Assembly (NCBI GenBank): GCA_964344965.1 | Contig: CAYFPJ010000002.1 | Span: forward strand, 1,068 to 65,067 | Length of the DNA: 64,000 nucleotides | From: an uncultured Gammaproteobacteria bacterium | Lineage (GTDB): Bacteria > Patescibacteriota > Patescibacteriia > Magasanikbacterales > UBA922 | Reading direction: 5' to 3' | Shown: in pieces, positions 1 to 64,000 of the stretch | Numbering within the stretch: position 1 is the stretch's first letter | Layout: each line of letters starts with the position of its first letter | Notes under the pieces: generated by a model | What the model was told of the DNA's origin: nothing | Database searches by the model: none | Seen by the model: only the letters and a program-made list of their open reading frames with translations | Program-made: the position numbers and the translations under genes

Positions 1-516
1 AAATTCATAACGAAAACGAATTGGCTCACTCTCGGTATGAAAACCTTGGGTCAATTGATTGTGGCCACCCCTGGTCACTTCACCAACCACCCCTTGTCTG
101 CTGACCACAAATATACTAGACCACAAATTGTCACTAGGATGTGGAACAAAATCTGCCTGATAATAATCTGGATCAATGTTTTGCTTTGGCAGCCAATCTG
201 CCACTACATCACGAATAGTCATCCCTCGCATCCGTAATTTTTGGAGACCTTCTTTTTTTGGAATAAGTCGGAGAGCACAGTACTCATCACCACGCTCGTC
301 TAAAAAATTTAAAAATTCCTGACTTCGATTTACAACTTCAGATGCTTGGAAACTAGTAGGCTTATCAAATGGAAAAGGGATAATACTAGCCAGTTCTCCC
401 ATCCTTTCTCTCTTCCAATTATCCTCCTCTCGAAATCTTTCTGTGTCTTCATGATTAATATTAGCAAACCATTCTGACAATGAGATTTGTTTTTTGTACA
501 GGTTGGGGAGGTTCAT
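1..516 (-). CDS. hypothetical protein, C-terminus runs off the window edge; the candidate ATG is the complement of 514-516
   Basis: Manual translation of the minus strand gives MNLPNLYKKQISLSEWFANINHEDTERFREEDNWKRERMGELASIIPFPFDKPTSFQ... with no stop before coordinate 1. It is missing from the ORF track, presumably because it is edge-truncated. Confidence 0.4.
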   Translation of the reverse strand, partial: MNLPNLYKKQISLSEWFANINHEDTERFREEDNWKRERMGELASIIPFPFDKPTSFQASEVVNRSQEFLNFLDERGDEYCALRLIPKKEGLQKLRMRGMTIRDVVADWLPKQNIDPDYYQADFVPHPSDNLWSSIFVVSRQGVVGEVTRGGHNQLTQGFHTESEPIRFRYEF

Positions 517-695
517 AGGGTATTGAGATGTAGAAAAACAAGTCAGTAAGTTCTCTCTCCTTTTAGGAGAGAGACAGAGAGAGGTCTCGTCCGTTTTTTT
601 AAGTTTAATTTACAATTTCAATGATAGTTTAGCTTTGAGAGTGCGAGACCTCAACCTGTCCTTCTCCTACGAGGAGAAGGAACGTGCTGACACAC

Positions 696-1067
696 TCAAC
701 AAGCTTCCGAAAGCATCTCACACCAATCATCGATACATTGCAAAGCAATATCCCGTTCAAACAATATTTCATCATTCAAAAATCTAATAACTATGTATCC
801 TCTCGATTCCAGCCAACTCTGTCTCCTCCTATCATATTCTTTTTGATACTGATGAATTGGACCATCGAGTTCAATGATTAGCCGAAGTTCGTGACAATAA
901 AAATCGACAATAAATTTACCAATGCCAACCTGCCTACGAAATTTCCAATCACGTTTCGAAGCTCTAAGTTCTTGCCACAAAACATATTCAGCTTTTGTAT
1001 TCCTTCTACGCAACCTACGTCGAAATTCCTTCTTTTGTTCATCTTGGATATTTCTATCTCTTTTCAT
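696..1067 (-). CDS. DUF559 endonuclease-domain protein (PD-(D/E)XK, Vsr-like fold)
   Basis: 123 aa with the typical DUF559 signature region (...VDFYCHELRLIIELDGPIHQ...RRRQSWLESRGYIVIRF). Confidence 0.7.
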   Translation of the reverse strand: MKRDRNIQDEQKKEFRRRLRRRNTKAEYVLWQELRASKRDWKFRRQVGIGKFIVDFYCHELRLIIELDGPIHQYQKEYDRRRQSWLESRGYIVIRFLNDEILFERDIALQCIDDWCEMLSEAC

Positions 1068-1085
1068 AGCCCCTCCTATTTATAA

Positions 1086-2102
1086 TTACTTCCCCAAAGT
1101 AGTAATCGGTCGACTTTGGGTAATATAAAATTTGTCAGCAGCAAAAGCCCACTCAATGTCACAAGGAAATCCATAATGCTTCTCAATCTTCACACACAAC
1201 TCTGCTAATTCAATAATCTGCTTTCCAGTCAATTTTTGTTCCTTTCCTTCTTCCTTCAAATCAACCCACACATTGACATTCGTGTCATTCGCGTCGCCAA
1301 CATTCGTGCTATCCTTCACCAACATTTTTTTCTGATGAGCGACATTCACATCCAATAAGGACAGTTCAGACTTCGACACAACATACGAATCCGGTGTAAT
1401 CTGACCAGACACTATCGCTTCACCAAGACCAAGCCCAGCTTCGATGATCATTTGATCATAATCTTCTGTCACCGGGTGGACGGTAAAACATATGCCAGAA
1501 ATTTCAGACTGAATCATCTGCTGGATGACCACTGCCACAGATACTTGAGCGTCGATCAGACCTTTTTCATGACGATAAAAAATTGCCCGCGGTGTGAAAA
1601 GTGAAGCCCAGCATTTTTTGACATTTTCGACCACGTTTTCTCTCGTAATATTGAGAAAAGTATCCAGCTCCCCCGCCCAACTAGCAATCTCACTGTCCTC
1701 AGCCGTGGCACTACTGCGCACCGCCACAAGTGCGTTCCCCTCTCCTTTTAGGAGAGGGGTCAGGGGTGAGGTATTATCCGAAAATAGACCATCAAACCCA
1801 TTCAAAATCTCTTCACTCAAATCCTCTGGCATTGGAGTGTCATGAATGACATCACGCAAGATATTACTAGCCTTGTCGATACTATTCATGTCATCTGGAT
1901 TTACTTCAGCTAATTGGGATTTGATTTCGATATTAATATTTGTCTCCTCGATAAATCTGTCAAAAGCATCTGCAACCACGACAAAACCAGGCGGGGCTGG
2001 GATTCCAGCGTTGGTAAGTTCGCCAAGAGAAGCTCCTTTGCCGCCGGCAGTGGATACATCATTTTTTGATATTTTAGAAAAAATTTGAATATAACCAGAC
2101 AT
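1086..2102 (-). CDS. stand-alone PEP-utilising enzyme N-terminal (PEP synthase / PPDK nucleotide-binding) domain protein
   Basis: GGKGASLGEL, LVAVRSSATAEDS and CDIEWAF motifs match the N-terminal domain of pyruvate,water dikinase-family proteins. It carries an in-frame palindromic insert (see findings). Confidence 0.7.
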   Translation of the reverse strand: MSGYIQIFSKISKNDVSTAGGKGASLGELTNAGIPAPPGFVVVADAFDRFIEETNINIEIKSQLAEVNPDDMNSIDKASNILRDVIHDTPMPEDLSEEILNGFDGLFSDNTSPLTPLLKGEGNALVAVRSSATAEDSEIASWAGELDTFLNITRENVVENVKKCWASLFTPRAIFYRHEKGLIDAQVSVAVVIQQMIQSEISGICFTVHPVTEDYDQMIIEAGLGLGEAIVSGQITPDSYVVSKSELSLLDVNVAHQKKMLVKDSTNVGDANDTNVNVWVDLKEEGKEQKLTGKQIIELAELCVKIEKHYGFPCDIEWAFAADKFYITQSRPITTLGK

Positions 2103-2108
2103 GGTAGT

Positions 2109-2957
2109 TTATTTATACTTGCCACCTTCTATTTCCCGCTGTCCCTCAAAATCCCAACTTATATCGGCTCGACGTTCATTCATTGCCTGTACATATTCTT
2201 GCCTTGCCTCTGTATAATACTTTTCACGCCACTCATTGAGCGGCAAACGATATTCAAGCAGTCCTGGAAGCTCTGCTTGTAAAATTTCTTCAACCCAGGC
2301 ATCGTCTTCTCCTGATGGTTCTTCACCCTGCCTATTCCAAAGCGGTGCCTCTCTGTCATCAACCCATCGTCCACCTTTCTTTAATTCATTCCACATATTT
2401 GTGGTACGAATAAATTCTCGTGCCGCATCTTCACCACCTACTTTTCGCATACCGAGAAGAATAGTCCTCACATATGTCTGAGAAATAGGCCATAATTCTT
2501 GCGGCTTACGCTTCATAGCAGGTGCAGCGCAGTATACATCTGCATTTTCGGGTAATGCAAATCCTTCCCCCAATATTTCCATATCCTGTGGTTTGATCTT
2601 AATATAGCCAGATCCAGCCCCTTCTCTCTTGGCGAGCTTATTCCTAATATCTTCATCTGCTTCGACAAGTACACCATTTGTCGTGGCACCCTCTTGCTCT
2701 TCTACTCCGACGTAGGTGACAAATGTAGCTCCATCACCACCCCAAGTATCTTTACCAGGAGTAGAAGGGACTCCCGGCTCTCCACCAAGAGGATAAATGC
2801 GCCAAATCCAACCTCGCTGTAATCCATGAGCACGGACATATACTTCTTCCTGGTCTCCCCAACCTTCATCAGTTGATTCTCTACTACCACTACTTGCCAA
2901 ACTACCGTAGCCAAACATGTATATTTTTCTTTCTTGAGATAAATCTTTTTCTGACAT
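2109..2957 (-). CDS. ChaC/GGCT-like gamma-glutamylcyclotransferase-family protein
   Basis: N-terminal YMFGYGSL motif characteristic of ChaC/AIG2/GGCT folds. Higher GC than its neighbours. The match is to the family only. Confidence 0.5.
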   Translation of the reverse strand: MSEKDLSQERKIYMFGYGSLASSGSRESTDEGWGDQEEVYVRAHGLQRGWIWRIYPLGGEPGVPSTPGKDTWGGDGATFVTYVGVEEQEGATTNGVLVEADEDIRNKLAKREGAGSGYIKIKPQDMEILGEGFALPENADVYCAAPAMKRKPQELWPISQTYVRTILLGMRKVGGEDAAREFIRTTNMWNELKKGGRWVDDREAPLWNRQGEEPSGEDDAWVEEILQAELPGLLEYRLPLNEWREKYYTEARQEYVQAMNERRADISWDFEGQREIEGGKYK

Positions 2958-2960
2958 AAT

Positions 2961-4151
2961 TTATTTTTTAATTACTCCCAGCATCTGAAAGCAACCATCT
3001 TGCATCAGATTGGTGATAAGATTGTGTGAGGTGCGAGCCATTCCTCCTGCATATTTTCCATTGATCATATATGGTCCGAAATCATGGTTAGTTAATTTTT
3101 TTGTAATAAGACCTTTTTTTGTGATATAAGGCTCATATGATTTTGGAATTTTGATATATTCCTGAGCAATCCAACCACCATGCTTTAATCCTTTTTTAAT
3201 TATTTTTCTCCAAGATTGATCTGATTGCTCTATACCGATAAAGACATTGGCTCCGTAAGTACCGATTGATGGTTTAATAATTAATTTCTTTCTATTGTCT
3301 CTTATATACTCAAGCAAATCCACACTGTAACCAGTCATACCTGTAGTTTTTCTCTTTTCAATAATTCGTGTCCAAGGGCACATATTGCCCAAGATTTCTC
3401 TTTCTTTTGGTGTGATGTACTCGTCAAATTGTTCGTCCGTAAAGAAAGCAAAGAAGGCCTTATGAGCTAAGGCTGCAGAGCTAAGTGGATTGAGAATACA
3501 AACAGCATTGTCATATGATGCCCGTAAGAGATCTTGATAAAGCGGTCCAACTTCATTGAGCAGATGATCCATATCAAACCAGCGTAAGACTAGATCGTAC
3601 TGCGTACCATGATAATCTAGTTTACCATCTCTATAATGAACCTGAACTGGATCACCTACCACCACATGATGTCCCATCCTCTGCAATGCTTGGCAGATCA
3701 TGTCACTGTCTTGATTGTATTGGCCTCCCCAGCGGAGCATCAATATTGGAGGATGAGTATCTTTTCCTCCCCATGCCTGGTATTGTTTCATCAGACCAGC
3801 CCTAAGTTTTTTGTACCAATGGTTGTAATAAGTGATATTATGTTTTTTCTGAAATGTATTCCAAAATGGAAATTCTTCTATTACATTACCAAGCATCTCC
3901 ACCCATCCTGGTGTTGCTGCACAATTGGTGTTCAGCTCATACACTCGCAAGCCGTCTTCTGGTGTGAGGACACTGTCAAATCTACCAAATACAACAGGAT
4001 CATAAAATCCATGATCGGTCTTCAATAGTTTTATTTCTGTTTTGGTCAGGTTGAAATATTTTTGTAAATTTTTTGATTCTTGAAACAAATCACGCAGGCG
4101 ACACAATATTTTGAAATATGTTTCTGTACGCTTTTTGACATGCGTTTCCAT
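2961..4151 (-). CDS. glutathionylspermidine-synthase-family ATP-grasp ligase (YgiC/YjfC-like)
   Basis: Shares the ELNTNCAATPGW, KPSIGTYGANVFI and GGMARTSHNLITN blocks of E. coli YgiC (LENNADTPTS, KPIFSREGANVSI, GIGIREDRALIT). Confidence 0.7.
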   Translation of the reverse strand: METHVKKRTETYFKILCRLRDLFQESKNLQKYFNLTKTEIKLLKTDHGFYDPVVFGRFDSVLTPEDGLRVYELNTNCAATPGWVEMLGNVIEEFPFWNTFQKKHNITYYNHWYKKLRAGLMKQYQAWGGKDTHPPILMLRWGGQYNQDSDMICQALQRMGHHVVVGDPVQVHYRDGKLDYHGTQYDLVLRWFDMDHLLNEVGPLYQDLLRASYDNAVCILNPLSSAALAHKAFFAFFTDEQFDEYITPKEREILGNMCPWTRIIEKRKTTGMTGYSVDLLEYIRDNRKKLIIKPSIGTYGANVFIGIEQSDQSWRKIIKKGLKHGGWIAQEYIKIPKSYEPYITKKGLITKKLTNHDFGPYMINGKYAGGMARTSHNLITNLMQDGCFQMLGVIKK

Positions 4152-4199
4152 GGCTGGGGTGATGAAGCGAGGCTTAATGCCACCAGCGATGAATCTACC

Positions 4200-4348
4200 A
4201 ATAAAAGTAAATTTGGTTTAAGTAAGACTTCATCGGGCCATCCCCGCAGCAAGCTGCGGGGTATTGGCAGAAAATCTTATTTCAACCAATGTTAGTTTTC
4301 ACTTTTTCGATGCAAGCATCGAGGAATAAAACCGCTTAAAGATTAAAA
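4200..4348 (+). repeat. 149-nt structured interspersed repeat, copy A
   Basis: Near-identical to the copies at 18577, 20057, 41992 and 47828. Begins AATAAAAGTAAATTTGG and ends CCGCTTAAAGATTAAAA. Contains the hairpins CCCCGCAG-CAAG-CTGCGGGG and CGATG-CAAG-CATCG. Confidence 0.9.
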
Positions 4349-4520
4349 TATTTATTATCCTCCTTTATTTTATAGCCATTGAAATCTAAAAAATGTGGCA
4401 AGGTTTTTTTGGTCTTTATAAATTTCTTTCTAAATTCATTTATATATTCCAAATCAACTCTGTTGACCAGGTCGAATTCTTTTGGATCAATGATGTATTT
4501 TTTTGACATATGATTACCAA

Positions 4521-5918
4521 TTATACTTTGATAACATGCTTTTCAATGAATTTATCAATCCCCAACTCTTCAAATTCTTTGATCGACTTCATAGCTGGAG
4601 ATTCTCGCCTTTCTATTCTATCATATAGGGGCTCTAGATACTCTTCTTCTCCCAAGCCTCGTTGCTCTAAACCTTCTTTGGCAATATCGACAAGTTGGGT
4701 GGCAAGTGGAATGACTTCGTCTACTAATAAACTTTTTTCAATAGTTTTGTCACGAAGATCAATCCAGTATTGCCAGTCTTTTGAAGCGACCAGTGCTTCG
4801 GCCTTTTCAATATTCTCAATAATTCCTAAAACAAGTGCTGGTGCTGACATGATGCTTGACCATGGTTGCGAGGCAATGCAACGTGTTTCAATATATAATT
4901 TAGTCAGATTACCATCCAATAATTGATCTATCGAACCGTCTTCATACGATTTTTTGAATGACTCTAGTGTGATACTTTCATCAAATTCAAATCGGGGACG
5001 AGCCATTGGCCAACCGTACTGGAGTTGATCTGAGACATCAGCAATATTTGGAATAATGGTTGCTCTCTTTGATTCAGCAACATCAAAGCTTATCCATTTT
5101 TGCTTAGAAAAATATTGACCAATATTGTCCAATTCTCTTATGACATGAACATGTTTGCCAGCATCTCTGATAATCATGAAATGAGGCAAAGACCAGTTTC
5201 TCTCTACATATTTTTGTATATTTATAATTGGCTCAGTGGGAATACCGCGCAATCTTTGATGAAATTCATCATAACCGGTTGCCACAAGATTCCATCTATG
5301 TTCACGTTCTTCATGCACATCTAGAATTTGCTCAGATTCTATTGCAGAATTTGCACATATAGATACCATAACTCCAGACAAAGCATTAACCACATTAAAC
5401 ACTTTCATGGCGTCTTCGTAGTGCACATCAATACATACCTGATGAGCGGCAATATTTGAGAAATAATGGTGATACTCGGCCCAAATTTTAGTCCAGTAAA
5501 AACCCCTATACCAAATTTTTTCTGTTTTCAATTCAGGATAATAATATGGAGTCTTTGGTTGGACGCCAAGATCTATGAGGCCAACACTTAGCCCTTTTGC
5601 AACAGAAAGAAAATCCTTTAAGATAACCGCCATGTTTTGTTCACATTCTGAAATGGTGTCAAAGGGTAAAAAACCAAACTCCACTATGTTCACTCCCGTA
5701 TCAGTATTTATAACCACCTCTCTACCATCTTTCTGGGTATACAAAACCCCCACTGGCTGTTTTGTGCCGTAATCTTTGTATAACTTGACATGACTTTCTT
5801 CAGACCATTTTCTCCAGATCGATTTGATCTGGTCGCGATTTGCAGCTTCGCCTGTAGTGACATCAATCGCAAGAAACTCATATTCAAGCGCTATCTTTCT
5901 GTTTTTCATTTTTGTCAT
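4521..5918 (-). CDS. GCS2-family carboxylate-amine ligase (glutamate-cysteine ligase family 2, YbdK-like)
   Basis: N-terminal ALEYEFLAID matches the GCS2 ...ELE.Q..D block, and there is an internal HVHV motif as in YbdK (HVHVG). Confidence 0.6.
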   Translation of the reverse strand: MTKMKNRKIALEYEFLAIDVTTGEAANRDQIKSIWRKWSEESHVKLYKDYGTKQPVGVLYTQKDGREVVINTDTGVNIVEFGFLPFDTISECEQNMAVILKDFLSVAKGLSVGLIDLGVQPKTPYYYPELKTEKIWYRGFYWTKIWAEYHHYFSNIAAHQVCIDVHYEDAMKVFNVVNALSGVMVSICANSAIESEQILDVHEEREHRWNLVATGYDEFHQRLRGIPTEPIINIQKYVERNWSLPHFMIIRDAGKHVHVIRELDNIGQYFSKQKWISFDVAESKRATIIPNIADVSDQLQYGWPMARPRFEFDESITLESFKKSYEDGSIDQLLDGNLTKLYIETRCIASQPWSSIMSAPALVLGIIENIEKAEALVASKDWQYWIDLRDKTIEKSLLVDEVIPLATQLVDIAKEGLEQRGLGEEEYLEPLYDRIERRESPAMKSIKEFEELGIDKFIEKHVIKV

Positions 5919-6135
5919 ATTTCTTTTTTAAATTACCGACCAATTTATCCCTTTTTTGATCGACTAAAAAGTATAAATTTTGTTCCATTTTCATGACATT
6001 TTTAAGATACTCAAAATCAGCAATGGGCAACATCTTGTCTTCGATTGATTTTTTTATAATCATTTTTGCGCTATCTTCAAAAATATGGGTTTCATCCAAT
6101 AAGGTAAAAAATATTTTTGTGTCTTGATATTCCAT
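5884..6135 (-). CDS. small hypothetical protein (83 aa)
   Basis: ORF only; overlaps the start of the ligase gene by 35 nt; no recognisable motif. Confidence 0.2.
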   Translation of the reverse strand: MEYQDTKIFFTLLDETHIFEDSAKMIIKKSIEDKMLPIADFEYLKNVMKMEQNLYFLVDQKRDKLVGNLKKKYDKNEKQKDSA

Positions 6136-6149
6136 ATGTGTTTTTACTG

Positions 6150-7184
6150 TTATATTTCTCTGGTTGCACCCAAACGTTTTCTTTGGCGTCTGGCAGTGAG
6201 TTCAAGTAAGTTCATCCAAATCCTGCGAGCTTCAGCTGTATTACGAAGTAAAATTTCCTTTGGATCCAACCCCTCTTGTTCCATTGCATCTCCTCTAATT
6301 ATTTTAATCACATGCAACCAATGAGCGACAATATCTGGATGATTTTGAAGAGAGACCACCAGCTCATCATCCTGATCAGCTTCTAGCACACCCTGCCCCT
6401 CACGAAGTGGATGGGCATACCCTTGATGAGGAAAATAATCATTCCAAGCCACAACTTGAATATTGTCTTTTGAAGACGGAGTGATAATTCCTTCGCTGTG
6501 ACTGGCACTCATGGGAGTAGAACCACCATCATCCCAAAATCCCTGCAATAATTGAATTTGTTTACCGAGCCCTGCTTCATCTGGATATAAATCAGGTGTT
6601 CCGAATTCCCTAGTACCTCCACCCACCTTACCAAGAGTTGCACCTTCCGAACGCTGAAACAACTGATGACCAAGACATATCGCTAATCCAGGCACTCTAG
6701 CCTGTTTTAATTTATTCATCACCTCTACAACACGTTTCAACCATGGAGTATTTTCGGTCTCATTACCAGGGTCTAGTTCTGACGGCATATATGCTCCTCC
6801 GGTCGTTACCCAGACATCAGGATATGGTAGAGAAGATAGATCTATTTCTTGATTACGAAAAGCTTCCCAAATTTTTACCCTATCATCACCTTTTTCAAAA
6901 CCCATGAAATCCCTAATGGCACTACCATATGTGGTACGATCACTACCAGCAAATTGAAATTCCTTTGCTCTTCTGCTCAATTCCTCATCTCCACCTTTTC
7001 TTGGATCTTGAACTCCTCCTAGATCCATCACAAAGATGTGAGCATCACGTGCTAGCTGATCTGCTACAAATCTTCTTGCTTCTTCTCGATGTCTTTCGAT
7101 TGTTTCAATTTCTGCTGCAAGCTCTGTTTTTTGTTTTTCCCAAAATTCTGAGCTATACCCTTCTGGTTTTTTTATCTCTACCAT
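6150..7184 (-). CDS. class-I glutamine amidotransferase-like / peptidase C26 (gamma-glutamyl hydrolase-type) protein
   Basis: Nucleophile-elbow motif PGLAICLGHQL and a downstream LQNHPD motif (cf. FHPE) of GATase1/C26 enzymes such as PuuD. Confidence 0.6.
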   Translation of the reverse strand: MVEIKKPEGYSSEFWEKQKTELAAEIETIERHREEARRFVADQLARDAHIFVMDLGGVQDPRKGGDEELSRRAKEFQFAGSDRTTYGSAIRDFMGFEKGDDRVKIWEAFRNQEIDLSSLPYPDVWVTTGGAYMPSELDPGNETENTPWLKRVVEVMNKLKQARVPGLAICLGHQLFQRSEGATLGKVGGGTREFGTPDLYPDEAGLGKQIQLLQGFWDDGGSTPMSASHSEGIITPSSKDNIQVVAWNDYFPHQGYAHPLREGQGVLEADQDDELVVSLQNHPDIVAHWLHVIKIIRGDAMEQEGLDPKEILLRNTAEARRIWMNLLELTARRQRKRLGATREI

Positions 7185-7195
7185 ATATCTTTAAA

Positions 7196-7999
7196 TTATT
7201 TCAAATATTCCCTCCACACTCTCCCCAACCCCCCAATCAAATCCTCCGCATTATAAAAAGTTCCTTTTTCATTTGCCAACTTCTCCCCTGTCAAACCAAC
7301 CAGATGAGAGCCTGCCAAAGTAGAATCAAGCAAATCATTGGTAGTAGAGAGGGCTGCAATAGTGCTGGAAAAGACATCACCAGTCCCTCCCTTCGTCATC
7401 CCGACATGACCACTTTTATTTTCCCACAATTCTTTTCCATCACTAATATAATCATGCTTGCCAGTAAGAGCAATAATGCAATTATATTTTGCAGCCATTT
7501 TCTGGACATTCTCGGCATTGGCTTCACAACCAAAAACATTGGCAAATTCTCTAGAGTGTGGTGTAAGGATGCAATTACTATGCAGACAATCTGGCTTGAC
7601 ATGCCAGAGAGCTGTGGCATCGATCACTATTTTTTTATTTGGATACTTATGTAGGATATCGTGAACTAGTGCAATAGTCTCGGAAGTTTCCGGCAATCCA
7701 GGACCAATCAGAATACTATCAACTATCTCGACAGTCTTGAATAATTCTTTTTTTGACACTCCGATAAATGTTGATATTTCACTTCGCAATTTTTTTATCA
7801 GCTTCAAATTTTCTCTTGTAGAATGAACATAGACCATGTCGACAATCCGCGAAGCAGTCTGTACAGATAGCAGAAGAGCCCCATGAAATTTATCAGAGCC
7901 AGCAATTACAAGAAGTCGGCCATTTTGACCTTTATGACTGTCTGGATTAGCTTGTTGTAATCTAGAAAAAATTGATTTGTCTATAGCCTGCATACACAC
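7196..7999 (-). CDS. nnrD: ADP-dependent NAD(P)H-hydrate dehydratase (YjeF C-terminal domain family); the likely true start is the ATG at 7993
   Basis: SHKGQNGRLLVIAGS... and ...GGTGDVFSS motifs of the carbohydrate-kinase-like NnrD domain. Confidence 0.8.
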   Translation of the reverse strand: MCMQAIDKSIFSRLQQANPDSHKGQNGRLLVIAGSDKFHGALLLSVQTASRIVDMVYVHSTRENLKLIKKLRSEISTFIGVSKKELFKTVEIVDSILIGPGLPETSETIALVHDILHKYPNKKIVIDATALWHVKPDCLHSNCILTPHSREFANVFGCEANAENVQKMAAKYNCIIALTGKHDYISDGKELWENKSGHVGMTKGGTGDVFSSTIAALSTTNDLLDSTLAGSHLVGLTGEKLANEKGTFYNAEDLIGGLGRVWREYLK

Positions 8000-8074
8000 T
8001 ATATTGTGCGTAATTTTATGTATAAAGTCAAATTACGATTACTAAACATAACTGACTTAGATCATAAAACACAA

Positions 8075-8186
8075 AAACTAGGGAATAGAACACGGATGAC
8101 ACGGATCTAATGGATTGACACGGATAAAATCTATTAAAATCCGTTTGATCCGTGTGCCGAAGGCCTGTGTGCTATTCCCTAGTTTT
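8075..8186. repeat. 112-nt long hairpin with perfect 15-bp terminal inverted repeats and internal ACACGGAT direct and inverted repeats
   Basis: AAAACTAGGGAATAG...CTATTCCCTAGTTTT. The interior holds three ACACGGAT units followed by two complementary ATCCGT units. Lies between two minus-strand genes. Confidence 0.8.
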
Positions 8187-8208
8187 ATGATTCAAAGTAA
8201 TTACAAAA

Positions 8209-10164
8209 TCAATTATCAAACCTGACAATCTGATCCTGATCAATTTTCTTAGGCTTGTCCTCACTATCTGCTTTATTCTCTTTTTTAGATCCATTCCCAC
8301 CGCCAGAACCATCTTTGGCAGATCCACCGTTTTTCTTTTTCCTCTTTCTTTTCCTCTTTCGTTTCTTCTTAGGCTTGTCTTCCTTTAATTTTTCTTTCAC
8401 TTCTTCCTTACTTGAGTTTTTGTCTTCGTTATCTTTTATTTCTTCATCCTTTTCTTTTCTTGGCAAAGGTGAAAAGTCTTCTGAATCTTTTAGTTCTTTT
8501 TGCTCTTCATCAAAAAAATCAAGTAGATCCTGATCTTCTTCATCATTAGCTTTTTCTTCATCACTTCCAACCTCATCTTCTTGACCATCTTCTTCATCAA
8601 AAACTTCTGGCAAAGCCTCTCCATCTTTATCTTCGGGAAAATCAAACTTATCATCTGTCGCCAAGTCGTCTTCTTTAGCTTTTTCATTTTTAGGTAACAG
8701 ATCTTCAAGAGAGATATCTTCTTTATCAGATTCTAATTTCTTCTTATCAATCTCTATTTTTTCTTTGTCATCATCTTTTTTATTATCAGTATTTTTTTCT
8801 TTCTTTTTTTCTTTTTCTACTTCTCCACTATCACTACCAGCGATCTCCATCCCACTCCACCTAGTGATCTTCTCTTCGATGATATCACGCGATTTACCAT
8901 ATCTTTCCCGAGATACTCGGATCACTTTGTTAGCGCTCCCAGTAGACGAGCCAAGTGGTGGCATGCCAACCGCGCTGAACGGCTGGGAAGCAACTCCATT
9001 GATCATCAGTTTTAGAAAGATTTGATATTTTGGCAGATTAACAATATGCTCTTCGGTAAAAGTCGGAGCATATTCTTTTGCTAGAGCCTCCGCATCAGCT
9101 GCTCCCACTCGAAAAGTAAGAATACTTCCCACATTGCCAAATACAGCATCAGCTACAGTCTCATCTAGCTGAGCCACGTATTGGTGAGCCATGATCAGAC
9201 CAAGGCGATACTTACGAGCTTCAGACAAAATATTGGCAAAAGACTGAGTAGCAAAATTCTGAAATTCATCTACATAAAGAAAAAAATCATTACGCTCTTC
9301 CTCAGGAATATCTACTCTACTCATAGCGGCCAGTTGGATCTCGGTAATAAGCATTCCCCCGAGAAGACGACTATTGTCCTCCCCAATTCTACCTTTGGAA
9401 AGATTCATGATGAGGATCTTCTTCTGATCCATGATCTCTCGTATATTAATCGTTGATTTCACTTGAGCCACCATATTCCTGATCACACTGGCAGAAAGAA
9501 ACTGACCAATCTTGTTCTGAATTGGAGCGACCGCTTCTTTTTGGTACCTGGGTTCGTAGTTGGCAAATTCTGTAGTCCAAAATGATTTGACGACAGGGTC
9601 TTTCAATTGACGAATAACTTTTCGTCGATATTTCTTATCAGCAAGCATTCTGTTGATCCCAAGTAGTGTAGAGCCTTGAGAATCAAGTAGAGCAAGGAGT
9701 GTATTATTGAGAATGTATTCCATCCTCGCACTCCAGACATCTGGCCAAATCTTCTTGAAGACTCCCATCAGTCCAGAAGCAACAAGATGCTTTTGTTCTT
9801 CAGATTCTACTTCTAGAATATTGAAGCCAATTGGGAACTCTACATCAGCTGGATTGAAGTAAATAACATCATTGGTACGATGAGAAGGAATATAGTCGAT
9901 CAGCTTCTCAGCCATGTCTCCATGAGGATCTACCACTCCGACACCATGACCATTATATATGTCTTGGAGAACCATGTTCTCGAGCATAGTCGTCTTACCC
10001 ATCCCAGTCTTCCCTATCACATACATGTGTCTTCTGCGATCATCTGTCTTGATGCCAAACTTGCGCATCTGATTACGATAATTAGTCTGCGCAAAAAAAC
10101 AGACATGTTGTTTGTCTTCTGTAGATTTTTCTTGTCCCTTTATTTGGAGGTGGTGAGTGGGCAT
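8209..10164 (-). CDS. TraD/VirD4-like P-loop ATPase (T4SS coupling-protein-type AAA-binding domain) with ~230-aa K/E/D-rich low-complexity C-terminal tail
   Basis: Walker A YVIGKTGMGKTT and Walker B FFLYVDEFQNF; overall resembles the TrwB/TraD ATP-binding domain. The tail is poly-charged (KKKRKRKRKRKKK and D/E runs). No other T4SS genes are nearby. Confidence 0.5.
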   Translation of the reverse strand: MPTHHLQIKGQEKSTEDKQHVCFFAQTNYRNQMRKFGIKTDDRRRHMYVIGKTGMGKTTMLENMVLQDIYNGHGVGVVDPHGDMAEKLIDYIPSHRTNDVIYFNPADVEFPIGFNILEVESEEQKHLVASGLMGVFKKIWPDVWSARMEYILNNTLLALLDSQGSTLLGINRMLADKKYRRKVIRQLKDPVVKSFWTTEFANYEPRYQKEAVAPIQNKIGQFLSASVIRNMVAQVKSTINIREIMDQKKILIMNLSKGRIGEDNSRLLGGMLITEIQLAAMSRVDIPEEERNDFFLYVDEFQNFATQSFANILSEARKYRLGLIMAHQYVAQLDETVADAVFGNVGSILTFRVGAADAEALAKEYAPTFTEEHIVNLPKYQIFLKLMINGVASQPFSAVGMPPLGSSTGSANKVIRVSRERYGKSRDIIEEKITRWSGMEIAGSDSGEVEKEKKKEKNTDNKKDDDKEKIEIDKKKLESDKEDISLEDLLPKNEKAKEDDLATDDKFDFPEDKDGEALPEVFDEEDGQEDEVGSDEEKANDEEDQDLLDFFDEEQKELKDSEDFSPLPRKEKDEEIKDNEDKNSSKEEVKEKLKEDKPKKKRKRKRKRKKKNGGSAKDGSGGGNGSKKENKADSEDKPKKIDQDQIVRFDN

Positions 10165-10249
10165 GAATTTTGGTAGTTCAGCTAATATTTCAAAGTATAA
10201 TTATTATAGCACATAACATATAACCTGTAACATATAACTTTCCATTGTG

Positions 10250-10933
10250 TTATGGTTCAAATACTTCCTGTACTGGATATTTGCAAAATCCCTCATGGAT
10301 TCCGTCATTGCCAAATCTTTCCAACCAAGTAGGATTGCTGGAATATTTATACATAAAACTATTTTGCAACGAAGCAACTAACCTGTGTTTGAAAGGATTT
10401 TTCAAAATGTAATTGAAATGTTTCCAGAAGTCAGTAATGTTACGGATGCAGTAATCGTGATATTGGTACCATATTTTTCTGCCTGGTGTTTGGTCTAGTT
10501 TGTTTAACTCACGAGATGAGTCTTTGTGTAGCTTACGAACGAACTCAGTTAGAACATGTTTTTCTTGCTTTGGGACGAAATTCGCTGCGCTCATTTCATC
10601 ATTCCATTCTTTATAGGAAATATTCTCTCGTCTGATAGGAATGACAGATTGAGCCACAGCGAAATCTGTCCCAGTAGGCATATACTTTTTATTAATAGAT
10701 TGCGGCAGTGAAAAAAGTATATGGTAATGATTATCTAATAACACCCATGCATACATTCTGATACTAAACCTTTCAATCGATTGACGAAAAACATTTTGCC
10801 ACAATATCTTTTTATATTCTTTTTCAAAATACTTTTTCCCCTCCCAACACCGCGCCGTCAAAAAATAAGTATGTCCTCCATAAATATGATGCGGTCTATG
10901 TAAATTCCGATTTTGTGTTTGTGACAAGACCAT
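10250..10933 (-). CDS. IS200/IS605-type HUH tyrosine transposase, REP-associated (RAYT-like)
   Basis: HUH motif LLDNHYHILF and a C-terminal YILKNPFKHRLV...YKYSS block (cf. NPVKAGLV...W.YSS of RAYTs). No TnpB partner. Confidence 0.65.
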   Translation of the reverse strand: MVLSQTQNRNLHRPHHIYGGHTYFLTARCWEGKKYFEKEYKKILWQNVFRQSIERFSIRMYAWVLLDNHYHILFSLPQSINKKYMPTGTDFAVAQSVIPIRRENISYKEWNDEMSAANFVPKQEKHVLTEFVRKLHKDSSRELNKLDQTPGRKIWYQYHDYCIRNITDFWKHFNYILKNPFKHRLVASLQNSFMYKYSSNPTWLERFGNDGIHEGFCKYPVQEVFEP

Positions 10934-10954
10934 ACAAAAAATACAAAATTCGGA

Positions 10955-10985
10955 ATGACAAACGAAGCGCAGCGGAGTTTGTCAT
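10955..10985. repeat. perfect hairpin immediately upstream of the RAYT start
   Basis: ATGACAAAC-GAAGCGCAGCGGAG-GTTTGTCAT, a 9-bp stem. It overlaps the stop codon of the methyltransferase gene. Confidence 0.7.
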
Positions 10986-11671
10986 CCACGGATTACACTC
11001 ACAATATTATGCCCCTTCCTCAAATCCCTCCTCTTACCTTTCTTAGAAAAATACTGATCGACTATTTCAAACCCTGAACGAGTGAACAAATCTTCTAACT
11101 CTTCAATTTTAAATCCATAATAATACCTTTCGCCCAGCACTCCCCCGACAGGAGTGATCCAAGGAATGAGGAAATTGGCTCCGTGCTTTTTGAATTTTCC
11201 TTTGTTTACCACTTTGTTGACACTATCAGAAAAAAGATTCCAATTGGTCATCATGATGTGCCCCCCGGGTTTCAAAACTCGTTTCATTTCAGATAATGCT
11301 TTCAGTCTAGATTTTTCATCTGGCAAATGATGCAGTGTAGCGATACAAAAAATAAGATCAAACGTATTATCCTCCAATGGAAGATCCGTCATCTCTGCCA
11401 CTACAAATTTATTATTAGGAAAATCTTTCTTGCCCATCTCTATCTGTCCTTCACTTTGATCGACTCCCACATATTCCATGTCTTGAAATTTATCCAAAAG
11501 ATGGTATAATCGCCCTGCTCCACAACCAATATCAAGAACGCTATCACCATCTTTGATATATTTTTGAAAAGGGAGCATATCGTCCCAAACTTTTTGTCTA
11601 GTAGAAGCAAAAAGTGGCGCGATCTTATCGTAGATATCTTTGTTTTGTTTGATAATTTTTTTTGAATCCAT
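10982..11671 (-). CDS. class-I SAM-dependent methyltransferase, Trm9/ALKBH8-like (Methyltransf_11)
   Basis: SAM motif I VLDIGCGAGR, an acidic motif II and an LKPGG motif. Divergently paired with elp3. Confidence 0.6.
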   Translation of the reverse strand: MDSKKIIKQNKDIYDKIAPLFASTRQKVWDDMLPFQKYIKDGDSVLDIGCGAGRLYHLLDKFQDMEYVGVDQSEGQIEMGKKDFPNNKFVVAEMTDLPLEDNTFDLIFCIATLHHLPDEKSRLKALSEMKRVLKPGGHIMMTNWNLFSDSVNKVVNKGKFKKHGANFLIPWITPVGGVLGERYYYGFKIEELEDLFTRSGFEIVDQYFSKKGKRRDLRKGHNIVSVIRG

Positions 11672-11682
11672 AATTTCTGAAT

Positions 11683-11752
11683 GTAACTCAGGCCTTTAGG
11701 CCTGATAGAACCAATTTTGTTTGATGTAGTCAGGCCTAAAGGCCTGAGTTAC
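11683..11752. promoter_or_regulatory. perfect 23-bp inverted repeat (each arm itself a hairpin) in the divergent MTase/elp3 intergenic region, ending 2 nt before the elp3 ATG
   Basis: GTAACTCAGGCCTTTAGGCCTGA -24 nt- TCAGGCCTAAAGGCCTGAGTTAC. Confidence 0.6.
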
Positions 11753-11754
11753 AT

Positions 11755-13434
11755 ATGTGTATGTCTGAATTTGAACAAATAGTAAAATCTATCATTACCC
11801 AAAATCCTTCCACCAAAGGTGAGCTTGATGATATGAGGAGAAAAATCTGTGGTGAATTGCGTATCAATCAACCGTCTAACCGTAAACTTCTGCAAGCTTA
11901 CCAGAATTTGGTCAAAAAGAAAAGCATTGAGAAAAATCAAAAAATAGAAAGATTACTAAGGAAAGCCGATATTCGCACCCTCTCTGGTGTTGCTGTGATC
12001 ACCTCACTCATCAAACCATACAGCTGTCCAGGACAATGTGTCTATTGCCCAACTGAAGTAAGGATGCCCAAGAGCTATATCGCCACCGAGCCAGCCGCTG
12101 CTCGGGCTCTGTCTCTTGAGTTTAGTCCTTATGAACAAATGCAAAGGAGAATCAAGATGCTGGAACTCAATGGTCATCCAGTCGAAAAAATTGAATACAT
12201 TATCAAAGGTGGTACTTGGAATGCTTATCCGATCAAATATCAATACTGGTTCATCATGGAGTCATTCAAGGCTTGTAATAATTTGTCGCGGAGAAAAAAA
12301 ATAGCAGTGACAAATGAAGTGGATTGGAAAACTAGGCCACTAGCAGATGTGCAAGCAGAACTAGAAAAAGAGCAAGAATACAATGACAAAAAAGCTAGAT
12401 ACAAAATCATCGGTCTAACTCTCGAGACTAGGCCAGATGCCATCAGGCCGAAAACCATCATGCACATGCGTCTGCAAGGCTGTACCAGAATTGAACTTGG
12501 TCTCCAGGCCCCTGATGACAAAATTCTTGAGCTGATCAAACGAGGTCATACTGTCCAGCAGTTCAAAGATGCTATTCTCCTCCTCCGCCAAGCTGGCTTC
12601 AAAGTGGACCTCCACTTCATGCCCGATCTACCAGGGACCACAGCGAAGCATGATGTAGAAATGTATGAGACCATTTTCTCTGATCCTGGATTGAAGCCAG
12701 ATATGATCAAGATCTATCCCTGCACTGTGATTAAATCGGCTGAACTATATGGCTGGCTACAAGATGGTCGCTACAAGCCGTATAGTGGAAAGGAATTATT
12801 CTGGGCGTTATTGGAAATGAAAAAATTGACCCCACGATATTGTCGAATCTCTAGATTGATCCGTGACATCCCAAGTGATGTCATCGAGGCTGGTAATGCT
12901 GTCACAAATCTGCGTGAATATTTGGCGCAAGAAATGAAGAAGAATGGTTGGGTCTGTCAATGTCTTCGCTGCCGAGAAGTGGGACATCAAATAAAGAACA
13001 AAGAACAACTAACAACTAACAAAATTAAATTGTTTGTCGACGAATATGAAACTATTGGTGGGACGGAATATTTCTTGAGTTTTGAAGATGAAAAACGTCA
13101 GGTTGTTTTTGCTTTTTTGCGACTCCGACTGCCAGATAAGCAAAACAAAAATCAAAGCATTTCAAGCCTTTTAGGCCTTTCCAGCTTTTCAAGCCTTTCA
13201 TTCATTCGTGAACTCCACACCTACGGTCAACTCGTCAACCTGGGCAAGGAAAATAAAAAAGCTTCTCAACACAAAGGCATGGGTAAGAAGCTAGTAGAGA
13301 AGGCTGAAGAAATAGCCAAAAAAAATGGATTTGATAGTATGGCAGTTATTTCTGGAGTGGGAGTGAGAGGATACTATAGAAAATTAGGTTATAGAAAAAA
13401 AGGGACTTATATGACAAAAAATCTACTTGCTTGA
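11755..13434 (+). CDS. elp3: Elp3-family radical-SAM / GNAT tRNA-modification enzyme
   Basis: Radical-SAM CPGQCVYCP cluster, full-length similarity to Elp3, and a C-terminal GNAT domain that carries a low-complexity insert (SISSLLGLSSFSSLSF). Confidence 0.9.
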   Translation: MCMSEFEQIVKSIITQNPSTKGELDDMRRKICGELRINQPSNRKLLQAYQNLVKKKSIEKNQKIERLLRKADIRTLSGVAVITSLIKPYSCPGQCVYCPTEVRMPKSYIATEPAAARALSLEFSPYEQMQRRIKMLELNGHPVEKIEYIIKGGTWNAYPIKYQYWFIMESFKACNNLSRRKKIAVTNEVDWKTRPLADVQAELEKEQEYNDKKARYKIIGLTLETRPDAIRPKTIMHMRLQGCTRIELGLQAPDDKILELIKRGHTVQQFKDAILLLRQAGFKVDLHFMPDLPGTTAKHDVEMYETIFSDPGLKPDMIKIYPCTVIKSAELYGWLQDGRYKPYSGKELFWALLEMKKLTPRYCRISRLIRDIPSDVIEAGNAVTNLREYLAQEMKKNGWVCQCLRCREVGHQIKNKEQLTTNKIKLFVDEYETIGGTEYFLSFEDEKRQVVFAFLRLRLPDKQNKNQSISSLLGLSSFSSLSFIRELHTYGQLVNLGKENKKASQHKGMGKKLVEKAEEIAKKNGFDSMAVISGVGVRGYYRKLGYRKKGTYMTKNLLA

Positions 13435-14022
13435 AGATTTCTCTACAACTTTTTCTTTCAATCTTACAGTTGCCACAGGCCTTATCCAAGTAAACTCATC
13501 TAATACATCTGATGATAATTCATAGTTACGGATTGTCTCCTGTTTCAACATATTTGCAATTAATACACAAAGTTCTGATACAGGAACGCCAGACTCTGTG
13601 GCAATGTCATCAAGCCTACTTCCCCCGTATGCTCGTATCTCCAACTCTCTCAAAAATTCCGGAGCATACCATACATATCCTTTTGCACGGTCCTCTTGCT
13701 CAATTTCATACACATAATCATCCCAGAAATCAGGGCGTTCACTTAGCATAGTTTTCGCGATAGGTAAAAGTTTTTTGTCACGATCCATCTCCCATTCACG
13801 TGCAATAGTATTCAAACGAAACCCTCGTCGTTTTATATCTAGCACGTGTCTTATGTCTGTCTGTAATTCAGGTGTGAGCACCTCTCTTATTTTACGATGC
13901 TGATCCGATCTCTTTACAAGTAGACCATCTGTGCCTAATTCATTGCGTCTTCTCCTACGGACAACCTCATCTATAATTGGCTGTAATCCAAAATCTGATA
14001 CAGTATATCCTTCCTCTATCAA
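13423..14022 (-). CDS. hypothetical protein with a possible C-terminal HTH
   Basis: ORF overlaps the upstream gene by 4 nt, suggesting an operon. The segment RLDDIATESGVPVSELCVLIANML is HTH-like. No family assignment. Confidence 0.35.
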   Translation of the reverse strand: MIEEGYTVSDFGLQPIIDEVVRRRRRNELGTDGLLVKRSDQHRKIREVLTPELQTDIRHVLDIKRRGFRLNTIAREWEMDRDKKLLPIAKTMLSERPDFWDDYVYEIEQEDRAKGYVWYAPEFLRELEIRAYGGSRLDDIATESGVPVSELCVLIANMLKQETIRNYELSSDVLDEFTWIRPVATVRLKEKVVEKSSSK

Positions 14023-15260
14023 CTGATTTTAAATGAATGTCTTGTGGGAAGTCTCTCTCTGTCAGCTGTTTCAGGAGGAATAGTGAGTTCATTCCGAATT
14101 TCTGCAACAATCATTTCACAAAGCTTGCGAGTATAGCGATAGTACTCTTTTTCTCCACCGACGGCAAAACTATCCATATCAAATTTTTCATTTGGCTGTT
14201 TGTCTATTGCATGCCGATCTATAATATCTGCGGCTATCTCACCTACTCGCCTTGGAGTAACACGACTCTTTCCAATAGCTGCCAACTCGTCTGAAAACAT
14301 ATCTGACAGATAAGCACTCATGCCACGTTCAGTTAGTGGAAAATCATATAGTAGCTGTTGCTCTTCTTTCCATCTTTCTTCCGCAGTATTGATGACCCAT
14401 TCAGATAAAGGTCTTCGTACCTTATCCCCTCTTTTGTCAGACTTTATATCTCCTGTTCTATCTGGATATTTTTCCTTATATTCTTCCACCATTTCTGGAA
14501 TACGTTTGTAAAGATTAGGATACAGACCTACAGCCTCTGGTCTATAAATCAAGTCAGCACACTCAATTGCAATAGAATCAATCCTTCTTTGCACAAAACC
14601 TCGCAATTTTTTTACACTTAGCCATTCAGGAATTTCTTCTTCTCTCACCAATCCTTCAATACCCTCTTGGACATTCACATCATGAGGTTTATCAAGAGTG
14701 TCGTCCAATGCCTGCTTCCATTCTTTCTCATCTTCACCATCCAGACGAGTCGCATATTCTGATTCAACCAGAGCATCAAGATCCTTTGTAGACATCTTCG
14801 CCAACTGGTACATTTTTTCAGCATTATCTACTCCATAAACACAGTATGTAGCCCTACCAGGAAGATCAGAAACAAATACTAGAACACCTTCACTCGAAAG
14901 CATATACATTGTATAGCCGCGCCCTTTTGTTCGACTTTTTGTATAGATACTCTCTATTTTTTGATGCTCTATTTCTCTCCGACGAAAAACTTTTTCTATC
15001 CACCCATTCCTAGGAAGTGGGGGTTGATCTAGTACAGCTGCTGCTTTTGGTTTTCTTTCACCACGAATTTTTCGCATTTCCACCCCTGAACGCAAAATAG
15101 GAAACCACACCATTCCATTCTTTTGGTGCAATTCGGATACTTCCTCTAGCGTATTTTGTACAGATTGTTCCATGTCTCCTAGAATCTTTACTCTTTCTTC
15201 TAGAAGCCTGCGAGCCTCTTGTTCCAAATCTGGACCACCTGATTCTCCTGCTATATACAC
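14019..15260 (-). CDS. hypothetical protein, paralog of the 20149..21429 ORF
   Basis: Shares the block YTMYMLSSEGVLVFVSDLPGRATYCVYGV with DLFVIPDKGVSIFVSDLHGEGTHIVFV of the paralog. Confidence 0.4.
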   Translation of the reverse strand: MYIAGESGGPDLEQEARRLLEERVKILGDMEQSVQNTLEEVSELHQKNGMVWFPILRSGVEMRKIRGERKPKAAAVLDQPPLPRNGWIEKVFRRREIEHQKIESIYTKSRTKGRGYTMYMLSSEGVLVFVSDLPGRATYCVYGVDNAEKMYQLAKMSTKDLDALVESEYATRLDGEDEKEWKQALDDTLDKPHDVNVQEGIEGLVREEEIPEWLSVKKLRGFVQRRIDSIAIECADLIYRPEAVGLYPNLYKRIPEMVEEYKEKYPDRTGDIKSDKRGDKVRRPLSEWVINTAEERWKEEQQLLYDFPLTERGMSAYLSDMFSDELAAIGKSRVTPRRVGEIAADIIDRHAIDKQPNEKFDMDSFAVGGEKEYYRYTRKLCEMIVAEIRNELTIPPETADRERLPTRHSFKIS

Positions 15261-15307
15261 AATTATTTAAATATTATATTCAAGAATGACTTTCACCGCA
15301 AAATTAC

Positions 15308-16216
15308 TTAACCAAAAGATAAAATGACTACTCCCACCACCATAATACCAATCGCGGATAGTTTCAGCAAGATATTTCTTTTGTCCACTTCTTCCTTTAT
15401 AATACCTGGCGCGAATTTGGTCAGAAGAACTGTCATTGCAAAGACCATTATAGGCTGGGAACCTTCTAGTGAACTTACCAAAGATACAGGCGCCATAGAC
15501 AGAGCTTTAATTTTCAAAAAAATACCAAGCTTACCAATCATATTAATGACAACAATGATTGCAAGCACTTTACAAGTAAAAAAAGATTTTTTATCTTTAC
15601 GAAAATCATGTCTGAATTTTTTGGAAAAAAATAATAACAAACTAAGACAGACAGGAAATATAGTAAAGAAGACAAACATAACCTCAAACGGTAGAGAAAA
15701 TCGGACAGAGACATAGCGAATAATAACATGGTAAGCTGCAAAAAACATTGTAGCTACCAACATCAACAAGAAGGATCTGGAAAAAGTAAATCTACCAAAA
15801 CTTTTGACATGAAGAGAGGCAACCAATCCACCAACAAATAATATGAGGAAAGACAGTAATTGGACGCTATTCAATTCCTCACCAATAAAAACCCAACCAC
15901 CAAACAAAGTAAAGACAGGAACAAAACTCCAAAAAACACTAAGTCTACTAGCTTCCTCAATTTGTAAAGCTCTTACATAGAGGAGCACTCCTGTAAAAAA
16001 AGCAACAGAGCCAATGGCTATAAAAAATAGCTCTAATACAGTAGGAACGAAAAAATCTATAAAAGGAATGACTACTAATACGAGCGCTCCGGCAATAATA
16101 CCAACCACAGCATATACATACGGATTCTTGAACTTCTTATCAACCATAAACTTCTCACCAACATTGGTGAGAGCCCAAAAGAAATGTGTGAGGAGGGCGT
16201 ATGATATCCAGGACAT
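15308..16216 (-). CDS. EamA-family (DMT superfamily) transporter
   Basis: 10-TM hydrophobic profile with duplicated EamA-like halves. Confidence 0.65.
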   Translation of the reverse strand: MSWISYALLTHFFWALTNVGEKFMVDKKFKNPYVYAVVGIIAGALVLVVIPFIDFFVPTVLELFFIAIGSVAFFTGVLLYVRALQIEEASRLSVFWSFVPVFTLFGGWVFIGEELNSVQLLSFLILFVGGLVASLHVKSFGRFTFSRSFLLMLVATMFFAAYHVIIRYVSVRFSLPFEVMFVFFTIFPVCLSLLLFFSKKFRHDFRKDKKSFFTCKVLAIIVVINMIGKLGIFLKIKALSMAPVSLVSSLEGSQPIMVFAMTVLLTKFAPGIIKEEVDKRNILLKLSAIGIMVVGVVILSFG

Positions 16217-16245
16217 AAATATTGTTGCATGTTAAATGCTATGTG

Positions 16246-16752
16246 TTAAATGCTATGTGTTACGTGTTTTGTGTCTCGTGAATACTTACATCCACAATAA
16301 TTTTGTCGATAAATTCCTTTTTCCTTCACCATCTTTCTTACCTTTTCTTGTCTACCACCCTTTTTCCAGTCTTCTTTTAAAAAACCAATATTATATTTTT
16401 CCGCCAACCTCCTACAAATCCCCCCGATAATTTCCATTTTTTTGTTTCGTCCGCTAGTGAGAGTGGTAGAGAAAATATCAAAATTATTTTCTTTAGCATA
16501 CTGAGCAGATTGATTGAGACGCAGATAAAAACACTTTGGACAACGAAGCCCTCCCTCTGGCTGATCTTCAAAACCTTTTATAGCCTCATCCCACCTATTC
16601 ACATCATAATCAGCATCGACCATCTTCACTCCCCACTCATCACAAATACGTACCACTTCTTTTTTTCTTTTCAGATATTCTTCTATTGGATGAATGTTGG
16701 GATTATAAAAATAAACCGTCAGATCATACTGATCTTTTAGGTCTCGTGCCAA
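16246..16752 (-). CDS. queH: epoxyqueuosine reductase QueH (DUF208), lacking the N-terminal CCAPC segment
   Basis: The protein aligns with T. maritima QueH from VTVFFFNPNIHP onward (ours TVYFYNPNIHP). The GGLRCPKC, DIFSTTL and QNYCGC motifs are present. The ORF begins at a TTG, and in-frame stop codons lie upstream. Confidence 0.7.
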   Translation of the reverse strand: MARDLKDQYDLTVYFYNPNIHPIEEYLKRKKEVVRICDEWGVKMVDADYDVNRWDEAIKGFEDQPEGGLRCPKCFYLRLNQSAQYAKENNFDIFSTTLTSGRNKKMEIIGGICRRLAEKYNIGFLKEDWKKGGRQEKVRKMVKEKGIYRQNYCGCKYSRDTKHVTHSI

Positions 16753-17752
16753 TGTTATATGGCTTGTATTTATCTATTTTTATCCTCATCATCCTGTCAA
16801 TTTCATCATCCAGAGAAGAAGAATAATGTCTTCCATTCATTTTGTTATTACGATTGAGAAGCCACTTCATAGAGGAAGTTTCTCCATCGTCCGTTAGCGG
16901 GCTTTCCTGGTGTGCTTTTTGGGCAAATCTCTTTGCCCAGGTGCGTAAAGTCATAAACGGAATTTCCTTATTATATTCTGTTTTAGCGATTTTATGATAT
17001 TTTTTGGCAATATCTTGCTCACTGCGCCATTCCGCAGATGCCACTTCCTTTCCCATAGCAAGTATAATTATTTCTTTTGTCAATCTTGGACCACAATACC
17101 ATGCCATGCCTCTATTTTTATTACAATAGTACCTACCATACTCTTCAGAGAGAATACTATCTCTTTCTATTATTTCCTTTATCAATGAATGTATTGCCTG
17201 TTTATCATGAACTACTGATTTTTCTAATGGTTTCAAAAATCTAGAAATACCTACCAATAATCTAAATCCTTCTGGAGGTGAATCCTTATACTTCTCCATC
17301 TTATGTCCGACATCTTTAGGTAAATTTGCAAATACTTCTGCAAAGTCAGACCCATCATAAATGTCACCTGCCATTCTTTTAGATTGTCGTTCCAACAATT
17401 TTTTTATTGCAATAGCGTCTTTTTCACCAAACCAATCAACAAACAAACCAAAAAATCGTGGCCTCAAAATACCATCAGCAGTACACACTCTTGGATAAGA
17501 TTTCAAAATTTCTGCAAATTCAGGAACGCTAGACTGTCCAATTTCCGGATCGTTTTCAACAATCCTATCTACTAAACTAAAAATTTCAAAATCGGTCCTA
17601 ATTCCCTCCTCATTTAGACCCATGCCCTCCTCAACCTTATCTATATCAAAACCATCCAATCTTTTTTTATCTTCGTGTAGCGCATATACCGCACCCCTGT
17701 AAATATTTTCTGCTTCTGTGGCCATAAAATATTTTTTTAAAAATCTAAGCAA
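16724..17752 (-). CDS. hypothetical protein
   Basis: 342-aa ORF with no recognisable motif; overlaps queH by 29 nt. Confidence 0.35.
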   Translation of the reverse strand: MLRFLKKYFMATEAENIYRGAVYALHEDKKRLDGFDIDKVEEGMGLNEEGIRTDFEIFSLVDRIVENDPEIGQSSVPEFAEILKSYPRVCTADGILRPRFFGLFVDWFGEKDAIAIKKLLERQSKRMAGDIYDGSDFAEVFANLPKDVGHKMEKYKDSPPEGFRLLVGISRFLKPLEKSVVHDKQAIHSLIKEIIERDSILSEEYGRYYCNKNRGMAWYCGPRLTKEIIILAMGKEVASAEWRSEQDIAKKYHKIAKTEYNKEIPFMTLRTWAKRFAQKAHQESPLTDDGETSSMKWLLNRNNKMNGRHYSSSLDDEIDRMMRIKIDKYKPYNIGTRPKRSV

Positions 17753-17787
17753 ACCCCCACCTTCTCGTTTTTAAATCAAAGGTATGA

Positions 17788-17897
17788 ACCCCAGGGCAAG
17801 CCCTGGACCCTTTTTTCCGAGGCAAGCCTCGGGGAACCTGCCTGCCGGCAGGCAGGTTAAACCAACCCCTCGTCCCGTACCGAGGAACGAGGTCGGG
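17788..17897. repeat. cluster of four consecutive GC-rich hairpins (REP-like palindromes)
   Basis: CCAGGG-CAAG-CCCTGG, CCGAGG-CAAG-CCTCGG, CCTGCCTGCC/GGCAGGCAGG and CCTCGT...ACGAGG. The loops match the CAAG loops of the 149-nt repeat. Confidence 0.7.
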
Positions 17898-17972
17898 ATT
17901 AAAAATTATTCAATCAAGATACCAAAAAAATCTCTAATCATAAGTAAAACAAACCTTTACATATATCAAGAA

Positions 17973-19408
17973 TTAATAAAAATAATTTCTATCTTCTAAC
18001 TCTTCCGGCAAATAATCCTGCTCCACCTCTCCCCCAAAATCTGGATTATACTTATAATCTTTACCATATCCAATTTCCTTCATAAAGTCAGTCGGAGCAT
18101 TCCGGAGATGTAAAGGTACACCAAGATGTGAAGTATTCTTAGCATCTCTGGCCGCCCGACCATAAGCTTTGTAAAGTAAGTTTGATTTGGTCGACTTAGC
18201 ACAGTATACCACAGCCTGAGCAAGGTGGACGGTGCACTCAGGCATGCCGATCTTGTGCACTGCATCATACGCTGCGTTAGCTTGAATCATTGCTTCACTA
18301 TTGGCCATGCCGATATCTTCACAAGCGAAGCGAAGCACTCGTCTAGCCACATATAGCGGATCTGCTCCCCCTTCAAGCATCCGAGCAAGCCAATACAGCG
18401 AAGCATCTGCATCACTTCCCCGCATAGATTTATGCAAAGCTGAGATCAGATTGTAAAACTCCTCACCTTTTTTATCAAAAACTAAGTGAGTACGCTGTAA
18501 TGCTTCTTTTATATCGTCAACTGACAAGATAACGCCACCAGATTCACCCCCCCCCTATGAGGGGGAGTCGATCCCGAATAAAAGTAAATTTGGTTTAAGT
18601 AAGACTTCATCGGGCCATCCCCGCAGCAAGCTGCGGGGTATTGGCAGAAAATCTTATTTCAACCAATGTTAGTTTTCACTTTTTCGATGCAAGCATCGAG
18701 GAATAGAACCGCTTTAGATTCAATCGGGACGGAGGGGGTCTCACTGGAAGTCTTCCCAACTACGGCAAGTTCAATACCATTCAAAGCTACTCTCCCATCT
18801 TCCCCACTCAAACTTGCCAAAAATTCGATAGTCTCATTATCAATCTCGACATTATATTTCCCCAATCCTCTATCCTCATCCTCGAGAGCTTGTCTTATAA
18901 GCAGGACAATATCCTCATCACTAAGACTTTTCAAAATAAAAACTCGTGAACGTGAGAGAAGTGGACGGATGATTTCAAAAGAAGGATTTTCCGTAGTGGC
19001 TCCGATGAGTGTAACCACTCCTCTCTCAACATAAGGCAGTAATGCATCTTGCTGGGCCTTATTCCAACGATGAATCTCATCAATAAAAAGCACTGTCTTC
19101 TTATTTTCATTCTGTAACAATTCTGAAGCTTCCTTGACTGCTTTCATCAAATCTCGCTTACCGCTCTCTACTCCTGACAAAGAGACAAACTCTGAATTAG
19201 TTTGCTCAGCTATAATATTGGCGAGACTAGTCTTTCCTACCCCAGGCGGACCCCAAAAAATGATCGAAGATAATTGATCTTGCTCGACCATGCGTCTGAG
19301 TAATTTGCCTTTCCCAACAATTTCTTCTTGACCTACAAATTCATCAAAATTGCGAGGACGCATGCGGTCTGGGAGTGGTCTATTATTCTGTGGCTTTTTT
19401 TCTTTCAT
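17973..19408 (-). pseudogene. rarA: rarA/mgsA (recombination factor AAA+ ATPase) split into two ORFs (18659..19408 and 17973..18527) by an inserted copy of the 149-nt repeat
   Basis: The N-terminal ORF has the Walker A GPPGVGKTSLA and ends with repeat-encoded LDACIEKVKTNIG*. The C-terminal ORF starts at a TTG with ...FDKKGEEFYNLISALHKSMRGS..., which continues the RarA alignment with no residues missing. Confidence 0.7.
18577..18724 (+). repeat. 149-nt structured repeat, copy B (inside rarA)
   Basis: Identical over ~130 nt to the other copies, with a diverged 3' end. It is preceded by an extra C9-TATGA-G6 hairpin. Confidence 0.9.
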
Positions 19409-19418
19409 GAAAATACCT

Positions 19419-20090
19419 TTATCCTTCAGATTTATCTCTCAAATATCCTTCTATAATGGTGTCAGCTTTGGAGAGATTTATTGCTACCAAAACACGAGGA
19501 GGAGTATTGGATTCTAAATAAATCTGCTCTTCCAATGGAATTTTGTGTCCTTCACCTCCCATCAATCTCTCTTGAGCTTCCTTCAAAATTCTAGACATCG
19601 TTATATAAGTTATACCAGCGTATCTAGAACGGATATATTTAGGGCGAACAAAATTTTTATTATTAATCAAAAGACCAAGAATCGTCATCCGTGCAAGCGC
19701 ATCTTCTGCTAAATCTGGACTAAGATATACCTCTCTCCTCAATCTTTCTTTTGTATTGAACTTTTGTGTAAAATGTCTTGAACCATAATTCCGCTGATCT
19801 CCCTCGGGCTTACTTTTGTTACTTTCTTTCATTCTTGATACATTCTCTGCAATTTTCCTTTTATCTAGACCTGTTTTTCTCTGTATGGTTGTCAGAGACA
19901 AGCCATATCTTCCGTCTTCTGGGGGGTATAATCTTCCATCCTCACCTTCCACAGCTCCCAAAAAAATCAAAAATTGTTTTCGATCTTCTTGAATACGACT
20001 CTCAATCATTTCCAAAACCTTAGGACTATATTTGGCATCATATCTTCTATGAGGAAAATAAAAGTAAATTTGGTTTAAGTAAGACTTCAT
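19419..20090 (-). CDS. hypothetical protein with a possible HTH; the annotated start (MKSYLNQIYFY) is encoded by the repeat, and the true start is probably near 20009
   Basis: The first 11 codons lie inside repeat copy C. The segment LSLTTIQRKTGLDKRKIAENVSRM is HTH-like. Confidence 0.35.
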   Translation of the reverse strand: MKSYLNQIYFYFPHRRYDAKYSPKVLEMIESRIQEDRKQFLIFLGAVEGEDGRLYPPEDGRYGLSLTTIQRKTGLDKRKIAENVSRMKESNKSKPEGDQRNYGSRHFTQKFNTKERLRREVYLSPDLAEDALARMTILGLLINNKNFVRPKYIRSRYAGITYITMSRILKEAQERLMGGEGHKIPLEEQIYLESNTPPRVLVAINLSKADTIIEGYLRDKSEG

Positions 20091-20206
20091 CGGGCCATCC
20101 CCGCAGCAAGCTGCGGGGTATTGGCAGAAAATCTTATTTCAACCAATGTTAGTTTTCACTTTTTCGATGCAAGCATCGAGGAATAAAACCGCTTAAAGAT
20201 TTAAAA
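20057..20206 (+). repeat. 149-nt structured repeat, copy C (150 nt)
   Basis: Matches the other copies. It supplies the last 19 codons (TFKSLSGFIPRCLHRKSEN*) of the upstream ORF. Confidence 0.9.
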
Positions 20207-21429
20207 GTAAGATCCTCATCATTACTCACTCTCCCAACAACTTCCTCTATAAGGGTAGCATAAGGTTGGCCATACTTTAATTTAACATAATTATGCAACT
20301 TCATTTCCGTAAACCATTCATCATCTTTTTGTTTTATTTCCAAAAGTAATTCGACCACTTCTACACTATACAGCATCAAACTACGACCTCCAAGGTATGA
20401 TCCTGGTCGTTTAATCTGCTCATCTCTCATCCCCTCATCTCTAAGTCTATCCACCACACCAAGAAGAGAACTATTTATCCAATATTTAGATTTACCAACA
20501 ACAGCAGCAAGAGATCTATTCTTATCACCATCAATATCACCAATAATATACCAACCACCACCTGGACGCTCCATATTTTTAACAAGTTCAACTTCTGCAG
20601 GAACATCATTAAGTATTCTTTCGATTTCAGCCAGCCAGTCTTCCATGTTTGAAAAAGGAATTATTTCATGAGGATGTGGATATGTTTCAAATGAACGCAT
20701 AGTATACTTATCTGGAGTTTGACCTAGAAAATTCTCTATATCTTCCTCTTCAGTACCTGGATTGACAAAAACAATGTGAGTACCCTCACCGTGTAAATCA
20801 GAGACGAAAATTGACACTCCTTTGTCAGGGATAACAAACAAATCATACAAACCATCATAATCACGCACAGTTGATTCAATTTGTTTTTTTGCTCCACTTG
20901 ATAAATCTTCTTTTGATTTTGTTTTTGCACGCACAGAGACAACACCTAATCTTGTCAATAAAATATCAAGTGCTTCTTTTCTCTTATGAGTTTTCCTTTT
21001 CTTTTCCCTATCTTTCTCTCCTCCTTTACCAATTCCAAGTCTTCCTTCTCCAGTGCTAAGTAAAGGCCTGTCAATATATATTGTGTTCACGGCCCCAGTC
21101 ACAACTTCTCCCTCTGGATCAGTCAATTCTACTTCGTCAGAAGTAGAATTGAAAACTAAAGGAAATTCCTCTGCTAGACTTCTCGCCCGCTTTTCTAGGA
21201 TGCTTTCTATACTATTCATATCCTCAGGAGGAATGCCTAAGATGTCTGCAATATCACCTCTATTAAGTCCAGACTCTGTCAAAGCTTCTAATTCACTTGC
21301 AAGACATCCTCTCCAATATTCTACAGCTGAGATGGGAGCAGTCTCAAGACCAGCTTGCTTACCAGCATGTTCACGTAACTTCTTCACCATTATACGGTCA
21401 GCATGAGGTTCAAGATATTTTTTTGACAT
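20149..21429 (-). CDS. hypothetical protein, paralog of the 14019..15260 ORF; its C-terminal 19 aa are read from the repeat
   Basis: Shares the FVSDL-containing block with its paralog; no family assignment. Confidence 0.4.
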   Translation of the reverse strand: MSKKYLEPHADRIMVKKLREHAGKQAGLETAPISAVEYWRGCLASELEALTESGLNRGDIADILGIPPEDMNSIESILEKRARSLAEEFPLVFNSTSDEVELTDPEGEVVTGAVNTIYIDRPLLSTGEGRLGIGKGGEKDREKKRKTHKRKEALDILLTRLGVVSVRAKTKSKEDLSSGAKKQIESTVRDYDGLYDLFVIPDKGVSIFVSDLHGEGTHIVFVNPGTEEEDIENFLGQTPDKYTMRSFETYPHPHEIIPFSNMEDWLAEIERILNDVPAEVELVKNMERPGGGWYIIGDIDGDKNRSLAAVVGKSKYWINSSLLGVVDRLRDEGMRDEQIKRPGSYLGGRSLMLYSVEVVELLLEIKQKDDEWFTEMKLHNYVKLKYGQPYATLIEEVVGRVSNDEDLTFKSLSGFIPRCLHRKSEN

Positions 21430-21470
21430 ATATCTAATAATAATCTAATCTTTACCTATCATATACTAGT

Positions 21471-21947
21471 ATGATAACATACAGTAATAATACCACAAAT
21501 GAGTGCTATTCAAGCAATATGAATCTCCCAACAAACACAATCATTGCCTCAGGTCCAGTAATTATTGAAGATGGTAGAGTCTTGCTTAATCGTGAAATAA
21601 AAAAAGATGGCAAGGAAAGTCCATATTTCATGTTCCCAGGCGGTACTGTAGAAGACTTTTCTTTTCCACTAGAAGACACTGCTAGACGAGAAACTCGAGA
21701 AGAGGTCGGGATTGAGATTGAAATTATCAAACCACTCCGCACACTCTTGGTTAATCGCCCTGATAAAGATAGTCTGGCGATTCTTGTTCATTATTTAGCT
21801 AGAAGAATCGGTGATATCAAACCAGGGCCAGAGACTGTGGAATGGGGCTGGTTTGATATTGATAATTTGCCGGAGAATGTGGCGGGAAACGTGAGGATTA
21901 TTATTAGTGATTATCTTAAGGAACTAGGCCGAGGATCACACAAATAG
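21471..21947 (+). CDS. NUDIX hydrolase (likely start at 21519, MNLPTN...)
   Basis: Nudix box GGTVEDFSFPLEDTARRETREEVGIEI. Confidence 0.85.
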   Translation: MITYSNNTTNECYSSNMNLPTNTIIASGPVIIEDGRVLLNREIKKDGKESPYFMFPGGTVEDFSFPLEDTARRETREEVGIEIEIIKPLRTLLVNRPDKDSLAILVHYLARRIGDIKPGPETVEWGWFDIDNLPENVAGNVRIIISDYLKELGRGSHK

Positions 21948-21964
21948 ACGCTAATAACACGAAT

Positions 21965-22345
21965 ATGTCGGGTAAGGAGGGTATTATTTACAAAGAATTA
22001 TCATATGCTGTAAATGGAATACTTTTTAAAGTACAAAACAAACTTGGTACTAAATTCCAAGAAGTTCATTATGTCAGAGCAGTGTGTTCCTTACTTAAAG
22101 AATATAATATTCCTTTTAGGATAGAAGTGCCGTTTAAAGTAACATTCAATGGAGAATTCCTAGGAAAATTTCGAGCAGATATGATTGTTGATAACAAAAT
22201 TTTGATAGAATTCAAGACTGTTCCCCATCTAACTGACCAACATAGACAACAACTGCTACGATATATCAAATCATTAGACTTGAAACTGGGCTTACTAGTC
22301 AACTTTCGCGCCTACCCCCTCCAAATTTGGCGTGTCGTAAATTAA
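21965..22345 (+). CDS. GxxExxY-family protein (PD-(D/E)XK-like)
   Basis: N-terminal GIIYKELSYAVNGILFKV matches the GxxExxY signature. Confidence 0.75.
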   Translation: MSGKEGIIYKELSYAVNGILFKVQNKLGTKFQEVHYVRAVCSLLKEYNIPFRIEVPFKVTFNGEFLGKFRADMIVDNKILIEFKTVPHLTDQHRQQLLRYIKSLDLKLGLLVNFRAYPLQIWRVVN

Positions 22346-22351
22346 ATATTC

Positions 22352-22402
22352 GTGTAATCCAAAATAATTTGTGTAATTCGCGCACATTAGTGTAATTCCA
22401 AA
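22352..22402 (+). promoter_or_regulatory. three direct GTGTAATYC repeats at ~19-nt spacing upstream of glyA
   Basis: CGTGTAATCC...TGTGTAATTCG...AGTGTAATTCC. A similar AGTGTAATCA lies 12 nt before the hup ATG. Confidence 0.35.
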
Positions 22403-22412
22403 AATAAAACAT

Positions 22413-23684
22413 ATGCAACTACAAAACCAAGATCCAGACATTTACAATCTCATGCAAAAAGAGGTCACCAGACAAAGCGAAGGACTAGAAATGATTCCAT
22501 CAGAAAATCATACTTCCGGTGCTGTACTGGAAGCTCTTGGATCAAGATTGACAGACAAATATTCTGAAGGATACCCAGGAATGCGCTACTATGGAGGATG
22601 TGAAAATGTCGATGATGTGGAAAACATTGCTCGTGACAGAGCCAAAGCACTATTCGGGTCCAGCTGGGCTAATGTCCAGCCCCATTCAGGCTGTCCCGCC
22701 AATCAAGCAGTCTATTTTGCTCTTGTCGATCCGGGCGATACCGTAATGGGCTTGAAACTTTTTCATGGCGGACACATGACCCATGGTTTAAAATTAAATT
22801 TTTCAGGAACTATTTACAACAGTATTCAATATGGCTGTCGTGAAGATGGATTCATAGATCTGGATGAAATGAGAAGGCTAGCTCTTGAACACAAACCAAA
22901 AATGATCGTCACTGGTGGGAGTGCTTATCCTCAAATTTATGAATGGGACAAATACAAAGAAATTGCTGATGAAGTCGGGGCTTACCTTCTAGCTGATATG
23001 AGTCATGTCGCCGGTCTAGTAGCTGGTGGAGTACATCCCAATCCTGTCGGAGTAGCTGACGTAGTTACTACCACTACTCACAAGACTCTACGTGGCCCTC
23101 GTGGCGCCATCATCATGGCCAATGGTAATCCGTCTACTCCACTCAAAAAAACAGAAAGGACAAAAGAAAATATTCCTACATTAATTGATCGAGCAATAAT
23201 TCCAGGACTGCAGGGTGGACCTCACAACCACCAGACTGCAGCCATTGCAGTTGCTCTCAAGGAAGCTAGTCAGCCAGAATTCAAAGATTATGCCAAGCAA
23301 GTAGTAGCCAATGCCAAAGTACTGGCTGAAGAATTGATCTCAAAAGAATATCAACTGGTGACTGGAGGAACAGAAACTCATCTCCTGTTGATCAATCTTG
23401 GAAACAAAAATATTACTGGTAAACAAGGTGAATCAGCTCTTGGTAAAGCTGGTATTACAGTAAACAAAAATACCATCCCTCATGATCCCAGAAAACCATT
23501 TGATCCAAGTGGAATTAGACTTGGCACTCCAGCTCTCACAACAAGAGGAATGAAAGAAGATGAAATGAGGTTAGTAGCTGGATTCATTGACCGAGCTTTG
23601 AGTAATATTGAAAATGAAGAAGAACTAAGCAAGATTGAAGAAGAAGTGAAAGAAATGTGTAAGTCTTTTCCATTGCCACAGTAA
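22413..23684 (+). CDS. glyA: serine hydroxymethyltransferase
   Basis: Full-length SHMT including the PLP-lysine block TTTTHKTLRGPRGA. Confidence 0.95.
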   Translation: MQLQNQDPDIYNLMQKEVTRQSEGLEMIPSENHTSGAVLEALGSRLTDKYSEGYPGMRYYGGCENVDDVENIARDRAKALFGSSWANVQPHSGCPANQAVYFALVDPGDTVMGLKLFHGGHMTHGLKLNFSGTIYNSIQYGCREDGFIDLDEMRRLALEHKPKMIVTGGSAYPQIYEWDKYKEIADEVGAYLLADMSHVAGLVAGGVHPNPVGVADVVTTTTHKTLRGPRGAIIMANGNPSTPLKKTERTKENIPTLIDRAIIPGLQGGPHNHQTAAIAVALKEASQPEFKDYAKQVVANAKVLAEELISKEYQLVTGGTETHLLLINLGNKNITGKQGESALGKAGITVNKNTIPHDPRKPFDPSGIRLGTPALTTRGMKEDEMRLVAGFIDRALSNIENEEELSKIEEEVKEMCKSFPLPQ

Positions 23685-23702
23685 GATAAATTAATTACAA
23701 AC

Positions 23703-23736
23703 AAAAATCACCAAGCTTAGTTGGTGATTTTTTTGT
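23703..23736 (+). terminator. rho-independent terminator of glyA
   Basis: ATCACCAA-GCTTAG-TTGGTGAT followed by TTTTTTTG. Confidence 0.8.
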
Positions 23737-23761
23737 AAATATTAGATTAGAGTTTTCCTTA

Positions 23762-23893
23762 CTCTCTCGCAACCCACCACCTGTCCTCCTCCCTTAAAAA
23801 GGGAGGAGGGACGTACTAATAAGTTTGACCTATGCAGCACGTTCTCCCTCCCTTTCTAAGGGAGGGAGACAGAGGGTGGGTTGCGTGGTGAGA
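23762..23893. other. GC-rich multi-stem structured element in the convergent glyA/murG spacer
   Basis: Outer 10-bp stem GCAACCCACC/GGTGGGTTGC encloses two hairpins, CCTCCTCCC-TTAAAAA-GGGAGGAGG and CTCCCTCCC-TTTCTAA-GGGAGGGAG. Confidence 0.6.
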
Positions 23894-23934
23894 AAAAGAA
23901 CTACAAAAATCCAAACACGTGAATTCTATAAATG

Positions 23935-25008
23935 TCAAGATATTAACTTTCCCAAAACCCCCAAAATATCTTCGCTCTTCGCTACCGGCATCATACTAGC
24001 AAGCCTTTCCCCAATTTCTCTTCTTCCATCTTCATCATCAAGCAATCCCTTGATAACTTTTGCCAAATACAATCCCGTACCAGTCTTTTCACTAACAAAG
24101 ATTGCAGCTTCGGTATCTTTCAAAAATGCAACATTCTCCTCTTGATGTCCAGGCTTAGGGACGAGAATAGCAGCCTTCTTGAGAGCAGCCAGTTCACTAA
24201 TCGTCCCAAATCCTCCACGAGAAATCACTAGATCAGCCACAGCATAAGCATGTTTCATCTCTGAGGTAAAAAATTGATGGACTTGGTAATCTTCAAAATG
24301 TTTTTCCGCGCGCTCGGATAATTCTTGAGGCCGCTCTTTACCAGTTAGGTGGATCACTTGAGCGTAGCCTTGGAGATGATTGATAGATTCCACAACCAAC
24401 TGATTGACTTTTAGAGATCCAGTCCCCCCGCCAGTAACGAATACGGTAGACAAACCAGGTTTCAAATTAAATATTTTTCTAGCTTCTTCTTCTGAGCCAG
24501 ATAGAATATCTTTCCGGATCGGGTTCCCCATCCAGATAGTTTTTCTTTGAGGAAAATCATCTAGTTGGCTCTCCAATACCACAGTAATTTTCTTAGCAAA
24601 TGGTGACATCAATTTATTGGCAAGTCCGACTCGCACATCTTGCTGGTGAATCCAAGTCGGTACTCCCACAAACCATGCCGCCCAGTGCAAAGGTACGGAG
24701 ACAAAACCACCAGCAGAGATACAAACATCAGGATTTTCTTTCCAAAGAAAAATAATAGATTGAAAAACACCAAAACAAATCTTGAAAAAATCAAAAATAT
24801 TGAGTAGTGAAAAATATCTTCGAAACTTCCCAGAAGTAATCGTACGGAATCGGATTCCTTCTTTTTCTACCAATTCTTTTTCTGGACCTTTCTTGGTACC
24901 GACCCAAATGAACTCTGCTTCTGGATATTTTTCTTGGATTGTCTCGTGCATGGCGAGGAGAGGGGTGACAGGACCGAGAGTTCCTCCGCCGGAGAATATT
25001 ATTTTCAT
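23935..25008 (-). CDS. murG: undecaprenyldiphospho-muramoylpentapeptide beta-N-acetylglucosaminyltransferase
   Basis: N-terminal IIFSGGGTLGPVTP and the GT28 C-terminal domain with VFVTGGGTGS. Confidence 0.9.
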   Translation of the reverse strand: MKIIFSGGGTLGPVTPLLAMHETIQEKYPEAEFIWVGTKKGPEKELVEKEGIRFRTITSGKFRRYFSLLNIFDFFKICFGVFQSIIFLWKENPDVCISAGGFVSVPLHWAAWFVGVPTWIHQQDVRVGLANKLMSPFAKKITVVLESQLDDFPQRKTIWMGNPIRKDILSGSEEEARKIFNLKPGLSTVFVTGGGTGSLKVNQLVVESINHLQGYAQVIHLTGKERPQELSERAEKHFEDYQVHQFFTSEMKHAYAVADLVISRGGFGTISELAALKKAAILVPKPGHQEENVAFLKDTEAAIFVSEKTGTGLYLAKVIKGLLDDEDGRREIGERLASMMPVAKSEDILGVLGKLIS

Positions 25009-25033
25009 AAATACTTATTTTTGTAATAGCGTA

Positions 25034-25441
25034 TCATTCCCTATTTTGCAAATCTCTCAATATATTGCCAGCATCTTCAATTAAAGATTGAAAAATCACT
25101 ACAAGTGGAAATCCTTCTTCTTTCATTCTTTTAAATTTGGTACCAAAATATCCTTTCACAACCCTTTTTCCCTCATCATCCAATTCTTCCCAAATAACAC
25201 GCAACAAATCTTCCAATTCTTCCCTTTCATCTCCAGATTCAAGTCGTTCCAGTGCCTCCGTTACCACTGCACGAAGTTGAGCTAGCTCAGCACTTGCCTC
25301 AACCGTAGGTTCGTTACCTACTGCTGTTGCCTCTTCTTCTGTATCAGCTGGCACAATCTCTTCCACTTCTGATGCGGCTGGTTCTGCATCTAAATTCGTA
25401 GGACTATGACCTCCCAGCCCCTCTCTTCGTCTTCTAGGCAT
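25034..25441 (-). CDS. acidic hypothetical protein
   Basis: 135-aa ORF, E/D-rich, with higher GC than its neighbours. Confidence 0.3.
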   Translation of the reverse strand: MPRRRREGLGGHSPTNLDAEPAASEVEEIVPADTEEEATAVGNEPTVEASAELAQLRAVVTEALERLESGDEREELEDLLRVIWEELDDEGKRVVKGYFGTKFKRMKEEGFPLVVIFQSLIEDAGNILRDLQNRE

Positions 25442-25480
25442 ACTTGATATAAGGTTAATTATTAGATATAAAATTACTGA

Positions 25481-25518
25481 ATGTACGAAATTACGAACGT
25501 TACGAAATTTGCGAAACG
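25481..25518 (-). repeat. TTTCGTA-type 8-9-bp tandem repeat array (4 units), oriented toward the 25034..25441 gene
   Basis: The minus strand reads TTTCGCAAA TTTCGTAACG TTCGTAA TTTCGTACAT. Confidence 0.7.
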
Positions 25519-25526
25519 TTACTACT

Positions 25527-25600
25527 GCGATAGGATTACCGCCGAAAGGCGGTCTCTACGAACGTTGTCTGTGCCGGCCTGCCTTTCGGCAGGAATCCTA
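25527..25600. repeat. GC-rich nested hairpins between the two TTTCG arrays
   Basis: CCGCC-GAAA-GGCGG and CCTGCC-TTTC-GGCAGG enclosed by TAGGATT/AATCCTA. Confidence 0.6.
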
Positions 25601-25612
25601 ATATTTGAACCA

Positions 25613-25649
25613 CTTTCGCACCCTTCGTACTATTCGTAATTCCGTACAT
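25613..25649 (+). repeat. TTTCGTA-type tandem repeat array (4 units), plus orientation
   Basis: CTTTCGCACC CTTCGTACTA TTCGTAATT CCGTACAT. Confidence 0.65.
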
Positions 25650-25678
25650 CATCTTCATACTTTCAATACGTTCACGTA

Positions 25679-28651
25679 CTACACCCTAAACTCACAAATA
25701 TCCCTAAAATCACATCTTCCACAAATAAATTTACTTGGCGTAGCTTCAAACTTTCGTTCGTGAATTTGCTCAATAGTTTTGGCCAATTTTCCTTTTAGCT
25801 TTTCCAGTTCTTTTTCTTTCCCGATGAATGATGTCTTTATATTATCATTTAAATAATAAAATGTTAACTTACTGGTCTCACCCACATGCTTATATTCTGG
25901 CAAAGTGCTAGCCACTATCTGATAAATCAAAAGTTGATCCTTCTCTTTACCAACTAATTTCTCTTTACTTTTTCCAGTCTTGTAATCAACAATTTCAAGA
26001 GTGCCGTCTTCCAGTTTGTCGACCCGATCAATACGGCCGGAAATTGTATAGTCCCCTACTTTTACCTTGAAACCACTTTCAAGAGAGATAGGTACATTCC
26101 AATTCCCTTCTTCAGAAGCATAAAAAACTTTTAGAATTTCTTTTCCTTTCTTATGATAATCTTCTCGCTGGCGTTTGCTCACATACCAGTCACTGATCCA
26201 CTTCTCCTCATATATTTGTAGAAGTTCTTCAAAAGACGGCACTTTGATATTGGAATCTATAAACTTATCAGCCGGTAGACCAAAAAGTGAATCCTGCTTC
26301 AAGCCATTTAATTCCTGAATCCGCTCATAAAATTTTTGCAAAGTATTGTGCATGGTCGAGCCAAAACTAAAGCTAGCACTCCCCTTGGTCGGAATTTTGA
26401 GGACATGCGCCAGCTTATACTGATACGGACAAGTCTGATAAGAACTAATCTGCGAATAAGAAAACCTCTTCGGCAAATCATAGATCACCTCACTTTCCTT
26501 TGTATCTTGAATATCCCTCTGTTGAAAAGATATGGTAACGGGTTCGTCGTTCGTCAGGAGCTTGTCCTGAGCTTGCCGAATGGATCGTTCGTCTCTCATT
26601 CCCAACTCCGCCACGAATCTACTTAATTTGGAAGAGCGTACCCCACCATAACTCTCAGCGCTCGTCAAAAAAAGTCTCTCCTTCGCCCTCGTCATCGCTA
26701 CATAAAACAGCCGTCTCTCTTCTTGATAATGATAGTCCCCTTCTGGCACAGTTTCACGAACAAGTTCTTCTGGCAGCTCAATATTGCCACCTTTGCGACG
26801 AGTAGGAAATCGCCCTTCCACACAGTTGACGACGAAAACATACTTGAATTCCAGACCCTTGGAGGCATGTACTGTCATAATGTTCACAGAGTCTGGTGTA
26901 TCGGTCGGCTGGTAGAGCTTGCCATCATCACCAGAAATGATAATTTGGTTATAAAAATCAACAAATCCAAAAACATTGGCATCCGGAATAGATTCTTGAT
27001 ATTTTTCTACAAATTCAAAAAACTGCTTGAGATGTCTGATCTCTCTTATCGTTTTTCTATCCCCATCTTCTTCTGTCTGCGTGAGGTGAGATAGATATCC
27101 ACTGTTTTCGAGAAACTCAATTAGTACTGTGGTTGGTTTCTCAAATCTGGCTCGCTTCATGCCATGGTGGATTAGTTCGATCAATTTATTACAAATTCCA
27201 ACCCCCTCCTCTGATAGCTTGAATTCTCGAGCCCGCTTCAGACCTTCGTAATATGGAATGCTTTTCTTTTTTGATAAGTACAAAATCTTCTGCATATCAT
27301 TTTCGCGCATTCCAAAAAATGGTAAACGAAGAAGGCGGTAGACTGCCACAGAATCATGAAAGTCAGCCAGCACTTTAAAAAAATTAAAGCAATCCATCAC
27401 AATCGGCTGGCGATACAATCCAGAAGAAGCCAAAAATTCGTATGGAATACCTGATTGTTCAAGGCCTTGGATAAACGGACTAGCATGACTATTGGCTCGG
27501 ACGAGGATAGCAACATCATCCCACACAAACTCTTTATCTTCTTTTTGCAATTTCAAAATTTCACTAACAACAGATCTGACTTCGCTTTCTAAATTAAGTT
27601 CATTAACATGCAAAACTGATGGTTGGGAACTATATTCTCCTGATTCTTTATTCCTAATTCCTGATTCTAGTCTCTTATCAATATCAAGCTTCACCTCAAG
27701 ACGATCCGGATTATTATTCTGAATAAGCTGGTAAGCAGAATCAAGGATCTTCTGATTGGAGCGATAATTTTCTGTTAGCACTATTTCTTTTCCTTTTGGA
27801 AAGTCATCTTTGAATCTAAGGATATTGGAAACACTGGCTCCACGAAAGGCATAAACAGACTGATCATCGTCCCCGACCACAGTGAGCTGACTATTGCCAG
27901 CCAGCAATTTTACCAGCTCATACTGAGCATAGTTGACGTCTTGAAATTCATCAACCAGAATATATTTAAATCTTTTTTGCAAACTTTCTAAAATTAATTT
28001 CCTTTTTTTGAGTAGTCCTACTGTATAAAAAATTAGATCGCCAAAGTCTAACGCATTATGCCTGAGCAGAAGCTGATTGTAGCTGTGATAAGCATTGGCG
28101 AGCTCTGCTATCTTGCTTTTCTCTTCTTCGGCATTGTCATGATCTAGTTGTAAATTTTTGGCATATTCCAGATATTCTGCCGGACTGATCAGCTCGTCTT
28201 TACATTTGGAAAAATGAGAGATAAGGGCATAGATATTACGACTGGGATTTCCAAGTGGGCGATAATAATCAAGGTTGAAATCATACAAATTTTCTTTCAT
28301 CAGAAGCCAGGCATCTGTCCCTGTCATTAGTTTGAACTGATTTGGTAAACCCACATCAAGACCATAATTCTCCAAAATATTTTGGCAAAAAACATGAAAA
28401 GTAGAAATCTGTAAATCTAGGTAACCAATATCAAGGAGCACATCAACCCGCTCCTGCATCTCTTCTGCTGCTTTGTCTGTAAAAGTAAGGGCGAGAATCT
28501 CTTCTGGTTTCACTCCTTTTTCCTTTACCAAATAACTAATCTTCTTGGTAATCACAGTCGTCTTCCCAGTCCCCGCTCCAGCAACAATAAGAAGAGGACC
28601 GCCGACATATTCGACGGCCTGTTTTTGTGATTTATTGAGTTTTTTTGTCAT
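25679..28651 (-). CDS. UvrD/PcrA-like superfamily-1 helicase fused to a C-terminal PD-(D/E)XK Cas4/AddB-like nuclease domain
   Basis: N-terminal helicase motifs (GAGTGKT, VDEFQD, TVHASKGLEF). The C-terminal region carries the nuclease motifs and a Cys cluster (CPYQYK...CGRCDFRDIC). Confidence 0.8.
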   Translation of the reverse strand: MTKKLNKSQKQAVEYVGGPLLIVAGAGTGKTTVITKKISYLVKEKGVKPEEILALTFTDKAAEEMQERVDVLLDIGYLDLQISTFHVFCQNILENYGLDVGLPNQFKLMTGTDAWLLMKENLYDFNLDYYRPLGNPSRNIYALISHFSKCKDELISPAEYLEYAKNLQLDHDNAEEEKSKIAELANAYHSYNQLLLRHNALDFGDLIFYTVGLLKKRKLILESLQKRFKYILVDEFQDVNYAQYELVKLLAGNSQLTVVGDDDQSVYAFRGASVSNILRFKDDFPKGKEIVLTENYRSNQKILDSAYQLIQNNNPDRLEVKLDIDKRLESGIRNKESGEYSSQPSVLHVNELNLESEVRSVVSEILKLQKEDKEFVWDDVAILVRANSHASPFIQGLEQSGIPYEFLASSGLYRQPIVMDCFNFFKVLADFHDSVAVYRLLRLPFFGMRENDMQKILYLSKKKSIPYYEGLKRAREFKLSEEGVGICNKLIELIHHGMKRARFEKPTTVLIEFLENSGYLSHLTQTEEDGDRKTIREIRHLKQFFEFVEKYQESIPDANVFGFVDFYNQIIISGDDGKLYQPTDTPDSVNIMTVHASKGLEFKYVFVVNCVEGRFPTRRKGGNIELPEELVRETVPEGDYHYQEERRLFYVAMTRAKERLFLTSAESYGGVRSSKLSRFVAELGMRDERSIRQAQDKLLTNDEPVTISFQQRDIQDTKESEVIYDLPKRFSYSQISSYQTCPYQYKLAHVLKIPTKGSASFSFGSTMHNTLQKFYERIQELNGLKQDSLFGLPADKFIDSNIKVPSFEELLQIYEEKWISDWYVSKRQREDYHKKGKEILKVFYASEEGNWNVPISLESGFKVKVGDYTISGRIDRVDKLEDGTLEIVDYKTGKSKEKLVGKEKDQLLIYQIVASTLPEYKHVGETSKLTFYYLNDNIKTSFIGKEKELEKLKGKLAKTIEQIHERKFEATPSKFICGRCDFRDICEFRV

Positions 28652-28656
28652 AAGTT

Positions 28657-28696
28657 ATGTGCGAAATTACGAAAGCTGCGAAATGTACGAAAAAAA
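28657..28696 (-). repeat. TTTCGTA-type tandem repeat array (4 units) ending 5 nt before the helicase-nuclease ATG
   Basis: The minus strand reads TTTCGTACA TTTCGCAGC TTTCGTAA TTTCGCACAT AACTT ATG. Confidence 0.7.
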
Positions 28697-28760
28697 CTTA
28701 ATCTATTCTATATAATCCTAGCACAATTATGTTGCCTTAACAATTCCAACAACAAACAAA

Positions 28761-28796
28761 TTTCGTAACTTTCGTACTGTTCGTAATTTCGCACAT
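28761..28796 (+). repeat. TTTCGTA-type tandem repeat array (4 units), upstream of the hup promoter
   Basis: TTTCGTAAC TTTCGTACTG TTCGTAA TTTCGCACAT. Confidence 0.7.
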
Positions 28797-28828
28797 AAAT
28801 CATCCTGTGGACAAATATTTTGGCTCTA

Positions 28829-28858
28829 TTGACACAAATATGCATTATCAAGTATAAT
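28829..28858 (+). promoter_or_regulatory. candidate sigma70-type promoter of hup
   Basis: TTGACA -18 nt- TATAAT, lying 40 nt upstream of the hup ATG. Confidence 0.45.
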
Positions 28859-28897
28859 TCCTATAGAAAATAAGTAATTAGTGTAATCAATGTTTAT

Positions 28898-29224
28898 ATG
28901 TCTAAACTCAATAAAGCTGCTCTAGCGGATGCCATCTCTTCAAAGGTAGGTGTCTCAAAAAAAGAAGCCGAAGCCATGCTCGAAGCCTTTGTCCAGATCG
29001 TCACTACTACTCTCCAGGCCAATGACGAAGTTACTATTGCTGGCTTCGGAGCCTTCAGCGCCAAGATGCGTGCTGGCCGGATCGGAGTCAATCCTCAAAA
29101 CCCAAGCCAGAAAATCCAAATCCCACCAGTAAGAGTACCGAAGTTCAAAGCTGGAAAGGGATTGAAAGATGCTCTCAAAAAGAAAAAAGAGGAAGAAGCA
29201 GTGGAAGCTCCTCCAATGATGTAA
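28898..29224 (+). CDS. hup: HU/IHF-family DNA-binding protein with a K/A/P-rich C-terminal extension
   Basis: MSKLNKAALADAIS...GFGAF...RNPQT-like HU fold, plus the tail KFKAGKGLKDALKKKKEEEAVEAPP. Confidence 0.85.
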   Translation: MSKLNKAALADAISSKVGVSKKEAEAMLEAFVQIVTTTLQANDEVTIAGFGAFSAKMRAGRIGVNPQNPSQKIQIPPVRVPKFKAGKGLKDALKKKKEEEAVEAPPMM

Positions 29225-29235
29225 ACACATTTCAA

Positions 29236-29268
29236 ACAAAAAAATCCTGATGCTTATCGGGATTTTTT
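29236..29268 (+). terminator. rho-independent terminator of hup
   Basis: AAATCCTGA-TGCTTA-TCGGGATTT followed by a T-run. Confidence 0.7.
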
Positions 29269-29332
29269 GTTCCATATTTGTCATCCTGAGCGCAGCGAAG
29301 GATCTTTAGCAAGGAAGACATTCTCTAAGCCA

Positions 29333-29358
29333 AAAACCGCCTAATCAGGCGGTTTTAT
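29333..29358 (-). terminator. rho-independent terminator downstream of tRNA-Met
   Basis: The minus strand reads AAAACCGCCTGATTAGGCGGTTTTT. Confidence 0.75.
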
Positions 29359-29360
29359 TG

Positions 29361-29434
29361 TGTCAGAGGTGGGGATTGAACCCACGACCTTAGCGTTATG
29401 AGTGCTACGCTCTAACCAACTGAGCTACTCTGAC
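29361..29434 (-). tRNA. tRNA with CAT anticodon (Met; an initiator or lysidine-Ile2 identity is not excluded); CCA not encoded
   Basis: Manual fold: acceptor GTCAGAG/CTCTGAC, D-arm GCTC-AGTTGGTTA-GAGC, anticodon loop CTCATAA, T-arm GTGGG-TTCAATC-CCCAC. There is an A-C mismatch at positions 31-39. Confidence 0.8.
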
Positions 29435-29549
29435 CGGGCTCCATTTTCGCTTCGCTCAAATTATGCCCGGCAGGCCCGGGGCTTTCTGGGCAAAAAAATA
29501 ATAATTGGCCTGCCCGGCGCAATCACGACAGAGTCGGGATGGAGACGGG

Positions 29550-29621
29550 TAGCCCCAAGGGGAATCGAACCCCTGTTCCCAGGATGAGAACCTGGTGTCC
29601 TAACCACTAGACGATGGGGCC
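29550..29621 (-). tRNA. tRNA-Glu (anticodon CTC); CCA not encoded
   Basis: Manual fold: acceptor GGCCCCA/TGGGGCT (G1-U72), anticodon stem CCAGG/CCTGG with loop TTCTCAT, T-arm GGGG-TTCGATT-CCCC. Confidence 0.8.
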
Positions 29622-29680
29622 TTATTCAACAATTAACATTTTACAATTGACAATTAACTTTTGACTAATGAGACGAAAAG

Positions 29681-29709
29681 ATTATATACGATTTAACCAA
29701 ATTAGTCAA
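29681..29709 (-). promoter_or_regulatory. consensus sigma70 promoter of the tRNA-Glu/tRNA-Met operon
   Basis: The minus strand reads TTGACT -17 nt- TATAAT; the predicted TSS is ~50 nt upstream of tRNA-Glu. Confidence 0.6.
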
Positions 29710-29790
29710 TAATTACGTTCTGTATCACTATTTTAGATACGTTATTGACAAAATCAATAGTATATAAGATTGGAATTAAAAAAATGTTTT

Positions 29791-29818
29791 AGTGCTTAGG
29801 TGTTTAAGTGTTCAAGTG
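29791..29818. repeat. AGTGYTTAR octamer tandem repeats directly after the ftsI stop codon
   Basis: AGTGCTTAGG TGTTTAAG TGTTCAAG TG; as RNA this reads CACUUGAACACUUAAACACCUAAGCACU and is G-poor. Confidence 0.7.
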
Positions 29819-29823
29819 AAAAA

Positions 29824-31599
29824 CTAGCGGACCGGCGGCACTTGATAATATTCCAAAATAGATTTAGCAATATCTCCAAACACTGGGGCCGCTGTGCTAG
29901 AAGAATATTTTCTCTTTGGTTTTTCAAACTTAACTATCATCACAAACTTAGGATCATCTACCGGAGCAAATCCAATGAAAGAATGATTGGTATCTTCTGT
30001 ATATCCTCCCCGGCCAGCAATCTGAGCTGTCCCAGTCTTTCCCGCTACATAATGACCATTCACACCAGCCAAGCCAGCCTGACCACTATCCACAACTTTC
30101 ACAAGCATGGCTCCCAAAAGAGAGGCGCTTTTTTTGTCCAAAATTTCCCCAGTAGACTCTGGATGAGTCTGGTCTATCCTACCATCTGCGTATTCTATTC
30201 TCTCTACCACATAGGGTTTCATCATCTCCCCTCCATTGGCAATTGCTCCGAATGCAGTAACTGCCTGAAGAGGTGTAGCTGTAAGTCCCTGACCAAAAGA
30301 AGCAGTCGCCGTGTAGCAATCAAAACGATCTTTGCTATTTTCATAAAGAGAATCTATTGTACCAGAAGATTCACTATCAAGCTCAATACCTGTCTTCACC
30401 CCAAAACCAAATTTTTCAATATATTCAATAAATTTTTCTTTACCAACCTCTTCAGCCACATGGACCATTCCCGTATTAATAGAATTTTCCAACACACCTG
30501 TCATGGTCTGATCTTTGTATATTTTTTCTCCAGCATTTTTGATTGGCTTTTGACATACGCCATCTCTACTACCAGAATCATAAAAATATGTATCTGGAGT
30601 GATAACCTCAACATCTAGAGCGGCAGCCATAGCAATTGGTTTGAAAATTGAACCAGGCTCATATGGCGTGAAAATACTAGAATTATTATAAAAATTTACG
30701 TCATCAATGTTCCCATAATTATTGAGTTCAAAGTCTGGCAAAGAACACATCGTTCGAATTGCACCAGTACTAGGGTCTAAAATAATAAGAGATGCTCCGC
30801 TTGCACCATATTCTTCCATACCTTGACGCAAACGCTCACAAGCCTTGAATTGGAGTGTCCTATCAATAGTAAGGAAGATATCTGCCCCATCTTCAGCTGG
30901 CTCGAACGACCGACCAGCTAGTGGGATGAAGCTCCCTGCCAACCCTTTCTTTCCTTCAAGAAACCCTCCCTTACCGCTGAGCTCCTGCTGCCAATACCCT
31001 TCTATACCATAACGTCCAATATCATTACCGTCTTCATCTTTACCCACAAAACCTATCACATGAGACCCGAGATGTCCTTCTGGATAGTAGCGTTCTTGTC
31101 GACGAACAAATCCGATTCCTTCCAAATCTTTTTCTTTCAAAATATCAACCACACTTTCTTCCACTTTTTTCTCTATCGGTTCGTAGGGGTCTGTACGCTT
31201 ATTTAGTTGTAAATAAAGTTGGAATTTTTGCTCGTCATCATAGCCAAACACTTCAGACAGTACTTCTGAAATACTCTCGGCAGTTTCATCATCCTCAATA
31301 TCACGAGTATCTGCAAATACTGTAAAAAAATCCTTATTGAGAGCAGCAGGATAAGCTTCTCCAGTATCATCATCTTCTAGAAAAAAAATCTCCCCTCTCT
31401 CGGGAAAGAGCTGCTCATAGAGTGTATGAGAGCCAGCAGCAAGAGCTGTATAAAATCCATGCTGGATGACCATTAAGACAAAAAGGCGAGCTATCACAGC
31501 AAAGGTAAAGATGCTCAAAAAAACAACCGCGATTCTAAGACGTTTGTCTGTGGGATTAGAGAGATCTTCTTTGTATTTTCTTTTTTTATTTTTATACAC
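29824..31599 (-). CDS. ftsI: peptidoglycan D,D-transpeptidase (PBP2/FtsI-type class B penicillin-binding protein)
   Basis: N-terminal TM segment, PBP dimerisation domain, and transpeptidase motifs SIFKP (SxxK), SIN-like and KTGTA. Confidence 0.85.
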   Translation of the reverse strand: MYKNKKRKYKEDLSNPTDKRLRIAVVFLSIFTFAVIARLFVLMVIQHGFYTALAAGSHTLYEQLFPERGEIFFLEDDDTGEAYPAALNKDFFTVFADTRDIEDDETAESISEVLSEVFGYDDEQKFQLYLQLNKRTDPYEPIEKKVEESVVDILKEKDLEGIGFVRRQERYYPEGHLGSHVIGFVGKDEDGNDIGRYGIEGYWQQELSGKGGFLEGKKGLAGSFIPLAGRSFEPAEDGADIFLTIDRTLQFKACERLRQGMEEYGASGASLIILDPSTGAIRTMCSLPDFELNNYGNIDDVNFYNNSSIFTPYEPGSIFKPIAMAAALDVEVITPDTYFYDSGSRDGVCQKPIKNAGEKIYKDQTMTGVLENSINTGMVHVAEEVGKEKFIEYIEKFGFGVKTGIELDSESSGTIDSLYENSKDRFDCYTATASFGQGLTATPLQAVTAFGAIANGGEMMKPYVVERIEYADGRIDQTHPESTGEILDKKSASLLGAMLVKVVDSGQAGLAGVNGHYVAGKTGTAQIAGRGGYTEDTNHSFIGFAPVDDPKFVMIVKFEKPKRKYSSSTAAPVFGDIAKSILEYYQVPPVR

Positions 31600-31640
31600 A
31601 AAAACAAATTCCTATTATCTAGAAAATGGACGAATGCAAA

Positions 31641-31714
31641 TTCTTTTTTGCTTTTTTGGTGGAGCCAACAGTCTGCTCCTCTGCGATTTTGGGCCATCAA
31701 AAAAGCAAAAAGAA
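31641..31714. other. conserved-loop / variable-stem hairpin, copy 1
   Basis: Stem TTCTTTTTTGCTTTTTTG / CAAAAAAGCAAAAAGAA encloses GGAGCCAACAGTCTGCTCCTCTGCGATTTTGGGCC. Confidence 0.7.
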
Positions 31715-31746
31715 TTTGGTAGTTCATTTTACAATTTTTAAGCAAA

Positions 31747-32859
31747 CTATATCTTCCGATGTCTCCCAGTCCTATTCTCTGCCACTTCTTCTGTAATAAG
31801 TCCATCTTTCAATAACTGCTTTATAGAGTTATCCATAGTAATCATCCCCTCTTTCGCTCCGGTCTGAATAGAGCTCTGGATCTGAGCAATATTATTCTCT
31901 CTAATCAAATTACTAATTGCTGGAGTGTTGACCAAAATTTCTCTAGCAGCAACCCTCTTACCATCTGCAGCAGGCACTAGCTGCTGAGCCACCACACAAC
32001 GAAGAACAGCAGAAAGCTGAATCAAGACCTGCTTTTGCTTTGCCCCCTCAAAAACATCTACTATACGCTCTACAGCTTCAGCAGCAGTAGAAGTATGAAG
32101 AGTAGAAAATACCAGGTGACCAGTCTCCGCAGCAGTGAGGACAGTGGCAATAGTCTCTGGATCACGCATTTCTCCTACAAAGACGACATTGGGGTCTTGC
32201 CGAAGGACATGCTTGAGAGCAGAATCAAAAGATCTGGTATCCACCCCCACTTCACGCTGCTCAATAAGACTTTCTTTATCTTCGAAATTAAACTCTATTG
32301 GGTCTTCAATCGTAATGATGTGAGACTTCCTGGTCTTGTTGATCTCTTCAATCATACTGGCGATAGTAGTAGACTTACCATGCCCTGTCGGACCTACCAC
32401 AAGCACCAGACCGTCTAGAAGGTTGATACAATTCTTGAGAGCTGGCTCAAAACGAAGATCTTCTGGAGTAGGAATGTCCTTGGGGATAAGACGAGCAGCC
32501 AGACCGATCTTACCGTCTTGTCTGTGAACATTGACTCGAAAACGAACTTCACCCACCTCATATCCTAGATCCAACTCAGCCTGGTCAATAAATCTCTTTT
32601 TTTGTTTGGTAGAGATAATATCCATGATATAACCCTCTAGCTCATTGGCAGGCAAAGGACCCTCTTCCCAATACTGAAGCACTCCTTCAATACGTATTGC
32701 TGGCTTTTCATCTCCTACAAGATGTAAATCTGACGCACCACTGTCAATAGCAACTTGAAAATATGATTTTAGTGATTTCATAGATAAAGGCTTAAAAATG
32801 CTTGAAAAGCTAAGAAGGCTTGAAAGACTTAATATCCTTTCTAGTTTAGCACAAAACAA
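31747..32859 (-). CDS. pilT: type IV pilus retraction ATPase PilT (probable start at 32781, MKSLKSY...)
   Basis: Walker A GPTGHGKST and the PilT-specific HLVFSTLHT and AIRNLIRE-like (ISNLIRENN) motifs. Confidence 0.85.
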   Translation of the reverse strand: MFCAKLERILSLSSLLSFSSIFKPLSMKSLKSYFQVAIDSGASDLHLVGDEKPAIRIEGVLQYWEEGPLPANELEGYIMDIISTKQKKRFIDQAELDLGYEVGEVRFRVNVHRQDGKIGLAARLIPKDIPTPEDLRFEPALKNCINLLDGLVLVVGPTGHGKSTTIASMIEEINKTRKSHIITIEDPIEFNFEDKESLIEQREVGVDTRSFDSALKHVLRQDPNVVFVGEMRDPETIATVLTAAETGHLVFSTLHTSTAAEAVERIVDVFEGAKQKQVLIQLSAVLRCVVAQQLVPAADGKRVAAREILVNTPAISNLIRENNIAQIQSSIQTGAKEGMITMDNSIKQLLKDGLITEEVAENRTGRHRKI

Positions 32860-33076
32860 AACTACTAGCTAACCTATCATTTTAGAATCCACATGGGGGT
32901 TTGGGGGAGAAGCTGTTTGAGCCCTGTTGCTAAGTGTAGATGATATTAATAGCACCTCACGGGCGAGTTCTTCTCCCCCAACACTTTTTGTTACTTTTTG
33001 GTGTCAAAAAGTAAGTGGAGAATATATTAACGTCGGGAGTTTGAGAGGTGGGTCGGAGGGAAAGACTTCATGATAA

Positions 33077-33107
33077 AAAAATCCATCATGTAGATGGATT
33101 TTTTTAA
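33077..33107 (-). terminator. bidirectional rho-independent terminator after the YtxH-like gene
   Basis: AAAAAAATCCATC-ATGTA-GATGGATTTTTTT. Confidence 0.75.
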
Positions 33108-33113
33108 TATTAA

Positions 33114-33440
33114 CTATTTCTTCCTACCACCAATTTCTCTCTGTATACTTTTCCACTGCGAGCTGACCAGCTTCACTACCATATTTTTAACATTATCAGC
33201 CAAACCATTTTGAATAGCATATTTGTCCACAGTCTCTCTGACCAAAGTAACATATTTATTCTTGGTCATCTTACCAAATTGATCAGAGGTGGCAACCCTC
33301 TCTTTGACATCAGCATATACATCGGCCGCATAGTCAAAAATTTGGTCACGCACTTCCCTGCCCTTCTTAGTAGTAGAGAGCCACATAAGTCCTGCTCCCA
33401 AGAGACCACCAAATACTAAGCCTTTTTTAAATTTACCCAT
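33114..33440 (-). CDS. YtxH-like small membrane-anchored protein
   Basis: N-terminal GLVFGGLLGAGLMWL TM segment followed by KKGREVRDQI, as in the YtxH family. Confidence 0.45.
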   Translation of the reverse strand: MGKFKKGLVFGGLLGAGLMWLSTTKKGREVRDQIFDYAADVYADVKERVATSDQFGKMTKNKYVTLVRETVDKYAIQNGLADNVKNMVVKLVSSQWKSIQREIGGRKK

Positions 33441-33463
33441 ATTTTTTAGAATATAAAACTAAA

Positions 33464-33576
33464 CTCTTCGTCATTGCGAGGAGTCTGAAAGAACGACGTG
33501 GCAATCTTAGTGTTTGTAAATAAAACAATGAGATTGCCACGTCGTGCTTGCTTCGCGCACTCCTCGCAATGACGAG
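33464..33576. repeat. 113-nt long two-segment hairpin between co-directional genes
   Basis: CGTCATTGCGAGGAGT/ACTCCTCGCAATGACG and ACGACGTGGCAATCT/AGATTGCCACGTCGT, both perfect arms; GC-rich relative to the flanks. Confidence 0.75.
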
Positions 33577-33627
33577 ATTGTAATATTATGAACTCAAAAC
33601 ATTTCACTATTTAGTATAGCAAATCCT

Positions 33628-34806
33628 CTAAGCCCCGGCAAGATCCTCGTACAAAAGTTCCAAGATATCCACAATAGGGCCCCAAGAATATTTCCTCTCC
33701 ACCGCCAATCTAACATCTTGACCAAACCCAAAACGATCCACACTCCCAGAAAAATACTCTACTATTCTGTCTGCTAAATCTGAAGCATCTCCAGGATTGA
33801 AGACTACACCACCATCTGCAGCCACAGTCCTCACTCCTGGCAAATTGCTTGCAATCACAGGTACTCCACTAGACATAGACTCTAAGAGGACCATTCCAAA
33901 AGCTTCTCCTTGATGAATAGAAGGCAAGACTGTCAGGTCAGCCATATTGTAATAATATGGCAACTCCTCCTGACTCACTCTACCCACAAAACGGACAGAT
34001 CTAGATAATCCAAAAATTTTAGCTCTAGACTCAAAATCAGCTCGCAGCTCACCATCTCCCACAAAAACTGTCTGGATTTCCAAATCCATTTTTTTTAATA
34101 AACGCAAAGAATCTAAAAAAACTGGCACTCCTTTGAAGTAGTGGGCTGCATCCATGCCCCCCACAAACAATAAGAGTGGCATATCTGGATTCAAACTGTG
34201 ACGCAAAAAAAGGGCCTCTGGCTTACCTACACGAGGTCTAAAAGTGCTAGTATTAACACCAAAAGGAAGCTCTGCCCATTTATTTTTTTGGGTGAAAAAA
34301 ATGTTGGCAGCACTGCTGTGTTCTATATAATCAAATGAACTAGCTATGATAAGATCTGCAACATCAAGAATTTTCGGCATCCAGTATTTGGCGTAATATT
34401 TGAAAATCAGACCTTTCCATCCAGGTCCGCGTGTGTCCATATGATAAGTGACAACGAGAGGCTTGTCTGGATTACGAAGTTTCCACTTTCGGACCAAGTT
34501 GGCTGTCCCAAAAAATGGATAGTGTAGATGGACTAAATCAAAACGGTCTAACTCTTTTCTTACCTGCGGCAATCTGGCTGCCTTACCGTATTGAAAGCTT
34601 GGCTTTAGAAATTTGGCATATTCGATCTGTTCTTGAATTTCTGGCTCATAGTCTGATTCTTTTTGGGGCAGTTTTTCTTGAAATGTCGGTGTCAATACTT
34701 CCACCTCATGCCCACGTTTGGCCAGTTCGCTAATCGTCTGTAGCACAACATTGCCCATGCCGCCGTAGTAGGGTGGGTAGCTGCAGACTATATGGGCGAT
34801 ACGCAT
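33628..34806 (-). CDS. GT4-family glycosyltransferase
   Basis: N-terminal MRIAHIVCSYPPYYGGMGN and the C-terminal EGFGMVLLE.. E-x7-E region. Confidence 0.85.
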   Translation of the reverse strand: MRIAHIVCSYPPYYGGMGNVVLQTISELAKRGHEVEVLTPTFQEKLPQKESDYEPEIQEQIEYAKFLKPSFQYGKAARLPQVRKELDRFDLVHLHYPFFGTANLVRKWKLRNPDKPLVVTYHMDTRGPGWKGLIFKYYAKYWMPKILDVADLIIASSFDYIEHSSAANIFFTQKNKWAELPFGVNTSTFRPRVGKPEALFLRHSLNPDMPLLLFVGGMDAAHYFKGVPVFLDSLRLLKKMDLEIQTVFVGDGELRADFESRAKIFGLSRSVRFVGRVSQEELPYYYNMADLTVLPSIHQGEAFGMVLLESMSSGVPVIASNLPGVRTVAADGGVVFNPGDASDLADRIVEYFSGSVDRFGFGQDVRLAVERKYSWGPIVDILELLYEDLAGA

Positions 34807-34812
34807 ACAAAT

Positions 34813-35148
34813 TTATTTTTTGTCTATCTCTTCAAGAGAGTCCTGACGTATAACCTTGGTAAAATCACGTTTCAGACCCTCCATCTTAACATGAAGCTTG
34901 AAGAGAAGATAAAAGATAGCAGCAATTGAAAGATAAATTACCAAATCAGCTCCACGACCTATACCAATGTAGTCAGCAAGACGCTGGACAATATTCGGCC
35001 AGACAACCACTACTGCCACCACCATCCAAAATAAAATCCAAAATAAAGCCCCCTTCGGACCAAGTAAATCATCTTCTTTTCTCTTCAAAACCCCCACAAT
35101 GGCAAAAAGACAAAACAAAACCAACAAAACTTGAAATACAACTAACAT
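34813..35148 (-). CDS. DUF2304-family small membrane protein (GT2 partner)
   Basis: Three TM segments; sits upstream of a DPM1-like GT2, the usual genomic context of this family. Confidence 0.5.
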   Translation of the reverse strand: MLVVFQVLLVLFCLFAIVGVLKRKEDDLLGPKGALFWILFWMVVAVVVVWPNIVQRLADYIGIGRGADLVIYLSIAAIFYLLFKLHVKMEGLKRDFTKVIRQDSLEEIDKK

Positions 35149-35175
35149 ACTGCAGAAATTTAAAACTTAAGAATA

Positions 35176-35835
35176 TTAATTCAAAAATTTACCAAAAAAC
35201 AAATCTTTCAAAACTTTCAAACCACCCACCGCTCGTTGTCCATATTCATGATACGTCACTTTGACTGGAAATTCAATATATTTCAAACCATGCCGTTTTA
35301 TCAATTCAGGAATCTCTGAAGCATGAGCCATCCTGTCTTGTTTAATTCTAATTTTATCAAGAGCATTTTTATTCAAAATACGAAAGCCATTATGGACATC
35401 AGTGAGCTTTATCCCCCCAAAAGCACGACTGACCAATCTACCAAGTGGCAATAAAATATGTTTTTTGAACCAAGGAATACGAGAACGGTCATCCAAAAAA
35501 CGAGAACCAAGTAAAACATCCGCCTCCTTCTCTCTCATTTTCTGTAATGCTGGGTTGATATCCAAAGCATCAAATTGATTGTCACCATCAAAATGAAGTA
35601 CATATTCTGCTCCATGCTTTCTTGCATATTCATGACCTGTCTCCAGAGTAGCCCCTTGGCCACGATTGATCTTGTGCCGTATCACCACAGCTCCAGCCTC
35701 TCTAGCTTGCTTTCTCGTACCATCCTTGGAACAATCATCTACAACAACAATCTCATCAACATGTCCAAAAAGGCTCCGCACAACGGAACCTATTCTTTCT
35801 TCTTCATTATATGCCGGAACTATAGCAAGAAACAT
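35176..35835 (-). CDS. GT2-family glycosyltransferase (polyprenyl-phosphate sugar synthase-like)
   Basis: AIVPAYNEEERI...VVDDCSKDGT and the DGD motif (HFDGDNQ). Confidence 0.85.
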   Translation of the reverse strand: MFLAIVPAYNEEERIGSVVRSLFGHVDEIVVVDDCSKDGTRKQAREAGAVVIRHKINRGQGATLETGHEYARKHGAEYVLHFDGDNQFDALDINPALQKMREKEADVLLGSRFLDDRSRIPWFKKHILLPLGRLVSRAFGGIKLTDVHNGFRILNKNALDKIRIKQDRMAHASEIPELIKRHGLKYIEFPVKVTYHEYGQRAVGGLKVLKDLFFGKFLN

Positions 35836-35903
35836 ATTTCAAAATACACCAATTAAGCCAGAGCAGTTAACTACCATATGAGAGGTAAATAATTCCAATT
35901 CAA

Positions 35904-35957
35904 AAGTGTTTAAGTGTTTAAGTGTTTAAGTGCTAAAGTGCTAAAGTGCTAAAGTGC
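35904..35957. repeat. AGTGYTTAA/AGTGCTAAA octamer tandem repeats (3+3 units) directly after the epimerase stop codon
   Basis: (AGTGTTTA)x3 (AGTGCTAA)x3 AGTGCC; as RNA this is (CACUUUAG)x3 (CACUUAAA)x3 and is G-poor. Confidence 0.8.
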
Positions 35958-35962
35958 CAAAA

Positions 35963-36973
35963 TCACGTCATCATCTCCTTATTGGCAATAGTATAGTTGA
36001 TGGTCCTCTTCAGACCATCATCAATCCTAATCAATGGAATCCATCCTAACCCTTCTTTAGCGCGAGTCAGATCTGGCATTCCTTTGGCAGTAAGAAACTC
36101 TAATGGGTCTTCAAATACCACTCTAGAATTGGAACCTGTCATAGCAATAATCTTTTCAGCAATAGCAGACATCTTATGGATTTCATCATGACCCAAATTT
36201 ACTAAGTATATCTCAGGACCAGCATGCATCAGGCGAACCAATCCGTCAACAGTATCTGAGACAAAACAAAGTGACTGGACAAGCGTATCATCACCATAGA
36301 TCACCAGGTCCCGCCCGTCAAGTGCATCTAGGATAAAATCTGGTATCAAGAGACCATCACGAAGCTTCATACGCGGTCCGTAAGTAGTGAAAACTCTGGC
36401 AATTTTAGCATCAAGACCATAAACTTGTCTATAGGTCTCGACACAAGTCTCAGCAAACCTTTTTCCCTCATCATAAGAGCCTCTTGGAGAGAGGTGATTG
36501 ACCTGACCTTCGTCAGACTCAGTAAAAAACCTTTTTTCTGGAGAGGAGGGACCATAGACTACAGAGCTGGAAGTGAAAACATACTTGGAGCGATACTTTA
36601 CAGCCAGATCTAGAGTGTTGAGCATTGCCCTAGAGTTGGCATGCAAGGAGTGTAGTTTTAAATCTTCAAAATTCTTAGGGCTGGTAGGACAAGCCAAATG
36701 ATAAATTTCTTGTATACCTTGAAATTTCAATTTGAATTTTTCTAACTCTGGAAAATCTTTTAGATCAATAGGAAAATTTACGTCATACTTTATAAATTCA
36801 AAGTCAGGATATTGCAACAGATGTTCAACATTTTGGATAGTAGAATTGGACAGATCATCCATACAAATCACATTGGCTTCTCTCAAAAGACGCTCACATA
36901 GATGAGACCCTAAGAAGCCAGCCCCACCAGTCACTAAGACATTTTTCTTTTCAAAAATAGGTGTTTGATCCAT
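35963..36973 (-). CDS. NAD-dependent epimerase/dehydratase (UDP-glucuronate decarboxylase / UXS-like)
   Basis: VLVTGGAGFLGSHL Rossmann motif and a YxxxK-containing SDR core; overall UXS-like. The match is to the family only. Confidence 0.65.
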   Translation of the reverse strand: MDQTPIFEKKNVLVTGGAGFLGSHLCERLLREANVICMDDLSNSTIQNVEHLLQYPDFEFIKYDVNFPIDLKDFPELEKFKLKFQGIQEIYHLACPTSPKNFEDLKLHSLHANSRAMLNTLDLAVKYRSKYVFTSSSVVYGPSSPEKRFFTESDEGQVNHLSPRGSYDEGKRFAETCVETYRQVYGLDAKIARVFTTYGPRMKLRDGLLIPDFILDALDGRDLVIYGDDTLVQSLCFVSDTVDGLVRLMHAGPEIYLVNLGHDEIHKMSAIAEKIIAMTGSNSRVVFEDPLEFLTAKGMPDLTRAKEGLGWIPLIRIDDGLKRTINYTIANKEMMT

Positions 36974-36980
36974 AACATCA

Positions 36981-39005
36981 CTAATTATAAACAGGTGCAG
37001 AAATTAAATTAATATCATTCTGCTTTGTAAAAAAATATTTCTGATCAATTTTTTTTCCAAATTTATCCCAAACACGTGCCGGTTGTCCTCCACCTCTTGG
37101 TATTGCAAACAAATCATCTTCTCCATCATTGTCATAATCTCCGACAGCAAAAGAAAAAGATTTTTTATAGGATCCGTAAGCTAAAAACTTTCTTATTACA
37201 CTACCGTCATCATCATAAAAAACAATCATTGGTCGCTCTCCATCTCCACCTCCTACCACATATTCAAGATTATCATCTTTATCCAAATTAATCGTAGCAA
37301 TTGGACCAATTTTAGAAAAAGATTCAACCAAAAAACTTTCTAAAACCTCTCCATCTCCTGTAATTTTTTCTAATATTAGATTGGAGTCAGCCTCATACAA
37401 CACCACTATGTCATACTTATTGCCTGATTTTGAAAAAGATCTAGAGACAGAAACTCCGTTATGCTTAGAATCTAACTTATGCACATATTTTTCTTCACCT
37501 GTCAAAGAATAAATACTAAATACTGTGTTACTAGACTCCTGTGGCACTATCACTATCTCAAATTCTTTGTCGTCCATCACTTGAATCACTTCCAGACTGA
37601 CTTTTCCGGAAGGGGAGATAATAAAACTATCTTCTCTCTCCCATTGAGAATTGTAAATACTAATTCTTGTCCTCTTGCTATCAAAAGGCTTGGCTGTGAC
37701 AAAAAAAGTTTTACCAGCATATTGATATGAATCAAAGTCATCAATACCAGATAGAGAAATTTCTTTATTGATTATATTTTCTCCTTCTGATTTTAGATCC
37801 CAAGATTCACTATCACCACCAATATTATCTAAAATAAAAATATTTCTTAATGGCCTATTGTTGACAAACTTTTCTAAAGCATAATTTACAGCCTTGTCTA
37901 TTTGCAAAAGACCAGCCCCAAACAGATTGGCGTATATTTCTTCATCTTGACCAGGTGTATGGTGGGTGGTAGATAGGAGGGCTTTATAAATATTTTTTGG
38001 ACCCCAACTTGGTTGGATGCTCTTGATTAATGCTGCCGCACCACTGACCAAGGGGGTGGAAAATGAGGTGCCATTCCAACCTTTCATATACTTTTCCTTA
38101 AGACCATATTTGGGAGAATAACGTACTGTGCTGGCCAAATCCTCTCCAGGAGCTGTGATGTCAATGCAATCTGAACCAATATTAGAAAAGTTAGCAATAT
38201 TATGATTTTTATTGATTGCACTTACTCCAATAATTTTATTTACCTTTTCCCCAGCATCAATACAGATCGGATAGGTGGGATAATCATTCAGATTATAATA
38301 ATTGTTACCAGCTGCTGCGACCATGGCTACTCCATTTTTGTAAGCATAATCCACAGCCTCTTCTATACCTGAAGTGATATCTCCCACTACACTCATGTTT
38401 ATGATATCAGCACCATTATCCACCGCATAGTAGATAGCATTGTGAAGTTTGGCAAAAGAACCAATACCATCCTCATCAACTACACGAAGGTTCATCAATT
38501 TTACATTTGGACTTACACCCGAACCATTCTTCCCATTATCCCCAACAGCTCCAATAATCCCAGCAACCACAGATCCATGATGTACTATTCCGGCATCTTT
38601 TTCGCTTTGAGTCAATTTGTCTACTCTCGGCCGTGGATTGTTATTTCCTTTTTCTTCTTCTTTGCTTATTTTTCTATCTCCGTCAGTGTCTTCTGGAACA
38701 AAACTCCATCCCCAGACATCATCTACATACCCATTGTTGTCATCATCCAAATTATTATTTGGTATTTCTGCTTTATTTTTCCAGGCATTCTTCCTTAAAT
38801 CGGGATGAAATGTGTCAAACCCATTATCAATTACAGCTACCACCACATCTTTTGAGCCCAAAGTATAATCCCAGGCTTTGTACACATTTGTATCAGCATA
38901 AGCCCATTGTTCGACAAAAGGATCATTCAGTTTTTTTGCCTCGACCACTTCGAAAAACAAAAAAGAGAGAGATGCGTAAATTAAAATTAATACAAAATTT
39001 TTCAT
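36981..39005 (-). CDS. secreted subtilisin-like S8 serine protease with C-terminal FG-GAP/beta-propeller-like repeats
   Basis: Signal peptide. Catalytic triad in VAVIDNGFD, HGSVVAGIIGA and GTSFSTPLVSGAAAL. The C-terminal region has DNDGEDD-type repeats. Confidence 0.85.
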   Translation of the reverse strand: MKNFVLILIYASLSFLFFEVVEAKKLNDPFVEQWAYADTNVYKAWDYTLGSKDVVVAVIDNGFDTFHPDLRKNAWKNKAEIPNNNLDDDNNGYVDDVWGWSFVPEDTDGDRKISKEEEKGNNNPRPRVDKLTQSEKDAGIVHHGSVVAGIIGAVGDNGKNGSGVSPNVKLMNLRVVDEDGIGSFAKLHNAIYYAVDNGADIINMSVVGDITSGIEEAVDYAYKNGVAMVAAAGNNYYNLNDYPTYPICIDAGEKVNKIIGVSAINKNHNIANFSNIGSDCIDITAPGEDLASTVRYSPKYGLKEKYMKGWNGTSFSTPLVSGAAALIKSIQPSWGPKNIYKALLSTTHHTPGQDEEIYANLFGAGLLQIDKAVNYALEKFVNNRPLRNIFILDNIGGDSESWDLKSEGENIINKEISLSGIDDFDSYQYAGKTFFVTAKPFDSKRTRISIYNSQWEREDSFIISPSGKVSLEVIQVMDDKEFEIVIVPQESSNTVFSIYSLTGEEKYVHKLDSKHNGVSVSRSFSKSGNKYDIVVLYEADSNLILEKITGDGEVLESFLVESFSKIGPIATINLDKDDNLEYVVGGGDGERPMIVFYDDDGSVIRKFLAYGSYKKSFSFAVGDYDNDGEDDLFAIPRGGGQPARVWDKFGKKIDQKYFFTKQNDINLISAPVYN

Positions 39006-39014
39006 ATCTATTTA

Positions 39015-40577
39015 TTATAATGGATGTAAACTGTTATTTTTACCAAGCAATGTTGGATATTTTATATTTTCAGTACCCGCTTTTATAGATCCTTTAGATT
39101 TCAACTTCATGCCAATGGCTGAAGAGCCATAAATTACAAATTTTTTATGAAAATTATTCGAAGAAAATACTTTTCCACCTATATTTCCAGAAATTGCATA
39201 AAACAAGTCATCAATGTATTGGTAATATATTTGATTTTTGTTTGGATGCTTTACAACAGAACCTCGAGGATACTGATAGCCGGCACTGCTAAAAATTTCT
39301 AAACCAGAAAGAAGGTTCCCGGATAGTGCATCCGCCAAATCACTAAAGCCATTGCCAGTAGTGTCTTTTATATCCGGATCTGTAAACCAATAAAAAATTT
39401 CCTCATGGTCAGTAAGGCCATCACCATCAGAATCGTGTTTCAAATCACTTGTGCCATATTCCTTTTCTGTTTCACTGTCTACTCCATCGTGATCCTTGTC
39501 GACAATATCTTTATCTCCCACATCATAGCTTCTAATCTGATAAAAGCTACTCTGTGATGATTCCAAAGTGATTACTCTTTTGTCCCAATTGTTACCATAT
39601 AGGAGCTTAGCTTCTACCTCTGAACGGATTGGTCGCAATTGACATCCCGGCTCTGGTGCATATACTTTTGGAGAATGGTCAAAACTTACCAACCAAGTCC
39701 CAGCCCTAACACAAATAGGCTTCCCAACCAAATATTGACTAATCTTCGGATTACTAACATAAAAGATATTAGAAATGCTATCATACCAAGAATGCAAAAC
39801 TGCCGGATGAGAAAAGGGATGAATATAACCATCAAATCCCAAATAATATATTGGAGTGTTCTTACCCTTTATCAAGCTACCTTCTGGAATATAAGTAGGA
39901 GATTGATTATATTGAATTGTCTTGCTAATTATTTTTGTTTTGCCATCAGCATCTTTGAATTGCATGTAAACTTTTTTCTGTCCACTACCGGCAGAAAGCA
40001 TCCAAGATATTTTCTTGGTGATAGGCATAAAATCAAATAAAGAAAAATCCTCTTGGTTGCTCACAAATATTGACTCGACACTTTTTGAAAAACTGATATC
40101 AAGAGAAACAGAACGAGAATCTGTCTCCTCATCACCATCATTGATAATAAAATTAACTTCCATGTTTTCTGGTACAGACAAGGTGATGGTATCCTTGTAT
40201 ATTTTTTCTTCGTCAGCATCACCTCCTTTAAACTTAATATAAACAGTTTTTGTACCCTTGCCATAATCCAGATACCATTTTTTTGTTTTAGCATAAGATT
40301 CCCAGTCTATATTATCAAAATCAAGTTTATTAGAAATTTTCATTTTCTTGGTACCATCTGGGGCAGAAATATAGAGAGTCACCTTACGGACAGAAGTTTC
40401 AGATTTATTTTTATTTATATTAAAATAAATATCTGAGGAAGCACTTTGAACTGTCTCAAAAAATACAAGCAATACTACCAACAAACAGAGAGTAGCCAAG
40501 AGAATAATGTGGTGTTGATTTTTTAGCCTAAATAACATATAATCTCGATAGAAGTATACTAAAAAATTGGCCCTCAT
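39015..40577 (-). CDS. secreted or membrane-anchored hypothetical protein with calcium-binding DxDxDG (TSP3-like) motifs
   Basis: N-terminal TM segment and DKDHDGVDSE...DSDGDGLTDHEE. Its start overlaps the divergent gene's start, so one of the two starts is probably miscalled. Confidence 0.4.
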   Translation of the reverse strand: MRANFLVYFYRDYMLFRLKNQHHIILLATLCLLVVLLVFFETVQSASSDIYFNINKNKSETSVRKVTLYISAPDGTKKMKISNKLDFDNIDWESYAKTKKWYLDYGKGTKTVYIKFKGGDADEEKIYKDTITLSVPENMEVNFIINDGDEETDSRSVSLDISFSKSVESIFVSNQEDFSLFDFMPITKKISWMLSAGSGQKKVYMQFKDADGKTKIISKTIQYNQSPTYIPEGSLIKGKNTPIYYLGFDGYIHPFSHPAVLHSWYDSISNIFYVSNPKISQYLVGKPICVRAGTWLVSFDHSPKVYAPEPGCQLRPIRSEVEAKLLYGNNWDKRVITLESSQSSFYQIRSYDVGDKDIVDKDHDGVDSETEKEYGTSDLKHDSDGDGLTDHEEIFYWFTDPDIKDTTGNGFSDLADALSGNLLSGLEIFSSAGYQYPRGSVVKHPNKNQIYYQYIDDLFYAISGNIGGKVFSSNNFHKKFVIYGSSAIGMKLKSKGSIKAGTENIKYPTLLGKNNSLHPL

Positions 40578-41967
40578 GCAATTATTTTATAGGATTAGAC
40601 AGTTAATTCTACTAGCTGGAGACATGATTGTCTTCATTTTTGCGTTTTGGATCAGTCTGGCAGTAAGGTATTTCCAAATTCCAGCTTGGGAAATTGTTTT
40701 GCAAAATATAGTGGTATTACCCGTCCTCTTACTGATTTGGATAGTTTTAAACTATATAAATGGTCTTTACGACTTAGTCAAATATAGCGATATTAAAAAT
40801 TTTTCAAAAAGAATACTGGAAACATCTGTTGTTTCTCTGGTTGTCAGCATTATATTATTTTATATCATTCCCCAAAAAGATCTCACACCAAAAACAATTC
40901 TGGTGCTGGCTGTATTTTTTGGTTACAGTTTTGCATTTTTGTGGAGGCTATTATACAGTCAAATCATTGGCAACAAGGGACTGAAAGAGAAAATACTATT
41001 TGTTGGACATAGTAAAGAAATGGATGAGCTGGTGGATATAATTACCAAACTCCCTCAAAGAGGTTATGAAGTGTGTGTTTGGGTGGATCCAGAAAAAAAC
41101 ATAAAAAAAGAAAAGTGTGAAAAAATTGAAGTATATGAAAGATTACAGACCATAAGACCCGCCATAACCAACCATCATATTAGTACTATAGTGATTGCCC
41201 CTCACTTGCGGTACGAAGAGAAAGTACTTCGAGAATTATATGAATTGTTATTTTGGGATGTACGAATTATGGACATGGCCTCATTTTATGAAGCAATCAC
41301 TGGTCGTATTCCTCCTTCTACTTTTTCAGAAGGGTGGTTTTTGGATCATATTGGTAATAATGATTTACCAGTCTATCAAAAAATAAGAGTAGTCTTAGAC
41401 TATATAACTGCTATAATGCTTGGTCTTTTGTTTTTAATTCTTTTTCCTCTAATTACTCTTGGAATCAAGGCCACTTCCAGAGGCCCAATATTTTTTAAAC
41501 AAAGAAGAGTAGGAAAATATGGCGAGCATTTTCTGTTGTACAAATTCCGTTCCATGTACTCCTTGGCAGAAGATGGCAGTGCTGAAACAGAAGGTGCTCA
41601 ATTTGCCAAAAAAAACGATAAGCGAGTTACTCCTTTTGGAAAATTCTTAAGAAAAACTAGACTGGACGAACTACCACAATTCATAAACATACTCAAGAGA
41701 GATATCACTCTCATTGGACCACGTCCAGAAAGACCAGAAATAGTGCAACAATTGGAAGAAAAAATGCCTTATTATTCACTACGTCACATCATTGAGCCTG
41801 GTTTGACTAGCTGGGCAGTACTTCACCAAAACTATACTGATACACTGGAAACTTCTTTGCAAAAGCTGCAGTACGATTTATATTATATAAAAAATAGGTC
41901 ATTTTTGCTTGACCTATCTATCTTGCTCAAAACTATCAACCTGGTCGTCAGGGGGATGGGTCAATGA
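40567..41967 (+). CDS. polyprenyl-phosphate hexose-1-phosphate transferase (WbaP/CpsE-like bacterial sugar transferase)
   Basis: N-terminal TM segments, then a C-terminal PF02397-type domain (RGPIFFKQRRVGKYGEHFLLYKFRSM...DELPQFINILKRDITLIGPRP). Confidence 0.85.
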   Translation: MALMQLFYRIRQLILLAGDMIVFIFAFWISLAVRYFQIPAWEIVLQNIVVLPVLLLIWIVLNYINGLYDLVKYSDIKNFSKRILETSVVSLVVSIILFYIIPQKDLTPKTILVLAVFFGYSFAFLWRLLYSQIIGNKGLKEKILFVGHSKEMDELVDIITKLPQRGYEVCVWVDPEKNIKKEKCEKIEVYERLQTIRPAITNHHISTIVIAPHLRYEEKVLRELYELLFWDVRIMDMASFYEAITGRIPPSTFSEGWFLDHIGNNDLPVYQKIRVVLDYITAIMLGLLFLILFPLITLGIKATSRGPIFFKQRRVGKYGEHFLLYKFRSMYSLAEDGSAETEGAQFAKKNDKRVTPFGKFLRKTRLDELPQFINILKRDITLIGPRPERPEIVQQLEEKMPYYSLRHIIEPGLTSWAVLHQNYTDTLETSLQKLQYDLYYIKNRSFLLDLSILLKTINLVVRGMGQ

Positions 41968-41991
41968 CGATAGTTACAAATTACTAGTTAA

Positions 41992-42140
41992 AATAAAAGT
42001 AAATTTGGTTTAAGTAAGACTTCATCGGGCCATCCCCGCAGCAAGCTGCGGGGTATTGGCAGAAAATCTTATTTCAACCAATGTTAGTTTTCACTTTTTC
42101 GATGCAAGCATCGAGGAATAAAACCGCTTAAAGATTAAAA
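41992..42140 (+). repeat. 149-nt structured repeat, copy D
   Basis: Full-length match to the other copies; lies between convergent genes. Confidence 0.9.
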
Positions 42141-42178
42141 ATAAAATGCCCAAATTTAAATTGGGAATTTTATTTTTA
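42141..42178. terminator. bidirectional terminator hairpin
   Basis: CCCAAATTTAAATTGGG flanked by A/T runs, between convergent genes. Confidence 0.6.
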
Positions 42179-42230
42179 ATTTGAAACTAGCTTTCAATCG
42201 TGGTCTCAAGTCAAAAGGAAATTCTGAAAT

Positions 42231-43166
42231 TTAGTCTATTCCCCATTCTTTTTTCAACTCTTTAATCCCATCTTCTAGCGTGATTGTAGGCTCCCATCCG
42301 AGGAGTTCTTTTGCTTTTGTGATATTGGCTTCTGTATATCGGACATCCCCTGGTCTCTCATCAACATTTACAAAGTCTCCACCAATCATTTTCACAATGT
42401 CATTTACTGAGTTAGGATTGTTGTTGCCAATATTGATAGTCTCACCTTTACCGACACTACTCTTTGTCATGGCAAGGATATTGGCACGCACTACATCTGA
42501 AACATGGGTATAGTCACGATAATACTCTCCGTCACCACAGACGGTCATCGACTCGCCATTCTTGACTTGCTGTAAAAACTTAGCAATAACAAGAGCATAA
42601 GCACCATTGGGGTCTGCGTATGGTCCATAGACATTAAAGTACACTAATGACACTGTCTCTAGTCCATACAAATCTGCAAACTGACGACAATAGTGCTCAC
42701 CAATCAATTTATGTAAAGCATAAGGAGCAATCGGTAGTTTGTTAATTTTGTCTTCTACTAGTGGATAAGCCTCTCTAGGCTGATCGCCATAAGTAGATGA
42801 GGAGGATGAAAAAACAACTCGCTTCACACCAGCATCTCTAGCAGCAAGAAGGACATTCAAAGTACCGTTGACATTGGTGTTATGAGTTTCTTGAGGATGC
42901 TCAACAGAATATGTCACTCTAGGAAGGGCAGCCATGTGAAATACTCCATCGACTCCTTCCATAGAAGGAAGCAATATATCCATATCTCGAATATCCCCTT
43001 CAATATATTCCACACCGTCCTGGATTCTTTCTTCTTTTTTGCCACCAGCGTAGTTGTCTATCACTTTTACATCGTGACCTTCTGCCAGAAGTTGTTTGGC
43101 CAAATTTGTACCGATGAAGCCAGCGCCGCCGGTTATTAAATATTTCATAAATACTACAATGTCCAA
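42231..43166 (-). CDS. UDP-sugar 4-epimerase of the GalE/WbpP family (likely start at 43148, MKYLITGG...)
   Basis: ITGGAGFIGTNL and the YxxxK core. Overlaps the dehydrogenase gene by 13 nt, suggesting an operon. Confidence 0.75.
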   Translation of the reverse strand: MDIVVFMKYLITGGAGFIGTNLAKQLLAEGHDVKVIDNYAGGKKEERIQDGVEYIEGDIRDMDILLPSMEGVDGVFHMAALPRVTYSVEHPQETHNTNVNGTLNVLLAARDAGVKRVVFSSSSSTYGDQPREAYPLVEDKINKLPIAPYALHKLIGEHYCRQFADLYGLETVSLVYFNVYGPYADPNGAYALVIAKFLQQVKNGESMTVCGDGEYYRDYTHVSDVVRANILAMTKSSVGKGETINIGNNNPNSVNDIVKMIGGDFVNVDERPGDVRYTEANITKAKELLGWEPTITLEDGIKELKKEWGID

Positions 43167-44458
43167 TAATTAATGTCTATATTTTCTATCTCATTTTTGG
43201 TGTATAACTTTTTTATATCTACCAAAAGTAAATTATCATGATTCATCATATCTTTCAACTGATCAAAAGTCAAAGATCTAAATTCATCATGAGCAACAGC
43301 TACGATCAGTGTATCTGCCTTTGGTAAATCTTCTTTTTTGGTTAGTTCTATTCCATATTCCCTTTTCACTTCTTCTTGGTCTGCGTATGGATCACAAACT
43401 ACAGGAATAATTCCAAAATTTTTCAATTCATTATACATTTCAGCTACTTTTGAATTACGTACGTCAGGAATGTTCTCTTTGAAAGTAATACCTAAAATAA
43501 CAATGTTTGATTTTTGCATATCCTTCCCCATTCCAACCATTTTCTTGATAATTTGATGGGCAACAAACTTATGAAAACTATCATTGATACCACGTCCAGC
43601 CAAAATAACTTCTGGATTATGCCCCACTTCTCGAGCTTTGTATGTCAAGTAATATGGATCTACACCAATACAATGACCACCAACAAGTCCAGGTTTGAAT
43701 GGAAGAAAATTCCATTTTGTATTTGCAGCGTCCAAGACATCGTACACACTAATGTCCATTTTATTAAACAGAATTGCCAACTCATTCATAAGGGCGATGT
43801 TGATATCTCTTTGGGTGTTTTCAATAGCTTTGGCTGCTTCTGCTACTTTTATGGAAGATGCTTTGAATGTATTTGTGATTGTACCATATACTTCAGACAT
43901 GAGATTGACTGAATCTTCATCCATACCGGCCACAACTTTGATAATTTTATCAATAGTATGCTCTTTGTCGCCAGGATTGACTCTTTCTGGAGAGTATCCT
44001 ATTTTGAAATCAATACCAGCCTGAAGACCAGACTGATTTTCCAAAACAGGTAAACAAATATCTTCTGTAACACCAGGATAGACAGTCGATTCATAGACTA
44101 CCACTGAATCTTTTGTTAAATTTTTACCGACCATTTCAGTGGCTTTTTTCAAAATTGATAAATCTGGAATTTTATTTTCATCTATTGGAGTTGGAACAGA
44201 TACGATAATAAACTTTGAGTTACTGATCTCTGTCTGGTCGTCGGTATAATGAATATGAGAAACTGTCAAATCTTTATCATTTACCTCCCCTGTTTTGTCT
44301 GTTCCGTCTTTCAAATCATTTATTCTAAGAGAGTTGATATCAAAGCCAATAACATCAAAATGTTTGGAAAATAAAACTGCGAGCGGTAAGCCTACATATC
44401 CTAGTCCGACGATACAAACTTTTTCTTTTTTTGATTGTAAATCTTTAAAATTGATCAT
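43154..44458 (-). CDS. UDP-N-acetyl-D-glucosamine 6-dehydrogenase (WbpA/TviB/WecC family)
   Basis: N-terminal VCIVGLGYVGLPLA and overall nucleotide-sugar dehydrogenase architecture. Paired with the WbpP-like epimerase, as in the UDP-GalNAcA pathway. Confidence 0.8.
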   Translation of the reverse strand: MINFKDLQSKKEKVCIVGLGYVGLPLAVLFSKHFDVIGFDINSLRINDLKDGTDKTGEVNDKDLTVSHIHYTDDQTEISNSKFIIVSVPTPIDENKIPDLSILKKATEMVGKNLTKDSVVVYESTVYPGVTEDICLPVLENQSGLQAGIDFKIGYSPERVNPGDKEHTIDKIIKVVAGMDEDSVNLMSEVYGTITNTFKASSIKVAEAAKAIENTQRDINIALMNELAILFNKMDISVYDVLDAANTKWNFLPFKPGLVGGHCIGVDPYYLTYKAREVGHNPEVILAGRGINDSFHKFVAHQIIKKMVGMGKDMQKSNIVILGITFKENIPDVRNSKVAEMYNELKNFGIIPVVCDPYADQEEVKREYGIELTKKEDLPKADTLIVAVAHDEFRSLTFDQLKDMMNHDNLLLVDIKKLYTKNEIENIDINYWTL

Positions 44459-44464
44459 AGAAAA

Positions 44465-45298
44465 TCAAAAAATCATCAATATAACCCCAATGACAAGTAA
44501 TAATAAAAAAATAATTTTTGTGAGTATGGTTCTTTCTTTAAAGTAGACATAACCTGACAAAAGTGACCATGATATACTAAAAGATCTCTTGGCAGCAATA
44601 ATTACTGAAGCTGGGGCAAACAAAAAAGCAAAACTAGCAAATACAGTAGAAAGACCACTACTTAAAGACTGGAAAAAAAAGATTGGTTTTTTCAAGAATA
44701 CAAACGGATTTTCCTTCTTTCTAACCATAGCCATAATAAAAAAGTAAATTAATAGAACAAAAATTGTAATAGACTGTTCAGCTTCCACAGAATTGAAGTA
44801 GGTTATATTATACTTAAACAAGGAGAGAGTTGCAACAGCATTGACGGCAGTAAAAAGTACTAGCCATCTCCCTTTTTTCTTCATCTTATTGTTTAGAAAT
44901 ATCAAAATAACAACAATAAATATCAAACTAATGCCAATAAACTGAAAAGTACTAATACTATACCCCAAAACAACATCTACAAAAAGTAGTAGTGGAATGG
45001 TCAGAGTCCTGATAAAGCTGAAAGTGGTCCTGTCTGCTGTCACTATGGCCCAAATAGTCACATGGGCCTGGAGGACCTCTAGGAATAACTTGGGTACAAA
45101 AGTGGGTAGAGAAGAGACAGAAAATAAAAATTCTCCTCTAAAAAAAGAAATCAACAGAAAGAAAAGAAAGGAGAAAAAAAAGATCAAAAAACCCATAGTG
45201 TAGAGGCTCTCCTCTTTAGCCTCTACTTTCTTTTTTCCCAAACTATCAGAAAACTCCTGAAAAAAAGTGCCTACAAATGTAAGGAATATTCCAAACAT
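44465..45298 (-). CDS. polytopic integral membrane protein of unknown function
   Basis: ~9 predicted TM segments; no family motif. Confidence 0.4.
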   Translation of the reverse strand: MFGIFLTFVGTFFQEFSDSLGKKKVEAKEESLYTMGFLIFFFSFLFFLLISFFRGEFLFSVSSLPTFVPKLFLEVLQAHVTIWAIVTADRTTFSFIRTLTIPLLLFVDVVLGYSISTFQFIGISLIFIVVILIFLNNKMKKKGRWLVLFTAVNAVATLSLFKYNITYFNSVEAEQSITIFVLLIYFFIMAMVRKKENPFVFLKKPIFFFQSLSSGLSTVFASFAFLFAPASVIIAAKRSFSISWSLLSGYVYFKERTILTKIIFLLLLVIGVILMIF

Positions 45299-45305
45299 AA
45301 ATATC

Positions 45306-45442
45306 TAACGAGTAGTGTGAATTAATTTTCACAATTGGCTGAATTGAACTATTTTTGAAGCGAGGACTGTTTGAGCGAAGCGAGTTTCGCAGCGAAAAAA
45401 TAGCTCAATTCAGACAAAAAAATTAATTCACACTACTCGTTA
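45306..45442. repeat. 137-nt element with perfect 24-bp terminal inverted repeats (MITE-like long hairpin)
   Basis: TAACGAGTAGTGTGAATTAATTTT...AAAATTAATTCACACTACTCGTTA. A nested second inverted repeat and GCGAAG/GCGAAA repeats lie inside. Confidence 0.8.
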
Positions 45443-45443
45443 T

Positions 45444-46835
45444 CTATTGTCGTCCTACCAAAAATGGGCTGCCTACTGCTACTATATCAAATCCAGCCTT
45501 ATTCAAATCACCATAACGATGCTGCAACATCCTCCGTCCATCCATGATGAGAGGTTTATCTCCTTGACACTCTTTCGAGAGTAAATCTGCTAGCCCTCGA
45601 AATTGTGGCCAATCTGTGGAGATAATCACCACATCAGCATTTTCTATTGCTTTTTCCTCTTCTGTGGAATAGACAATTTGATCAGAAGCTGGAAACTGTT
45701 GTCTAAACATGGGTACAGCGACAGGATCAAATATTTGAATTTTTCGGACATTTTTTTCTTGTAGAAATCGAACTATATCAATACTTGGTGAATTACGAAT
45801 ATCATTGGTATCTTGTTTGAAAGCAGTACCCATTATTGCGACAGTCTTTCCTGACCAGTCCAGCTCTGCTTCTTTTTCTGCTCTATTCAAAAATAATTCT
45901 AATTGTCGTTTGTTGGCTAGATAGACTTCACTAACTAGCGAGGCACTCTGTCCAGCAGTCTGTAGCTGATGAGCCAAAGAACGCGCATCCTTGATAAAAC
46001 AGCTACCTCCAGCATAAAGGCTGTCATAAAATCCCCAGCCTGAAATCCTAGACTCTGTAGTGATGACTTTCCGCAAATTCTCAAATTGAACATCTGAAAA
46101 CGTCTCGCTGGTACGACCAATGACATCAAAACAGAGTTGTAATTTTGCAAATAAATAAAAATTTGCCAGTAGTTTTCCTGCTGCTGCTTCTTTTGGATTA
46201 ACTTCGATGTAAGCAATACCAGAAGAATCATAAAATCGGCGATACAGTTGGCGCATCACCTGGAAATCCTTTTCTTCCCAAGCACCGACCACCACCCGAT
46301 CAGGATGAAGTGATCCTTCGATCGCTTTTCCCTCTACCAGGAATTCGGGGTTAGATACTACGCCATAATTTTTTACCCCAGACTCGTCCATGATACGCTT
46401 GGTCTCATCAACCATCTCTACCGGCACAGTACTTTTGTTGACGATTACAATATATTTTTCTTGTTTCCCTTTATTTCTCTTGGTCAAAGCTTGAGATAGC
46501 TGCTCGGCAGCCATATTGTAATACTTGAGGTCACTCTCCCCTGTCTCACCAATTTCTGGGGTAGGCAGGCACATCAATATGATATCACACTGGTCAAGAA
46601 AATTTTCAACTTTGCCATAGTCTGTCGTGAACTCGATACGTTCCTTATTGCGGATCAAAAGATCAGCCAGACCTTCTTCAAATAGGCAGGACTGAATAAT
46701 ATCTCGATCATTTGAGCCGAGTTTTTTTATTTTATTTTCATCGATGTCATAGACCAGAACCTGGTGGCCGCTGTCAGCCGAGACTGCTGCTGAGCAGGCT
46801 CCCACAAAGCCAGATCCGATGTAGAGAATGTTCAT
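45444..46835 (-). CDS. ugd: UDP-glucose 6-dehydrogenase
   Basis: NILYIGSGFVGACSA Rossmann motif and catalytic-Cys region (GGSCFIKD); full length. Confidence 0.85.
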   Translation of the reverse strand: MNILYIGSGFVGACSAAVSADSGHQVLVYDIDENKIKKLGSNDRDIIQSCLFEEGLADLLIRNKERIEFTTDYGKVENFLDQCDIILMCLPTPEIGETGESDLKYYNMAAEQLSQALTKRNKGKQEKYIVIVNKSTVPVEMVDETKRIMDESGVKNYGVVSNPEFLVEGKAIEGSLHPDRVVVGAWEEKDFQVMRQLYRRFYDSSGIAYIEVNPKEAAAGKLLANFYLFAKLQLCFDVIGRTSETFSDVQFENLRKVITTESRISGWGFYDSLYAGGSCFIKDARSLAHQLQTAGQSASLVSEVYLANKRQLELFLNRAEKEAELDWSGKTVAIMGTAFKQDTNDIRNSPSIDIVRFLQEKNVRKIQIFDPVAVPMFRQQFPASDQIVYSTEEEKAIENADVVIISTDWPQFRGLADLLSKECQGDKPLIMDGRRMLQHRYGDLNKAGFDIVAVGSPFLVGRQ

Positions 46836-46838
46836 AAT

Positions 46839-46875
46839 TATGTACGAAATACGAAAAATTCGAAAATTACGAAAA
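46839..46875 (-). repeat. TTTCGTA-type tandem repeat array (4 units) ending 4 nt before the ugd ATG
   Basis: The minus strand reads TTTTCGTAA TTTTCGAAT TTTTCGTA TTTCGTACAT AATT ATG. Confidence 0.7.
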
Positions 46876-47118
46876 TGGATGAATTAACATTTTTCTTTAA
46901 AAAAAGCTATAGTAGTGTAGCATAAATTGGTGTTTTTTTCAATACTTGTACTTTTGAACAAATTTGCCTAAGTATAAGAAAAAAATGGCAAAAATAAATA
47001 TTTTAATCATACACAAATTCTCTCTCCAAAAATACAAAAACATATCCACAGCTTAATATGGTGTATATTGAAAAATCTGCTAAACTTATCATATCTAAAT
47101 TGTTAATAATAAAATTAT

Positions 47119-47259
47119 ATGACTACCGAACGTGAAGAGAAACAATGTCCAATTTGTGGAGCTCCAGAAAGAGGCTGCAATTGCATAAAAGAAATTGAAA
47201 AAAAGGCTTTGATGCAAATTTGGTCATTGGTGAAATCCCAAATCATGAAAAACTAGCCA
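47119..47259 (+). CDS. possible small zinc-ribbon-like ORF (46 aa)
   Basis: MTTEREEKQCPICGAPERGCNCIKEIEKK... Absent from the track because it is under 60 aa. Overlaps the next ORF in another frame. Confidence 0.2.
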
Positions 47260-47849
47260 CACAAATTGCTACTTTCATGGATACTGATGCCACTGAACCA
47301 AGTGAGGGTAATATCAGAGAAGGATGGACCTCTGACGCACATTTGCGCAAATTAGAAAGTGTAGTAATGCACGAAAACCACCAAAACCAGACTTTTGCTG
47401 ATATTGCAGAAAATGCTGGAGAAAGAAGTAAAAGCCCTGCTGTAAAAATTCTTCTGAAAATAGGCGGACAAATTAACGGATTGAGGCGCATGACCGATAA
47501 AGAACCGATCAAAGACGAAGTTGACAAACTAATCAGAGAGGCCGCAGAGGAAATTGATCAGCTGGAGGATGGAACTAAAAAAGAACGCCTAGACTCACTG
47601 TTGGATTATAATGCTGGTGAGTGGAATAGAGTTATGGGAAATTATGACCTGGCTGCTGAATTGAAAAAACGCTCTGCAACCAAAGCCGAGACAAGCGGGG
47701 ATAGAGTAGGTGCCTCTATCGGGTATGTCGGTGAAAGTGTTCAGAAAGTGAATGAAGCTTTGGTAAATGGTGACCAAACAGAAATAGCTGCGAATCTAGA
47801 AGAAATGATTAGTCGTTCTGATCATCTAATAAAAGTAAATTTGGTTTAA
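47220..47849 (+). CDS. hypothetical protein (TTG start in the track; the last 6 codons, IKVNLV*, come from the repeat)
   Basis: ORF with higher GC than its neighbours; no motif. Confidence 0.35.
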   Translation: MVIGEIPNHEKLATQIATFMDTDATEPSEGNIREGWTSDAHLRKLESVVMHENHQNQTFADIAENAGERSKSPAVKILLKIGGQINGLRRMTDKEPIKDEVDKLIREAAEEIDQLEDGTKKERLDSLLDYNAGEWNRVMGNYDLAAELKKRSATKAETSGDRVGASIGYVGESVQKVNEALVNGDQTEIAANLEEMISRSDHLIKVNLV

Positions 47850-47976
47850 GTAAGACTTCATCGGGCCATCCCCGCAGCAAGCTGCGGGGTATTGGCAGAA
47901 AATCTTATTTCAACCAATGTTAGTTTTCACTTTTTCGATGCAAGCATCGAGGAATAAAACCGCTTAAAGATTAAAA
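47828..47976 (+). repeat. 149-nt structured repeat, copy E
   Basis: Full-length match; separates two GC-richer ORFs. Confidence 0.9.
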
Positions 47977-48024
47977 GAATGCACTGGAGAAACTTATGAT
48001 GAGACCCGCTGGAAATATCTAAAC

Positions 48025-48417
48025 ATGCCAGCCCATGTCCTGCTAGCTCATGTTTGGGCTAATGCTCCGCTAGAGGATACTGATCGTTTTGGAGACCTGC
48101 TCCGTGAATATAGCAACATAGATCCTGCAGTGGCAGAAAGTCATAAGCATGATATAACTGCCTTTGCAGCTTGTGAAGCTTGGTTGCAAAATGATACAAC
48201 AAGGGCCAAGAAGCTAGCTGAAGAAGTACTGGTAGCAGATCCAACTCCACACGAACAGAGCACCACAACTGCCAAACTAATCCTGGCAAGGGTTGTTGCT
48301 GGGGAAGGCGATACCACTAGAGCGAAAAATCTTCTAGAGGAGATATCTGCACCTGGGCACTACATGCACCAAGTACGAACTATTGCCGAGCGTGAACTGG
48401 CTGACTTGGGAAATTAA
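48025..48417 (+). CDS. hypothetical protein with an internal repeat (TTRAKKLAEE / TTRAKNLLEE)
   Basis: ORF followed by a terminator. Confidence 0.35.
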   Translation: MPAHVLLAHVWANAPLEDTDRFGDLLREYSNIDPAVAESHKHDITAFAACEAWLQNDTTRAKKLAEEVLVADPTPHEQSTTTAKLILARVVAGEGDTTRAKNLLEEISAPGHYMHQVRTIAERELADLGN

Positions 48418-48425
48418 AAAATTGT

Positions 48426-48460
48426 AAAAAAATTCTCTACTTCAGGTAGAGAATTTTTTG
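48426..48460 (+). terminator. rho-independent terminator
   Basis: AATTCTCTAC-TTCAG-GTAGAGAATT followed by TTTTTG. Confidence 0.8.
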
Positions 48461-48537
48461 TCTGTTGTTTTTGTGTGTTTTGAACTAATCTACAACTCGA
48501 TATCAGTGTAATCTACTAAAATCTAAGTAATCTGTAT

Positions 48538-49578
48538 TTAGACCTCAAAATCCAAACCATCAATCGAAGTCAGCATCTCCTTGATCTCATCAGTAGTCAT
48601 CAGCTGCTGATCTTTGGAAGAGTACTCTTTGAATTCAGCGCCTTTGGTGCCTGGATACTCAATAGATTTGATGTCATTAAAAATTTCATAACCCACATCG
48701 GGACGCAAAATATACATATCTTCTGTCTCAAGAGCATTTTCTGATTCAGCCAGGCTAAGCAGCTTCTCATGTTGTCTTTCACCAGCTCTCCGACCAATTA
48801 TCTTGGTCTCTATATCTTTTGGCAAATCATTTTTTTCCTTTACTATCTCTAGGACTGACTGCGCTAGGTCACCAATAGTTGCCACCGGCATCTTGAGAAT
48901 AAAAATCTCTTGACCTCTGGTCATGGTACTAGCCTTAAAAATGAGATCCACAGCTTGGTGAGTACTCATAAAAAATCTGGTCATATCTGCATCTGTCACA
49001 GTCACTGGTCCACCTTCCTTGATCTGTCTGATAAATAATGGCAAGACAGAACCACGAGAACCAAGGACATTACCAAAGCGAACCGAACAAAACTTGGTTT
49101 GCTTTTTTCCTTTATAAAAAAATGATGATAAGATTAATTTCTCTGCCAAAAGCTTGGTACAGCCCATCACATTGGTCGGATCAGCAGCCTTATCTGTGGA
49201 GATACTGACTACTTTGTCCACTTTGTTGGCAAAAGCACAAGAAATGATGTTTTGCACACCACCGACATTGGTCTTCACTGCCTCAAAAGGATTGAGTTCA
49301 CATGACACAACATGCTTGAGAGCCGCTGTATGAAAGACGATGTCTACATTTTCCATTGCCATCATCAGACGCTCCTTATCACGCACATCTCCAACCAAAA
49401 ATCTCATTCTAGGATCTCTGCCCAATCTATGTGCTAATTCAAACTGTTTGGTTTCATCACGACTGTAGACCCTCACCTGTCTGACACCAGCTTCGAGAAG
49501 CTGTCTTGTTATCTCCGAACCAATGGAGCCTGTACCTCCAGTTACCAAAACTGTTTTGTTTTTGAATTGTTCTTTCAT
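48538..49578 (-). CDS. UDP-N-acetylglucosamine 4,6-dehydratase (PseB/FlaA1/CapD family)
   Basis: VLVTGGTGSIGSE and the CapD-type extended SDR fold. Confidence 0.8.
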   Translation of the reverse strand: MKEQFKNKTVLVTGGTGSIGSEITRQLLEAGVRQVRVYSRDETKQFELAHRLGRDPRMRFLVGDVRDKERLMMAMENVDIVFHTAALKHVVSCELNPFEAVKTNVGGVQNIISCAFANKVDKVVSISTDKAADPTNVMGCTKLLAEKLILSSFFYKGKKQTKFCSVRFGNVLGSRGSVLPLFIRQIKEGGPVTVTDADMTRFFMSTHQAVDLIFKASTMTRGQEIFILKMPVATIGDLAQSVLEIVKEKNDLPKDIETKIIGRRAGERQHEKLLSLAESENALETEDMYILRPDVGYEIFNDIKSIEYPGTKGAEFKEYSSKDQQLMTTDEIKEMLTSIDGLDFEV

Positions 49579-49714
49579 ATAATTTTTAGTTTACCTTCTA
49601 GATATTACACATCCAGACCTGAAGGAGGAAAAATATATCTAATTGTTTGAGCGCCATTGCTTGCGACTCTTGGTTGGCGCCAAACAATTAGATATATTTT
49701 TACGACTGAAGTGG

Positions 49715-50578
49715 TTATTTATAAAAAATTAAATATTTTTGATACATTTTTTTAATCCCCAAGTCTAGATCATATTCCAAATCTTGTCCAATAATATTCT
49801 TCAATTTACTGCCATCTCCTATTACTGAAAATTTTTCAAAAACAGATTGGCCAAATCTATAATTTAATTTTTTGTATGTCACTTTTTCCACCAACCCAAT
49901 AAGATCCAAAATCGATACCCCCTCACCTGTACACAAATTGAAAACTTCGATTTTTTCCTTTTGGTCAAACTCTACAATAGCATTCAACAATCTTGATACA
50001 TCTCCCACAAATATATAATCCCTCACTTGTCCTCCATCACCATTGATAATAAATTGTTGATTACTGATCAATGCTAATAATATATAATTCAAAATTCCTT
50101 TATTTTTGACATCACCATAGACATTTGCCAATCTAGCTATACACAACTTTATATCATTCCTATCAACAAATTCTTTAAGCAATTTTTCTTCTTCATATTT
50201 TGCTTTTTCATAATCAGTCTTAGGTTCTGGCACCACTTCTTCATCATGTATTTGCGATGAATCTGGATAGACTAGTAAAGTGGATAAATATACGATCTTT
50301 TTCAAACCATTTGCTGATTCCAGAGCCATCATAATATTCCCCATCCGAACACTACTTGGCTGCACGGCTATCACCACCACTTCTATGTCATCCAAAATAT
50401 TTTTTAGCGACAAAAAATCATTATTTAAATCTATTTTTTGATAACAAACCCCTTCTATCGCTTCATTTTTAGATAATTCAGTAGCATGCACGGCTACCAC
50501 TTCTTTTCCACAATTCACCAAGTCACGACACAAATACCCACCGACAAATCCTGTACCACCTATCACAAGTACCTGCAT
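49715..50578 (-). CDS. NAD-dependent epimerase/dehydratase family protein
   Basis: VLVIGGTGFVGGYL Rossmann motif. Confidence 0.6.
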   Translation of the reverse strand: MQVLVIGGTGFVGGYLCRDLVNCGKEVVAVHATELSKNEAIEGVCYQKIDLNNDFLSLKNILDDIEVVVIAVQPSSVRMGNIMMALESANGLKKIVYLSTLLVYPDSSQIHDEEVVPEPKTDYEKAKYEEEKLLKEFVDRNDIKLCIARLANVYGDVKNKGILNYILLALISNQQFIINGDGGQVRDYIFVGDVSRLLNAIVEFDQKEKIEVFNLCTGEGVSILDLIGLVEKVTYKKLNYRFGQSVFEKFSVIGDGSKLKNIIGQDLEYDLDLGIKKMYQKYLIFYK

Positions 50579-50579
50579 A

Positions 50580-51731
50580 CTAATATGTTATTACTTTTTG
50601 GATTGGAGGAAGATCAATGGTTTCCAAAATCTCAACTATCTGCTTGGCTGTATTACCACGGTCATAAGGATTTTTTCCTTTTTTGACACTAGCGATAAAT
50701 TCCTCATCAGTCAAGGCCTTCACGATCCCCTTCTCAATAGCCTCTTGGTCGTTTGGCACATCAATCACATTGACCCCTCGTTCACGACGCTGCTGTCTGG
50801 TCCCTATATTGACAGTGGGTAGACCAAACGAAGGAGCCTCATGAATACCAGAACTAGAATTGCCAACCAAAACGTCAGCCACGTTCAACAGCCGTAAAAA
50901 ATCTTCATAAACTATGTGGGGCAAGACATGAATTCCTGCTTTTTTGATAGATTCAATTATTCTTCGACCGCCAGCATCGTGATTGGAATAAATGGCCAAA
51001 ACTTCCAAATCATGAGTCTCTTTCGTTTTTTTGATAGCAGCAATGCTTTTGTCTATTTGTTGTTCTACCTCTTCTACTTCAGTAGTAACCGGGTGTTGCA
51101 AAAATATAGCTAATTTTTTGGCCAGGTCAATGTCGTATTTCTTGCTAATATCCTCTTTGCTTGGATAATCTATTGATTTGATAGTATCAAGACTAGGACT
51201 ACCAACCAAAAATACATAGCTGGGGTCTTCTCCCAATTTTACAATTCTCTCCACACTTTGCTTGGTAGCAGCGAAATGAAGATGAGCAAACTTGGTACAA
51301 GCATGACGCAGTATTTCATCTATCGTGCCAGTAACTTCCCCACCCTGCATATGAGCAACATGGATATTCAAATGGGTGCCTGTGATAGCAGCAGCAAGAT
51401 GTGCCCCTAGATCAAATCCACAAAATACTATATCTGGCTTCAGCTTTGGGATAATGTCTGCCATGCCTATCAAGGCCTTACCCATAGCCCTAACCATCGA
51501 AGCACCATCATCCGGATCATCCTCTGCAAATATAGGAAGGGTGGCATCTATTTCAAAACCATCTTCCTTGACCACTTTTTCTGTTTCACCAAAATTTTTG
51601 AGAAGGTGAGCACCGGTGATAAGCAAAAGAAGCTCTAGCTCTTCGCTAGCCTGCACAGCTTTCATGATTGGCTTTAGTCTACTATAATCAGCTCGCCTCT
51701 CAGTAACAAATAAAATTCTTCTTTTAGACAT
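50580..51731 (-). CDS. neuC: UDP-N-acetylglucosamine 2-epimerase, hydrolysing (NeuC/LegG-like)
   Basis: Epimerase_2 fold with the typical HVEAGLRS-like (HVAHMQGGEV) and HPVT blocks. Confidence 0.8.
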   Translation of the reverse strand: MSKRRILFVTERRADYSRLKPIMKAVQASEELELLLLITGAHLLKNFGETEKVVKEDGFEIDATLPIFAEDDPDDGASMVRAMGKALIGMADIIPKLKPDIVFCGFDLGAHLAAAITGTHLNIHVAHMQGGEVTGTIDEILRHACTKFAHLHFAATKQSVERIVKLGEDPSYVFLVGSPSLDTIKSIDYPSKEDISKKYDIDLAKKLAIFLQHPVTTEVEEVEQQIDKSIAAIKKTKETHDLEVLAIYSNHDAGGRRIIESIKKAGIHVLPHIVYEDFLRLLNVADVLVGNSSSGIHEAPSFGLPTVNIGTRQQRRERGVNVIDVPNDQEAIEKGIVKALTDEEFIASVKKGKNPYDRGNTAKQIVEILETIDLPPIQKVITY

Positions 51732-51733
51732 AT

Positions 51734-52783
51734 TTATAAATCTATATCATTATATTTTAAATGTGTATCTATAGGGATGTCATTTCTTACGATCTTACCA
51801 AGCAACCCCTCATATTCTCCTGCCTTTATCTCTCCAGTACCCGGACGCTTCACCCAGATATTTTCTTTTGTTAATTTTTCGCCTTCTTTTATATCTTGTA
51901 TTGTCACTACAGTTGCAAAAGCAAAATCTATTGTCACTTGTTCCTCTTTGGCTGCTTCTTTTTTGCCACCACGCATCTTGAATATCTCTCCTGAATCAAA
52001 AATCAAATTCTCAAGAGCTTCAGGATCCATGGAGTTGACAATGTCTGGGCCAGGCCTATCCATACTATCTGTGAAATGCCTCTCGAGGATATCAGCTCCA
52101 AGAGCTGTAGCAGCCAAACAAGCCAAATTGGATACTGTGTGGTCGGACAATCCTACGACAGCATTGGAGAATTCTTTTTGCAATTCTTGCATCCCCCCTA
52201 GTCGAACTAAGTGCGGAGGCGTGGGGTAGAGATTGGTGGTGTGGAGAAGCGCATAAGGAACATTATATTTCTCTACTATTTCTACAGCCTTCTTGACGCT
52301 TGCTATATTATTCATGCCTGTACTTATGATCATGGGCTTACCAAACCCTGCAATGTGCTCGACAAGAGGATAATTATTGCACTCCCCTGATCCAATTTTA
52401 TAGGCAAGCACTCCCATTCGCTCCAGACGATCAGCTGCTGCTCTAGAAAATGGGGTACTAAGAAAAATCATCCCTTTTCCTTCTACATATTCTTTCAATT
52501 TTATTTCATCTTCTTCATTAAGAGCACATTTCTCCATGATGTCATAAATTGAATCTGTAGAATTGCCTGGGATAACTTTTTTGGCCTCTTTGCTCATCTC
52601 ATCCTCTATCACATGGGTCTGGTGCTTGATCACTTCTGCTCCAGCCTGATGTGCAGCATCGACAATGGCAAAAGCCACTTCCAAATCACCTTCATGATTG
52701 ATCCCAATATCGGGAATAACAAAAGTAGGAAAGTCTGGACCGATCTTCCTGTCTCCAATTTGAATGAAATTATTTTTTGGCAT
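51734..52783 (-). CDS. neuB: N-acetylneuraminate (nonulosonate) synthase, NeuB family
   Basis: [23 protein letters not shown], and the SDHT-like block (LSDHTVS), plus a C-terminal SAF domain. Confidence 0.85.
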
Positions 52784-52831
52784 AAAACAGCAATAGATTT
52801 CTCTCCAATTTTTATTTTAATAAAGTTAATA

Positions 52832-52902
52832 AATAGTAGGATATTTTTGTCAGCAACAGTCTGCTCCTTTTAGATTTTGATGGCTAAAATATCCTACTAT
52901 TT
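52832..52902. other. conserved-loop / variable-stem hairpin, copy 2
   Basis: Stem AATAGTAGGATATTT / AAATATCCTACTATT encloses TTGTCAGCAACAGTCTGCTCCTTTTAGATTTTGATGGCTAA. Confidence 0.7.
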
Positions 52903-52943
52903 ATTGATGGTCACAAAAATTAGTTAATGTTCATTATTAAAAT

Positions 52944-53942
52944 CTACAAATCTTTAAAGCCATCCAAAAAACCAAGGATACGTTCATCTTCCTGAAATGT
53001 ATACGGAAATTCTTTCTTTCCTTCTACAGCCTGGAGAAAATCACCAATCTCCGCTTCATACGCTTCTTCACCTGTATTGTATTGTCCCACCTTCTTCCCG
53101 CTGTCAAGATCAATTACCTCAGTATCTCCTTTTTCTGTACCAAAAATACTAATTTTTTTACCCAACCAATCCCAATCTATGGTCCCTTCTGTCCCAATTA
53201 TTTTCAAAGTTCTGCCAGCCTTTCTGTTTATGAGATCAATCATCATATTCCCCACTATACCATTTTCAAATTGTGCGGTGGCAGCATAAATATCATCTGC
53301 TGTCATTTCTAAATCTGATATTTTTCCACGCAAGCCGTAAACTTTCTTTACTGAACTACTGAACATGTCTATCAGCCAGACCAGCTCATAGGCAAACATC
53401 TCAGGACAACCCCCAGTATCCTTCTTGGCAAAGTAAACTTCTTTGTAATCTTCATACGGATGCCAATCTGGCAGATATTGCCCAAGATAATGATTAAAAG
53501 ACAGTGGCTTACCTATTCTTCCTGACAAAATTAACTCTTTAATTCTTTTGACAGCAGGAAAATAACGGAATGTACAAGACGGTGCTGCCACAAAATCATC
53601 ACCAAGCAAAGGATAAAGCTCTTGGTAACCGTCAGGCTTGGTAGTCACTTCTACAAAAAAATGCTTTTTCTTTTTGGCAATCTGTAAAAAATACTGATGA
53701 TGCAAATTTGGCGGAGTAGAAATGATGTAGGCATCTGGATTTATCTCTTGCTCTGCTTCTTCAAAATTTACAAAAGTTTTTATCCCGTATTCTTTGCCAA
53801 CCTCTGTACTTCTCTCTTCTGAAGGGTCAAACCCAAAAATCTGCTCCGCTGGAATTTGATGAAATTTCAAATTTCTAATGCGGCGCTTACCCATCGAACC
53901 AAGTCCAATGATAAGAAATTTTTTATCTGTTTTCACTGGCAT
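52944..53942 (-). CDS. Gfo/Idh/MocA-family oxidoreductase
   Basis: N-terminal KFLIIGLGSMGKRRIRNL Rossmann motif. Confidence 0.75.
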   Translation of the reverse strand: MPVKTDKKFLIIGLGSMGKRRIRNLKFHQIPAEQIFGFDPSEERSTEVGKEYGIKTFVNFEEAEQEINPDAYIISTPPNLHHQYFLQIAKKKKHFFVEVTTKPDGYQELYPLLGDDFVAAPSCTFRYFPAVKRIKELILSGRIGKPLSFNHYLGQYLPDWHPYEDYKEVYFAKKDTGGCPEMFAYELVWLIDMFSSSVKKVYGLRGKISDLEMTADDIYAATAQFENGIVGNMMIDLINRKAGRTLKIIGTEGTIDWDWLGKKISIFGTEKGDTEVIDLDSGKKVGQYNTGEEAYEAEIGDFLQAVEGKKEFPYTFQEDERILGFLDGFKDL

Positions 53943-54873
53943 ATTTCTTTAAATCTTCTATTATTTCTACATCGTGTATTGCCTCATCTACGTTGGAAAA
54001 GTAATCACCCTTTTGGAGAGAATCTATAAAAAAATCAATCTCTCTCTCATACATATTGTTGCGTTCCAGTTCTATTTTTTCACTCAAAATAACACTCTCA
54101 TGATTCTTGACAACAATCGTATTGTTATCGCTATTCCAGACTAGAGTACCCTGGTCCCCAGCTATCTCCAAATATCTACCATAGGGAACGCGGATATAAT
54201 CTTGGTGAATTGATACTATCACTCCAGAATCACTAACTAAAACACTCTCTGCACAATCCTCAGTATCTATCTCCAAACTTGAAATTTTGTCTAGATAACA
54301 AATTTTGGCTTGCAACTTTTCTCCCAATAGCCAGGCCGGATAGTTTATTTCATGCACTAAGTCAAGCATTACTCCCCCGCCATCATCCTTACTAGATGAA
54401 TAACACTGGCGATAATCTCGCTCTCTCCACTGGAGCAAATCCTGTCCAACTGAAACGCGCATATAATAAATACGACCCAAAATTTTATCCTTCAAAATTT
54501 TCTTAATGTGGAGAAATGGTTCAAAAAAATGAAAATTATAAGCTACCCAAGAACTAATTTCTTTTTGCTTCATTTCTTCCGCCAGCTCTGTCAACATTTT
54601 GATGTTATTTGAAAGAGGCTTTTCAATCAACAGTGCTTTTGGATTGAGCTTAATACATTTTTCAATTGTTTCCACGTGCTTCGATGTCTCGTTGGTAATA
54701 AAAAATGCGTCAAAAGGACCATGCTTGGCTAGCTCATCCCAAGAAGAGACAGTTGTAATGTTTGACAAATCAGTTCGCTTGGATAAAACAACAGTATCGA
54801 CATCTTTATAAAACTGCAAATTCTCTAGATGCCTTTTTCCAATTGAACCAAATCCAATTATGCCAATTTTCAT
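53923..54873 (-). CDS. Gfo/Idh/MocA-family oxidoreductase
   Basis: N-terminal MKIGIIGFGSIGKRHLENL. Confidence 0.75.
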   Translation of the reverse strand: MKIGIIGFGSIGKRHLENLQFYKDVDTVVLSKRTDLSNITTVSSWDELAKHGPFDAFFITNETSKHVETIEKCIKLNPKALLIEKPLSNNIKMLTELAEEMKQKEISSWVAYNFHFFEPFLHIKKILKDKILGRIYYMRVSVGQDLLQWRERDYRQCYSSSKDDGGGVMLDLVHEINYPAWLLGEKLQAKICYLDKISSLEIDTEDCAESVLVSDSGVIVSIHQDYIRVPYGRYLEIAGDQGTLVWNSDNNTIVVKNHESVILSEKIELERNNMYEREIDFFIDSLQKGDYFSNVDEAIHDVEIIEDLKKYASENR

Positions 54874-55619
54874 AGACCTTTTTTTTCTTGTTCTAATTCT
54901 AGAATTCTATCTTTCATTTTTTCTTTATTTTGATAAAAAAGCTCAGCCATGGCCCACTCTTCTGGATCATCTAGGTCAACCGAACGCCATTTTGGACAAA
55001 CCACTGCTTTGGTCTTCTTGGTAATCACCAATTTTTCTTTCAATAAAGCTCCCATCTCAATGATATAAACAAAACAACCATTTAGTAGATAGGCCTTCTC
55101 CCAAGTCTGTGTATTATTAGAATGTGTCTCTAATCCATTGACAAGAACTGTGTCATTTTCTGTGCTAAGATGATATAGCTTAGGATGAGTCGGGCAGACT
55201 GTCAAAACTGTTGTGGCATCAGTGTCTTGCATCATCTGCCAACAATCTTCAATATCTTTAATTTCTCGCAAAAGAGAAGTGGTTTGTAAAATCATCAAAT
55301 GTGTCGGCTCATATCCTTCATCATTTTTTAATTTTTCCAAAGTATAGAGAATACTGTCGACGACATTGGCACTATCCGATGCCAAATGTTCAGGACGCAA
55401 AAATGGTACATCTGCTCCATACTTTTTTGCCACCTTAGCGATCTCTTCTGAATCAGTGTCTACGACTACTCTATCGATAAATGGCACGGACAAAGCCTGC
55501 TCAATAGCATAAGCAATCAAAGGTTTACCCAAAAAATCCTTGATATTTTTACCAGGAATTCTTTTGGAGCCAGCCCGAGCTGGGATGTAGGCTAGTATAC
55601 GCTGCTCTTTCTTATCCAT
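54870..55619 (-). CDS. neuA: CMP-nonulosonate synthetase (acylneuraminate cytidylyltransferase, NeuA family)
   Basis: LAYIPARAGSKRIPGKNIKDFLGKPLIAYAIE. Confidence 0.8.
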   Translation of the reverse strand: MDKKEQRILAYIPARAGSKRIPGKNIKDFLGKPLIAYAIEQALSVPFIDRVVVDTDSEEIAKVAKKYGADVPFLRPEHLASDSANVVDSILYTLEKLKNDEGYEPTHLMILQTTSLLREIKDIEDCWQMMQDTDATTVLTVCPTHPKLYHLSTENDTVLVNGLETHSNNTQTWEKAYLLNGCFVYIIEMGALLKEKLVITKKTKAVVCPKWRSVDLDDPEEWAMAELFYQNKEKMKDRILELEQEKKGL

Positions 55620-55620
55620 A

Positions 55621-56655
55621 TTATTCTAAATCTTCTTTAAGAATATGTTCGCCATTTTTAATATTTCTTTTTACTTTTTTGTCAACCAAAGTGTCAAATT
55701 CTTCGATAGATATATGCCCATCTTCAGGCCGATATGGACGAATAGACATAAGATCATCTGGCTCGAGCACTGATCCGACTGACAAATCTTTGTGTGCACA
55801 AATTGCCTTATGAGCCCAAGTCTTGTATTGCAATACTTCATCATCAATCTGATAATTTCTAGTTATTTGATAAATCTCATCTACATCTGCTAGCATCTTT
55901 TTGAACTGATCTGGAACAATACCAACTGAAATATCAAGACTCTCAAATTTTGGTTTGACCTTATGTTCTGGAAGACAGATATGCTTTTCCATAATCGTCA
56001 CTTCCTCCATGCCTGCTGCTACCAAGATAGCATTGGTCCCAGCCACATGATCAGAATACCCAAAGTTAAATTCTGGAAATTTGGACTTCATTTTCTCGAT
56101 CAACCTCAAATTGGCCAGACGTGGCGGTGTTGGATAAATGGTTGTACAGTGAAATATAATTAACTGATCAGCGTAATTTTGGTATTTTTCTAAAACCCGC
56201 ATTACTTCTTCTTCTTGCAAAAGACCAAGAGAAAGTAAAACTGGCTTGCCTGTGCCAAGAGCCATATCTATCATTCGATAGTTATTGCTATCACCAGACC
56301 CAATTTTTAAGACTGGCATCCCAGCTTCGGCTAGCTCTACCAAATCATACTCATTGTGGGTAGTAGCAAAACAAGTGATTCCTTTTTCTTTCCCATACTT
56401 CATGATTTCAAGAAAATCACTTTTACTCAACGCTCTTTGACTAAGACGCTCTCGCCAATGAACGTCTATCTCACTAACTACATTTTCTGGAGTAATACTT
56501 TGGAATTTTAAAAGTCTAATACCCGCCTTTATGGCTTCATCTACGAATTTTAAACCTACTTCTTTTTCACCAAATGTCAAAACACCAGCCTCTGCGATTA
56601 CTTCTGGTTTTTTGTTTGATCCAACTATAATACCCCTATCTAATTCTATATTCAT
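55621..56655 (-). CDS. NeuB-family nonulosonate synthase, second paralog
   Basis: KIGSGDSNNY, YSDHVAG, and a C-terminal SAF domain. Confidence 0.75.
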   Translation of the reverse strand: MNIELDRGIIVGSNKKPEVIAEAGVLTFGEKEVGLKFVDEAIKAGIRLLKFQSITPENVVSEIDVHWRERLSQRALSKSDFLEIMKYGKEKGITCFATTHNEYDLVELAEAGMPVLKIGSGDSNNYRMIDMALGTGKPVLLSLGLLQEEEVMRVLEKYQNYADQLIIFHCTTIYPTPPRLANLRLIEKMKSKFPEFNFGYSDHVAGTNAILVAAGMEEVTIMEKHICLPEHKVKPKFESLDISVGIVPDQFKKMLADVDEIYQITRNYQIDDEVLQYKTWAHKAICAHKDLSVGSVLEPDDLMSIRPYRPEDGHISIEEFDTLVDKKVKRNIKNGEHILKEDLE

Positions 56656-56700
56656 AAATTAGTAGTGAGTTATGCTTATATTATTTACAAACAAAGCCGA

Positions 56701-56774
56701 AAAATGAATTGATTTCTTGGACAGCAACAGTCTGCAAGAGGTGTGATTTTGCTGGCTAAAAAATCAATTCATTT
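56701..56774. other. conserved-loop / variable-stem hairpin, copy 3
   Basis: Stem AAAATGAATTGATTT / AAATCAATTCATTT encloses CTTGGACAGCAACAGTCTGCAAGAGGTGTGATTTTGCTGGCTAAA. Confidence 0.7.
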
Positions 56775-56823
56775 GAGGCAACATAGGGAAAACCTATTAT
56801 TTAAATTCGATAGTTATGATAGT

Positions 56824-57996
56824 TTATTTCTTCTGCTCCCACTTTATTTTTGGAGTAATAGTATCTTTATTAATATTATCCCTGTAATCCATAATCTTCT
56901 TCAACATACTATCCACCAATACATCAGACAATTTATTTGGCTTCAGCCCAAGATCCAACAACTTGGTGTGCACAGGATTAAAGTAATGCTCTTCTGCTTC
57001 TTTGCGAGGATTTTCAATATGCTCAATTCTCGGATTCAACCCAAGCTTTTGTCCGGCACTTTGAACCATTTCTGCCAATTCTTTGACAGAAAATAACTCT
57101 GTAAACTGGTTGTAAATTCTAAATTCCCCCCTATCTGCAGGATTCATAGCGGCAATTTCAACACATTGCAAGGTGTCTACAATATTTAAGTATCCTCTAG
57201 TCTGCCCACCTTTACCGTAAGGAGTAATCGGCATATCAGCCACAGCCTGGACACAAAAACGATTAAGAGCAGTCCCGAATACTGCATCATAATGTAAGCT
57301 GGTGGCCAGACGCTCATCTTTTTTTGTTTCTTCGGTCTCAATACCATAGACAATACCCTGATTCAAATCTGTAGCTCTGAGATCCCAAATCTTACAGGCA
57401 AAATAAATATTGTTACTATCATGCACTTTAGATAAGTGATAAAAAGAACCTGGATTTTTTGGGAAAAGCATCCGATCAGTCCTTCCTTTGTGCTCAATAT
57501 CAATGTACCCTTCTTCAATATCAATATTTGGTGTACCGTACTCTCCCATGGTTCCAAGCTTTACCAGATGAGCATCTGGACAATTTCTCTTCATGGCAAA
57601 CAAGACGTTTAGAGTGCCCATGACATTATTCATCTGAGTGTTGACAGCAGTAGAATTGGTCATCATGGAGTAAGGAGCTGAGGGCTGTTCACCATAGTGA
57701 ACAATGACATCAGGCATGAATTGGACAATAAACTTATTGACAAACCTCTTGTTCAATAGATCTCCAATGTATGGAGTGATTGTCTTTCCGGAAACTTCTT
57801 TCCAAACTTTTATTCTTTCGTGCAATGTAGATATTGGGATAAGAGGCTCTACCCCTTCTTCCAGTTCCCACTTTCGTTTGTTAAAATTATCTACTACAGC
57901 CACTTCATGACCTTTGTTTGAAAAGTACATTGCTGTTGGCCATCCCAGATAACCATCTCCTCCCAAAATAAGAATCTTCATATATTCAATATACAA
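56824..57996 (-). CDS. sqdB: UDP-sulfoquinovose synthase (SqdB/SQD1)
   Basis: Near-colinear match to plant/cyanobacterial SQD1. Shared blocks include ILGGDGYLGW (SQD1 GGDGYCGW), HYGEQPSAPYSM, HLVKLGTMGEYGTPNIDIEEGYI, FYHLSKVHDS, ATDLNQG, AVFGTALNRFCVQA and PYGKGGQTRGYL. Confidence 0.85.
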   Translation of the reverse strand: MYIEYMKILILGGDGYLGWPTAMYFSNKGHEVAVVDNFNKRKWELEEGVEPLIPISTLHERIKVWKEVSGKTITPYIGDLLNKRFVNKFIVQFMPDVIVHYGEQPSAPYSMMTNSTAVNTQMNNVMGTLNVLFAMKRNCPDAHLVKLGTMGEYGTPNIDIEEGYIDIEHKGRTDRMLFPKNPGSFYHLSKVHDSNNIYFACKIWDLRATDLNQGIVYGIETEETKKDERLATSLHYDAVFGTALNRFCVQAVADMPITPYGKGGQTRGYLNIVDTLQCVEIAAMNPADRGEFRIYNQFTELFSVKELAEMVQSAGQKLGLNPRIEHIENPRKEAEEHYFNPVHTKLLDLGLKPNKLSDVLVDSMLKKIMDYRDNINKDTITPKIKWEQKK

Positions 57997-58009
57997 AATA
58001 GTAATTAAA

Positions 58010-59287
58010 TTAATTAGTTTTTTTTTCTACATCACAAATGACTCCACAAGCTACAGTATTATTACTCATCTCATCGATCAAAATGAAATTGCCAGTATTT
58101 TTGTTTTCACTATATTTGTCAAACAACAAAGGATTGCGTGCGGAAATAGAAACAGCACATATATCATTTATATACATACTATTTCCACCAGATTTTTTTT
58201 CCAAACTATCAACATCTAGGTAATAATAAATATTGTCTACACAGCATCTTTGTGTCTGTGTGGTATGCTTTATCAAATAGCTTCTTTCCAGTTTTTGCAT
58301 TGGCTCTTTGTCAAACCAAAATAATAACGCATCAATTCTCTTATTTATTTTCGGGCTATTAGAATTCTTGACTATCATATCTCCCCTACTGACATCCACT
58401 TCCTCTGTCAATGTCAATACGACAGATTCAGGGTCAGATGCTTCTTCCTTTTCTCTATCAGCTACAAAAATAGACTTGACATGTGTACTAGTGCCAGATG
58501 GTAATATAGTGACTTGGTCACCTTTTTTTATAGACCCTCCCCCTACTTTACCAGCATAGCCTCTCCAGCTTCCTTCTCCTCTCACCACGTATTGAACCGG
58601 AAAACGAAATACATCAAGGTTACCTTGTGTTGAATGAGGTACGTCTTCCAAGAACTCCAAGACGGTCTTACCGCTAAACCAATTCATATTTTCACCACGG
58701 TTGACTACCATATCGCCTTTAAGAGCTGACACTGGGATGAAGTCAACATCTTCAACACCTAAACCAGAGAGATAGATAAGGAAGTCTTTTTTTACTTTAT
58801 CAAAAGCAAATTGGTCATATTGTACCATATCCATCTTATTTATCAATATCACTATGTGCTTTACACCTAGACTAGCTGCAATGTAGATGTGCCTCTTTGA
58901 TTGCTTTGTTACGCCCTTCTTTACATCAATCAAAAATAAGGCGACATCAGCACGAGATGCTCCAGTAGCCATATTTCTAGTATATTGTTCATGACCAGGA
59001 ACATCCGCCACTATAATCCTTCTTTTTGGGGTGTTTAGGTATCTGTAAGCCACATCTATTGTAATTCCCTGTTCACGCTCAGCAGATAAGCCGTCGGTAA
59101 ATAGAGAAAAATCTATATCTTCACTCGCCCCTCTAGTGCTATCCTTTTTTAATTTAGAAAGTTGATCTTCATATATTGCCCCACAATCAAAAAACAATCG
59201 GCCTATCAAAGTTGATTTACCATCATCGACACTGCCTGAAGTCGCTATCCTCAAAAGTTCTGAATTTTGTGCATCTTTTATGTGCAT
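58010..59287 (-). CDS. cysN: sulfate adenylyltransferase subunit 1 (GTPase; not fused to an APS-kinase domain)
   Basis: ATSGSVDDGKSTLIGRL, DVPGHEQY, and the NKMD G4 motif. Confidence 0.85.
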   Translation of the reverse strand: MHIKDAQNSELLRIATSGSVDDGKSTLIGRLFFDCGAIYEDQLSKLKKDSTRGASEDIDFSLFTDGLSAEREQGITIDVAYRYLNTPKRRIIVADVPGHEQYTRNMATGASRADVALFLIDVKKGVTKQSKRHIYIAASLGVKHIVILINKMDMVQYDQFAFDKVKKDFLIYLSGLGVEDVDFIPVSALKGDMVVNRGENMNWFSGKTVLEFLEDVPHSTQGNLDVFRFPVQYVVRGEGSWRGYAGKVGGGSIKKGDQVTILPSGTSTHVKSIFVADREKEEASDPESVVLTLTEEVDVSRGDMIVKNSNSPKINKRIDALLFWFDKEPMQKLERSYLIKHTTQTQRCCVDNIYYYLDVDSLEKKSGGNSMYINDICAVSISARNPLLFDKYSENKNTGNFILIDEMSNNTVACGVICDVEKKTN

Positions 59288-59299
59288 ATTTATTTTATA

Positions 59300-59542
59300 T
59301 TACTCTTCTTTTGCCACTCCCCAATCTATGCTATTCCAAAACCGTTCATGACCATAATAAAGGATCATCTTGAAGAAAACCTCAATAGACCCAATACTAA
59401 AAGCAATAAGAAAGTCTTTTGTCAATAAATAAGAAATTGTTACTGTTGCCAAAGTAGCAATGATTCTCCAACTGATTGTTTTAGTGAAAGTTCTAATCTG
59501 TTTTTCTTTTTTACTCATATTTTTTTGGTTACTCGCGATCAT
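59300..59542 (-). CDS. DUF2061-family small membrane protein
   Basis: 80 aa with two TM segments; this family is typically encoded in sulfate-activation loci. Confidence 0.45.
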   Translation of the reverse strand: MIASNQKNMSKKEKQIRTFTKTISWRIIATLATVTISYLLTKDFLIAFSIGSIEVFFKMILYYGHERFWNSIDWGVAKEE

Positions 59543-59688
59543 TATTACACTGAAGAGGAGCGGAACAAAGTATTATTCCTTTTTTACCTGACCACTGTGT
59601 GAGTCAAAGCGAGTTTGGTAAGGTAAAAAAGGAATAATACTTTGTGGAGTGAAAAAATCCTGTAAATACAATGAATATTTACAAATAT

Positions 59689-60591
59689 TCAAAAATATCC
59701 TTCCTTTTTCTTTTGTTCCATCGAAGATGATGAGCCGTGATCAATAGCTCTCGTCTCTCTTTCAGAATTTTTTGCCAGATACAATTCTTCAATAATGCCA
59801 TCTATGGTCGTAGCCAAAGAAGGTACACATCCAGTCGATGGCGAACAACCCAGAGTCCTGTAGCGAAACATATCTTCTATAATTTCTTCATCACCAGCTT
59901 TGACATATTTATCAAGACGTAAGTATACTCCTCTTTTTTTGATAACTCTTTGTTTTTTGGAAAAATAAAGAGGAACTATTTCGATATTTTCTTTTTTTAT
60001 ATATTCCCAAATGTCTACCTCTGTCCAGTCTGAAAGTGGGAAAACTCTCATCGATTGCCCCTCATGCAGGCGAGAATTATAAAGATGCCAGAGCTCTGGT
60101 CGTTGATTCTTAGGATCCCACACTCCCCCCTCACCACGAACAGAGAAAATTCTTTCCTTAGCTCTTGATTTTTCTTCATCTCTTCTCGCACCACCAAAAG
60201 CTAGATCAAAATTATGTATATCAAGTGCTTCCAGGAGGGGTTTGGTTTTTTTGTAATATATGTACTCCTCTGTATGAGCTTGTTCTGGATTCATGTTCAT
60301 AGCTATCACTTCCTCATTTTTATGGACTATGAGATCTACTCCTATTTTTTTGGTATAGTAATCTCGAAATTCAATCATCTCTGGAAATTTATAACCTGTG
60401 TCTATATGAAGAAGAGGAAAAGGAATCTTACCAGGATAAAATGCTTTTTGCACTAATCTAAGCAATACTGAAGAATCCTTCCCTATCGAATAAAGTAAGA
60501 CTGGATTCTTACATTCGGCCACTGCTTCACGAATGATAAAAATACTTTCCATCTCAAGTTGTTCCAAATAACTCAAACTACGCTGTGACAT
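59689..60591 (-). CDS. cysD: sulfate adenylyltransferase subunit 2 (the track ORF extends to 60654; the likely start is MSQRS at 60591)
   Basis: Collinear with E. coli CysD (LEQLEMESIFIIREAV...LYSIGKDSSVLL...FGGARRDEEKSRAKERI...KKKEGYF). Confidence 0.9.
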   Translation of the reverse strand: MSQRSLSYLEQLEMESIFIIREAVAECKNPVLLYSIGKDSSVLLRLVQKAFYPGKIPFPLLHIDTGYKFPEMIEFRDYYTKKIGVDLIVHKNEEVIAMNMNPEQAHTEEYIYYKKTKPLLEALDIHNFDLAFGGARRDEEKSRAKERIFSVRGEGGVWDPKNQRPELWHLYNSRLHEGQSMRVFPLSDWTEVDIWEYIKKENIEIVPLYFSKKQRVIKKRGVYLRLDKYVKAGDEEIIEDMFRYRTLGCSPSTGCVPSLATTIDGIIEELYLAKNSERETRAIDHGSSSSMEQKKKEGYF

Positions 60592-60595
60592 AAAA

Positions 60596-61252
60596 TTATC
60601 TAGTATGTAAACCACATTCACTAGTGGTATCATTTGTATTATGAAAACGACCAAACCTCTCTTCGCTGGTGTTACTTTTCTTTGTGCATGGCTGACAACC
60701 TAAAGATGGATAGCCTTGATCATATAGTGGATGATAGCTGAGATTTCTTTCCTTTATGTATTGCCAGATATCATCTTTGGTCCAAAAAACAATTGGGTTT
60801 ATCTTGGTGATATCTTCTTCTACTTCTGTAATTTCTGTATCCTTGCGACTTTCTGCCTCATCTCTTCGCAGACCAGTAACCCAACTATCATGTGCTTCAA
60901 TTACTGGTTTTATAGCTGGTTTTTTCATAGCACAACACTTGTACTTTCCATCCTTGATCATCTCATCACCAAAAGAATTCTCAATATCTTCTTTTTCTTC
61001 TGGAGTTGGTCTAATCCATTTAAAGTTCATGCCTGTTTCTTGTACTAGCTGGTCTGCAAAATCTAGTGTCTCTTTGAATTCATAGCCTGTATCAATTCCA
61101 ACAAAATTCGCTTGGGGGTCGACACTCATTACCAAATCTACAATCACTCTTGAATCTTTACCAAAAGAACAAGTAACAAAAACTTTCTTATTTTCTTCAA
61201 ATAGATCTTTGATAATTGTTTTACTTTGTTTGATCTTTTCGGCAAGTTTCAT
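60596..61252 (-). CDS. cysH: APS-reductase-type phosphoadenosine phosphosulfate reductase family protein (Fe-S type)
   Basis: PAPS_reduct fold (FGKDS), C-terminal ECGLH, and the Cys pairs KCCAMK and GCQPC that characterise APS rather than PAPS reductases. Confidence 0.8.
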   Translation of the reverse strand: MKLAEKIKQSKTIIKDLFEENKKVFVTCSFGKDSRVIVDLVMSVDPQANFVGIDTGYEFKETLDFADQLVQETGMNFKWIRPTPEEKEDIENSFGDEMIKDGKYKCCAMKKPAIKPVIEAHDSWVTGLRRDEAESRKDTEITEVEEDITKINPIVFWTKDDIWQYIKERNLSYHPLYDQGYPSLGCQPCTKKSNTSEERFGRFHNTNDTTSECGLHTR

Positions 61253-61255
61253 AAT

Positions 61256-61969
61256 TTATGTGTTATTGTTCTTTTGTCTATATTCCAAAAAAATTTTTAT
61301 CGAATCAAGATCCTCTGGATAATCAACATCCATTGAGTAAAATTGATCTATTACTAAAGGATAGTTTCTTTTACCTTCCATTTTCTTTTCACTAGTCAGT
61401 GTCTCGAAACTAGACAACCAGAGGTTGGCTGCTTTATAAAATTTTGGCTTTTGCTTATTTTCTACATTTTGGTAATGAAGTTCGTCTTGCCAAAAGACAA
61501 TCGTACCATCTTCTTTGATCTCTCGAATATTATAAGGATGATTCAAGGTATCCACTTCTGATACTGCCACTACTGAGTCTGCTTTTTTGTCTATAGCTAG
61601 ACTCACCGCTGTGTCAATCTGCTTGGTGTCGATAAGAGGTGAAGCAGCTTGTAACAAAATTACATAGTCGGCTTTATAACCTTCGTCTTTTTCCAATTTT
61701 TCGACAGTATAAACCATGGTATCAATGACTGGACTATCATCTCTAGCCAACTCTGCTGGGCGTATAAATGGTACATCTGCTCCATGCTCTTTCGCAACTC
61801 TAGCAATTTCATCATCATCAGTAGAGACAATGACGCGATCAACCAATGAAGATTTTTTGGCTGCTTCAATTGACCAAGTCAAAAGAGGTTTGCCTTGCAA
61901 CAAAGCTAGGTTTTTACCAGGAAACCTTTTACTACCCCCTCGTGCCGGGATTATTACCACTACATTCAT
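61256..61969 (-). CDS. NeuA-family cytidylyltransferase, second paralog
   Basis: VVIIPARGGSKRFPGKNLALLQGKPLLTWSIE. Confidence 0.75.
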   Translation of the reverse strand: MNVVVIIPARGGSKRFPGKNLALLQGKPLLTWSIEAAKKSSLVDRVIVSTDDDEIARVAKEHGADVPFIRPAELARDDSPVIDTMVYTVEKLEKDEGYKADYVILLQAASPLIDTKQIDTAVSLAIDKKADSVVAVSEVDTLNHPYNIREIKEDGTIVFWQDELHYQNVENKQKPKFYKAANLWLSSFETLTSEKKMEGKRNYPLVIDQFYSMDVDYPEDLDSIKIFLEYRQKNNNT

Positions 61970-61978
61970 ATATTCAAA

Positions 61979-62980
61979 TTATTTTTGAGCGATAAATCTC
62001 AATTTTAGACCAATACCAAGTTCATTCATTTTGTTTTCCAATATCTTTTCATTTTCAGGATCCAATATAAAATCCCTGAATTTTTTTGGCAAAAAATCAT
62101 ATATTTCATCACCAAAGGGATCCAAAAATTGAAAACTATTAATCATTGAATCCTTCCCTGTATAGCATGTGTTCACTTCAATATTTTCATTCTTCCAACC
62201 AAGATTTGAGAATAAGTATCTCAAAGTATCTTCTGAAAAATAGGAAAGATGCAGACGGCCAGTAAATGTACGAGACATTTCATGTAGTGTCATACAGACA
62301 AGACTCTGTACATTAGGGCAAATTCCCAAAAATATTCCACCTGGCTTTAAAATACGATAAATATCTTTGACGACATCAATCGGTTCAGGCAAATGTTCGA
62401 TCACACCAAACATAGTGACAAGATCAAAACTATTATCCTCAAAACCACACTCATGCAACAATTTTCTCTCTACCTTTACTCCATACATCTCTTCAGCATA
62501 CTTAGCAGTCCTTTCATTTAGCTCCAGACCAAGTGTGTCATAACCCCTCTCTTTGGCTGTGTGCAAAAATCCTCCCACGGAACATCCGATATCAAGCACT
62601 CTGCCAGATGGAACCTGATCTTGAATTTTGTCTAAAAAATAATTATATAATTTACCTCTAATCTCCTGATGCTTTTCAGACGATAAAAAATCAAAACCAG
62701 CATCATTGGTGTCAGATTCTTCATTGTACTGCTTTACTACCGCTTCTTCATTAGCTTGGGGATTGACATAGACATGTGCACAATTACTACAACGCACAAA
62801 ATCAAAGCCATTTTTTGTAAAAAGCACAGTGAAATTTGGTGAATGACAAAGTAAACAATTTATTTTTTTTACCAAGTGTTCAAAGACCTTACCAGTCTTT
62901 GGGTCAACTAGTTTGTCCAATTCTTTATCACGTTCTTCAAAAAATCTTTCTCCTTTTGTCTGTTTATCAAATGTACTCAT
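61979..62980 (-). CDS. class-I SAM-dependent methyltransferase with an N-terminal Cys4 zinc-ribbon
   Basis: CLLCHS...CSNCAH ribbon, then VLDIGCSVGGF motif I and LKPGG. Confidence 0.65.
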   Translation of the reverse strand: MSTFDKQTKGERFFEERDKELDKLVDPKTGKVFEHLVKKINCLLCHSPNFTVLFTKNGFDFVRCSNCAHVYVNPQANEEAVVKQYNEESDTNDAGFDFLSSEKHQEIRGKLYNYFLDKIQDQVPSGRVLDIGCSVGGFLHTAKERGYDTLGLELNERTAKYAEEMYGVKVERKLLHECGFEDNSFDLVTMFGVIEHLPEPIDVVKDIYRILKPGGIFLGICPNVQSLVCMTLHEMSRTFTGRLHLSYFSEDTLRYLFSNLGWKNENIEVNTCYTGKDSMINSFQFLDPFGDEIYDFLPKKFRDFILDPENEKILENKMNELGIGLKLRFIAQK

Positions 62981-62990
62981 ACGTATAAAA

Positions 62991-64000
62991 TTAATAAGTT
63001 ATTCTTTTGCGTAAAAGTTTTTTGTTTATTTCTAATTTTTTAATAATTTTTATAATTTGTTCCGAGACATCACCTTCTCCAAGGCGATTACCGCACTTGC
63101 CCAATCCTTTTATATAACCACTGTCTTTCAACACAAAGTGTATTTTCTTTACTATATCTTCTTTGTCAGCCAAGGCATCAACCACATTCTTTTCTCTTGC
63201 TCTACCAAGTTGCCTATTACCAATATTTATTGCTGGCAACCTGAGGTAAGGAGCCTCCACCAATGCACATGATGAATTGCCTATCAAAAACTGGGCATTA
63301 TCAAGAAGACTCAAAAAATCCAGATGCTCAATATTTTTATAGATCAAAAACTGTGGATCATCCTGTACTTCTTCTATGGCATTGACCACTTTTTCATACC
63401 CAGGATCTGAGCATGGGTATATAATGAAAGCTCTATTTTCTGATGACGATTTGACCGCCTCGATGATGGAGTGCATGTATTCTCCATTCTTATCTGGGGA
63501 CTCAAATGTGTCTGGATGGGTCAGTATTATACTATATTTTTCGCCTTTTTTCAAGCCGTATTTAGGTGCTATTTTTTCGATGGTTGGGTACATTTTTTTG
63601 ACAATTCTATCTATATATAGAGATCCTACGGTATGAATACGCCATTTTTCTTCTCCCATTTTTTTTATTCTTTCTGTTGAATCATCTGATTCAGGAAAGT
63701 GTAGGTGGGCTAGCTTGGTAATGGCATGTCTCTGAATATCATCTATATTTCCAGATACATCACCACCTTGGGTGTGAGCAATAACAACACCCAGATTAAG
63801 AGCAGCAAGAGCCATCACCAGGTGCTCCCCCCTATCCCCGTGAACAAAAAGGATGTCTGGACTTAATTCAGATAATAATTTTGCAGATTTTTGGAGACAG
63901 ACGCCAAGATTTTCTGTACGTGCAATCGGTGAGTCGACTCGTCCAGCTCCCATTTCAATAATTTCTAATGTAGAATTTGGGAAGAGCGATTGCGCTTCTT
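62991..64000 (-). CDS. hydrolysing UDP-GlcNAc 2-epimerase (NeuC-like), second paralog, N-terminus beyond the window edge
   Basis: Epimerase_2 C-terminal blocks (HTQGGDVSG, HPDTF). The in-frame reading continues upstream of the listed Met to coordinate 64000. Confidence 0.7.
   Translation of the reverse strand, partial: EAQSLFPNSTLEIIEMGAGRVDSPIARTENLGVCLQKSAKLLSELSPDILFVHGDRGEHLVMALAALNLGVVIAHTQGGDVSGNIDDIQRHAITKLAHLHFPESDDSTERIKKMGEEKWRIHTVGSLYIDRIVKKMYPTIEKIAPKYGLKKGEKYSIILTHPDTFESPDKNGEYMHSIIEAVKSSSENRAFIIYPCSDPGYEKVVNAIEEVQDDPQFLIYKNIEHLDFLSLLDNAQFLIGNSSCALVEAPYLRLPAINIGNRQLGRAREKNVVDALADKEDIVKKIHFVLKDSGYIKGLGKCGNRLGEGDVSEQIIKIIKKLEINKKLLRKRITY

Follow-up and report, generated by a model that had tools for sequence, protein, structure and literature searches.

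What is encoded by a compact run of genes in which enzyme families that make amide bonds stand beside families that break them? The window (the whole 64,000-nt stretch of DNA analysed) carries such a gene cluster, and the cluster belongs to a Magasanikbacteria-like (Patescibacteria/CPR) bacterium with a tiny genome. Eight minus-strand ORFs are closely packed here, with gaps of 3-18 nt or overlaps, a spacing that is consistent with a single operon. The features of the run are:

7196..7999, minus strand: NAD(P)HX dehydratase (YjeF C-terminal/Carb_kinase; CarbK), 267 aa; first gene of the co-directional run
6150..7184, minus strand: GATase-A, 344 aa, Cys-His enzyme of class I glutamine-amidotransferase fold; helical extension at the N terminus
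5884..6135, minus strand: sA, ~80-aa helical protein, 83 aa; its stop overlaps the GCS2 start
4521..5918, minus strand: GCS2-superfamily carboxylate-amine ligase, 465 aa; public calls begin at 5909 (462 aa)
4336..4509, minus strand: ATP-grasp N-terminal fragment, 57 aa, severed by the repeat
4200..4341, no strand assigned: multicopy structured repeat, MITE-like; 142-nt insertion inside the ATP-grasp ORF
2961..4199, minus strand: ATP-grasp C-terminal part; the ORF from the ATG at 4151 (2961-4151) encodes 396 aa and homology reaches upstream to 4199
2109..2957, minus strand: gamma-glutamyl-cyclotransferase (GGCT)-fold protein, 282 aa, with an additional C-terminal helical domain
1086..2102, minus strand: stand-alone PPDK_N, 338 aa; last enzyme gene of the run

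The ORF positions confirm that the four enzyme families first noted here (GATase, GCS2, ATP-grasp and GGCT) are co-linear on the minus strand. The region had also been called GC-richer than its surroundings, which is not the case: its GC is 0.391 compared to 0.385 for the window, at the 65th percentile of equal-sized windows. GC above that of the region was found only in the genes for GGCT (0.445) and GATase (0.421), and GC3 is flat across the region at 0.27-0.33.

The first and last genes of the run border the island. The product of 7196-7999 matched Pfam Carb_kinase (3.1e-40) and TIGR00196 (172 bits, cut-off 129.85). CarbK adjoins TraD in the window and in L014, L008, L009 and L018, whatever comes next, and the order TraD, CarbK, variable island is kept with or without GCS2. 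The NAD(P)HX dehydratase is thus a positional backbone gene outside the chemistry; the preliminary description, which had listed it together with the four enzymes, was right about its identity and co-linearity, but the gene is a neighbour by position. At the other end, 1086-2102 encodes the nucleotide-binding ATP-grasp-type domain of PEP synthase/PPDK (Pfam PPDK_N, 4e-95), and no PEP-utilizers or TIM domain was found in it with Pfam. This gene closes the operon and had been overlooked. It comes immediately after the island in the window, L008/L020, L004 (where 1 nt separates it from GCS2) and L018, and may be associated with the island.

The conserved trio of GATase, small helical protein and GCS2-like ligase

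GATase-A scored 26.0 bits against Pfam GATase (cut-off 22.8). With 8 homologues aligned, its CLGHQ motif (C170, G172, H173, Q174) and H282 are invariant; C-x-G-H-Q is the S1 glutamine/gamma-Glu-binding motif, and the catalytic His is invariant too. In profile comparison, the top solved relative was the Arabidopsis gamma-glutamyl peptidase 1, GGP1 (9k7i, 2.8e-9), ahead of GuaA and CarA, and PuuD gave a marginal match (E 0.51). GGP1 cuts the gamma-Glu bond of GSH and GSH conjugates, and GGCTs likewise remove gamma-Glu (PMC12958103, PMC9804317). Candidate activities of GATase-A are those of a gamma-glutamyl peptidase or of a glutaminase.

The GCS2-like ligase scored 22.9 against Pfam GCS2 (cut-off 21). 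In the PDB, its family profile matched plant GCL (6gmo/2gwc; 1e-26), both halves being covered, and no second family; its score against the equivalog model TIGR01436 was 24.5, far below 463. The ~30 clusters of homologues are, every one, from Patescibacteria. The nearest relative of this ligase is, at some distance, the plant-type glutamate-cysteine ligase. The 83-aa gene between the two enzymes had escaped notice. Ten lineages have a homologue of sA in the identical position, with 25-45% identity; F9, L13, F19 and E51 are invariant, and conservation extends over nearly the whole length, the termini being variable. No match to sA was found in Pfam, NCBIfam or the PDB, and the protein is a candidate subunit, adaptor or scaffold.

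In 10 of the 14 lineages the genes for GATase, sA and GCS2 follow one another directly, separated by 1-20 nt or overlapping, and the trio is also present elsewhere, after an M23 peptidase gene (L006, L012, L024). This trio, rather than the four-enzyme set, is the conserved core held together by selection, to which ATP-grasp and GGCT form an accessory pair. Three lineages (L004, L009, L011) have GCS2 but no GATase, and L008/L020 are without the small ORF. The preliminary description had not recognised the trio as a core.

Could the small proteins themselves be the substrates or carriers? The ligase would then load an amino acid or amine onto its cognate ~60-80-aa protein, and the GATase-like and GGCT-like enzymes would release or trim it, by analogy with LysW, Pup or pearlin-type scaffold logic. 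Ligases of GS/GCS2 fold and of ATP-grasp type that act on small proteins exist, namely PafA (Pup) and LysX (LysW). Every ligase paralogue has a small ORF, either sA or the ORFs of 61-63 aa and 59 aa that precede GCS2b and GCS2c in L012, L024 and L017, and sA combines an invariant Glu, E51, with a variable hydrophilic tail. However, sA does not end in a conserved Glu, Gln or Gly-Gly and its termini vary by lineage; mutual homology of the small-ORF families is not demonstrable by hhalign (E 0.007-0.06); L008/L020 do without the small ORF; the second small ORF, sB, is placed after its GATase rather than after the ligase; and no protease or other tailoring enzyme is present in the cluster. We consider a carrier role improbable.

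The accessory ATP-grasp and GGCT genes

The ATP-grasp ligase of the window is split. Its orthologue in L014 (L014:8591-9997) is intact at 468 aa, and the 57-aa fragment aligns with residues 1-56 of that protein (64% identity); this N-terminal segment is well ordered in the structure model of orthologue P0040. The product of 2961-4151 scored 29.0 against GSP_synth/CP_ATPgrasp_2, just under the cut-off of 29.3. The enzyme is of the circularly permuted type and belongs to the GspS/glutathione-synthetase clade; it scored 19.8 against the glutathione synthetase subfamily model compared to 408, and none of the Pfam eukaryotic or prokaryotic GSH-synthetase models passes for it. Empty-site comparison with L014 mapped the repeat insertion between the flanks TTTTAAT and TTTTATT. 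A copy of this repeat had been described between the GCS2 and ATP-grasp genes; the copy is present, but it lies inside the ATP-grasp coding sequence, to which it brings a frameshift and stop codons. Public contigs from the same organism end at the insertion site. The ligase is probably dead in the window genome, and the step that it would catalyse is probably lost there, because the repeat interrupts the gene.

The 282-aa protein had no match of its own in Pfam or NCBIfam. It has 211 remote relatives. Motif comparison revealed FGYGSL and D-x-R-E, with E112 invariant, and a catalytic Glu; GGACT was matched by 21 of 31 relatives and ChaC by 12 of 31. Its profile matched the AIG2-like 2jqv at 7e-6, and the best folds for its AF2 model (pLDDT 84.9) were human GGCT (E 3e-7), ChaC2, YkqA and yeast ChaC. 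Relatives, profile and model together identify a GGCT fold. All four original family calls hold at the superfamily or fold level, but each protein is very divergent and Patescibacteria-restricted.

The four-gene set, whose recurrence the preliminary description had left to comparison, does recur in related genomes. L014, a different species (70-82% aa identity), has the same order of CarbK, GATase, small ORF, GCS2, ATP-grasp and GGCT. The more distant L017 (~50% identity) holds all four classes within one cluster, comprising an ATP-grasp gene, two GATase and small-ORF pairs, three GCS2 paralogues and a bona fide GGACT (4.9e-16). That GGACT has no sequence relationship to the window GGCT, indicating that a cyclotransferase was recruited twice. 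Downstream of the orthologous ATP-grasp gene lies GGCT in the window and L014, and GATase-B with sB in L017 and L018; in L019 the ATP-grasp gene stands by itself. This alternation of GGCT-fold and GATase-fold partners suggests that they are interchangeable Glu-removing partners and, since a cyclotransferase is unable to supply ammonia, favours that role over ammonia donor.

The same observations bear on an amidotransferase complex, in which the GATase would hydrolyse Gln, NH3 would be channelled to the ligase to amidate an activated carboxylate, and the ~80-aa protein would bridge the two, as in PurQ/PurS/PurL, CarA/CarB, GatD/MurT or GatCAB. Such a complex is consistent with each ligase type having its own GATase paralogue and small protein in tight, often translationally coupled sets (GATase-A, sA and GCS2 in 10 lineages; ATP-grasp, GATase-B and sB in L017 and L018). 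GATase-A has an intact catalytic Cys-His and an intact CxGHQ motif for Gln binding, the glutaminase subunits GuaA and CarA are PDB matches only slightly weaker than GGP1, and the near-full-length conservation of sA with variable termini resembles that of a structural subunit. Nevertheless, the GGCT-fold protein, which is no ammonia source, replaces the GATase and small ORF of the ATP-grasp enzyme in the window and L014, and a GGACT sits within the L017 cluster. The GATase-less GCS2 genes, the missing small ORF of L008/L020, and the fact that the best GATase relatives (GGP1, 3l7n, 3m3p, PRK09065/PRK07053) are stand-alone rather than synthase subunits also argue against it. An ammonia-channelling complex is therefore unlikely, though it is the rival that we weigh most heavily.

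The island occupies a variable region flanked by conserved backbone genes, and some adjacency may thus be positional. Taken further, unrelated accessory genes without a common pathway could have piled up in a recombination-prone slot bordered by TraD and CarbK on one side and by PPDK_N, F4, MnmA and AlaRS on the other. Slot content does vary widely between genomes, including a Cys-rich 627-aa protein (L009), giant proteins (L004) and a PGM1-like ATP-grasp (L008), and a DUF559 endonuclease gene and the mobile repeat are located in or beside the cluster. In contrast, the same four classes, all of which make or break amide bonds, recur in differing orders, and their members come from families that are not homologous (two with a GGCT fold, three subfamilies of GATase and two types of ATP-grasp). 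The trio is also found beyond the slot, behind the M23 peptidase gene. We regard mere accumulation as doubtful, on a par with the carrier role.

Gamma-glutamyl chemistry as the tentative reading

The nearest characterised relative of each enzyme acts on glutathione-type gamma-glutamyl compounds. With a confidence just short of even, we infer that the cluster makes and turns over a small gamma-glutamyl peptide or amide, which may resemble glutathione; with the same reserve, it may be described as an accessory "amide-bond write/erase" island built on gamma-glutamyl chemistry. The GCS2-like ligase would use ATP to form gamma-Glu-X from an amine and a carboxylate, the latter most likely being the gamma-carboxyl of Glu; this step is proposed because the enzyme's nearest relative is the plant-type Glu-Cys ligase. 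Where intact, the ATP-grasp enzyme would add a second amine to the free carboxylate of gamma-Glu-X, extending or capping it. The Cys-His GATase-fold enzyme would hydrolyse the gamma-glutamyl group off, and the GGCT-fold enzyme would cyclise that group and so release it as 5-oxoproline; jointly, the four steps would account for turnover of the compound or of conjugates made from it. The small helical protein of ~80 aa, always encoded between GATase and GCS2, would be a partner of that pair. Folds and superfamilies, catalytic residues, the conserved trio, the recurrence of the four classes and the split ATP-grasp gene are observed; that glutamate donates the acyl group, what X would be, which way flux runs and whether complexes form are, like the function as a whole, what we infer.

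Several observations stand against the gamma-glutamyl reading. All similarities are remote, at about 10-20% identity, the GCL equivalog score falls far short, GCS2 lacks a GATase in three lineages, and the ATP-grasp gene of L019 is alone. Moreover, a translationally coupled trio that makes and destroys the same bond looks futile unless the hydrolase targets a derivative. No 5-oxoprolinase, thiol-dependent enzyme or transporter was seen in the cluster. The "self-contained cycle" proposed earlier gains from the alternation of ATP-grasp partners in its logic of two ligations and two removals, but with the ATP-grasp gene interrupted it is probably incomplete here, and the four-enzyme scheme as drawn cannot operate in the window genome. 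The substrates suggested along with that cycle, whether thiol, polyamine or peptide, are entirely putative.

Ordinary glutathione biosynthesis and degradation (gshA, gshB, ChaC), just divergent, would account for the nearest relatives being GCL, glutathione synthetase/GspS, GGP1 and ChaC/GGCT. Indeed, the folds correspond one-to-one to the plant cytosolic/plastidic set for making and turning over glutathione (GSH1 GCL, GSH2, GGP1, GGCT2/ChaC-like). Unlike that set, the window proteins, at ~10-20% identity, score below the curated equivalog thresholds (TIGR01436, 24.5 compared to 463; glutathione synthetase subfamily, 19.8 compared to 408), and no Pfam GSH-synthetase model passes. The family is restricted to a few Patescibacteria, gsh operons have no counterpart to the obligatory GATase and ~80-aa protein encoded in this operon, and the second ligase is disrupted in the window genome. 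We judge ordinary glutathione metabolism very improbable.

Known systems resemble the gamma-glutamyl reading in part. In the butirosin (BtrJ/BtrG) and polyamine Puu (PuuA/PuuD) pathways, an ATP-dependent ligase gamma-glutamylates an amine; the group is later taken off by BtrG, a cyclotransferase of GGCT fold, or by PuuD, a C26 hydrolase with a class I GATase fold. The window cluster would share this logic of ligase addition followed by GGCT-fold or GATase-fold removal. It differs in that BtrJ is a different ATP-grasp with an ACP-bound substrate, PuuA is GlnA-type rather than GCS2, and neither a carrier protein nor catabolic genes are present in the cluster. Iyer, Abhiman, Burroughs and Aravind reportedly predicted, in 2009, neighbourhoods with a GS-like Amidoligase_2 (PF12224) beside a GATase-like thiol peptidase or an AIG2/GGCT cyclotransferase, CP-ATP-grasp operons also being said to be among them. 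Those systems, themselves uncharacterised predictions, likewise join an ATP-dependent ligase, of GS fold or ATP-grasp type, to a GATase-fold thiol hydrolase or a GGCT-fold cyclotransferase as alternative partners, an alternation seen here for ATP-grasp. Unlike them, the window cluster has a GCL-like (GCS2) ligase instead of Amidoligase_2, an added small helical protein, and no alpha-E or transglutaminase partner; phage amidoligase or GGCT PHROGs and defence models gave no match.

The structured repeat

The repeat copy in the ATP-grasp gene (~4196-4348) is one of 5 in the window, which share 91-98% identity. Its RNA fold has z = -4.6, it contains a 28-nt inverted repeat and two GC hairpins, and it has no match in Rfam. 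MITEs, Rickettsia palindromic elements and REP-like structured repeats insert into coding regions. The window repeat is similarly short (about 142-150 nt), non-coding and highly structured, with near-identical copies that are intragenic as well as intergenic. Unlike those elements, it is without clear terminal inverted repeats, its inverted repeat being internal, and it is not in frame; with stops in all frames, it splits genes instead of being translated through. It also holds an internal ATG able to restart a downstream ORF.

Gene order and composition

The minus-strand genes from position 8000 down to 1086 form an uninterrupted run, in which adjacent genes are spaced by 3-18 nt or overlap. 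The promoter region of this operon is likely the 209-nt gap upstream of 7999; a scan for consensus promoters and terminators found no more sites than in shuffled sequence.

Genes of the run and its downstream edge

7196-7999, minus strand: NAD(P)HX dehydratase (CarbK; Pfam 3e-40; TIGR00196, 172 bits against 130)
6150-7184, minus strand: class I GATase-fold protein, 344 aa (GATase-A; Pfam 26.0 against 22.8)
5884-6135, minus strand: 83-aa ORF (sA; no database match)
4521-5918, minus strand: GCS2-type ligase (Pfam 22.9 against 21)
4336-4509, minus strand: 57-aa ORF, the N-terminus of the ATP-grasp protein (alignment to the orthologue in locus L014)
2961-4151, minus strand: ATP-grasp protein, 396 aa (GSP_synth 29.0 against 29.3; CP_ATPgrasp_2 weak)
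2109-2957, minus strand: 282-aa protein (GGCT; no Pfam or NCBIfam match)
1086-2102, minus strand: stand-alone PPDK_N domain (Pfam 4e-95)
696-1067: DUF559 endonuclease-like gene (Pfam 6e-34)

The DUF559 gene, which has a Vsr-like endonuclease fold, lies 18 nt past the final operon gene; it stands at the edge of the island and is typical of selfish or accessory genes.

The operon had been described from the sequence as GC-richer than its surroundings. This was not borne out, as the GC content of 2109-7999 is 0.391 compared to 0.385 for the window, at the 65th percentile among equal-sized windows. Just two genes of the region stand out, the GGCT-like one at 0.445 and that of the GATase at 0.421, and third-position GC is flat across its genes (0.27-0.33). 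The GC differences thus reflect amino-acid composition rather than foreign origin, and horizontal transfer as an explanation of the GC content was ruled out.

Family relationships of the four enzymes

The Pfam match of the GCS2-like ligase is marginal and partial, covering residues 76-191, and its score against TIGR01436, the plant-type GCL equivalog, was 24.5 against 463 bits. When a profile of 19 sequences was compared with solved structures, plant-type glutamate-cysteine ligase was the sole match (6gmo/2gwc, E 1e-26), with an alignment spanning both GCL halves (profile 5-259 and 335-449). The N-terminal metal-binding IGxExE motif is kept, IGLEYEF being aligned to IGTEHEK, and E12, E14 and E80 are invariant among the 19 sequences. 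Judged by sequence, the protein is a superfamily member outside the GCL equivalog and would represent a new, distant branch of GCL-like ligases. Its homologues form about 30 clusters, and every named one is from Patescibacteria (Magasanikbacteria, Kerfeldbacteria). Public gene calls begin three codons downstream of the start of the 465-aa product. Some genomes carry two or three GCS2 paralogues in tandem (L017 4906-9518 and L012 10007-12983, two of the homologous loci), and in front of every paralogue lies a separate helical ORF of 59-63 aa; these ORFs have the common motif F-P-(E/D)-(Y/F)-F.

The ATP-grasp gene is interrupted in the window. Its intact orthologue in L014, the locus of the closest relative with an unbroken cluster, encodes 468 aa and scores 32.4 against 29.3 for GSP_synth, compared to 29.0 for the window fragment. 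CP_ATPgrasp_2 was matched by 13 of the 16 family members. The fold is predicted to be that of the GspS/GSS clade, an assignment at clade level that singles out neither subfamily.

In GATase-A, C170, G172, H173 and Q174 (CLGHQ) together with H282 are invariant across eight homologues from three subfamilies; the catalytic acid varies, being D284 (HPD) in the window protein and Glu in the remaining homologues. The protein passes PF00117 alone among the Pfam models and does not match Peptidase_C26, which was matched only by the GATase variant of locus L008 (1.2e-4). The closest solved structure is Arabidopsis gamma-glutamyl peptidase 1 (GGP1), a C26 member (9k7i, 2.8e-9), which narrowly beats the stand-alone GATases 3l7n and 3m3p and the glutaminase subunits GuaA and CarA. 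GGP1 has a Cys, His, Glu triad (C100, H192, E194), and the Gln of its CxGHQ motif (Q104) binds the gamma-Glu moiety (PMC12958103). It hydrolyses the gamma-Glu bond of glutathione and glutathione conjugates (PMC12958103; PMC9804317). The shared fold implies that the putative substrate of GATase-A is Gln or gamma-Glu-X, and it does not separate a glutaminase from a gamma-glutamyl peptidase.

The 282-aa protein had no Pfam match at E<=0.01, the best being GGACT (E 0.063, 14.3 bits against 22.8). An exhaustive HMMER search returned 211 remote relatives of about 200 aa. Together with the window protein, these have an FGYGSL motif (15-20), a D-x-R-E or (K/D)-R-E motif, an invariant E112 and a C-terminal helical domain. 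Among 31 relatives searched against Pfam, 21 matched GGACT and 12 matched ChaC, and the family profile found AIG2-like 2jqv (7e-6) and yeast ChaC 5hwi (0.009) among solved structures. The AF2 model (pLDDT 84.9) most closely resembled human GGCT (E 3e-7, TM 0.65), ChaC2, YkqA and yeast ChaC. Motifs, relatives, profile and model together predict a GGCT fold with a YGSL substrate-binding motif and a catalytic Glu, and the label of GGCT/ChaC-like protein in the preliminary description proved right at the level of the fold.

Conservation of the cluster and its proposed function

Homologue look-ups and scans of collections yielded 27 loci, whose ORFs we classed by all-against-all BLAST. The order TraD, CarbK, GATase-A, sA, GCS2, ATP-grasp, GGCT is the same in L014, which comes from a different species (identity to the window proteins: GCS2 70%, ATP-grasp 82%, GGCT 79%) and lacks the repeat element found in the window. 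L017, at about 50% identity, has the order ATP-grasp, GATase-B, sB, GGACT (opposite strand), GATase-A, sA, GCS2, s63, GCS2b, s59, GCS2c, where GATase-B and sB are the GATase paralogue and the small ORF beside ATP-grasp. The GGACT of L017 scores as a genuine member of its family (4.9e-16), and no relation between its sequence and that of the window GGCT could be detected. The four classes of gene that were proposed to form an operon are therefore syntenic elsewhere, in the same order in L014 and with all four represented in L017.

GATase-A, sA and GCS2 (the trio) are adjacent in 10 of 14 lineages: the window, L014, L021, L022, L006, L012/L024, L023, L025, L017 and L027. In one further lineage (L008/L020), a different GATase directly precedes GCS2 and is followed by a different, PGM1-like ATP-grasp. 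GCS2 occurs without a GATase in three lineages (L004, L009 and L011). The next genes after ATP-grasp are GATase-B and sB in L017 and L018, and GGCT in the window and L014. The usual slot of the island is flanked by backbone genes: TraD and CarbK precede it, and PPDK_N or F4, Band7, MnmA and AlaRS come after it. The NAD(P)HX dehydratase is therefore a neighbour by position. In L006 and L012 the trio lies outside this slot, behind a gene for an M23 peptidase. That the genes are adjacent by chance in a variable slot seems unlikely, since the enzyme classes recur from non-homologous families.

The reading that we find best supported, and hold tentatively, is that the cluster is a gamma-glutamyl 'ligate and remove' system. 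In its most concrete version the product would be a glutathione-like gamma-Glu-X(-Y) compound. This reading draws on the nearest characterised relatives of all four enzymes, which form or cleave gamma-glutamyl or peptide-carboxylate amide bonds in glutathione-type molecules, on the recruitment of two unrelated GGCT-fold families to these clusters, on the alternation of GGCT and a GATase-fold protein as the neighbour of ATP-grasp, and on the translational coupling of the trio. The main rival is a Gln-dependent amidoligase, in which each GATase would be the subunit that supplies ammonia and the small protein would form a bridge like PurS or GatC. The tight coupling of GATase, small ORF and ligase speaks for it. 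We nevertheless consider it improbable: GGCT stands in for the GATase, and some GCS2 genes have none.

The sA profile found no relative in the PDB, and homology among the small-ORF families sA, sB and s30 was not significant. The small proteins might be a scaffold or a tag, to which we give little credence because they have no conserved C-terminal acceptor. A highly speculative extension is that Patescibacteria have an unrecognised NRPS-independent assembly, in which each GCL-like or ATP-grasp ligase would act on or together with its own helical protein of about 60-80 aa, an obligatory carrier or scaffold, LysW/pearlin-like but with amidoligases, and the GATase and GGCT-fold enzymes would release a gamma-glutamyl product, such as a CPR-specific low-molecular-weight thiol.

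Among known systems, the cluster comes closest to the plant GSH1/GSH2/GGP1/GGCT set and to the amidoligase neighbourhoods that Iyer et al. 2009 predicted computationally. In those neighbourhoods, a GS-like ligase is reportedly paired either with a thiol peptidase that resembles GATases or with a cyclotransferase of the AIG2 type. The likeness to the phage/prophage triad of Amidoligase_2 with GGCT or GATase is in logic only, and the window ligase has no Pfam Amidoligase_2 match. No PHROG match was found for the window GCS2 and GGCT, PADLOC gave no defence match, and the cluster enzymes do not qualify as members of curated equivalogs. Our search of the literature for GCL, glutathione or such a cluster in Patescibacteria/CPR found nothing relevant. 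What is familiar is the logic at fold level; the protein families, the obligatory partner of about 80 aa and the taxonomic setting appear to be new, with putative functions read from sequence.

CPR/Patescibacteria are generally credited with hardly any biosynthetic capacity, and to our knowledge neither a low-molecular-weight thiol nor a gamma-glutamyl metabolite has been described from these bacteria. A conserved, lineage-specific enzyme set would indicate an overlooked small-molecule metabolism in CPR episymbionts, with possible roles in redox buffering, detoxification, nitrogen/sulfur handling or host interaction. The obligatory small partner protein has no known counterpart, and the trio is a compact three-gene module.

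Several observations concern the neighbourhood. The stand-alone PPDK_N, which consists of the nucleotide-binding domain and has no His or TIM domains, lies 6 nt after the window GGCT gene and 1 nt after GCS2 in L004 (11402-12349). Given this tight coupling to the island, it may contribute to the function as a fifth component instead of belonging to the backbone. On a Parcubacteria-type contig (L019 1-9909), an orthologous ATP-grasp is divergent beside at least eight tandem paralogues of 344-509 aa that bear only the PEP-utilizers (phospho-His swivel) domain. This array and the island-ending PPDK_N elsewhere hint that the ligases are linked to split PPDK-like phosphotransfer parts. In L014, a gene 6 kb downstream of the island (16943-17194) encodes a glutaredoxin-like protein of 83 aa whose active site is a classical CPYC; no homologue was found in the 64-kb window or the other loci. 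Upstream of the operon, a TraD/TrwB-type coupling-protein homologue (window 8209-10164), which neighbours CarbK in five lineages, has a highly charged, low-complexity, Asp/Glu/Lys-rich C-terminal tail of about 220 aa with the terminus KKRKRKRKRKKK. L009, L010 and L011 (CAZTEU010000001.1, OZ246405.1 and CAYFPM010000001.1) are labelled 'uncultured Gammaproteobacteria'; their genes and synteny (TraD, CarbK, GCS2, MnmA, AlaRS; 1.2-Mb chromosome) fit Magasanikbacteria-type Patescibacteria, so these labels are probably wrong.

Interruption of the ATP-grasp gene by a structured repeat

Residues 1-56 of the L014 ATP-grasp align to the 57-aa ORF of the window, which ruled out this ORF as a precursor peptide. 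Residues 55-468 align in a different frame to window positions 4205-2964, at 82% identity and with no internal stops. Comparison with the empty site in L014 revealed a 142-nt insertion at 4200-4341, after codon 56, flanked by TTTTAAT and TTTTATT. The repeat, previously placed between the GCS2 and ATP-grasp genes, therefore sits within the ATP-grasp coding sequence, where it shifts the reading frame and at once introduces stop codons. Positions 4199-4152 retain the codons for K65, P66 and F68, which are invariant in the family, but these codons precede the earliest ATG, GTG or TTG of the 396-aa ORF. The first 66 residues belong to the ordered fold in the predicted structure of the orthologue. 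Given the split ORF, the invariant residues outside the usable ORF and the ordered N-terminus, the window ATP-grasp has most likely become a pseudogene recently; at best it is an enzyme in two pieces that lacks conserved residues. In each of three runs, the public contigs of this organism stop at this repeat, indicating that the insertion is present in independent assemblies.

The repeat is non-coding and present in five copies of 91-98% identity in the window; beyond it, copies were found only in contigs from the same organism and were absent from all other loci. Its RNA fold is strongly structured (z = -4.6), with an internal 28-nt inverted repeat (79%; 4203-4230 and 4272-4299) around a GC hairpin and a second hairpin, and no Rfam family was found for it. 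Imperfect flanking 7-mers, TTTTAAT and TTTTATT, occur at four of the five copies and may be the element ends or a preferred target. With multiple near-identical non-coding copies and an empty site in L014, the repeat is MITE-like.

The copy at 18570-18725 splits a RarA/MgsA-type AAA+ ATPase gene (ORFs 18659-19408 and 17973-18527). The 249-aa N-terminal part finishes in element-encoded residues, the 184-aa C-terminal part has MgsA_C, and Pfam AAA_assoc_2 is divided between the ORFs (model positions 2-40 and 48-81). The copy at 20050-20205 separates ORFs 20149-21429 and 19419-20090; the end of the upstream ORF and the start of the downstream one (MKSYLNQIYFY...) are element-encoded, so the element provides an internal ATG as well as stop codons in every frame. 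A copy in the opposite orientation (47821-47976) terminates a 209-aa ORF (47220-47849), with the next ORF at 48025-48417, and the copy at 41985-42140 is intergenic between convergent genes. The ORFs flanking these last three copies had no Pfam match. The insertion in the ATP-grasp gene shows a mobile structured repeat actively disrupting genes in a reduced genome.

In all copies, the hairpins equivalent to 4242-4261 and 4307-4322 close on GCAAGC (plus strand) or GCUUGC (minus strand), giving GNRA-type or CUUG-type tetraloops depending on the strand, which suggests RNA-level selection. The flanks of the 18570 copy (18540-18570 and 18725-18760) are G/C-rich and apparently mutual inverted repeats, reading …GAGGGGGAGTCGATCCCG, then the element, then CGGGACGGAGGGGGTC…, which suggests that this copy is nested in another palindromic element or that its target is structured.

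Follow-up and report, generated by a model that had tools for sequence, protein, structure and literature searches.

A short repeat occurs in five copies within the 64-kb stretch of DNA analysed here (the window), and each copy is very probably a transposase-less derivative of an insertion sequence of the IS200/IS605 family (IS200 group, TnpA-only), presumably moved in trans by a Y1 HUH transposase. This reading is supported by the homology of the repeat's ends to those of tnpA-carrying elements, by covariation between guides and cleavage sites, by a target hexamer in the flanking DNA, by the absence of target-site duplications and terminal inverted repeats, and by strand bias. In the terms of the Haloquadratum study the repeat is a "homogeneous" PATE (PMC3119063), and the kind of selfish DNA that it represents is already known. 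The first-pass annotation, which saw in it a mobile, hairpin-bearing, strand-biased element from the world of HUH/Y1 single-strand transposases, is supported to that extent.

Copies of the repeat and their effects on genes

All five copies, first listed on the plus strand, lie in the same orientation (Table 1). They had been described as more than 95% identical, and are in fact the same across about 129 nt, copy B alone deviating by 2–3 changes near one end; the element boundaries are good to about 1 nt. No match to the 20-mer hairpin with three mismatches or fewer is expected by chance in the window. The density of one copy per about 13 kb is comparable to that of REPs in E. coli, and the earlier description "far denser than typical REP/MITE loads" was too strong. 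No further copy was found from window position 52055 to about 13.6 kb beyond the right end of the window. Stop codons occur in all six frames of the repeat: the first-pass annotation had correctly placed them in all three plus-strand frames, but its "at least two" reverse frames are actually three.

Table 1. Coordinates of the repeat copies, their parts and associated genes in the window
Feature	Position	Strand	Description
Copy A	4200–4341	-	142 nt, probable non-autonomous IS200/IS605-type element; between two ATP-grasp/GCS2-like genes of the minus strand
Left flanking target/cleavage hexamer, copy A	4342–4347	-	TTTAAT, directly 5' of left end
Left-end hairpin and guide, copy A	4307–4328	-	Hairpin TCGATGCTTGCATCGA (4307–4322); 5' of it CC, then guide TATT (4325–4328)
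Right-end hairpin and guide, copy A	4242–4265	-	Hairpin CCCCGCAGCTTGCTGCGGGG (4242–4261); guide AATA (4262–4265) immediately 5'
Right-end terminal hexamer, copy A	4200–4205	-	TTTATT
RAYT-like Y1 HUH protein	10250–10933	-	HYH motif; YILKNP tyrosine motif; candidate but unsupported mobiliser
Diverged relative, single copy	17783–17897	-	Sixth element; same orientation as the five copies
rarA/mgsA, disrupted	17973–19408	-	N-terminal fragment 18659–19408; C-terminal fragment 17973–18527
Copy B	18577–18717	-	141 nt; 2–3 differences at left end; in variable linker of rarA/mgsA
Flanking hexamer, copy B	18718–18723	-	TTGAAT
Copy C	20057–20198	-	Overlaps ends of ORFs 20149–21429 and 19419–20090
Flanking hexamer, copy C	20199–20204	-	TTAAAT
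Copy D	41992–42133	-	Between convergent genes 40567–41967 (+, sugar transferase) and 42231–43166 (-, epimerase)
Flanking hexamer, copy D	42134–42139	-	TTTAAT
Copy E	47828–47969	-	Overlaps 3' end of plus-strand ORF 47220–47849
Flanking hexamer, copy E	47970–47975	-	TTTAAT

Insertion of the element disrupted rarA and trimmed the ends of two further genes. Copy B separates the N-terminal from the C-terminal RarA/MgsA fragment, as had been proposed, and removing it in silico does not by itself restore the reading frame: a frameshift persists at a run of nine Gs (18547–18555). Copy C provides the final ~18 codons (earlier counted as 19) and the stop of ORF 20149–21429, as well as the spurious start MKSYLNQIYFY of ORF 19419–20090, while the last six codons (IKVNLV, then the stop) of the plus-strand ORF 47220–47849 come from copy E; both had been recognized in the first-pass annotation.

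Hairpins, guides and target hexamers

The active "top" strand of the element is the minus strand of the window, corresponding to the tnpA-sense strand of the autonomous relatives. Three hairpins had been claimed for each copy. Two of these, CCCCGCAG-CAAG-CTGCGGGG and (T)CGATG-CAAG-CATCG(A), are indeed present throughout, but ATTGG...CCAAT is only part of a weaker extended stem. On the minus strand, the flanking hexamer TTNAAT is followed by the left end, CTTTAAGCGGTTT-TATT-CC-TCGATGCTTGCATCGA, and after a spacer the right end reads AATA-CCCCGCAGCTTGCTGCGGGG-36 nt-TTTATT. All five copies are preceded by TTNAAT, and it is this flanking target, rather than the "weak TTTAAG" terminal repeat noted earlier, that is conserved at that end. 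The left-end stem of copy A begins 20 nt from the cleavage site. Comparison of the flanks revealed no target-site duplication at any window copy, and the copies have no terminal inverted repeats, in agreement with the earlier description.

Throughout the family, Watson-Crick covariation links the tetranucleotide 5' of each hairpin to a hexamer, TT-N-A-N-T; on the right this hexamer forms the 3' end of the element, and on the left it belongs to the target DNA beside it. Among 72 unique right-end contexts, the first guide base pairs with the third base of the hexamer in 57, and the fourth guide base with the fifth of the hexamer in 61; the corresponding figures at the left end are 25/37 and 31/37. 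Permutation gave p <1e-5 in three of the four comparisons and 4e-4 in the fourth, values that are optimistic because the sequences are related and were selected on exact hairpin 1. The spacing in the family is 19 nt on the left and 9 nt on the right; IS608 has 19 and 10 (PMC3201880). Judged from sequence, this is the guide/cleavage-site arrangement of the IS608 type.

In the window copies, the observed terminal TTTATT agrees with the AATA guide. From the left guide TATT one would expect TTAAAT, but three of the five copies have TTTAAT and one has TTGAAT. A 33-nt insertion in the window subtype shifts the 3' terminal hexamer to 36 nt past the foot of the right hairpin, where the usual distance in the family is 3 nt. 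Right ends are similarly displaced in L049 (two copies) and L137. The long imperfect stem that would return the displaced hexamer is marginal with DNA parameters.

How would such an element move? A Y1 HUH transposase, supplied in trans, would bind the two hairpins in single-stranded DNA, and the four bases 5' of each would pair with the cleavage hexamers and thereby position them. This "peel and paste" route would leave no target duplication and would not require inverted termini, and the predicted RE-LE circle junction of the moving element is …CTTTTATT joined to CTTTAAGCGG…. We infer that the window copies were transposed in this way. The mobilizing enzyme would most likely be a canonical TnpA that is encoded elsewhere in the genome or has since been lost.

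Family members elsewhere and the link to tnpA

A search of other genomes and metagenomes found the 20-nt hairpin CCCCGCAGCAAGCTGCGGGG at no fewer than 120 metagenome loci, and a 26-mer around hairpin 1 at 19 genome loci from unrelated phyla, as part of two-hairpin repeats of 85–105 nt. These short two-hairpin repeats and the one-hairpin derivatives have the same ends as the window element, the latter being "terminal-only" versions of about 60 nt (L052, L056, L062, L118 and L141). The stem of hairpin 2 varies by subfamily with compensated changes (CGCAGC, CGAAGC, CGCCCC, CGCCGC, CGATGC), while its GCTTGC apex is constant.

An IS200-type tnpA encoding a full-length Y1 protein adjoins the hairpin at 12 loci, with the CTTG loop always on the tnpA sense strand. 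In nine of these the hairpin lies just 3' of the tnpA stop, followed by NNN-TTCATT, and in the other three it lies 5' of the gene. The five TnpA proteins tested gave full-length matches to Pfam Y1_Tnp (E 1e-28 to 1e-43). In two autonomous copies (L131 and L051), the left end, TTCAAT followed after the cleavage point by C.CTGGGGGTCA-GATT-CCCCGAAGCTTGC, matches the one found in the short elements and in the window element. On the Synechocystis plasmid CP101711.1, an annotated IS200/IS605 tnpA carries the same hairpin on either side; the family hexamer includes TTGAT(C) in this copy, which resembles the target of ISDra2, TTGAT. No canonical tnpA was found in the window, in the 1.1 kb to its left or in the 10 kb to its right, which leaves a cognate enzyme in the host genome hypothetical.

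Alternative explanations

The ends of the repeat, which represent the LE and RE of those IS200/IS605 insertion sequences that encode canonical TnpA, set it apart from REP/BIME elements. It is also unlikely that the copies are REP/BIME-like units moved by the resident protein encoded at 10250–10933, in a REPtron-type partnership. This gene does encode a Y1 HUH protein of the RAYT type, as had been noted: its score against NCBIfam REP_Tyr_transpos is 78.1 bits (the cut-off being 80), its alignment to E. coli TnpA-REP (4ER8) covers both the HUH and the YIxxNP motif, and no other Y1 gene was seen in about 75 kb. The near identity of the copies implies that an active enzyme existed recently, and REPs, too, have a 4-nt guide 5' of the hairpin (PMC6006769). 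However, the suggested link between gene and repeat is not supported, since the gene lacks flanking hairpins with a GCAAGC apex (the nearest are 6–7 kb away) and relatives keep it without the element: orthologues in L150–L152 retain the ELP3-methyltransferase neighbourhood, and about 93 kb of DNA around its homologues (L150–L155) contains no such hairpin element. Moreover, the ends match insertion sequences with canonical TnpA rather than RAYT, and the guide is NATN, not of the GT[AG]G type.

A role as structured non-coding RNA genes or cis-regulatory RNA modules, with the hairpins selected at the RNA level, is highly improbable, even though both strands fold strongly as RNA (z = -5.3 and -4.3), both loops on the gene-sense strand are CUUG tetraloops closed by G-C, and the stems have compensatory changes throughout the family. 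No Rfam family matches the repeat at the gathering threshold or at E up to 10, and the contexts are mixed (inside rarA, at ORF 3' ends on either strand, between convergent genes). An RNA gene would not explain conserved features that reach into the flanking DNA, as the target hexamer does, and covary with internal guides, and the same ends flank transposase genes. Secondary RNA effects are possible for IS200-type ends, but as a by-product, and the structure of the repeat can be accounted for without a discrete RNA function. An assembly artefact, in which the copies would stem from a chimeric contig or from a repeat that was collapsed or wrongly joined, can be given almost no credence. Independent short-read assemblies of this organism are interrupted at each copy, so the long contig had to bridge the repeats and single joins could be wrong. 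Nevertheless, the sequence on either side of each copy is unique; the short-read contigs end inside the element, and the one from copy A to copy B was recovered independently with partial elements at its two ends. GC skew and gene strand are uniform over all joins, and the gene order rarA-QueH-ELP3-methyltransferase-RAYT agrees with that in relatives.

Comparison with known systems

PATEs (palindrome-associated transposable elements) of IS200/IS605-type transposons were first defined in Haloquadratum walsbyi as having no inverted terminal repeats, near-terminal palindromes, no target duplication and too little length to code (PMC3119063). The window element has all four properties, with no room for a transposase. 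Like PATEs, it shows "homogeneous" expansion at more than 95% identity, and its family has a greater start-to-palindrome distance at the 5' end than at the 3' end and includes one-hairpin versions. On the other hand, its autonomous relatives are bacterial and TnpA-only (IS200 group), whereas those of haloarchaeal PATEs are IS1341/TnpB-rich; its host is probably a Patescibacteria/CPR bacterium, and its subtype carries the displacing 33-nt insertion.

[quoted passage not shown] It differs in lacking both transposase and tnpB and in its hairpin sequence, with the conserved GCTTGC apex. Unlike the IS608 tetranucleotide, the family's site acts as a hexamer in which two positions covary, its cleavage position being known to about 1 nt.

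REP/BIME/REPIN and RAYT (TnpA-REP) systems likewise have hairpins with a 5' guide tetranucleotide in many, mostly intergenic copies (PMC6006769, PMC8266576), and a related Y1 HUH enzyme, of which the window contains a RAYT-like example. In the window element, by contrast, the two hairpins are arranged directly rather than inverted, the left and right ends are defined, the flanking target is conserved and there are IS relatives with tnpA; the hairpins do not flank the RAYT-like gene, and the guide is not GT[AG]G. Classical MITEs, such as Correia elements and Rickettsia palindromic elements, are similarly small, highly identical and multicopy, at gene ends and occasionally inside genes, but the window element is without their terminal inverted repeats and target-site duplications, and with stops in all frames it cannot be read through as an in-frame insert.

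Strand bias and a sixth relative

The top strands of the five copies and of a sixth, diverged element all lie on the strand that is rich in G and in genes, the predicted template of lagging-strand synthesis. Members of the IS200/IS605 family have been reported to insert with the active strand on that template (PMC5027513). The sixth element consists, on the minus strand, of a flanking TTTAAT and two extra hairpins, followed by GTTCCCCGAGGCTTGCCTCGG and then CCAGGGCTTGCCCTGG-GGTTCATA. Its guides match the family rule only in part, and it is therefore probably decayed. The earlier observation that hairpins with CAAG loops recur at 17788–17897 was accurate: this cluster contains two hairpins with the GCAAGC apex, together with family-like ends.

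Identity of the repeat

The repeat is real, and its nature is ordinary once its relatives are compared. Alignment of the five intervals with 30-nt flanks gave about 145 consecutive invariant columns with unrelated sequence on either side, and an independent repeat scan of the window recovered these five members as the only long repeat family, bearing out the first-pass annotation of five co-oriented, near-identical copies. In window coordinates, all five are on the plus strand as first described; read as elements (142 nt, or 141 nt in copy B), they are on the minus strand, the "top" or tnpA-sense strand, to which left and right ends refer here. Within the window, the 20-nt right-end hairpin (hairpin 1), with up to three mismatches, occurs only at the five copy sites, against an expectation of zero.

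Could the copies be an assembly artefact? Short-read contigs of the same organism (PRJEB17505) start or stop 124–126 nt inside the element, and one of them covers precisely the interval between copies A and B. This shows several genuine copies rather than a product of collapsed reads, and the element accounts for the breaks in short-read assemblies at these sites. Its abundance is less exceptional than had been claimed: five copies per about 79 kb of contiguous sequence, first described as far denser than typical REP or MITE loads, does not exceed the densities of REPs in E. coli.

The copies have no terminal inverted repeats, their flanking bases are not duplicated, and all that the flanks have in common is a one-sided TTNAAT, in agreement with the initial description. 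Each copy has two GCAAGC-apex hairpins, on one strand and in direct orientation (five of five copies), the stems of which change by compensated substitutions across the family. The hexamer, as TT[T/A/G]AAT, is part of the flanking DNA and directly precedes the left end in all five copies, and its N varies among otherwise identical copies, both in the window and in other genomes. On the minus strand, the left end reads TT[T/A/G]AAT^CTTTAAGCGGTTT-TATT-CC-[TCGATGCTTGCATCGA] and the right end …CCAATA-[CCCCGCAGCTTGCTGCGGGG]-36 nt-TTTATT^ (the caret marks the element boundary, brackets the hairpins). Left-end spacing is 20 nt, compared with the canonical 19 nt or so. The right end, however, is displaced: the element ends 42 nt from the hairpin foot, compared with 9 nt in most relatives and a canonical value of about 10 nt, and the terminal hexamer is 36 nt past the foot rather than the usual 3 nt. 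A long imperfect stem can form between the extra 33 nt and the spacer on the 5' side of the guide; it is seen in the RNA fold and the DNA centroid but is absent from the DNA minimum-energy structure, and it may compensate for the displacement. A displaced right end also occurs at comparison locus L049 (two copies, the flanks of which differ after …GGATTTATT) and, in similar form, at L137. Since two further subtypes have it, this design seems to be tolerated.

Relatives and origin of the ends

A search of public DNA found the 26-mer around hairpin 1 at 19 loci in unrelated, mostly high-GC genomes (Competibacter/Contendobacter, Acetobacteraceae, an Acidoferrales MAG and others). There it is part of repeats of 85–105 nt, AATAAA-NNN-[CCCCGCAGCAAGCTGCGGGG]-TATTGG…[CGCAGCAAGCTGCG]GGGAAT…AGAGATTNAA, which are laid out like the window element, but their spacers are shorter and their second stem carries compensated changes. 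The 20-mer alone is present in at least 120 metagenome contigs with a GC content of 32 to 64%. In twelve of these contigs, an IS200-type transposase gene adjoins the hairpin, the CTTG loop of which is always on the tnpA sense strand. At nine of these loci, the hairpin is 3–40 nt past the stop codon, with NNN-TTCATT next and unrelated sequence beyond, corresponding to the right end; at the other three, it is about 100 nt ahead of the start codon, corresponding to the left end. All five of the tnpA proteins tested have full-length Pfam Y1_Tnp matches; the autonomous relatives are 560–700 bp long and encode TnpA alone. Plasmid CP101711.1 of Synechocystis sp. B12 has an annotated "IS200/IS605 family transposase" between two family ends (TTGATC^-15 nt-CATA-[hairpin] on the left, GATA-[hairpin]-TCTTTCATT on the right). 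The left end of autonomous copies L131 and L051 (TTCAAT^C.CTGGGGGTCA-GATT-CCCCGAAGCTTGC…) corresponds to the opposite end of the short repeats, the window element among them. Decay intermediates also exist, with a truncated tnpA (L145) or as "terminal-only" forms of about 60 nt with one hairpin. In five metagenome contigs (L052, L056, L062, L118 and L141), such one-hairpin elements read TTNAAT^CTCT..GGGTC-NATT-[hairpin]-NNN-TTNAAT, with one hairpin and guide for both ends and both hexamers fitting the guide.

Because its ends match those of the tnpA-bearing relatives and of the short repeats, the 149-mer is, as far as sequence can tell, both ends of an IS200/IS605-family element with the gene missing. 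Elements of this kind, with no inverted termini, near-terminal palindromes, no target duplication and a non-coding length, were named palindrome-associated transposable elements (PATEs) in a study of Haloquadratum (PMC3119063). The window element has these near-terminal hairpins without terminal inverted repeats or duplication, ends homologous to those of TnpA insertion sequences, a 5' target and a matching guide. It has neither of the two marks of a TIR-type MITE, terminal inverted repeats and target-site duplication, nor does it resemble a known RNA: Rfam 15 covariance models found only two tRNAs at gathering score in the whole window, and one copy searched to E = 10 yielded no family, the best match being RT-14 at E = 1.5. 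A REP/BIME system with its RAYT (a REPtron) has REPs flanking the RAYT gene, whereas the RAYT-like gene of the window has no GCAAGC-apex hairpin within 6 kb, and RAYT lineage and repeat family do not co-occur in the relatives examined. A TnpB/omega-RNA reading was also rejected, as no TnpB-like ORF was found among the Pfam-scanned ORFs and the autonomous relatives carry TnpA only. Likewise, a gene start at the ATG right after the hairpin gave ORFs of only 3–53 codons, the true tnpA starting about 100 nt further on, and what resembles a CRISPR array beside the hairpin in L085 is the left-end region, duplicated in tandem where the contig ends.

The kind of element is already known, and current understanding of the family is unchanged; the new details are the GCTTGC-apex/TT-N-A-N-T subfamily, the probable CPR host and the displaced right-end site. 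This hairpin family is common to insertion sequences and mini-elements in several phyla, and the window adds a mini-element derived from IS200/IS605, with recent activity, in a genome that is small and gene-dense and probably belongs to Patescibacteria. Literature searches for the hairpin sequence and for PRJEB17505 gave no match. Five viral contigs (L156–L160, IMG/VR) contain the 20-nt hairpin as well and are a possible vehicle of the family's cross-phylum spread; for a 23-mer found only in the window subtype, viral contigs gave no match.

Guide pairing and probable route of transposition

How would such ends be recognized and cut? In IS608, TnpA binds subterminal hairpins, and the 4 nt on the 5' side of each hairpin foot pair with the cleavage sites, of which the left one belongs to the flanking target DNA, 19 nt upstream, and the right one to the element itself, 10 nt downstream (PMC3201880). 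The present family shares with IS608 the position of the guide tetranucleotide and the left spacing, typically 19 nt, but its right spacing is typically 9 nt. At right ends, the guide is N1-A-T-N4 and the terminus T-T-M3-A-M5-T. Of 72 unique contexts, 57 have N1 paired with M3 and 61 have N4 paired with M5; G goes with C in 43 of 43 cases, and T at M3 is found solely with A at N1. At left ends, the rule holds with the hexamer outside the element (25/37 and 31/37). In 100,000 label permutations, three of these four values were never reached and the fourth had p = 4e-4, p-values that are generous because the sequences are related. In the window, the AATA guide of the right end predicts exactly the TTTATT found there. 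The TATT guide of the left end predicts TTAAAT, to which position 5 conforms in all five copies and position 3 in one, with one additional G·T wobble. Pairing of N-A-T-N with TT-N-A-N-T, a rule recovered from sequence alone, would allow target specificity to be predicted for each subfamily.

By this route, the element would be excised as a single-strand circle, with an expected junction of …ACTTTTATT^CTTTAAGCGG…, and the donor would be resealed precisely. The window copies were presumably excised and integrated in this way; end homology, guide rule, target hexamer, lack of duplication and strand bias can all be read from the sequences. As for strand bias, nearly all genes are on the minus strand and plus-strand GC skew is negative throughout the window, which makes the minus strand the G-rich "leading" strand, physically the lagging-strand template. 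The top strand is on this G-rich, gene-rich strand in all six family elements of the window, a small sample in which replication direction comes from skew only. Members of the family are reported to insert in the lagging-strand-template orientation (PMC5027513).

The mobilizing enzyme

What moved the copies? No canonical tnpA was found in the window, 1.1 kb to its left or 10 kb to its right (about 75 kb), and the right extension contained neither element nor transposase. The favoured explanation is a canonical TnpA encoded elsewhere in the genome, or one lost recently; the ends expected around a cognate tnpA, if there is one, are CTTTAAGCGGTTTTATTCC… and …CTTTTATT. The first-pass annotation had pointed to the RAYT-like Y1 ORF of the window. 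This is a RAYT-type protein, scoring 78.1 bits against a cut-off of 80 for NCBIfam REP_Tyr_transpos and aligning with E. coli TnpA-REP (PDB 4ER8) over the HUH and YIxxNP motifs. However, there are no GCAAGC-apex hairpins within 6 kb of it, nor any such element in about 93 kb around its homologues (six loci, L150–L155), which have names such as Candidatus Magasanikbacteria and Patescibacteria group. In L150–L152, the Y1 gene adjoins ELP3-like radical-SAM and methyltransferase genes, as in the window, and L151 and L152 also carry rarA and QueH, all without elements. Judged solely by these homologue names and the common gene order, the host is probably a CPR/Patescibacteria bacterium. A tblastn search of the first 25 fetched loci with the RAYT-like protein gave no match. 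Unflanked, and with the same neighbourhood at related loci that have no elements, the gene acts like one that the host inherits vertically; REPs are absent from several subclasses of RAYT (PMC6006769). It is thus quite unlikely that this ORF mobilizes the elements. It is equally improbable that this probable CPR bacterium has no canonical IS200 TnpA and that the RAYT-like Y1 protein moves IS200-type PATEs in its place. In that event, a domesticated REP-type enzyme would drive elements with true insertion-sequence ends, and the right-end cleavage site would work about 40 nt from the hairpin via the extended stem.

Features discussed in the text (copies A–E by start position; L-numbers are comparison loci)
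Feature	Sequence	Position	Strand	Remarks
Copy A	window	4200	+
Copy B	window	18577	+	between the two rarA parts
Copy C	window	20057	+
Copy D	window	41992	+
Copy E	window	47828	+
Diverged relative	window	17783–17897	+	single copy
RAYT-like Y1 ORF	window	10250–10933
TrwB/TraG-like coupling-protein/HerA-type ATPase	window	8209–10164	as RAYT-like gene	651 aa; directly downstream of RAYT-like gene; pairing not conserved in relatives
RarA/MgsA, N-terminal AAA+ part	window	18659–19408
RarA/MgsA, MgsA_C part	window	17973–18527
9-G run	window	18547–18555	−
ORF	window	20149–21429		C-terminus …KSLSGFIPRCLHRKSEN and stop from copy C
ORF	window	19419–20090		start MKSYLNQIYFY from copy C
ORF	window	47220–47849		end IKVNLV and stop from copy E
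Palindrome doublet	window	11682–11753		72 nt; 750 nt upstream of RAYT-like gene
Polypyrimidine/polypurine hairpins	window	23760–23890, 552–574, 659–681, 1737–1759		the last within ORF 1086–2102
Inverted repeat pair	window	28650–28803		43 nt, 81% complementary, 68 nt apart
UvrD/PD-(D/E)XK helicase-nuclease gene	window	25679–28651	−
Decayed IS copy	L145	452–700		tnpA cut after about 20 codons
Tandem IS copies	L113	1–700		two of about 560 bp; right-end hexamer TTCATT of the first is target of the second
Second Y1_Tnp protein	L154 (1.05-Mb contig of relative)	13291–13848		185 aa; 2.7 kb from RAYT-like homologue; both without GCAAGC-apex hairpins
RarA linker insertion	L152 vs L151	75–1595 vs 224–1570		in-frame, about 58 aa, low complexity

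Effects on genes and the split rarA

The 149-mer has stop codons in all six frames. ORF translation and Pfam confirmed the coding effects first attributed to it at copies B, C and E, and the element accounts for the split rarA, the odd C-termini of two ORFs and one false start. The copies are better masked as mobile DNA than called as genes or RNAs.

Intact RarA of relatives is 448 or 506 aa long, and its linker is hypervariable at the place where copy B is inserted. Removal in silico of the 141-nt copy B rejoins …ETPSVPIE^SGSTPPHRGG…, continuing a motif also present in the 506-aa relative (ETPSQPLQSGG…); the predicted empty site is …CCCGATTGAAT^CGGGATCGAC…. An older nested element around copy B was rejected, as the sequence in question encodes the ETPSxPxxS linker that is also found in the RarA of a relative. 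After removal, the frame is still off by one at the 9-G run, which has the same length in the independent megahit contig L026; ten Gs instead of nine would give a complete RarA of 431 aa. Either rarA has two lesions, or the homopolymer length is wrong, or one of the element boundaries is misplaced by a single base. In this lineage, the linker where copy B sits is prone to changes in length.

Other palindromes

The perfect-armed palindrome doublet consists of two inverted hairpins, TCAGGCC-TTTA-GGCCTGA, with outer arms ATGTAAC/GTTACAT, in the divergent intergenic region between a methyltransferase and an ELP3-like gene. It looks like a REPIN-type doublet, is single-copy in the window and is not found in the equivalent spacer of relatives. 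Polypyrimidine/polypurine hairpins (e.g. CCTCCTCCCTT-AAA-AAGGGAGGAGG and TCTCCCTCCCTT-TCT-AAGGGAGGGAGA) occur at four places; at 23760–23890, an outer inverted repeat, CGCAACCCACC…GGTGGGTTGCG, surrounds two such hairpins. Finally, a CGAAA/TTTCG-rich inverted repeat pair is found just upstream of the helicase-nuclease gene.

Follow-up and report, generated by a model that had tools for sequence, protein, structure and literature searches.

A CGTC-tagged REP dimer and other long intergenic palindromes in a small Parcubacteria genome

Results

The window (the whole 64-kb stretch of DNA that was analyzed) contains three long hairpins that were singled out in a preliminary description. We refer to these as H1 (8074..8186, 113 nt), H2 (33467..33576), and H3 (45300..45448, 149 nt); none is assigned to a strand. 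Their reported placement between co-directional genes was confirmed, each being flanked by two minus-strand genes. H1 starts 22 nt downstream of the stop codon of a TrwB-like gene. H2 starts 51 nt downstream of the stop codon of a GT4 glycosyltransferase gene and ends 26 nt upstream of the start of YtxH. H3 starts 2 nt downstream of the stop codon of the UDP-glucose dehydrogenase (UGDH) gene and ends 1 to 7 nt upstream of the start of a DMT-type permease gene; it fills the intergenic gap completely, from the UGDH stop (45444) to the DMT start (45298), the latter confirmed by full-length homologs. The length of the UGDH-DMT gap, 145 nt, is the same in two loci (L125 and L126) from further assemblies of this population. 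U-rich tails are present in the sense (minus) strand after H1 (UUUUUGUGUUUUAU) and H2.

Remeasurement of the arms and comparison of the folds with dinucleotide shuffles confirmed that all three hairpins are real. The minimum free energies range from -48 to -68 kcal/mol, compared with -21 to -27 kcal/mol for the shuffles (z = -8.6 to -13.6 across both strands; none of 200 shuffles was as stable). H1 is a nested palindrome with arms at 8074-8093 and 8167-8186 (95% complementary) and a perfect outer stem of 15 bp (8074-8088/8172-8186), the outermost four pairs of which are A4/T4. Its arms are built from repeats of the 9-nt unit ACACGGATN at 8090, 8099, and 8118, with the inverted form ATCCGT(GT) at 8139 and 8148; ACACGGAT occurs at the same three forward positions and inverted at 8148. 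An asymmetric side module, GCCGAAGGC, occupies 8156-8164. H2 has perfect 17-bp outer arms (33468-33484/33559-33575) and 27-nt inner arms (33489-33515/33523-33549; 89% complementary). Its tag and outer stem are formed by CGTCATTGCGAG (33469-33480) and CTCGCAATGACG (33563-33574), and its inner conserved stem is formed by GTGGCAATCT (33498-33507) and AGATTGCCAC (33531-33540). Asymmetric modules lie between the two stems (GCTTCGC at 33550-33556), and the apex is private. H3 is a palindrome of three layers, with 30-nt arms (45300-45329/45419-45448; 93% complementary) that include a perfect 24-bp outer stem (45306-45329/45419-45442), a second, nested stem (45335-45356/45396-45417), and the apex modules GAGCGAAGCGA (45373-45383) and CGCAGCGAA (45388-45396). 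H1 and H3 share a layered design: the outer stem is private, and repeat modules lie inside it.

The three hairpins had been described as unrelated to each other. This is correct at the level of alignment, where no similarity was found, but incomplete, as H1, H2, and H3 have small modules in common. GAA-loop mini-hairpins occur as GCCGAAGGC in H1 and as GCGAAGC/GCTTCGC in H2 and H3, and H3 and the H2 family have an exact 11-mer in common.

The count of three proved too low. An inverted-repeat scan combined with folding of the intergenic regions revealed at least 10 further long intergenic palindromes in the 64 kb, as well as three short terminator-like hairpins. H1, H2, and H3 are three of about fifteen gene-following palindromic DNA repeats in this small Parcubacteria (Patescibacteria) genome, and nearly all of the long intergenic palindromes have a stop codon just upstream. 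As with H1 to H3, the further palindromes are not assigned to a strand. Those of the same class include a 150-nt palindrome at 542..691, starting 5 nt downstream of the stop codon of a DUF559 gene, in which each arm has its own small hairpin (TCTCTCTCC..GGAGAGAGA and CCTTCTCC..GGAGAAGG). At 23768..23885, a 118-nt palindrome with two GGGAGG-type hairpin units lies between convergent SHMT and MurG-like genes. The 169-nt palindrome at 25481..25649 has arms of four tandem 9-mers (TACGAAANN) and holds inner GAAA/TTTC-loop hairpins; it shares its 9-mer family with the related palindrome at 28650..28803, which directly adjoins the start codon of a UvrD/PD-(D/E)XK helicase gene and of which a half copy is found at 46838-46874. 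The palindrome at 11681..11754 has perfect 25-bp arms that are themselves palindromic (TCAGGCCTTTAGGCCTGA), and it is flanked by two divergent gene starts; because of this position, a 3'-end role is impossible for it. Medium-sized hairpins of an "m" family combine private stems with a conserved loop (CAACAGTCTGC-N9/10-GATTTTG). These lie at 31637..31718 (with an A/T-rich outer stem), at 52828..52905 between GFO/IDH and NeuB genes, and at 56702..56774 between epimerase and NeuB genes. Medium private palindromes are found at 49629..49701 (arms of 21 to 28 bp), in an operon between two sugar-epimerase genes, and at 59565..59645, where a PAPS-reductase gene and a DUF2061 gene flank 30-nt arms that are 97% complementary. 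The window ORFs include no gene for a transposase, a RAYT, or an integrase.

On sequence grounds, H2 is a member of a multi-phylum CGTC-tagged REP-dimer family. The family frame, (C/T)GTCATTGCGAG...CTCGCAATGAC(G/A), was found at no fewer than 120 loci in a palindromic pattern scan of GTDB species-representative genomes, and the matches listed include Proteobacteria, Bacteroidota, Chloroflexota, Planctomycetota, Cyanobacteria, and Patescibacteria. A covariance model (R1) was built from 55 elements taken from those matches. H2 scored 57.8 bits (E = 2.7e-13) and was the sole significant match in the window; H1 and H3 had no significant score (E of about 1 to 7). The flanking base covaries across the 55 elements, being C..G in 28 and T..A in 12, and the tag is therefore CGTC/TGTC. 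The family is multicopy in other genomes: six related elements were found in 632 kb of other Parcubacteria, and at least 40 matching places were found in one Novosphingobium replicon, the best-scoring of which has no annotated feature. The preliminary suggestion of a MITE-like element is therefore borne out for H2, as a member of a widespread, multicopy, REPIN-like palindromic family. The family avoids divergent intergenic regions; among the matches listed, 53 lie between unidirectional genes, 21 between convergent genes, and 5 between divergent genes, the median distance from the upstream stop codon is 33 nt, and there is no bias of orientation with respect to transcription. GAGCGAAGCGA occurs twice in the window (0.03 expected) and 54 times in family loci among the matches listed. 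This module and CGCAGCGAA, both located in the H3 apex, are among the commonest inner modules of the CGTC family. In relatives, three loci (L154, L200, and L208) carry composite elements in which an outer stem encloses an inner CGTC REP doublet, and the flanks of the L154 and L200 elements are nonhomologous.

No second copy of H1, H2, or H3 was found in the window. Neither H1 nor H3 had further copies in 1.6 Mb of loci, of which 0.7 Mb came from related Parcubacteria, and neither was found in plasmids. The termini of both were not found in IMG/VR, and that of H3 was not found in JGI metagenomes. A translated-peptide search with H1 returned no candidate.

At the equivalent, hairpin-free junctions of the sugar operon in relatives, the gaps are 23, -2, 64, 66, and 124 nt, compared with 136 to 168 nt here. 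The equivalent of the 49629..49701 junction is without a palindrome in relatives; in the relative L129, the junction orthologous to 56702..56774 is about 5 to 23 nt, and the gap upstream of the DMT gene is 26 nt. Since hairpins are absent from these equivalent junctions, the comparable hairpins that this genome carries in its conserved sugar operon are lineage-specific gains.

Discussion

On balance, we favor the view that H1, H2, and H3 are REP/REPIN-like intergenic palindromic DNA repeats that have accumulated at the 3' ends of genes. Each repeat would be an inverted doublet of small hairpin-forming units, sometimes inside a further outer palindrome. H1 and H3 are grouped with H2 as putative elements of the same kind, present in low copy number or as orphans, because of their nested architecture, the GAA-loop modules, the tandem 9-mers of H1, and the CGTC-family modules in the H3 apex. 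These two would have arisen either as low-copy insertions of a REPIN/MITE-like kind or by local growth of a palindrome from a terminator.

CGTC-tagged REP dimers, which include Neisseria dRS3 and Rickettsia RPE-4/6, are described as REPIN-like inverted doublets at gene 3' ends with no known transposase, made of REPs that have a stem of 8 to 9 bp and a loop of 4 to 5 nt, and in other species as nested in longer palindromes (Di Nocera, De Gregorio, and Rocco, 2013; PMC3733652). The H2 family matches that account in its tag, AT stem start, CCA-type tail, inverted dimers, predominance in alphaproteobacteria, 3'-end placement, nesting, and lack of a known transposase. H2 itself has the CGTC terminal tag (CGTC/TGTC family wide), a stem that begins with AT, and an inner end of the GCAATCC(A) type; its two inverted units form one long hairpin with variable spacers and apex, and it lies near a stop codon between unidirectional genes, with no associated transposase known. 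The host range described there overlaps with that of the H2 family in Bradyrhizobium, sphingomonads, and Micavibrio, and in related Parcubacteria the classic form, ATTCCCGC-GGAG-GCGGGAAT, is found inside longer palindromes. Unlike the elements as characterized there, the H2-type half unit (ATTGCGAG...GCAAT) has no 8- to 9-bp stem of its own and pairs mainly with its inverted partner, the private modules of H2 are longer, and its tail is CTC/CTT rather than CCA. Only one H2 copy was found in the 64 kb, and its assignment is to the CGTC family as a whole, above the level of the subfamilies (CGTC-1 to -4).

REPINs carry a GTAG tag, occur in tens to hundreds of copies that are nearly identical, and are mobilized by RAYT (Y1/HUH) transposases encoded by a single-copy gene flanked by REPs (Bertels and Rainey, 2011; PMC3116915). 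Their two inverted REPs plus spacer form a hairpin of about 70 to 110 nt, the size and shape of H1, H2, and H3, and they are likewise intergenic and nonautonomous; the differences are the lack of a RAYT gene in the window, the CGTC tag of H2, and the single-copy status of H1 and H3 in the data searched. H1 to H3 also resemble the ERIC/IRU, Correia (CREE/NEMIS), and similar elements in being imperfect palindromes of 100 to 150 bp between cotranscribed genes. Those elements are hairpin-forming MITEs of Proteobacteria (100 to 170 bp) that fold in mRNA, leading to RNase III cleavage or to changed stability of the flanking cistrons. In those families, the sequence is conserved, the terminal inverted repeats are defined, the target duplication is TA, and each genome has many copies, whereas H1 and H3 have no match in the collections searched.

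A less probable but serious alternative is that the private palindromes, H1 and H3 among them, are immobile. They would be intrinsic terminators that intrastrand template switching (quasi-palindrome correction) and 9-mer slippage have expanded at their original sites until long palindromes with near-perfect arms resulted, and they would still act as oversized, partly bidirectional terminators. In favor of this, each palindrome is unique (H1 and H3 have no other copy in the data searched), all are positioned where terminators lie, directly after stop codons in the case of the three hairpins, with a U-rich tract following H1 and H2, and templated correction would yield near-perfect arms. The H1 outer stem is arranged as A-tract/stem/T-tract, as are the ordinary bidirectional terminators of this genome. 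The mismatches carry no RNA-strand signature: the asymmetry between G.T and A.C (39 versus 25) is not significant and, if anything, favors the antisense strand. Ordinary short terminators do occur in this genome (33060-33120, 42134-42180, 48416-48470, and about 29332-29356). The hairpins had been judged too long for simple terminators, and we concur; their layered stems of 40 to 60 pairs, with internal branches, contrast with the 7 to 13 pairs of the genome's own clear terminators, and a simple terminator scan flagged none of the three. H3 has no U-tract, and there is no room at this site for one or for reinitiation signals. Moreover, some of the hairpins lie in a conserved tight operon (gaps of about 2 to 60 nt in relatives), where a terminator would be disruptive. 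Also against growth in place, palindromes of the same design (H2 and the L154, L200, and L208 composites) move between unrelated sites, the H3 apex contains CGTC-family modules, and one member of the class (11681-11754) lies between divergent starts.

The preliminary description also raised sRNA genes or cis-regulatory RNAs, e.g., 5'-untranslated-region switches for YtxH, the DMT permease, or NAD(P)HX dehydratase, which we now consider improbable. In favor of such a role, the folds are very stable, the next start codon follows H2 by 26 nt and H3 by 1 to 7 nt, and the only promoter-like match, a weak one that has an extended -10, lies just upstream of H2 (33641-33613, minus strand). Against it, the proposed Rfam scan returned no family, only generic long-hairpin (miRNA-precursor) noise. 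Both strands fold equally well, which is more in keeping with a DNA palindrome than with a shaped RNA, long duplexes this close to perfect leave no pocket for a ligand or protein, the relatives of H2 follow unrelated genes in many phyla and in both orientations, and relatives of this genome have the same genes without any hairpin. More remote still are attC-like integron cassette sites or TIGR/CRISPR-like guide-array units. Imperfect, mutually dissimilar palindromes of 110 to 150 nt after co-directional genes do have the look of attC sites, and Patescibacteria have TIGR stem-loop arrays. This reading is effectively refuted: the 62 ORFs include no gene for an integrase, a Nop-domain Tas protein, or a Cas protein, the RYYYAAC/GTTRRRY cores are unmatched (H3 has ATCTAAC and GTTATCT; H1 and H2 have none), and the hairpins are dispersed at spacings of several kilobases among housekeeping and operon genes, without tandem arrays.

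As REP/REPIN-like repeats, the elements would spread or arise as DNA, likely either by insertion that depends on single-strand hairpins or by templated formation of palindromes, with a preference for sites at or within existing hairpins 3' of genes. Once inserted, they would be cotranscribed with the upstream gene, and the long RNA hairpin may block 3'-to-5' exonucleases, terminate transcription in part, or provide a site for RNase III-type processing, uncoupling the flanking cistrons. H1, H2, and H3 may act in the way that ERIC- and Correia-type MITEs do. Since it touches both the stop codon and the next start codon, the H3 hairpin should also hinder ribosomes from reaching the DMT gene downstream. 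The hairpins are mostly ordinary, since they are three of some fifteen repeats and H2 belongs to a known multi-phylum family. For that family, which predominates in alphaproteobacteria and was reported from five host phyla in 2013 (PMC3733652), the Patescibacteria (CPR) are probably a new host.

Structure and gene setting of three long hairpins

An inverted-repeat scan recovered the arms of all three long intergenic hairpins where the preliminary description had placed them. H1 (8074-8186) has arms at 8074-8093 and 8167-8186, of which the outer 15 bp are perfect, and carries the repeat ACACGGAT at 8090, 8099, and 8118 and, inverted, at 8148. The outer arms of H2 (33467-33576) lie at 33468-33484 and 33559-33575 and pair perfectly over 17 bp, with inner arms of 27 nt. 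H3 (45300-45448) has 30-nt arms (45300-45329 and 45419-45448; 24 bp perfect) plus a nested 22-nt pair. Folded as single strands, H1 to H3 gave minimum free energies of -48 to -68 kcal/mol versus -21 to -27 kcal/mol for dinucleotide shuffles, and their folding z scores were -8.6 to -13.6 on both strands.

Nearly all genes in the window lie on the minus strand, and each hairpin does have the shared placement first ascribed to it, downstream of one gene and upstream of the next. A TrwB-like ATPase gene stops 22 nt before H1, and 74 nt separate H1 from the next gene. H2 is 51 nt past the stop of a GT4 glycosyltransferase gene, with the ytxH start 26 nt beyond it. H3 begins 2 nt beyond a UDP-glucose dehydrogenase stop, and 1 to 7 nt past its end a DMT/EamA-type permease gene starts. 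Homologs make this start secure: of the best 120, nearly all are 276 to 280 amino acids long, and the alignments cover 91 to 100% of the query. Self-BLAST of the window bore out that H1, H2, and H3 cannot be aligned with one another.

Gene content and the names of homologs identify the host as a member of the Parcubacteria/Patescibacteria. Contigs from three independent Logan assemblies of this population stop within H2, 29 to 56 nt upstream of ytxH; an ENA (MEGAHIT) contig crosses H2 with identical sequence. The H2 palindrome breaks unitig assemblies.

H2 is a CGTC-tagged REP dimer

H2 is a newly found, CPR-hosted member of the known superfamily of CGTC-tagged REPs. The passages of Di Nocera et al. 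(2013; PMC3733652) that bear on these elements describe CGTC or TGTC tags, AT-starting stems, and CCA tails. They depict mostly inverted dimers, foldable as one large stem-loop, which occur chiefly in Alphaproteobacteria (including Bradyrhizobium, sphingomonads, and Micavibrio), lie near 3' ends, and are sometimes nested in longer palindromes; the same passages assign them no dedicated transposase. As far as that description extends, H2 and its relatives agree with it in tag, AT stem, inverted dimers, hosts, and 3'-end placement. The outer ends of H2 read tCGTCATTGCGAG...CTCGCAATGACGa (33469-33574) and so carry the terminal tag (CGTC, or TGTC/CCTC). In both H2 arms, as in all family members, the stem opens with A-T at positions 1 and 2 (CGTC-ATTGC...GCAAT). 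The units of H2 form an inverted dimer that folds into one large stem-loop, and the element lies between unidirectional genes, close to a 3' end. R1, a covariance model of 55 family elements, scored H2 at 57.8 bits (E = 2.7e-13), and no other match to it in the window was significant (next-best E = 0.15).

The unit in the published passages has an 8- to 9-bp stem and a 4- to 5-nt loop, whereas the H2-type half unit lacks that stem: one H2 arm alone pairs only ATTGC/GCAAT (5 bp), around a GA-rich or GCGAAGC module. Classic 8-bp units, ATTCCCGC-GGAG-GCGGGAAT, are present in the related Parcubacteria loci L199, L200, and L208. The inner tail is GCAATCCAG in most family members and GCAATCTT/GCAATCTC in H2, compared with CCA in the type described in those passages. 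A minority of the family has the same tail variant as H2, and this variant covaries with its partner.

Decayed CGTC-REP fragments flank the tRNA-Met gene, at 29285-29310 (TCCTTCGCTGCGCTCAGGATGACA, minus strand) and 29447-29460 (TTTGAGCGAAGCGA); the latter is a 14-nt exact match to the apex of H3. In this genome, older family copies seem to have eroded.

The CGTC family across bacteria

One genome per GTDB species was scanned for GTCATTGCGAG...CTCGCAATGAC, which yielded at least 120 loci. Hosts among the matches listed include Bradyrhizobium, sphingomonads, Micavibrio, Mucilaginibacter, Pedobacter, Flavobacterium, Chloroflexota, Planctomycetota, Ignavibacteriota, Microcoleus, and several Patescibacteria. 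The 130 elements in the matches listed are each 70 to 112 nt long and modular. An invariant outer stem is followed by a variable module (most commonly CGAAGCGAA, CGCAGCGAA, GAGCGAAGCGAC, or a CCGAAGG-type mini-hairpin), a conserved inner stem (GAAGCAATCC(AG) or GTGGCAATCT), and a private apex. Over 24 pairs in 55 family sequences, 96.4% of cells were paired. The base pair flanking the motif is C..G in 28 of the 55 and T..A in 12, giving the CGTC and TGTC tags.

The gene settings of the family, among the matches listed, were unidirectional in 53 cases, convergent in 21, and divergent in 5, with a median distance to the upstream stop of 33 nt. Orientation relative to transcription was unbiased (14 versus 22; P = 0.24). 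In other Parcubacteria loci totaling 632 kb, R1 detected six related elements, about 1 per 100 kb. A single Novosphingobium replicon matches a canonical member at 40 or more places. Thirteen records matched that member, and the best-matching place in each had no annotated feature. A literature search with GTCATTGCGAG, GCGAAGCAATCC, and similar strings matched only primers. H2 itself is present once in the 64-kb window, and its family is multicopy and REP-like elsewhere. To this extent the initial suggestion of MITEs holds for H2; H1 and H3 have no second copy in the data searched.

H1 and H3: orphan palindromes with the architecture of H2

H1 consists of an outer A4-stem-T4 palindrome with 9-nt ACACGGATN repeats as arms and an asymmetric GCCGAAGGC side hairpin. 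In H3, two private stems enclose an apex with GAGCGAAGCGA and CGCAGCGAA. Both of these apex modules are among the commonest of the CGTC family, in which CGCAGCGAA ranks second and GAGCGAAGCGA forms the core of the commonest long module; the 11-mer GAGCGAAGCGA has a window expectation of 0.03 and is found 54 times among CGTC-family loci. The layered design of the relatives of H2 is found in H1 and H3 as well, with H3 sharing only the inner modules. Neither hairpin has a CGTC tag, and against R1 they obtained generic hairpin scores (H1, 11.4 bits, E = 0.85; H3, 8.0 bits, E = 7).

Self-BLAST found no second copy of H1, H2, or H3 in the window. There was no homolog of H1 or H3 in 1.6 Mb of fetched loci (0.7 Mb from related Parcubacteria and 0.9 Mb of diverse loci), nor was either found in plasmids. 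The termini of both were absent from IMG/VR, and that of H3 was absent from JGI metagenomes. No open reading frame of at least 30 amino acids lies wholly within H1 or H3, and a protein-word search of a protein collection with the peptide from the only stop-free frame of H1 returned no candidate. When the ends were inspected for target-site duplications, H1 read ...AAC-TA-GGG...CCC-TA-GTT and H3 read ...ATC-TA-ACGAG...CTCGT-TA-TCT; because TA is self-complementary, a flanking TA is indistinguishable from an extension of the palindrome. H1 and H3 are orphan palindromes that share the architectural type of H2. They may belong to a low-copy family, the examined part of the source genome being about 64 kb, and they may have originated either as low-copy mobile elements or as locally grown terminators.

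Related Parcubacteria loci also contain palindromes that have ACGGAT- or CGAAA-containing tandem repeats as arms. Composite elements with the same layered design as H1 and H3 occur in different Parcubacteria (L154, 2981-3112; L200, 3894-4062; L208, 12440-12560). A shared outer stem, (T/G)TAGGACTTACGC..., surrounds CGTC REP doublets that vary between these elements, and the flanks of the first two have no similarity to each other. The doublets of these composites include the classic TGTCATTCCCGCGGAGGCGGGAATCCAG unit, which we take to resemble Neisseria dRS3. Elsewhere in related Parcubacteria, tRNA-like sequences (L140, 2641-2745; L150, 2538-2646; L167, 14671-14761; L193, 929-1020) have acceptor stems prolonged outward by perfect 17- to 20-bp inverted repeats, giving units that fold as one hairpin of about 100 nt each.

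Other palindromes and repeats in the window

All intergenic gaps of at least 40 nt were subjected to inverted-repeat scanning and folding. Further palindromes were found at 542-691, 11681-11754, 23768-23885, 25481-25649, 28650-28803, 31637-31718, 49629-49701, 52828-52905, 56702-56774, and 59565-59645, and most gaps in the window longer than about 120 nt contain either a long palindrome or a copy of a five-copy repeat. H1 to H3 are therefore a sample from a larger palindrome population. Four tandem TACGAAANN 9-mers build the arms of both 25481-25649 and 28650-28803, which constitute a small family. The hairpins beginning at 31637, 52828, and 56702 have a conserved loop, CAACAGTCTGC-N9/10-GATTTTG, inside private outer stems. 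These medium-sized hairpins share the loop at 31666-31691, 52854-52879, and 56722-56765, and their 20- to 26-bp outer stems are wholly different, each being self-complementary. Copying of whole elements would give the opposite pattern; private stems around a shared loop hint that a small core was inserted into preexisting hairpins.

The palindrome at 11681-11754 has perfect 25-bp arms, each palindromic around GGCCTTTAGGCC, and lies between divergent genes, so a role at 3' ends cannot apply there. A methyltransferase gene starts 10 nt away, and the palindrome directly abuts the earliest possible start of a radical-SAM gene; space for promoters is missing unless the gene starts are miscalled. 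Ordinary short terminators with A/T tracts are found at 33060-33120, 42134-42180, and 48416-48470 and after tRNA-Met, which makes the long hairpins something extra.

The five-copy repeat (4193-4348, 18570-18725, 20050-20205, 41985-42140, and 47821-47976; sense strand minus) occurs as direct copies in one orientation. It is nonpalindromic, with a core of about 145 nt (TAAGCGGTTTTATTCCTCGATGCTTGCATCGAAAAAG...CCCCGCAGCTTGCTGCGGGG...ACTTTTATT) that is 100% identical among copies, and contains two subterminal hairpins with GCTTGC tips. Its alignment revealed no terminal inverted repeats, and it had no Rfam match; elsewhere, only its 28-nt hairpin was found, and in a single IMG/VR contig (L215). The repeat has the look of either a non-autonomous element that was active recently, possibly of the IS200/IS605 type, or a small RNA gene in multiple copies. 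One copy lies in a rarA/mgsA AAA+ ATPase gene that is split in two (17973-19408). The N part (18659-19408) matches AAA_assoc_2 profile positions 2 to 40, and the C part (17973-18527) matches positions 48 to 81 plus MgsA_C. The halves are parted by a 131-nt out-of-frame insert comprising the repeat and a second G/C-rich hairpin, and the repeat supplies the stop codon of the N part. Small elements therefore do move in this genome.

A PPDK/PEP-synthase-type gene also appears to be split (window 696-2102 and L212 2222-4914), with PPDK_N at 1086-2102 and the PEP-utilizers domains in L212, beyond the left edge of the window. Between the two parts lie the 542-691 palindrome and a DUF559 (Vsr-like endonuclease) gene. 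In addition, 8-nt tandem arrays (AGTGTTTA/AGTGCTAA) at 29783-29823 and 35897-35961, of 5 and about 8 units, directly follow the minus-strand stops of a PBP gene (29824) and an epimerase gene (35963). These arrays represent a third type of repeat at 3' ends here.

The hairpins are lineage-specific additions

A nonulosonic-acid and polysaccharide operon occupies the right third of the window and shares synteny with contig L129. The operon gaps that contain hairpins here measure 136 to 168 nt; their counterparts in relatives range from about -2 to 66 nt or, in one case, consist of a 124-nt spacer lacking structure. Upstream of the DMT gene, the gap is 26 nt in L129 versus 145 nt, filled by H3, in the window. 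The H1 and H2 junctions had no ortholog among the fetched relatives, so the comparison covers the gene downstream of H3 and the operon hairpins. The lack of hairpins at the equivalent junctions in relatives indicates that they are lineage-specific additions and not conserved regulators.

Other readings of the hairpins

The preliminary description regarded the hairpins as too long for simple terminators. Their 40- to 60-pair stems agree with this, a simple terminator scan flagged none of H1 to H3, and none has the 5- to 14-bp G+C-rich stem, 3- to 8-nt loop, and U-tract of an intrinsic terminator. U-rich tails are present in H1 and H2 and absent from H3, and the hairpins may still act in a terminator-like manner. 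The other part of that interpretation, small RNA genes or cis-regulatory RNAs, fared less well than the MITE-like reading of H2. Relatives lack hairpins at the junctions compared, and H1 to H3 have no Rfam family: at gathering thresholds, the Rfam scan proposed earlier found only tRNAs in the window and 18 CGTC-family loci, with no family covering H2 or its relatives, and at an E-value threshold only generic miRNA-precursor hairpins scored on H2. G.T and A.C mismatches (39 versus 25) did not differ significantly and thus gave no RNA-strand signature. A riboswitch reading of H1 to H3 was likewise unsupported.

Known partner proteins were also sought. Neither a RAYT (PF01797-type) nor any other transposase was detected among the 62 open reading frames of the window, and Pfam analysis found no integrase, Nop, or Cas protein encoded there. 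Integron attC sites were rejected, as the RYYYAAC/GTTRRRY cores are absent or mismatched, the spacing is several kilobases, and there is no integrase. A TIGR array consists of tandem units beside a Nop-domain Tas gene (PMC12045711); the hairpins are dispersed, and no open reading frame has a Nop-domain match. A CRISPR-like reading was set aside given that there are no arrays and no partner genes. A DnaA box as the identity of the H1 repeat ACACGGAT was rejected after comparison by eye with TTATCCACA, as the two have only TATCC in common.

Origin and significance

H2 belongs to a family that is multicopy elsewhere, lies near 3' ends, and has no orientation bias. Such elements probably arise or spread as DNA palindromes, with single-strand hairpin intermediates as the likely route. 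If cotranscribed, H1 and H2, which both have U-rich tails on the sense strand, would yield long RNA duplexes. These would act as barriers to 3' exonucleases, as partial terminators, or as substrates of an RNase III-type enzyme. H3 would additionally be expected to cover the region where translation of the DMT gene starts.

A more speculative notion, which we think improbable, is that CGTC-type units, GAA-loop mini-hairpins, and private outer stems are layers deposited by a process that targets hairpins in single-strand DNA and whose enzyme would be shared across many phyla, including reduced CPR genomes. Palindromic doublets would enter the loops or bases of existing hairpins and so produce combinatorial nesting. 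If this were true, H1 and H3 would have arisen recently, and would still be private, through a process with no known transposase, and gene-poor CPR genomes would be well suited to phylogenetic profiling of the missing enzyme. Current understanding is unchanged unless the nested-insertion idea is confirmed.

This CPR genome, which is presumably small (we assume about 1 Mb), tolerates about one long palindrome per 4 kb, even within a conserved sugar-biosynthesis operon. Long palindromes break short-read assemblies and could pass for regulatory RNAs, and repeats of this kind may seed spurious small open reading frames. H2 probably widens the host range of CGTC REPs to the Patescibacteria, and small-genome lineages may help to find the protein that recognizes the conserved GTCATTGCGAG/GCAATCC motifs.
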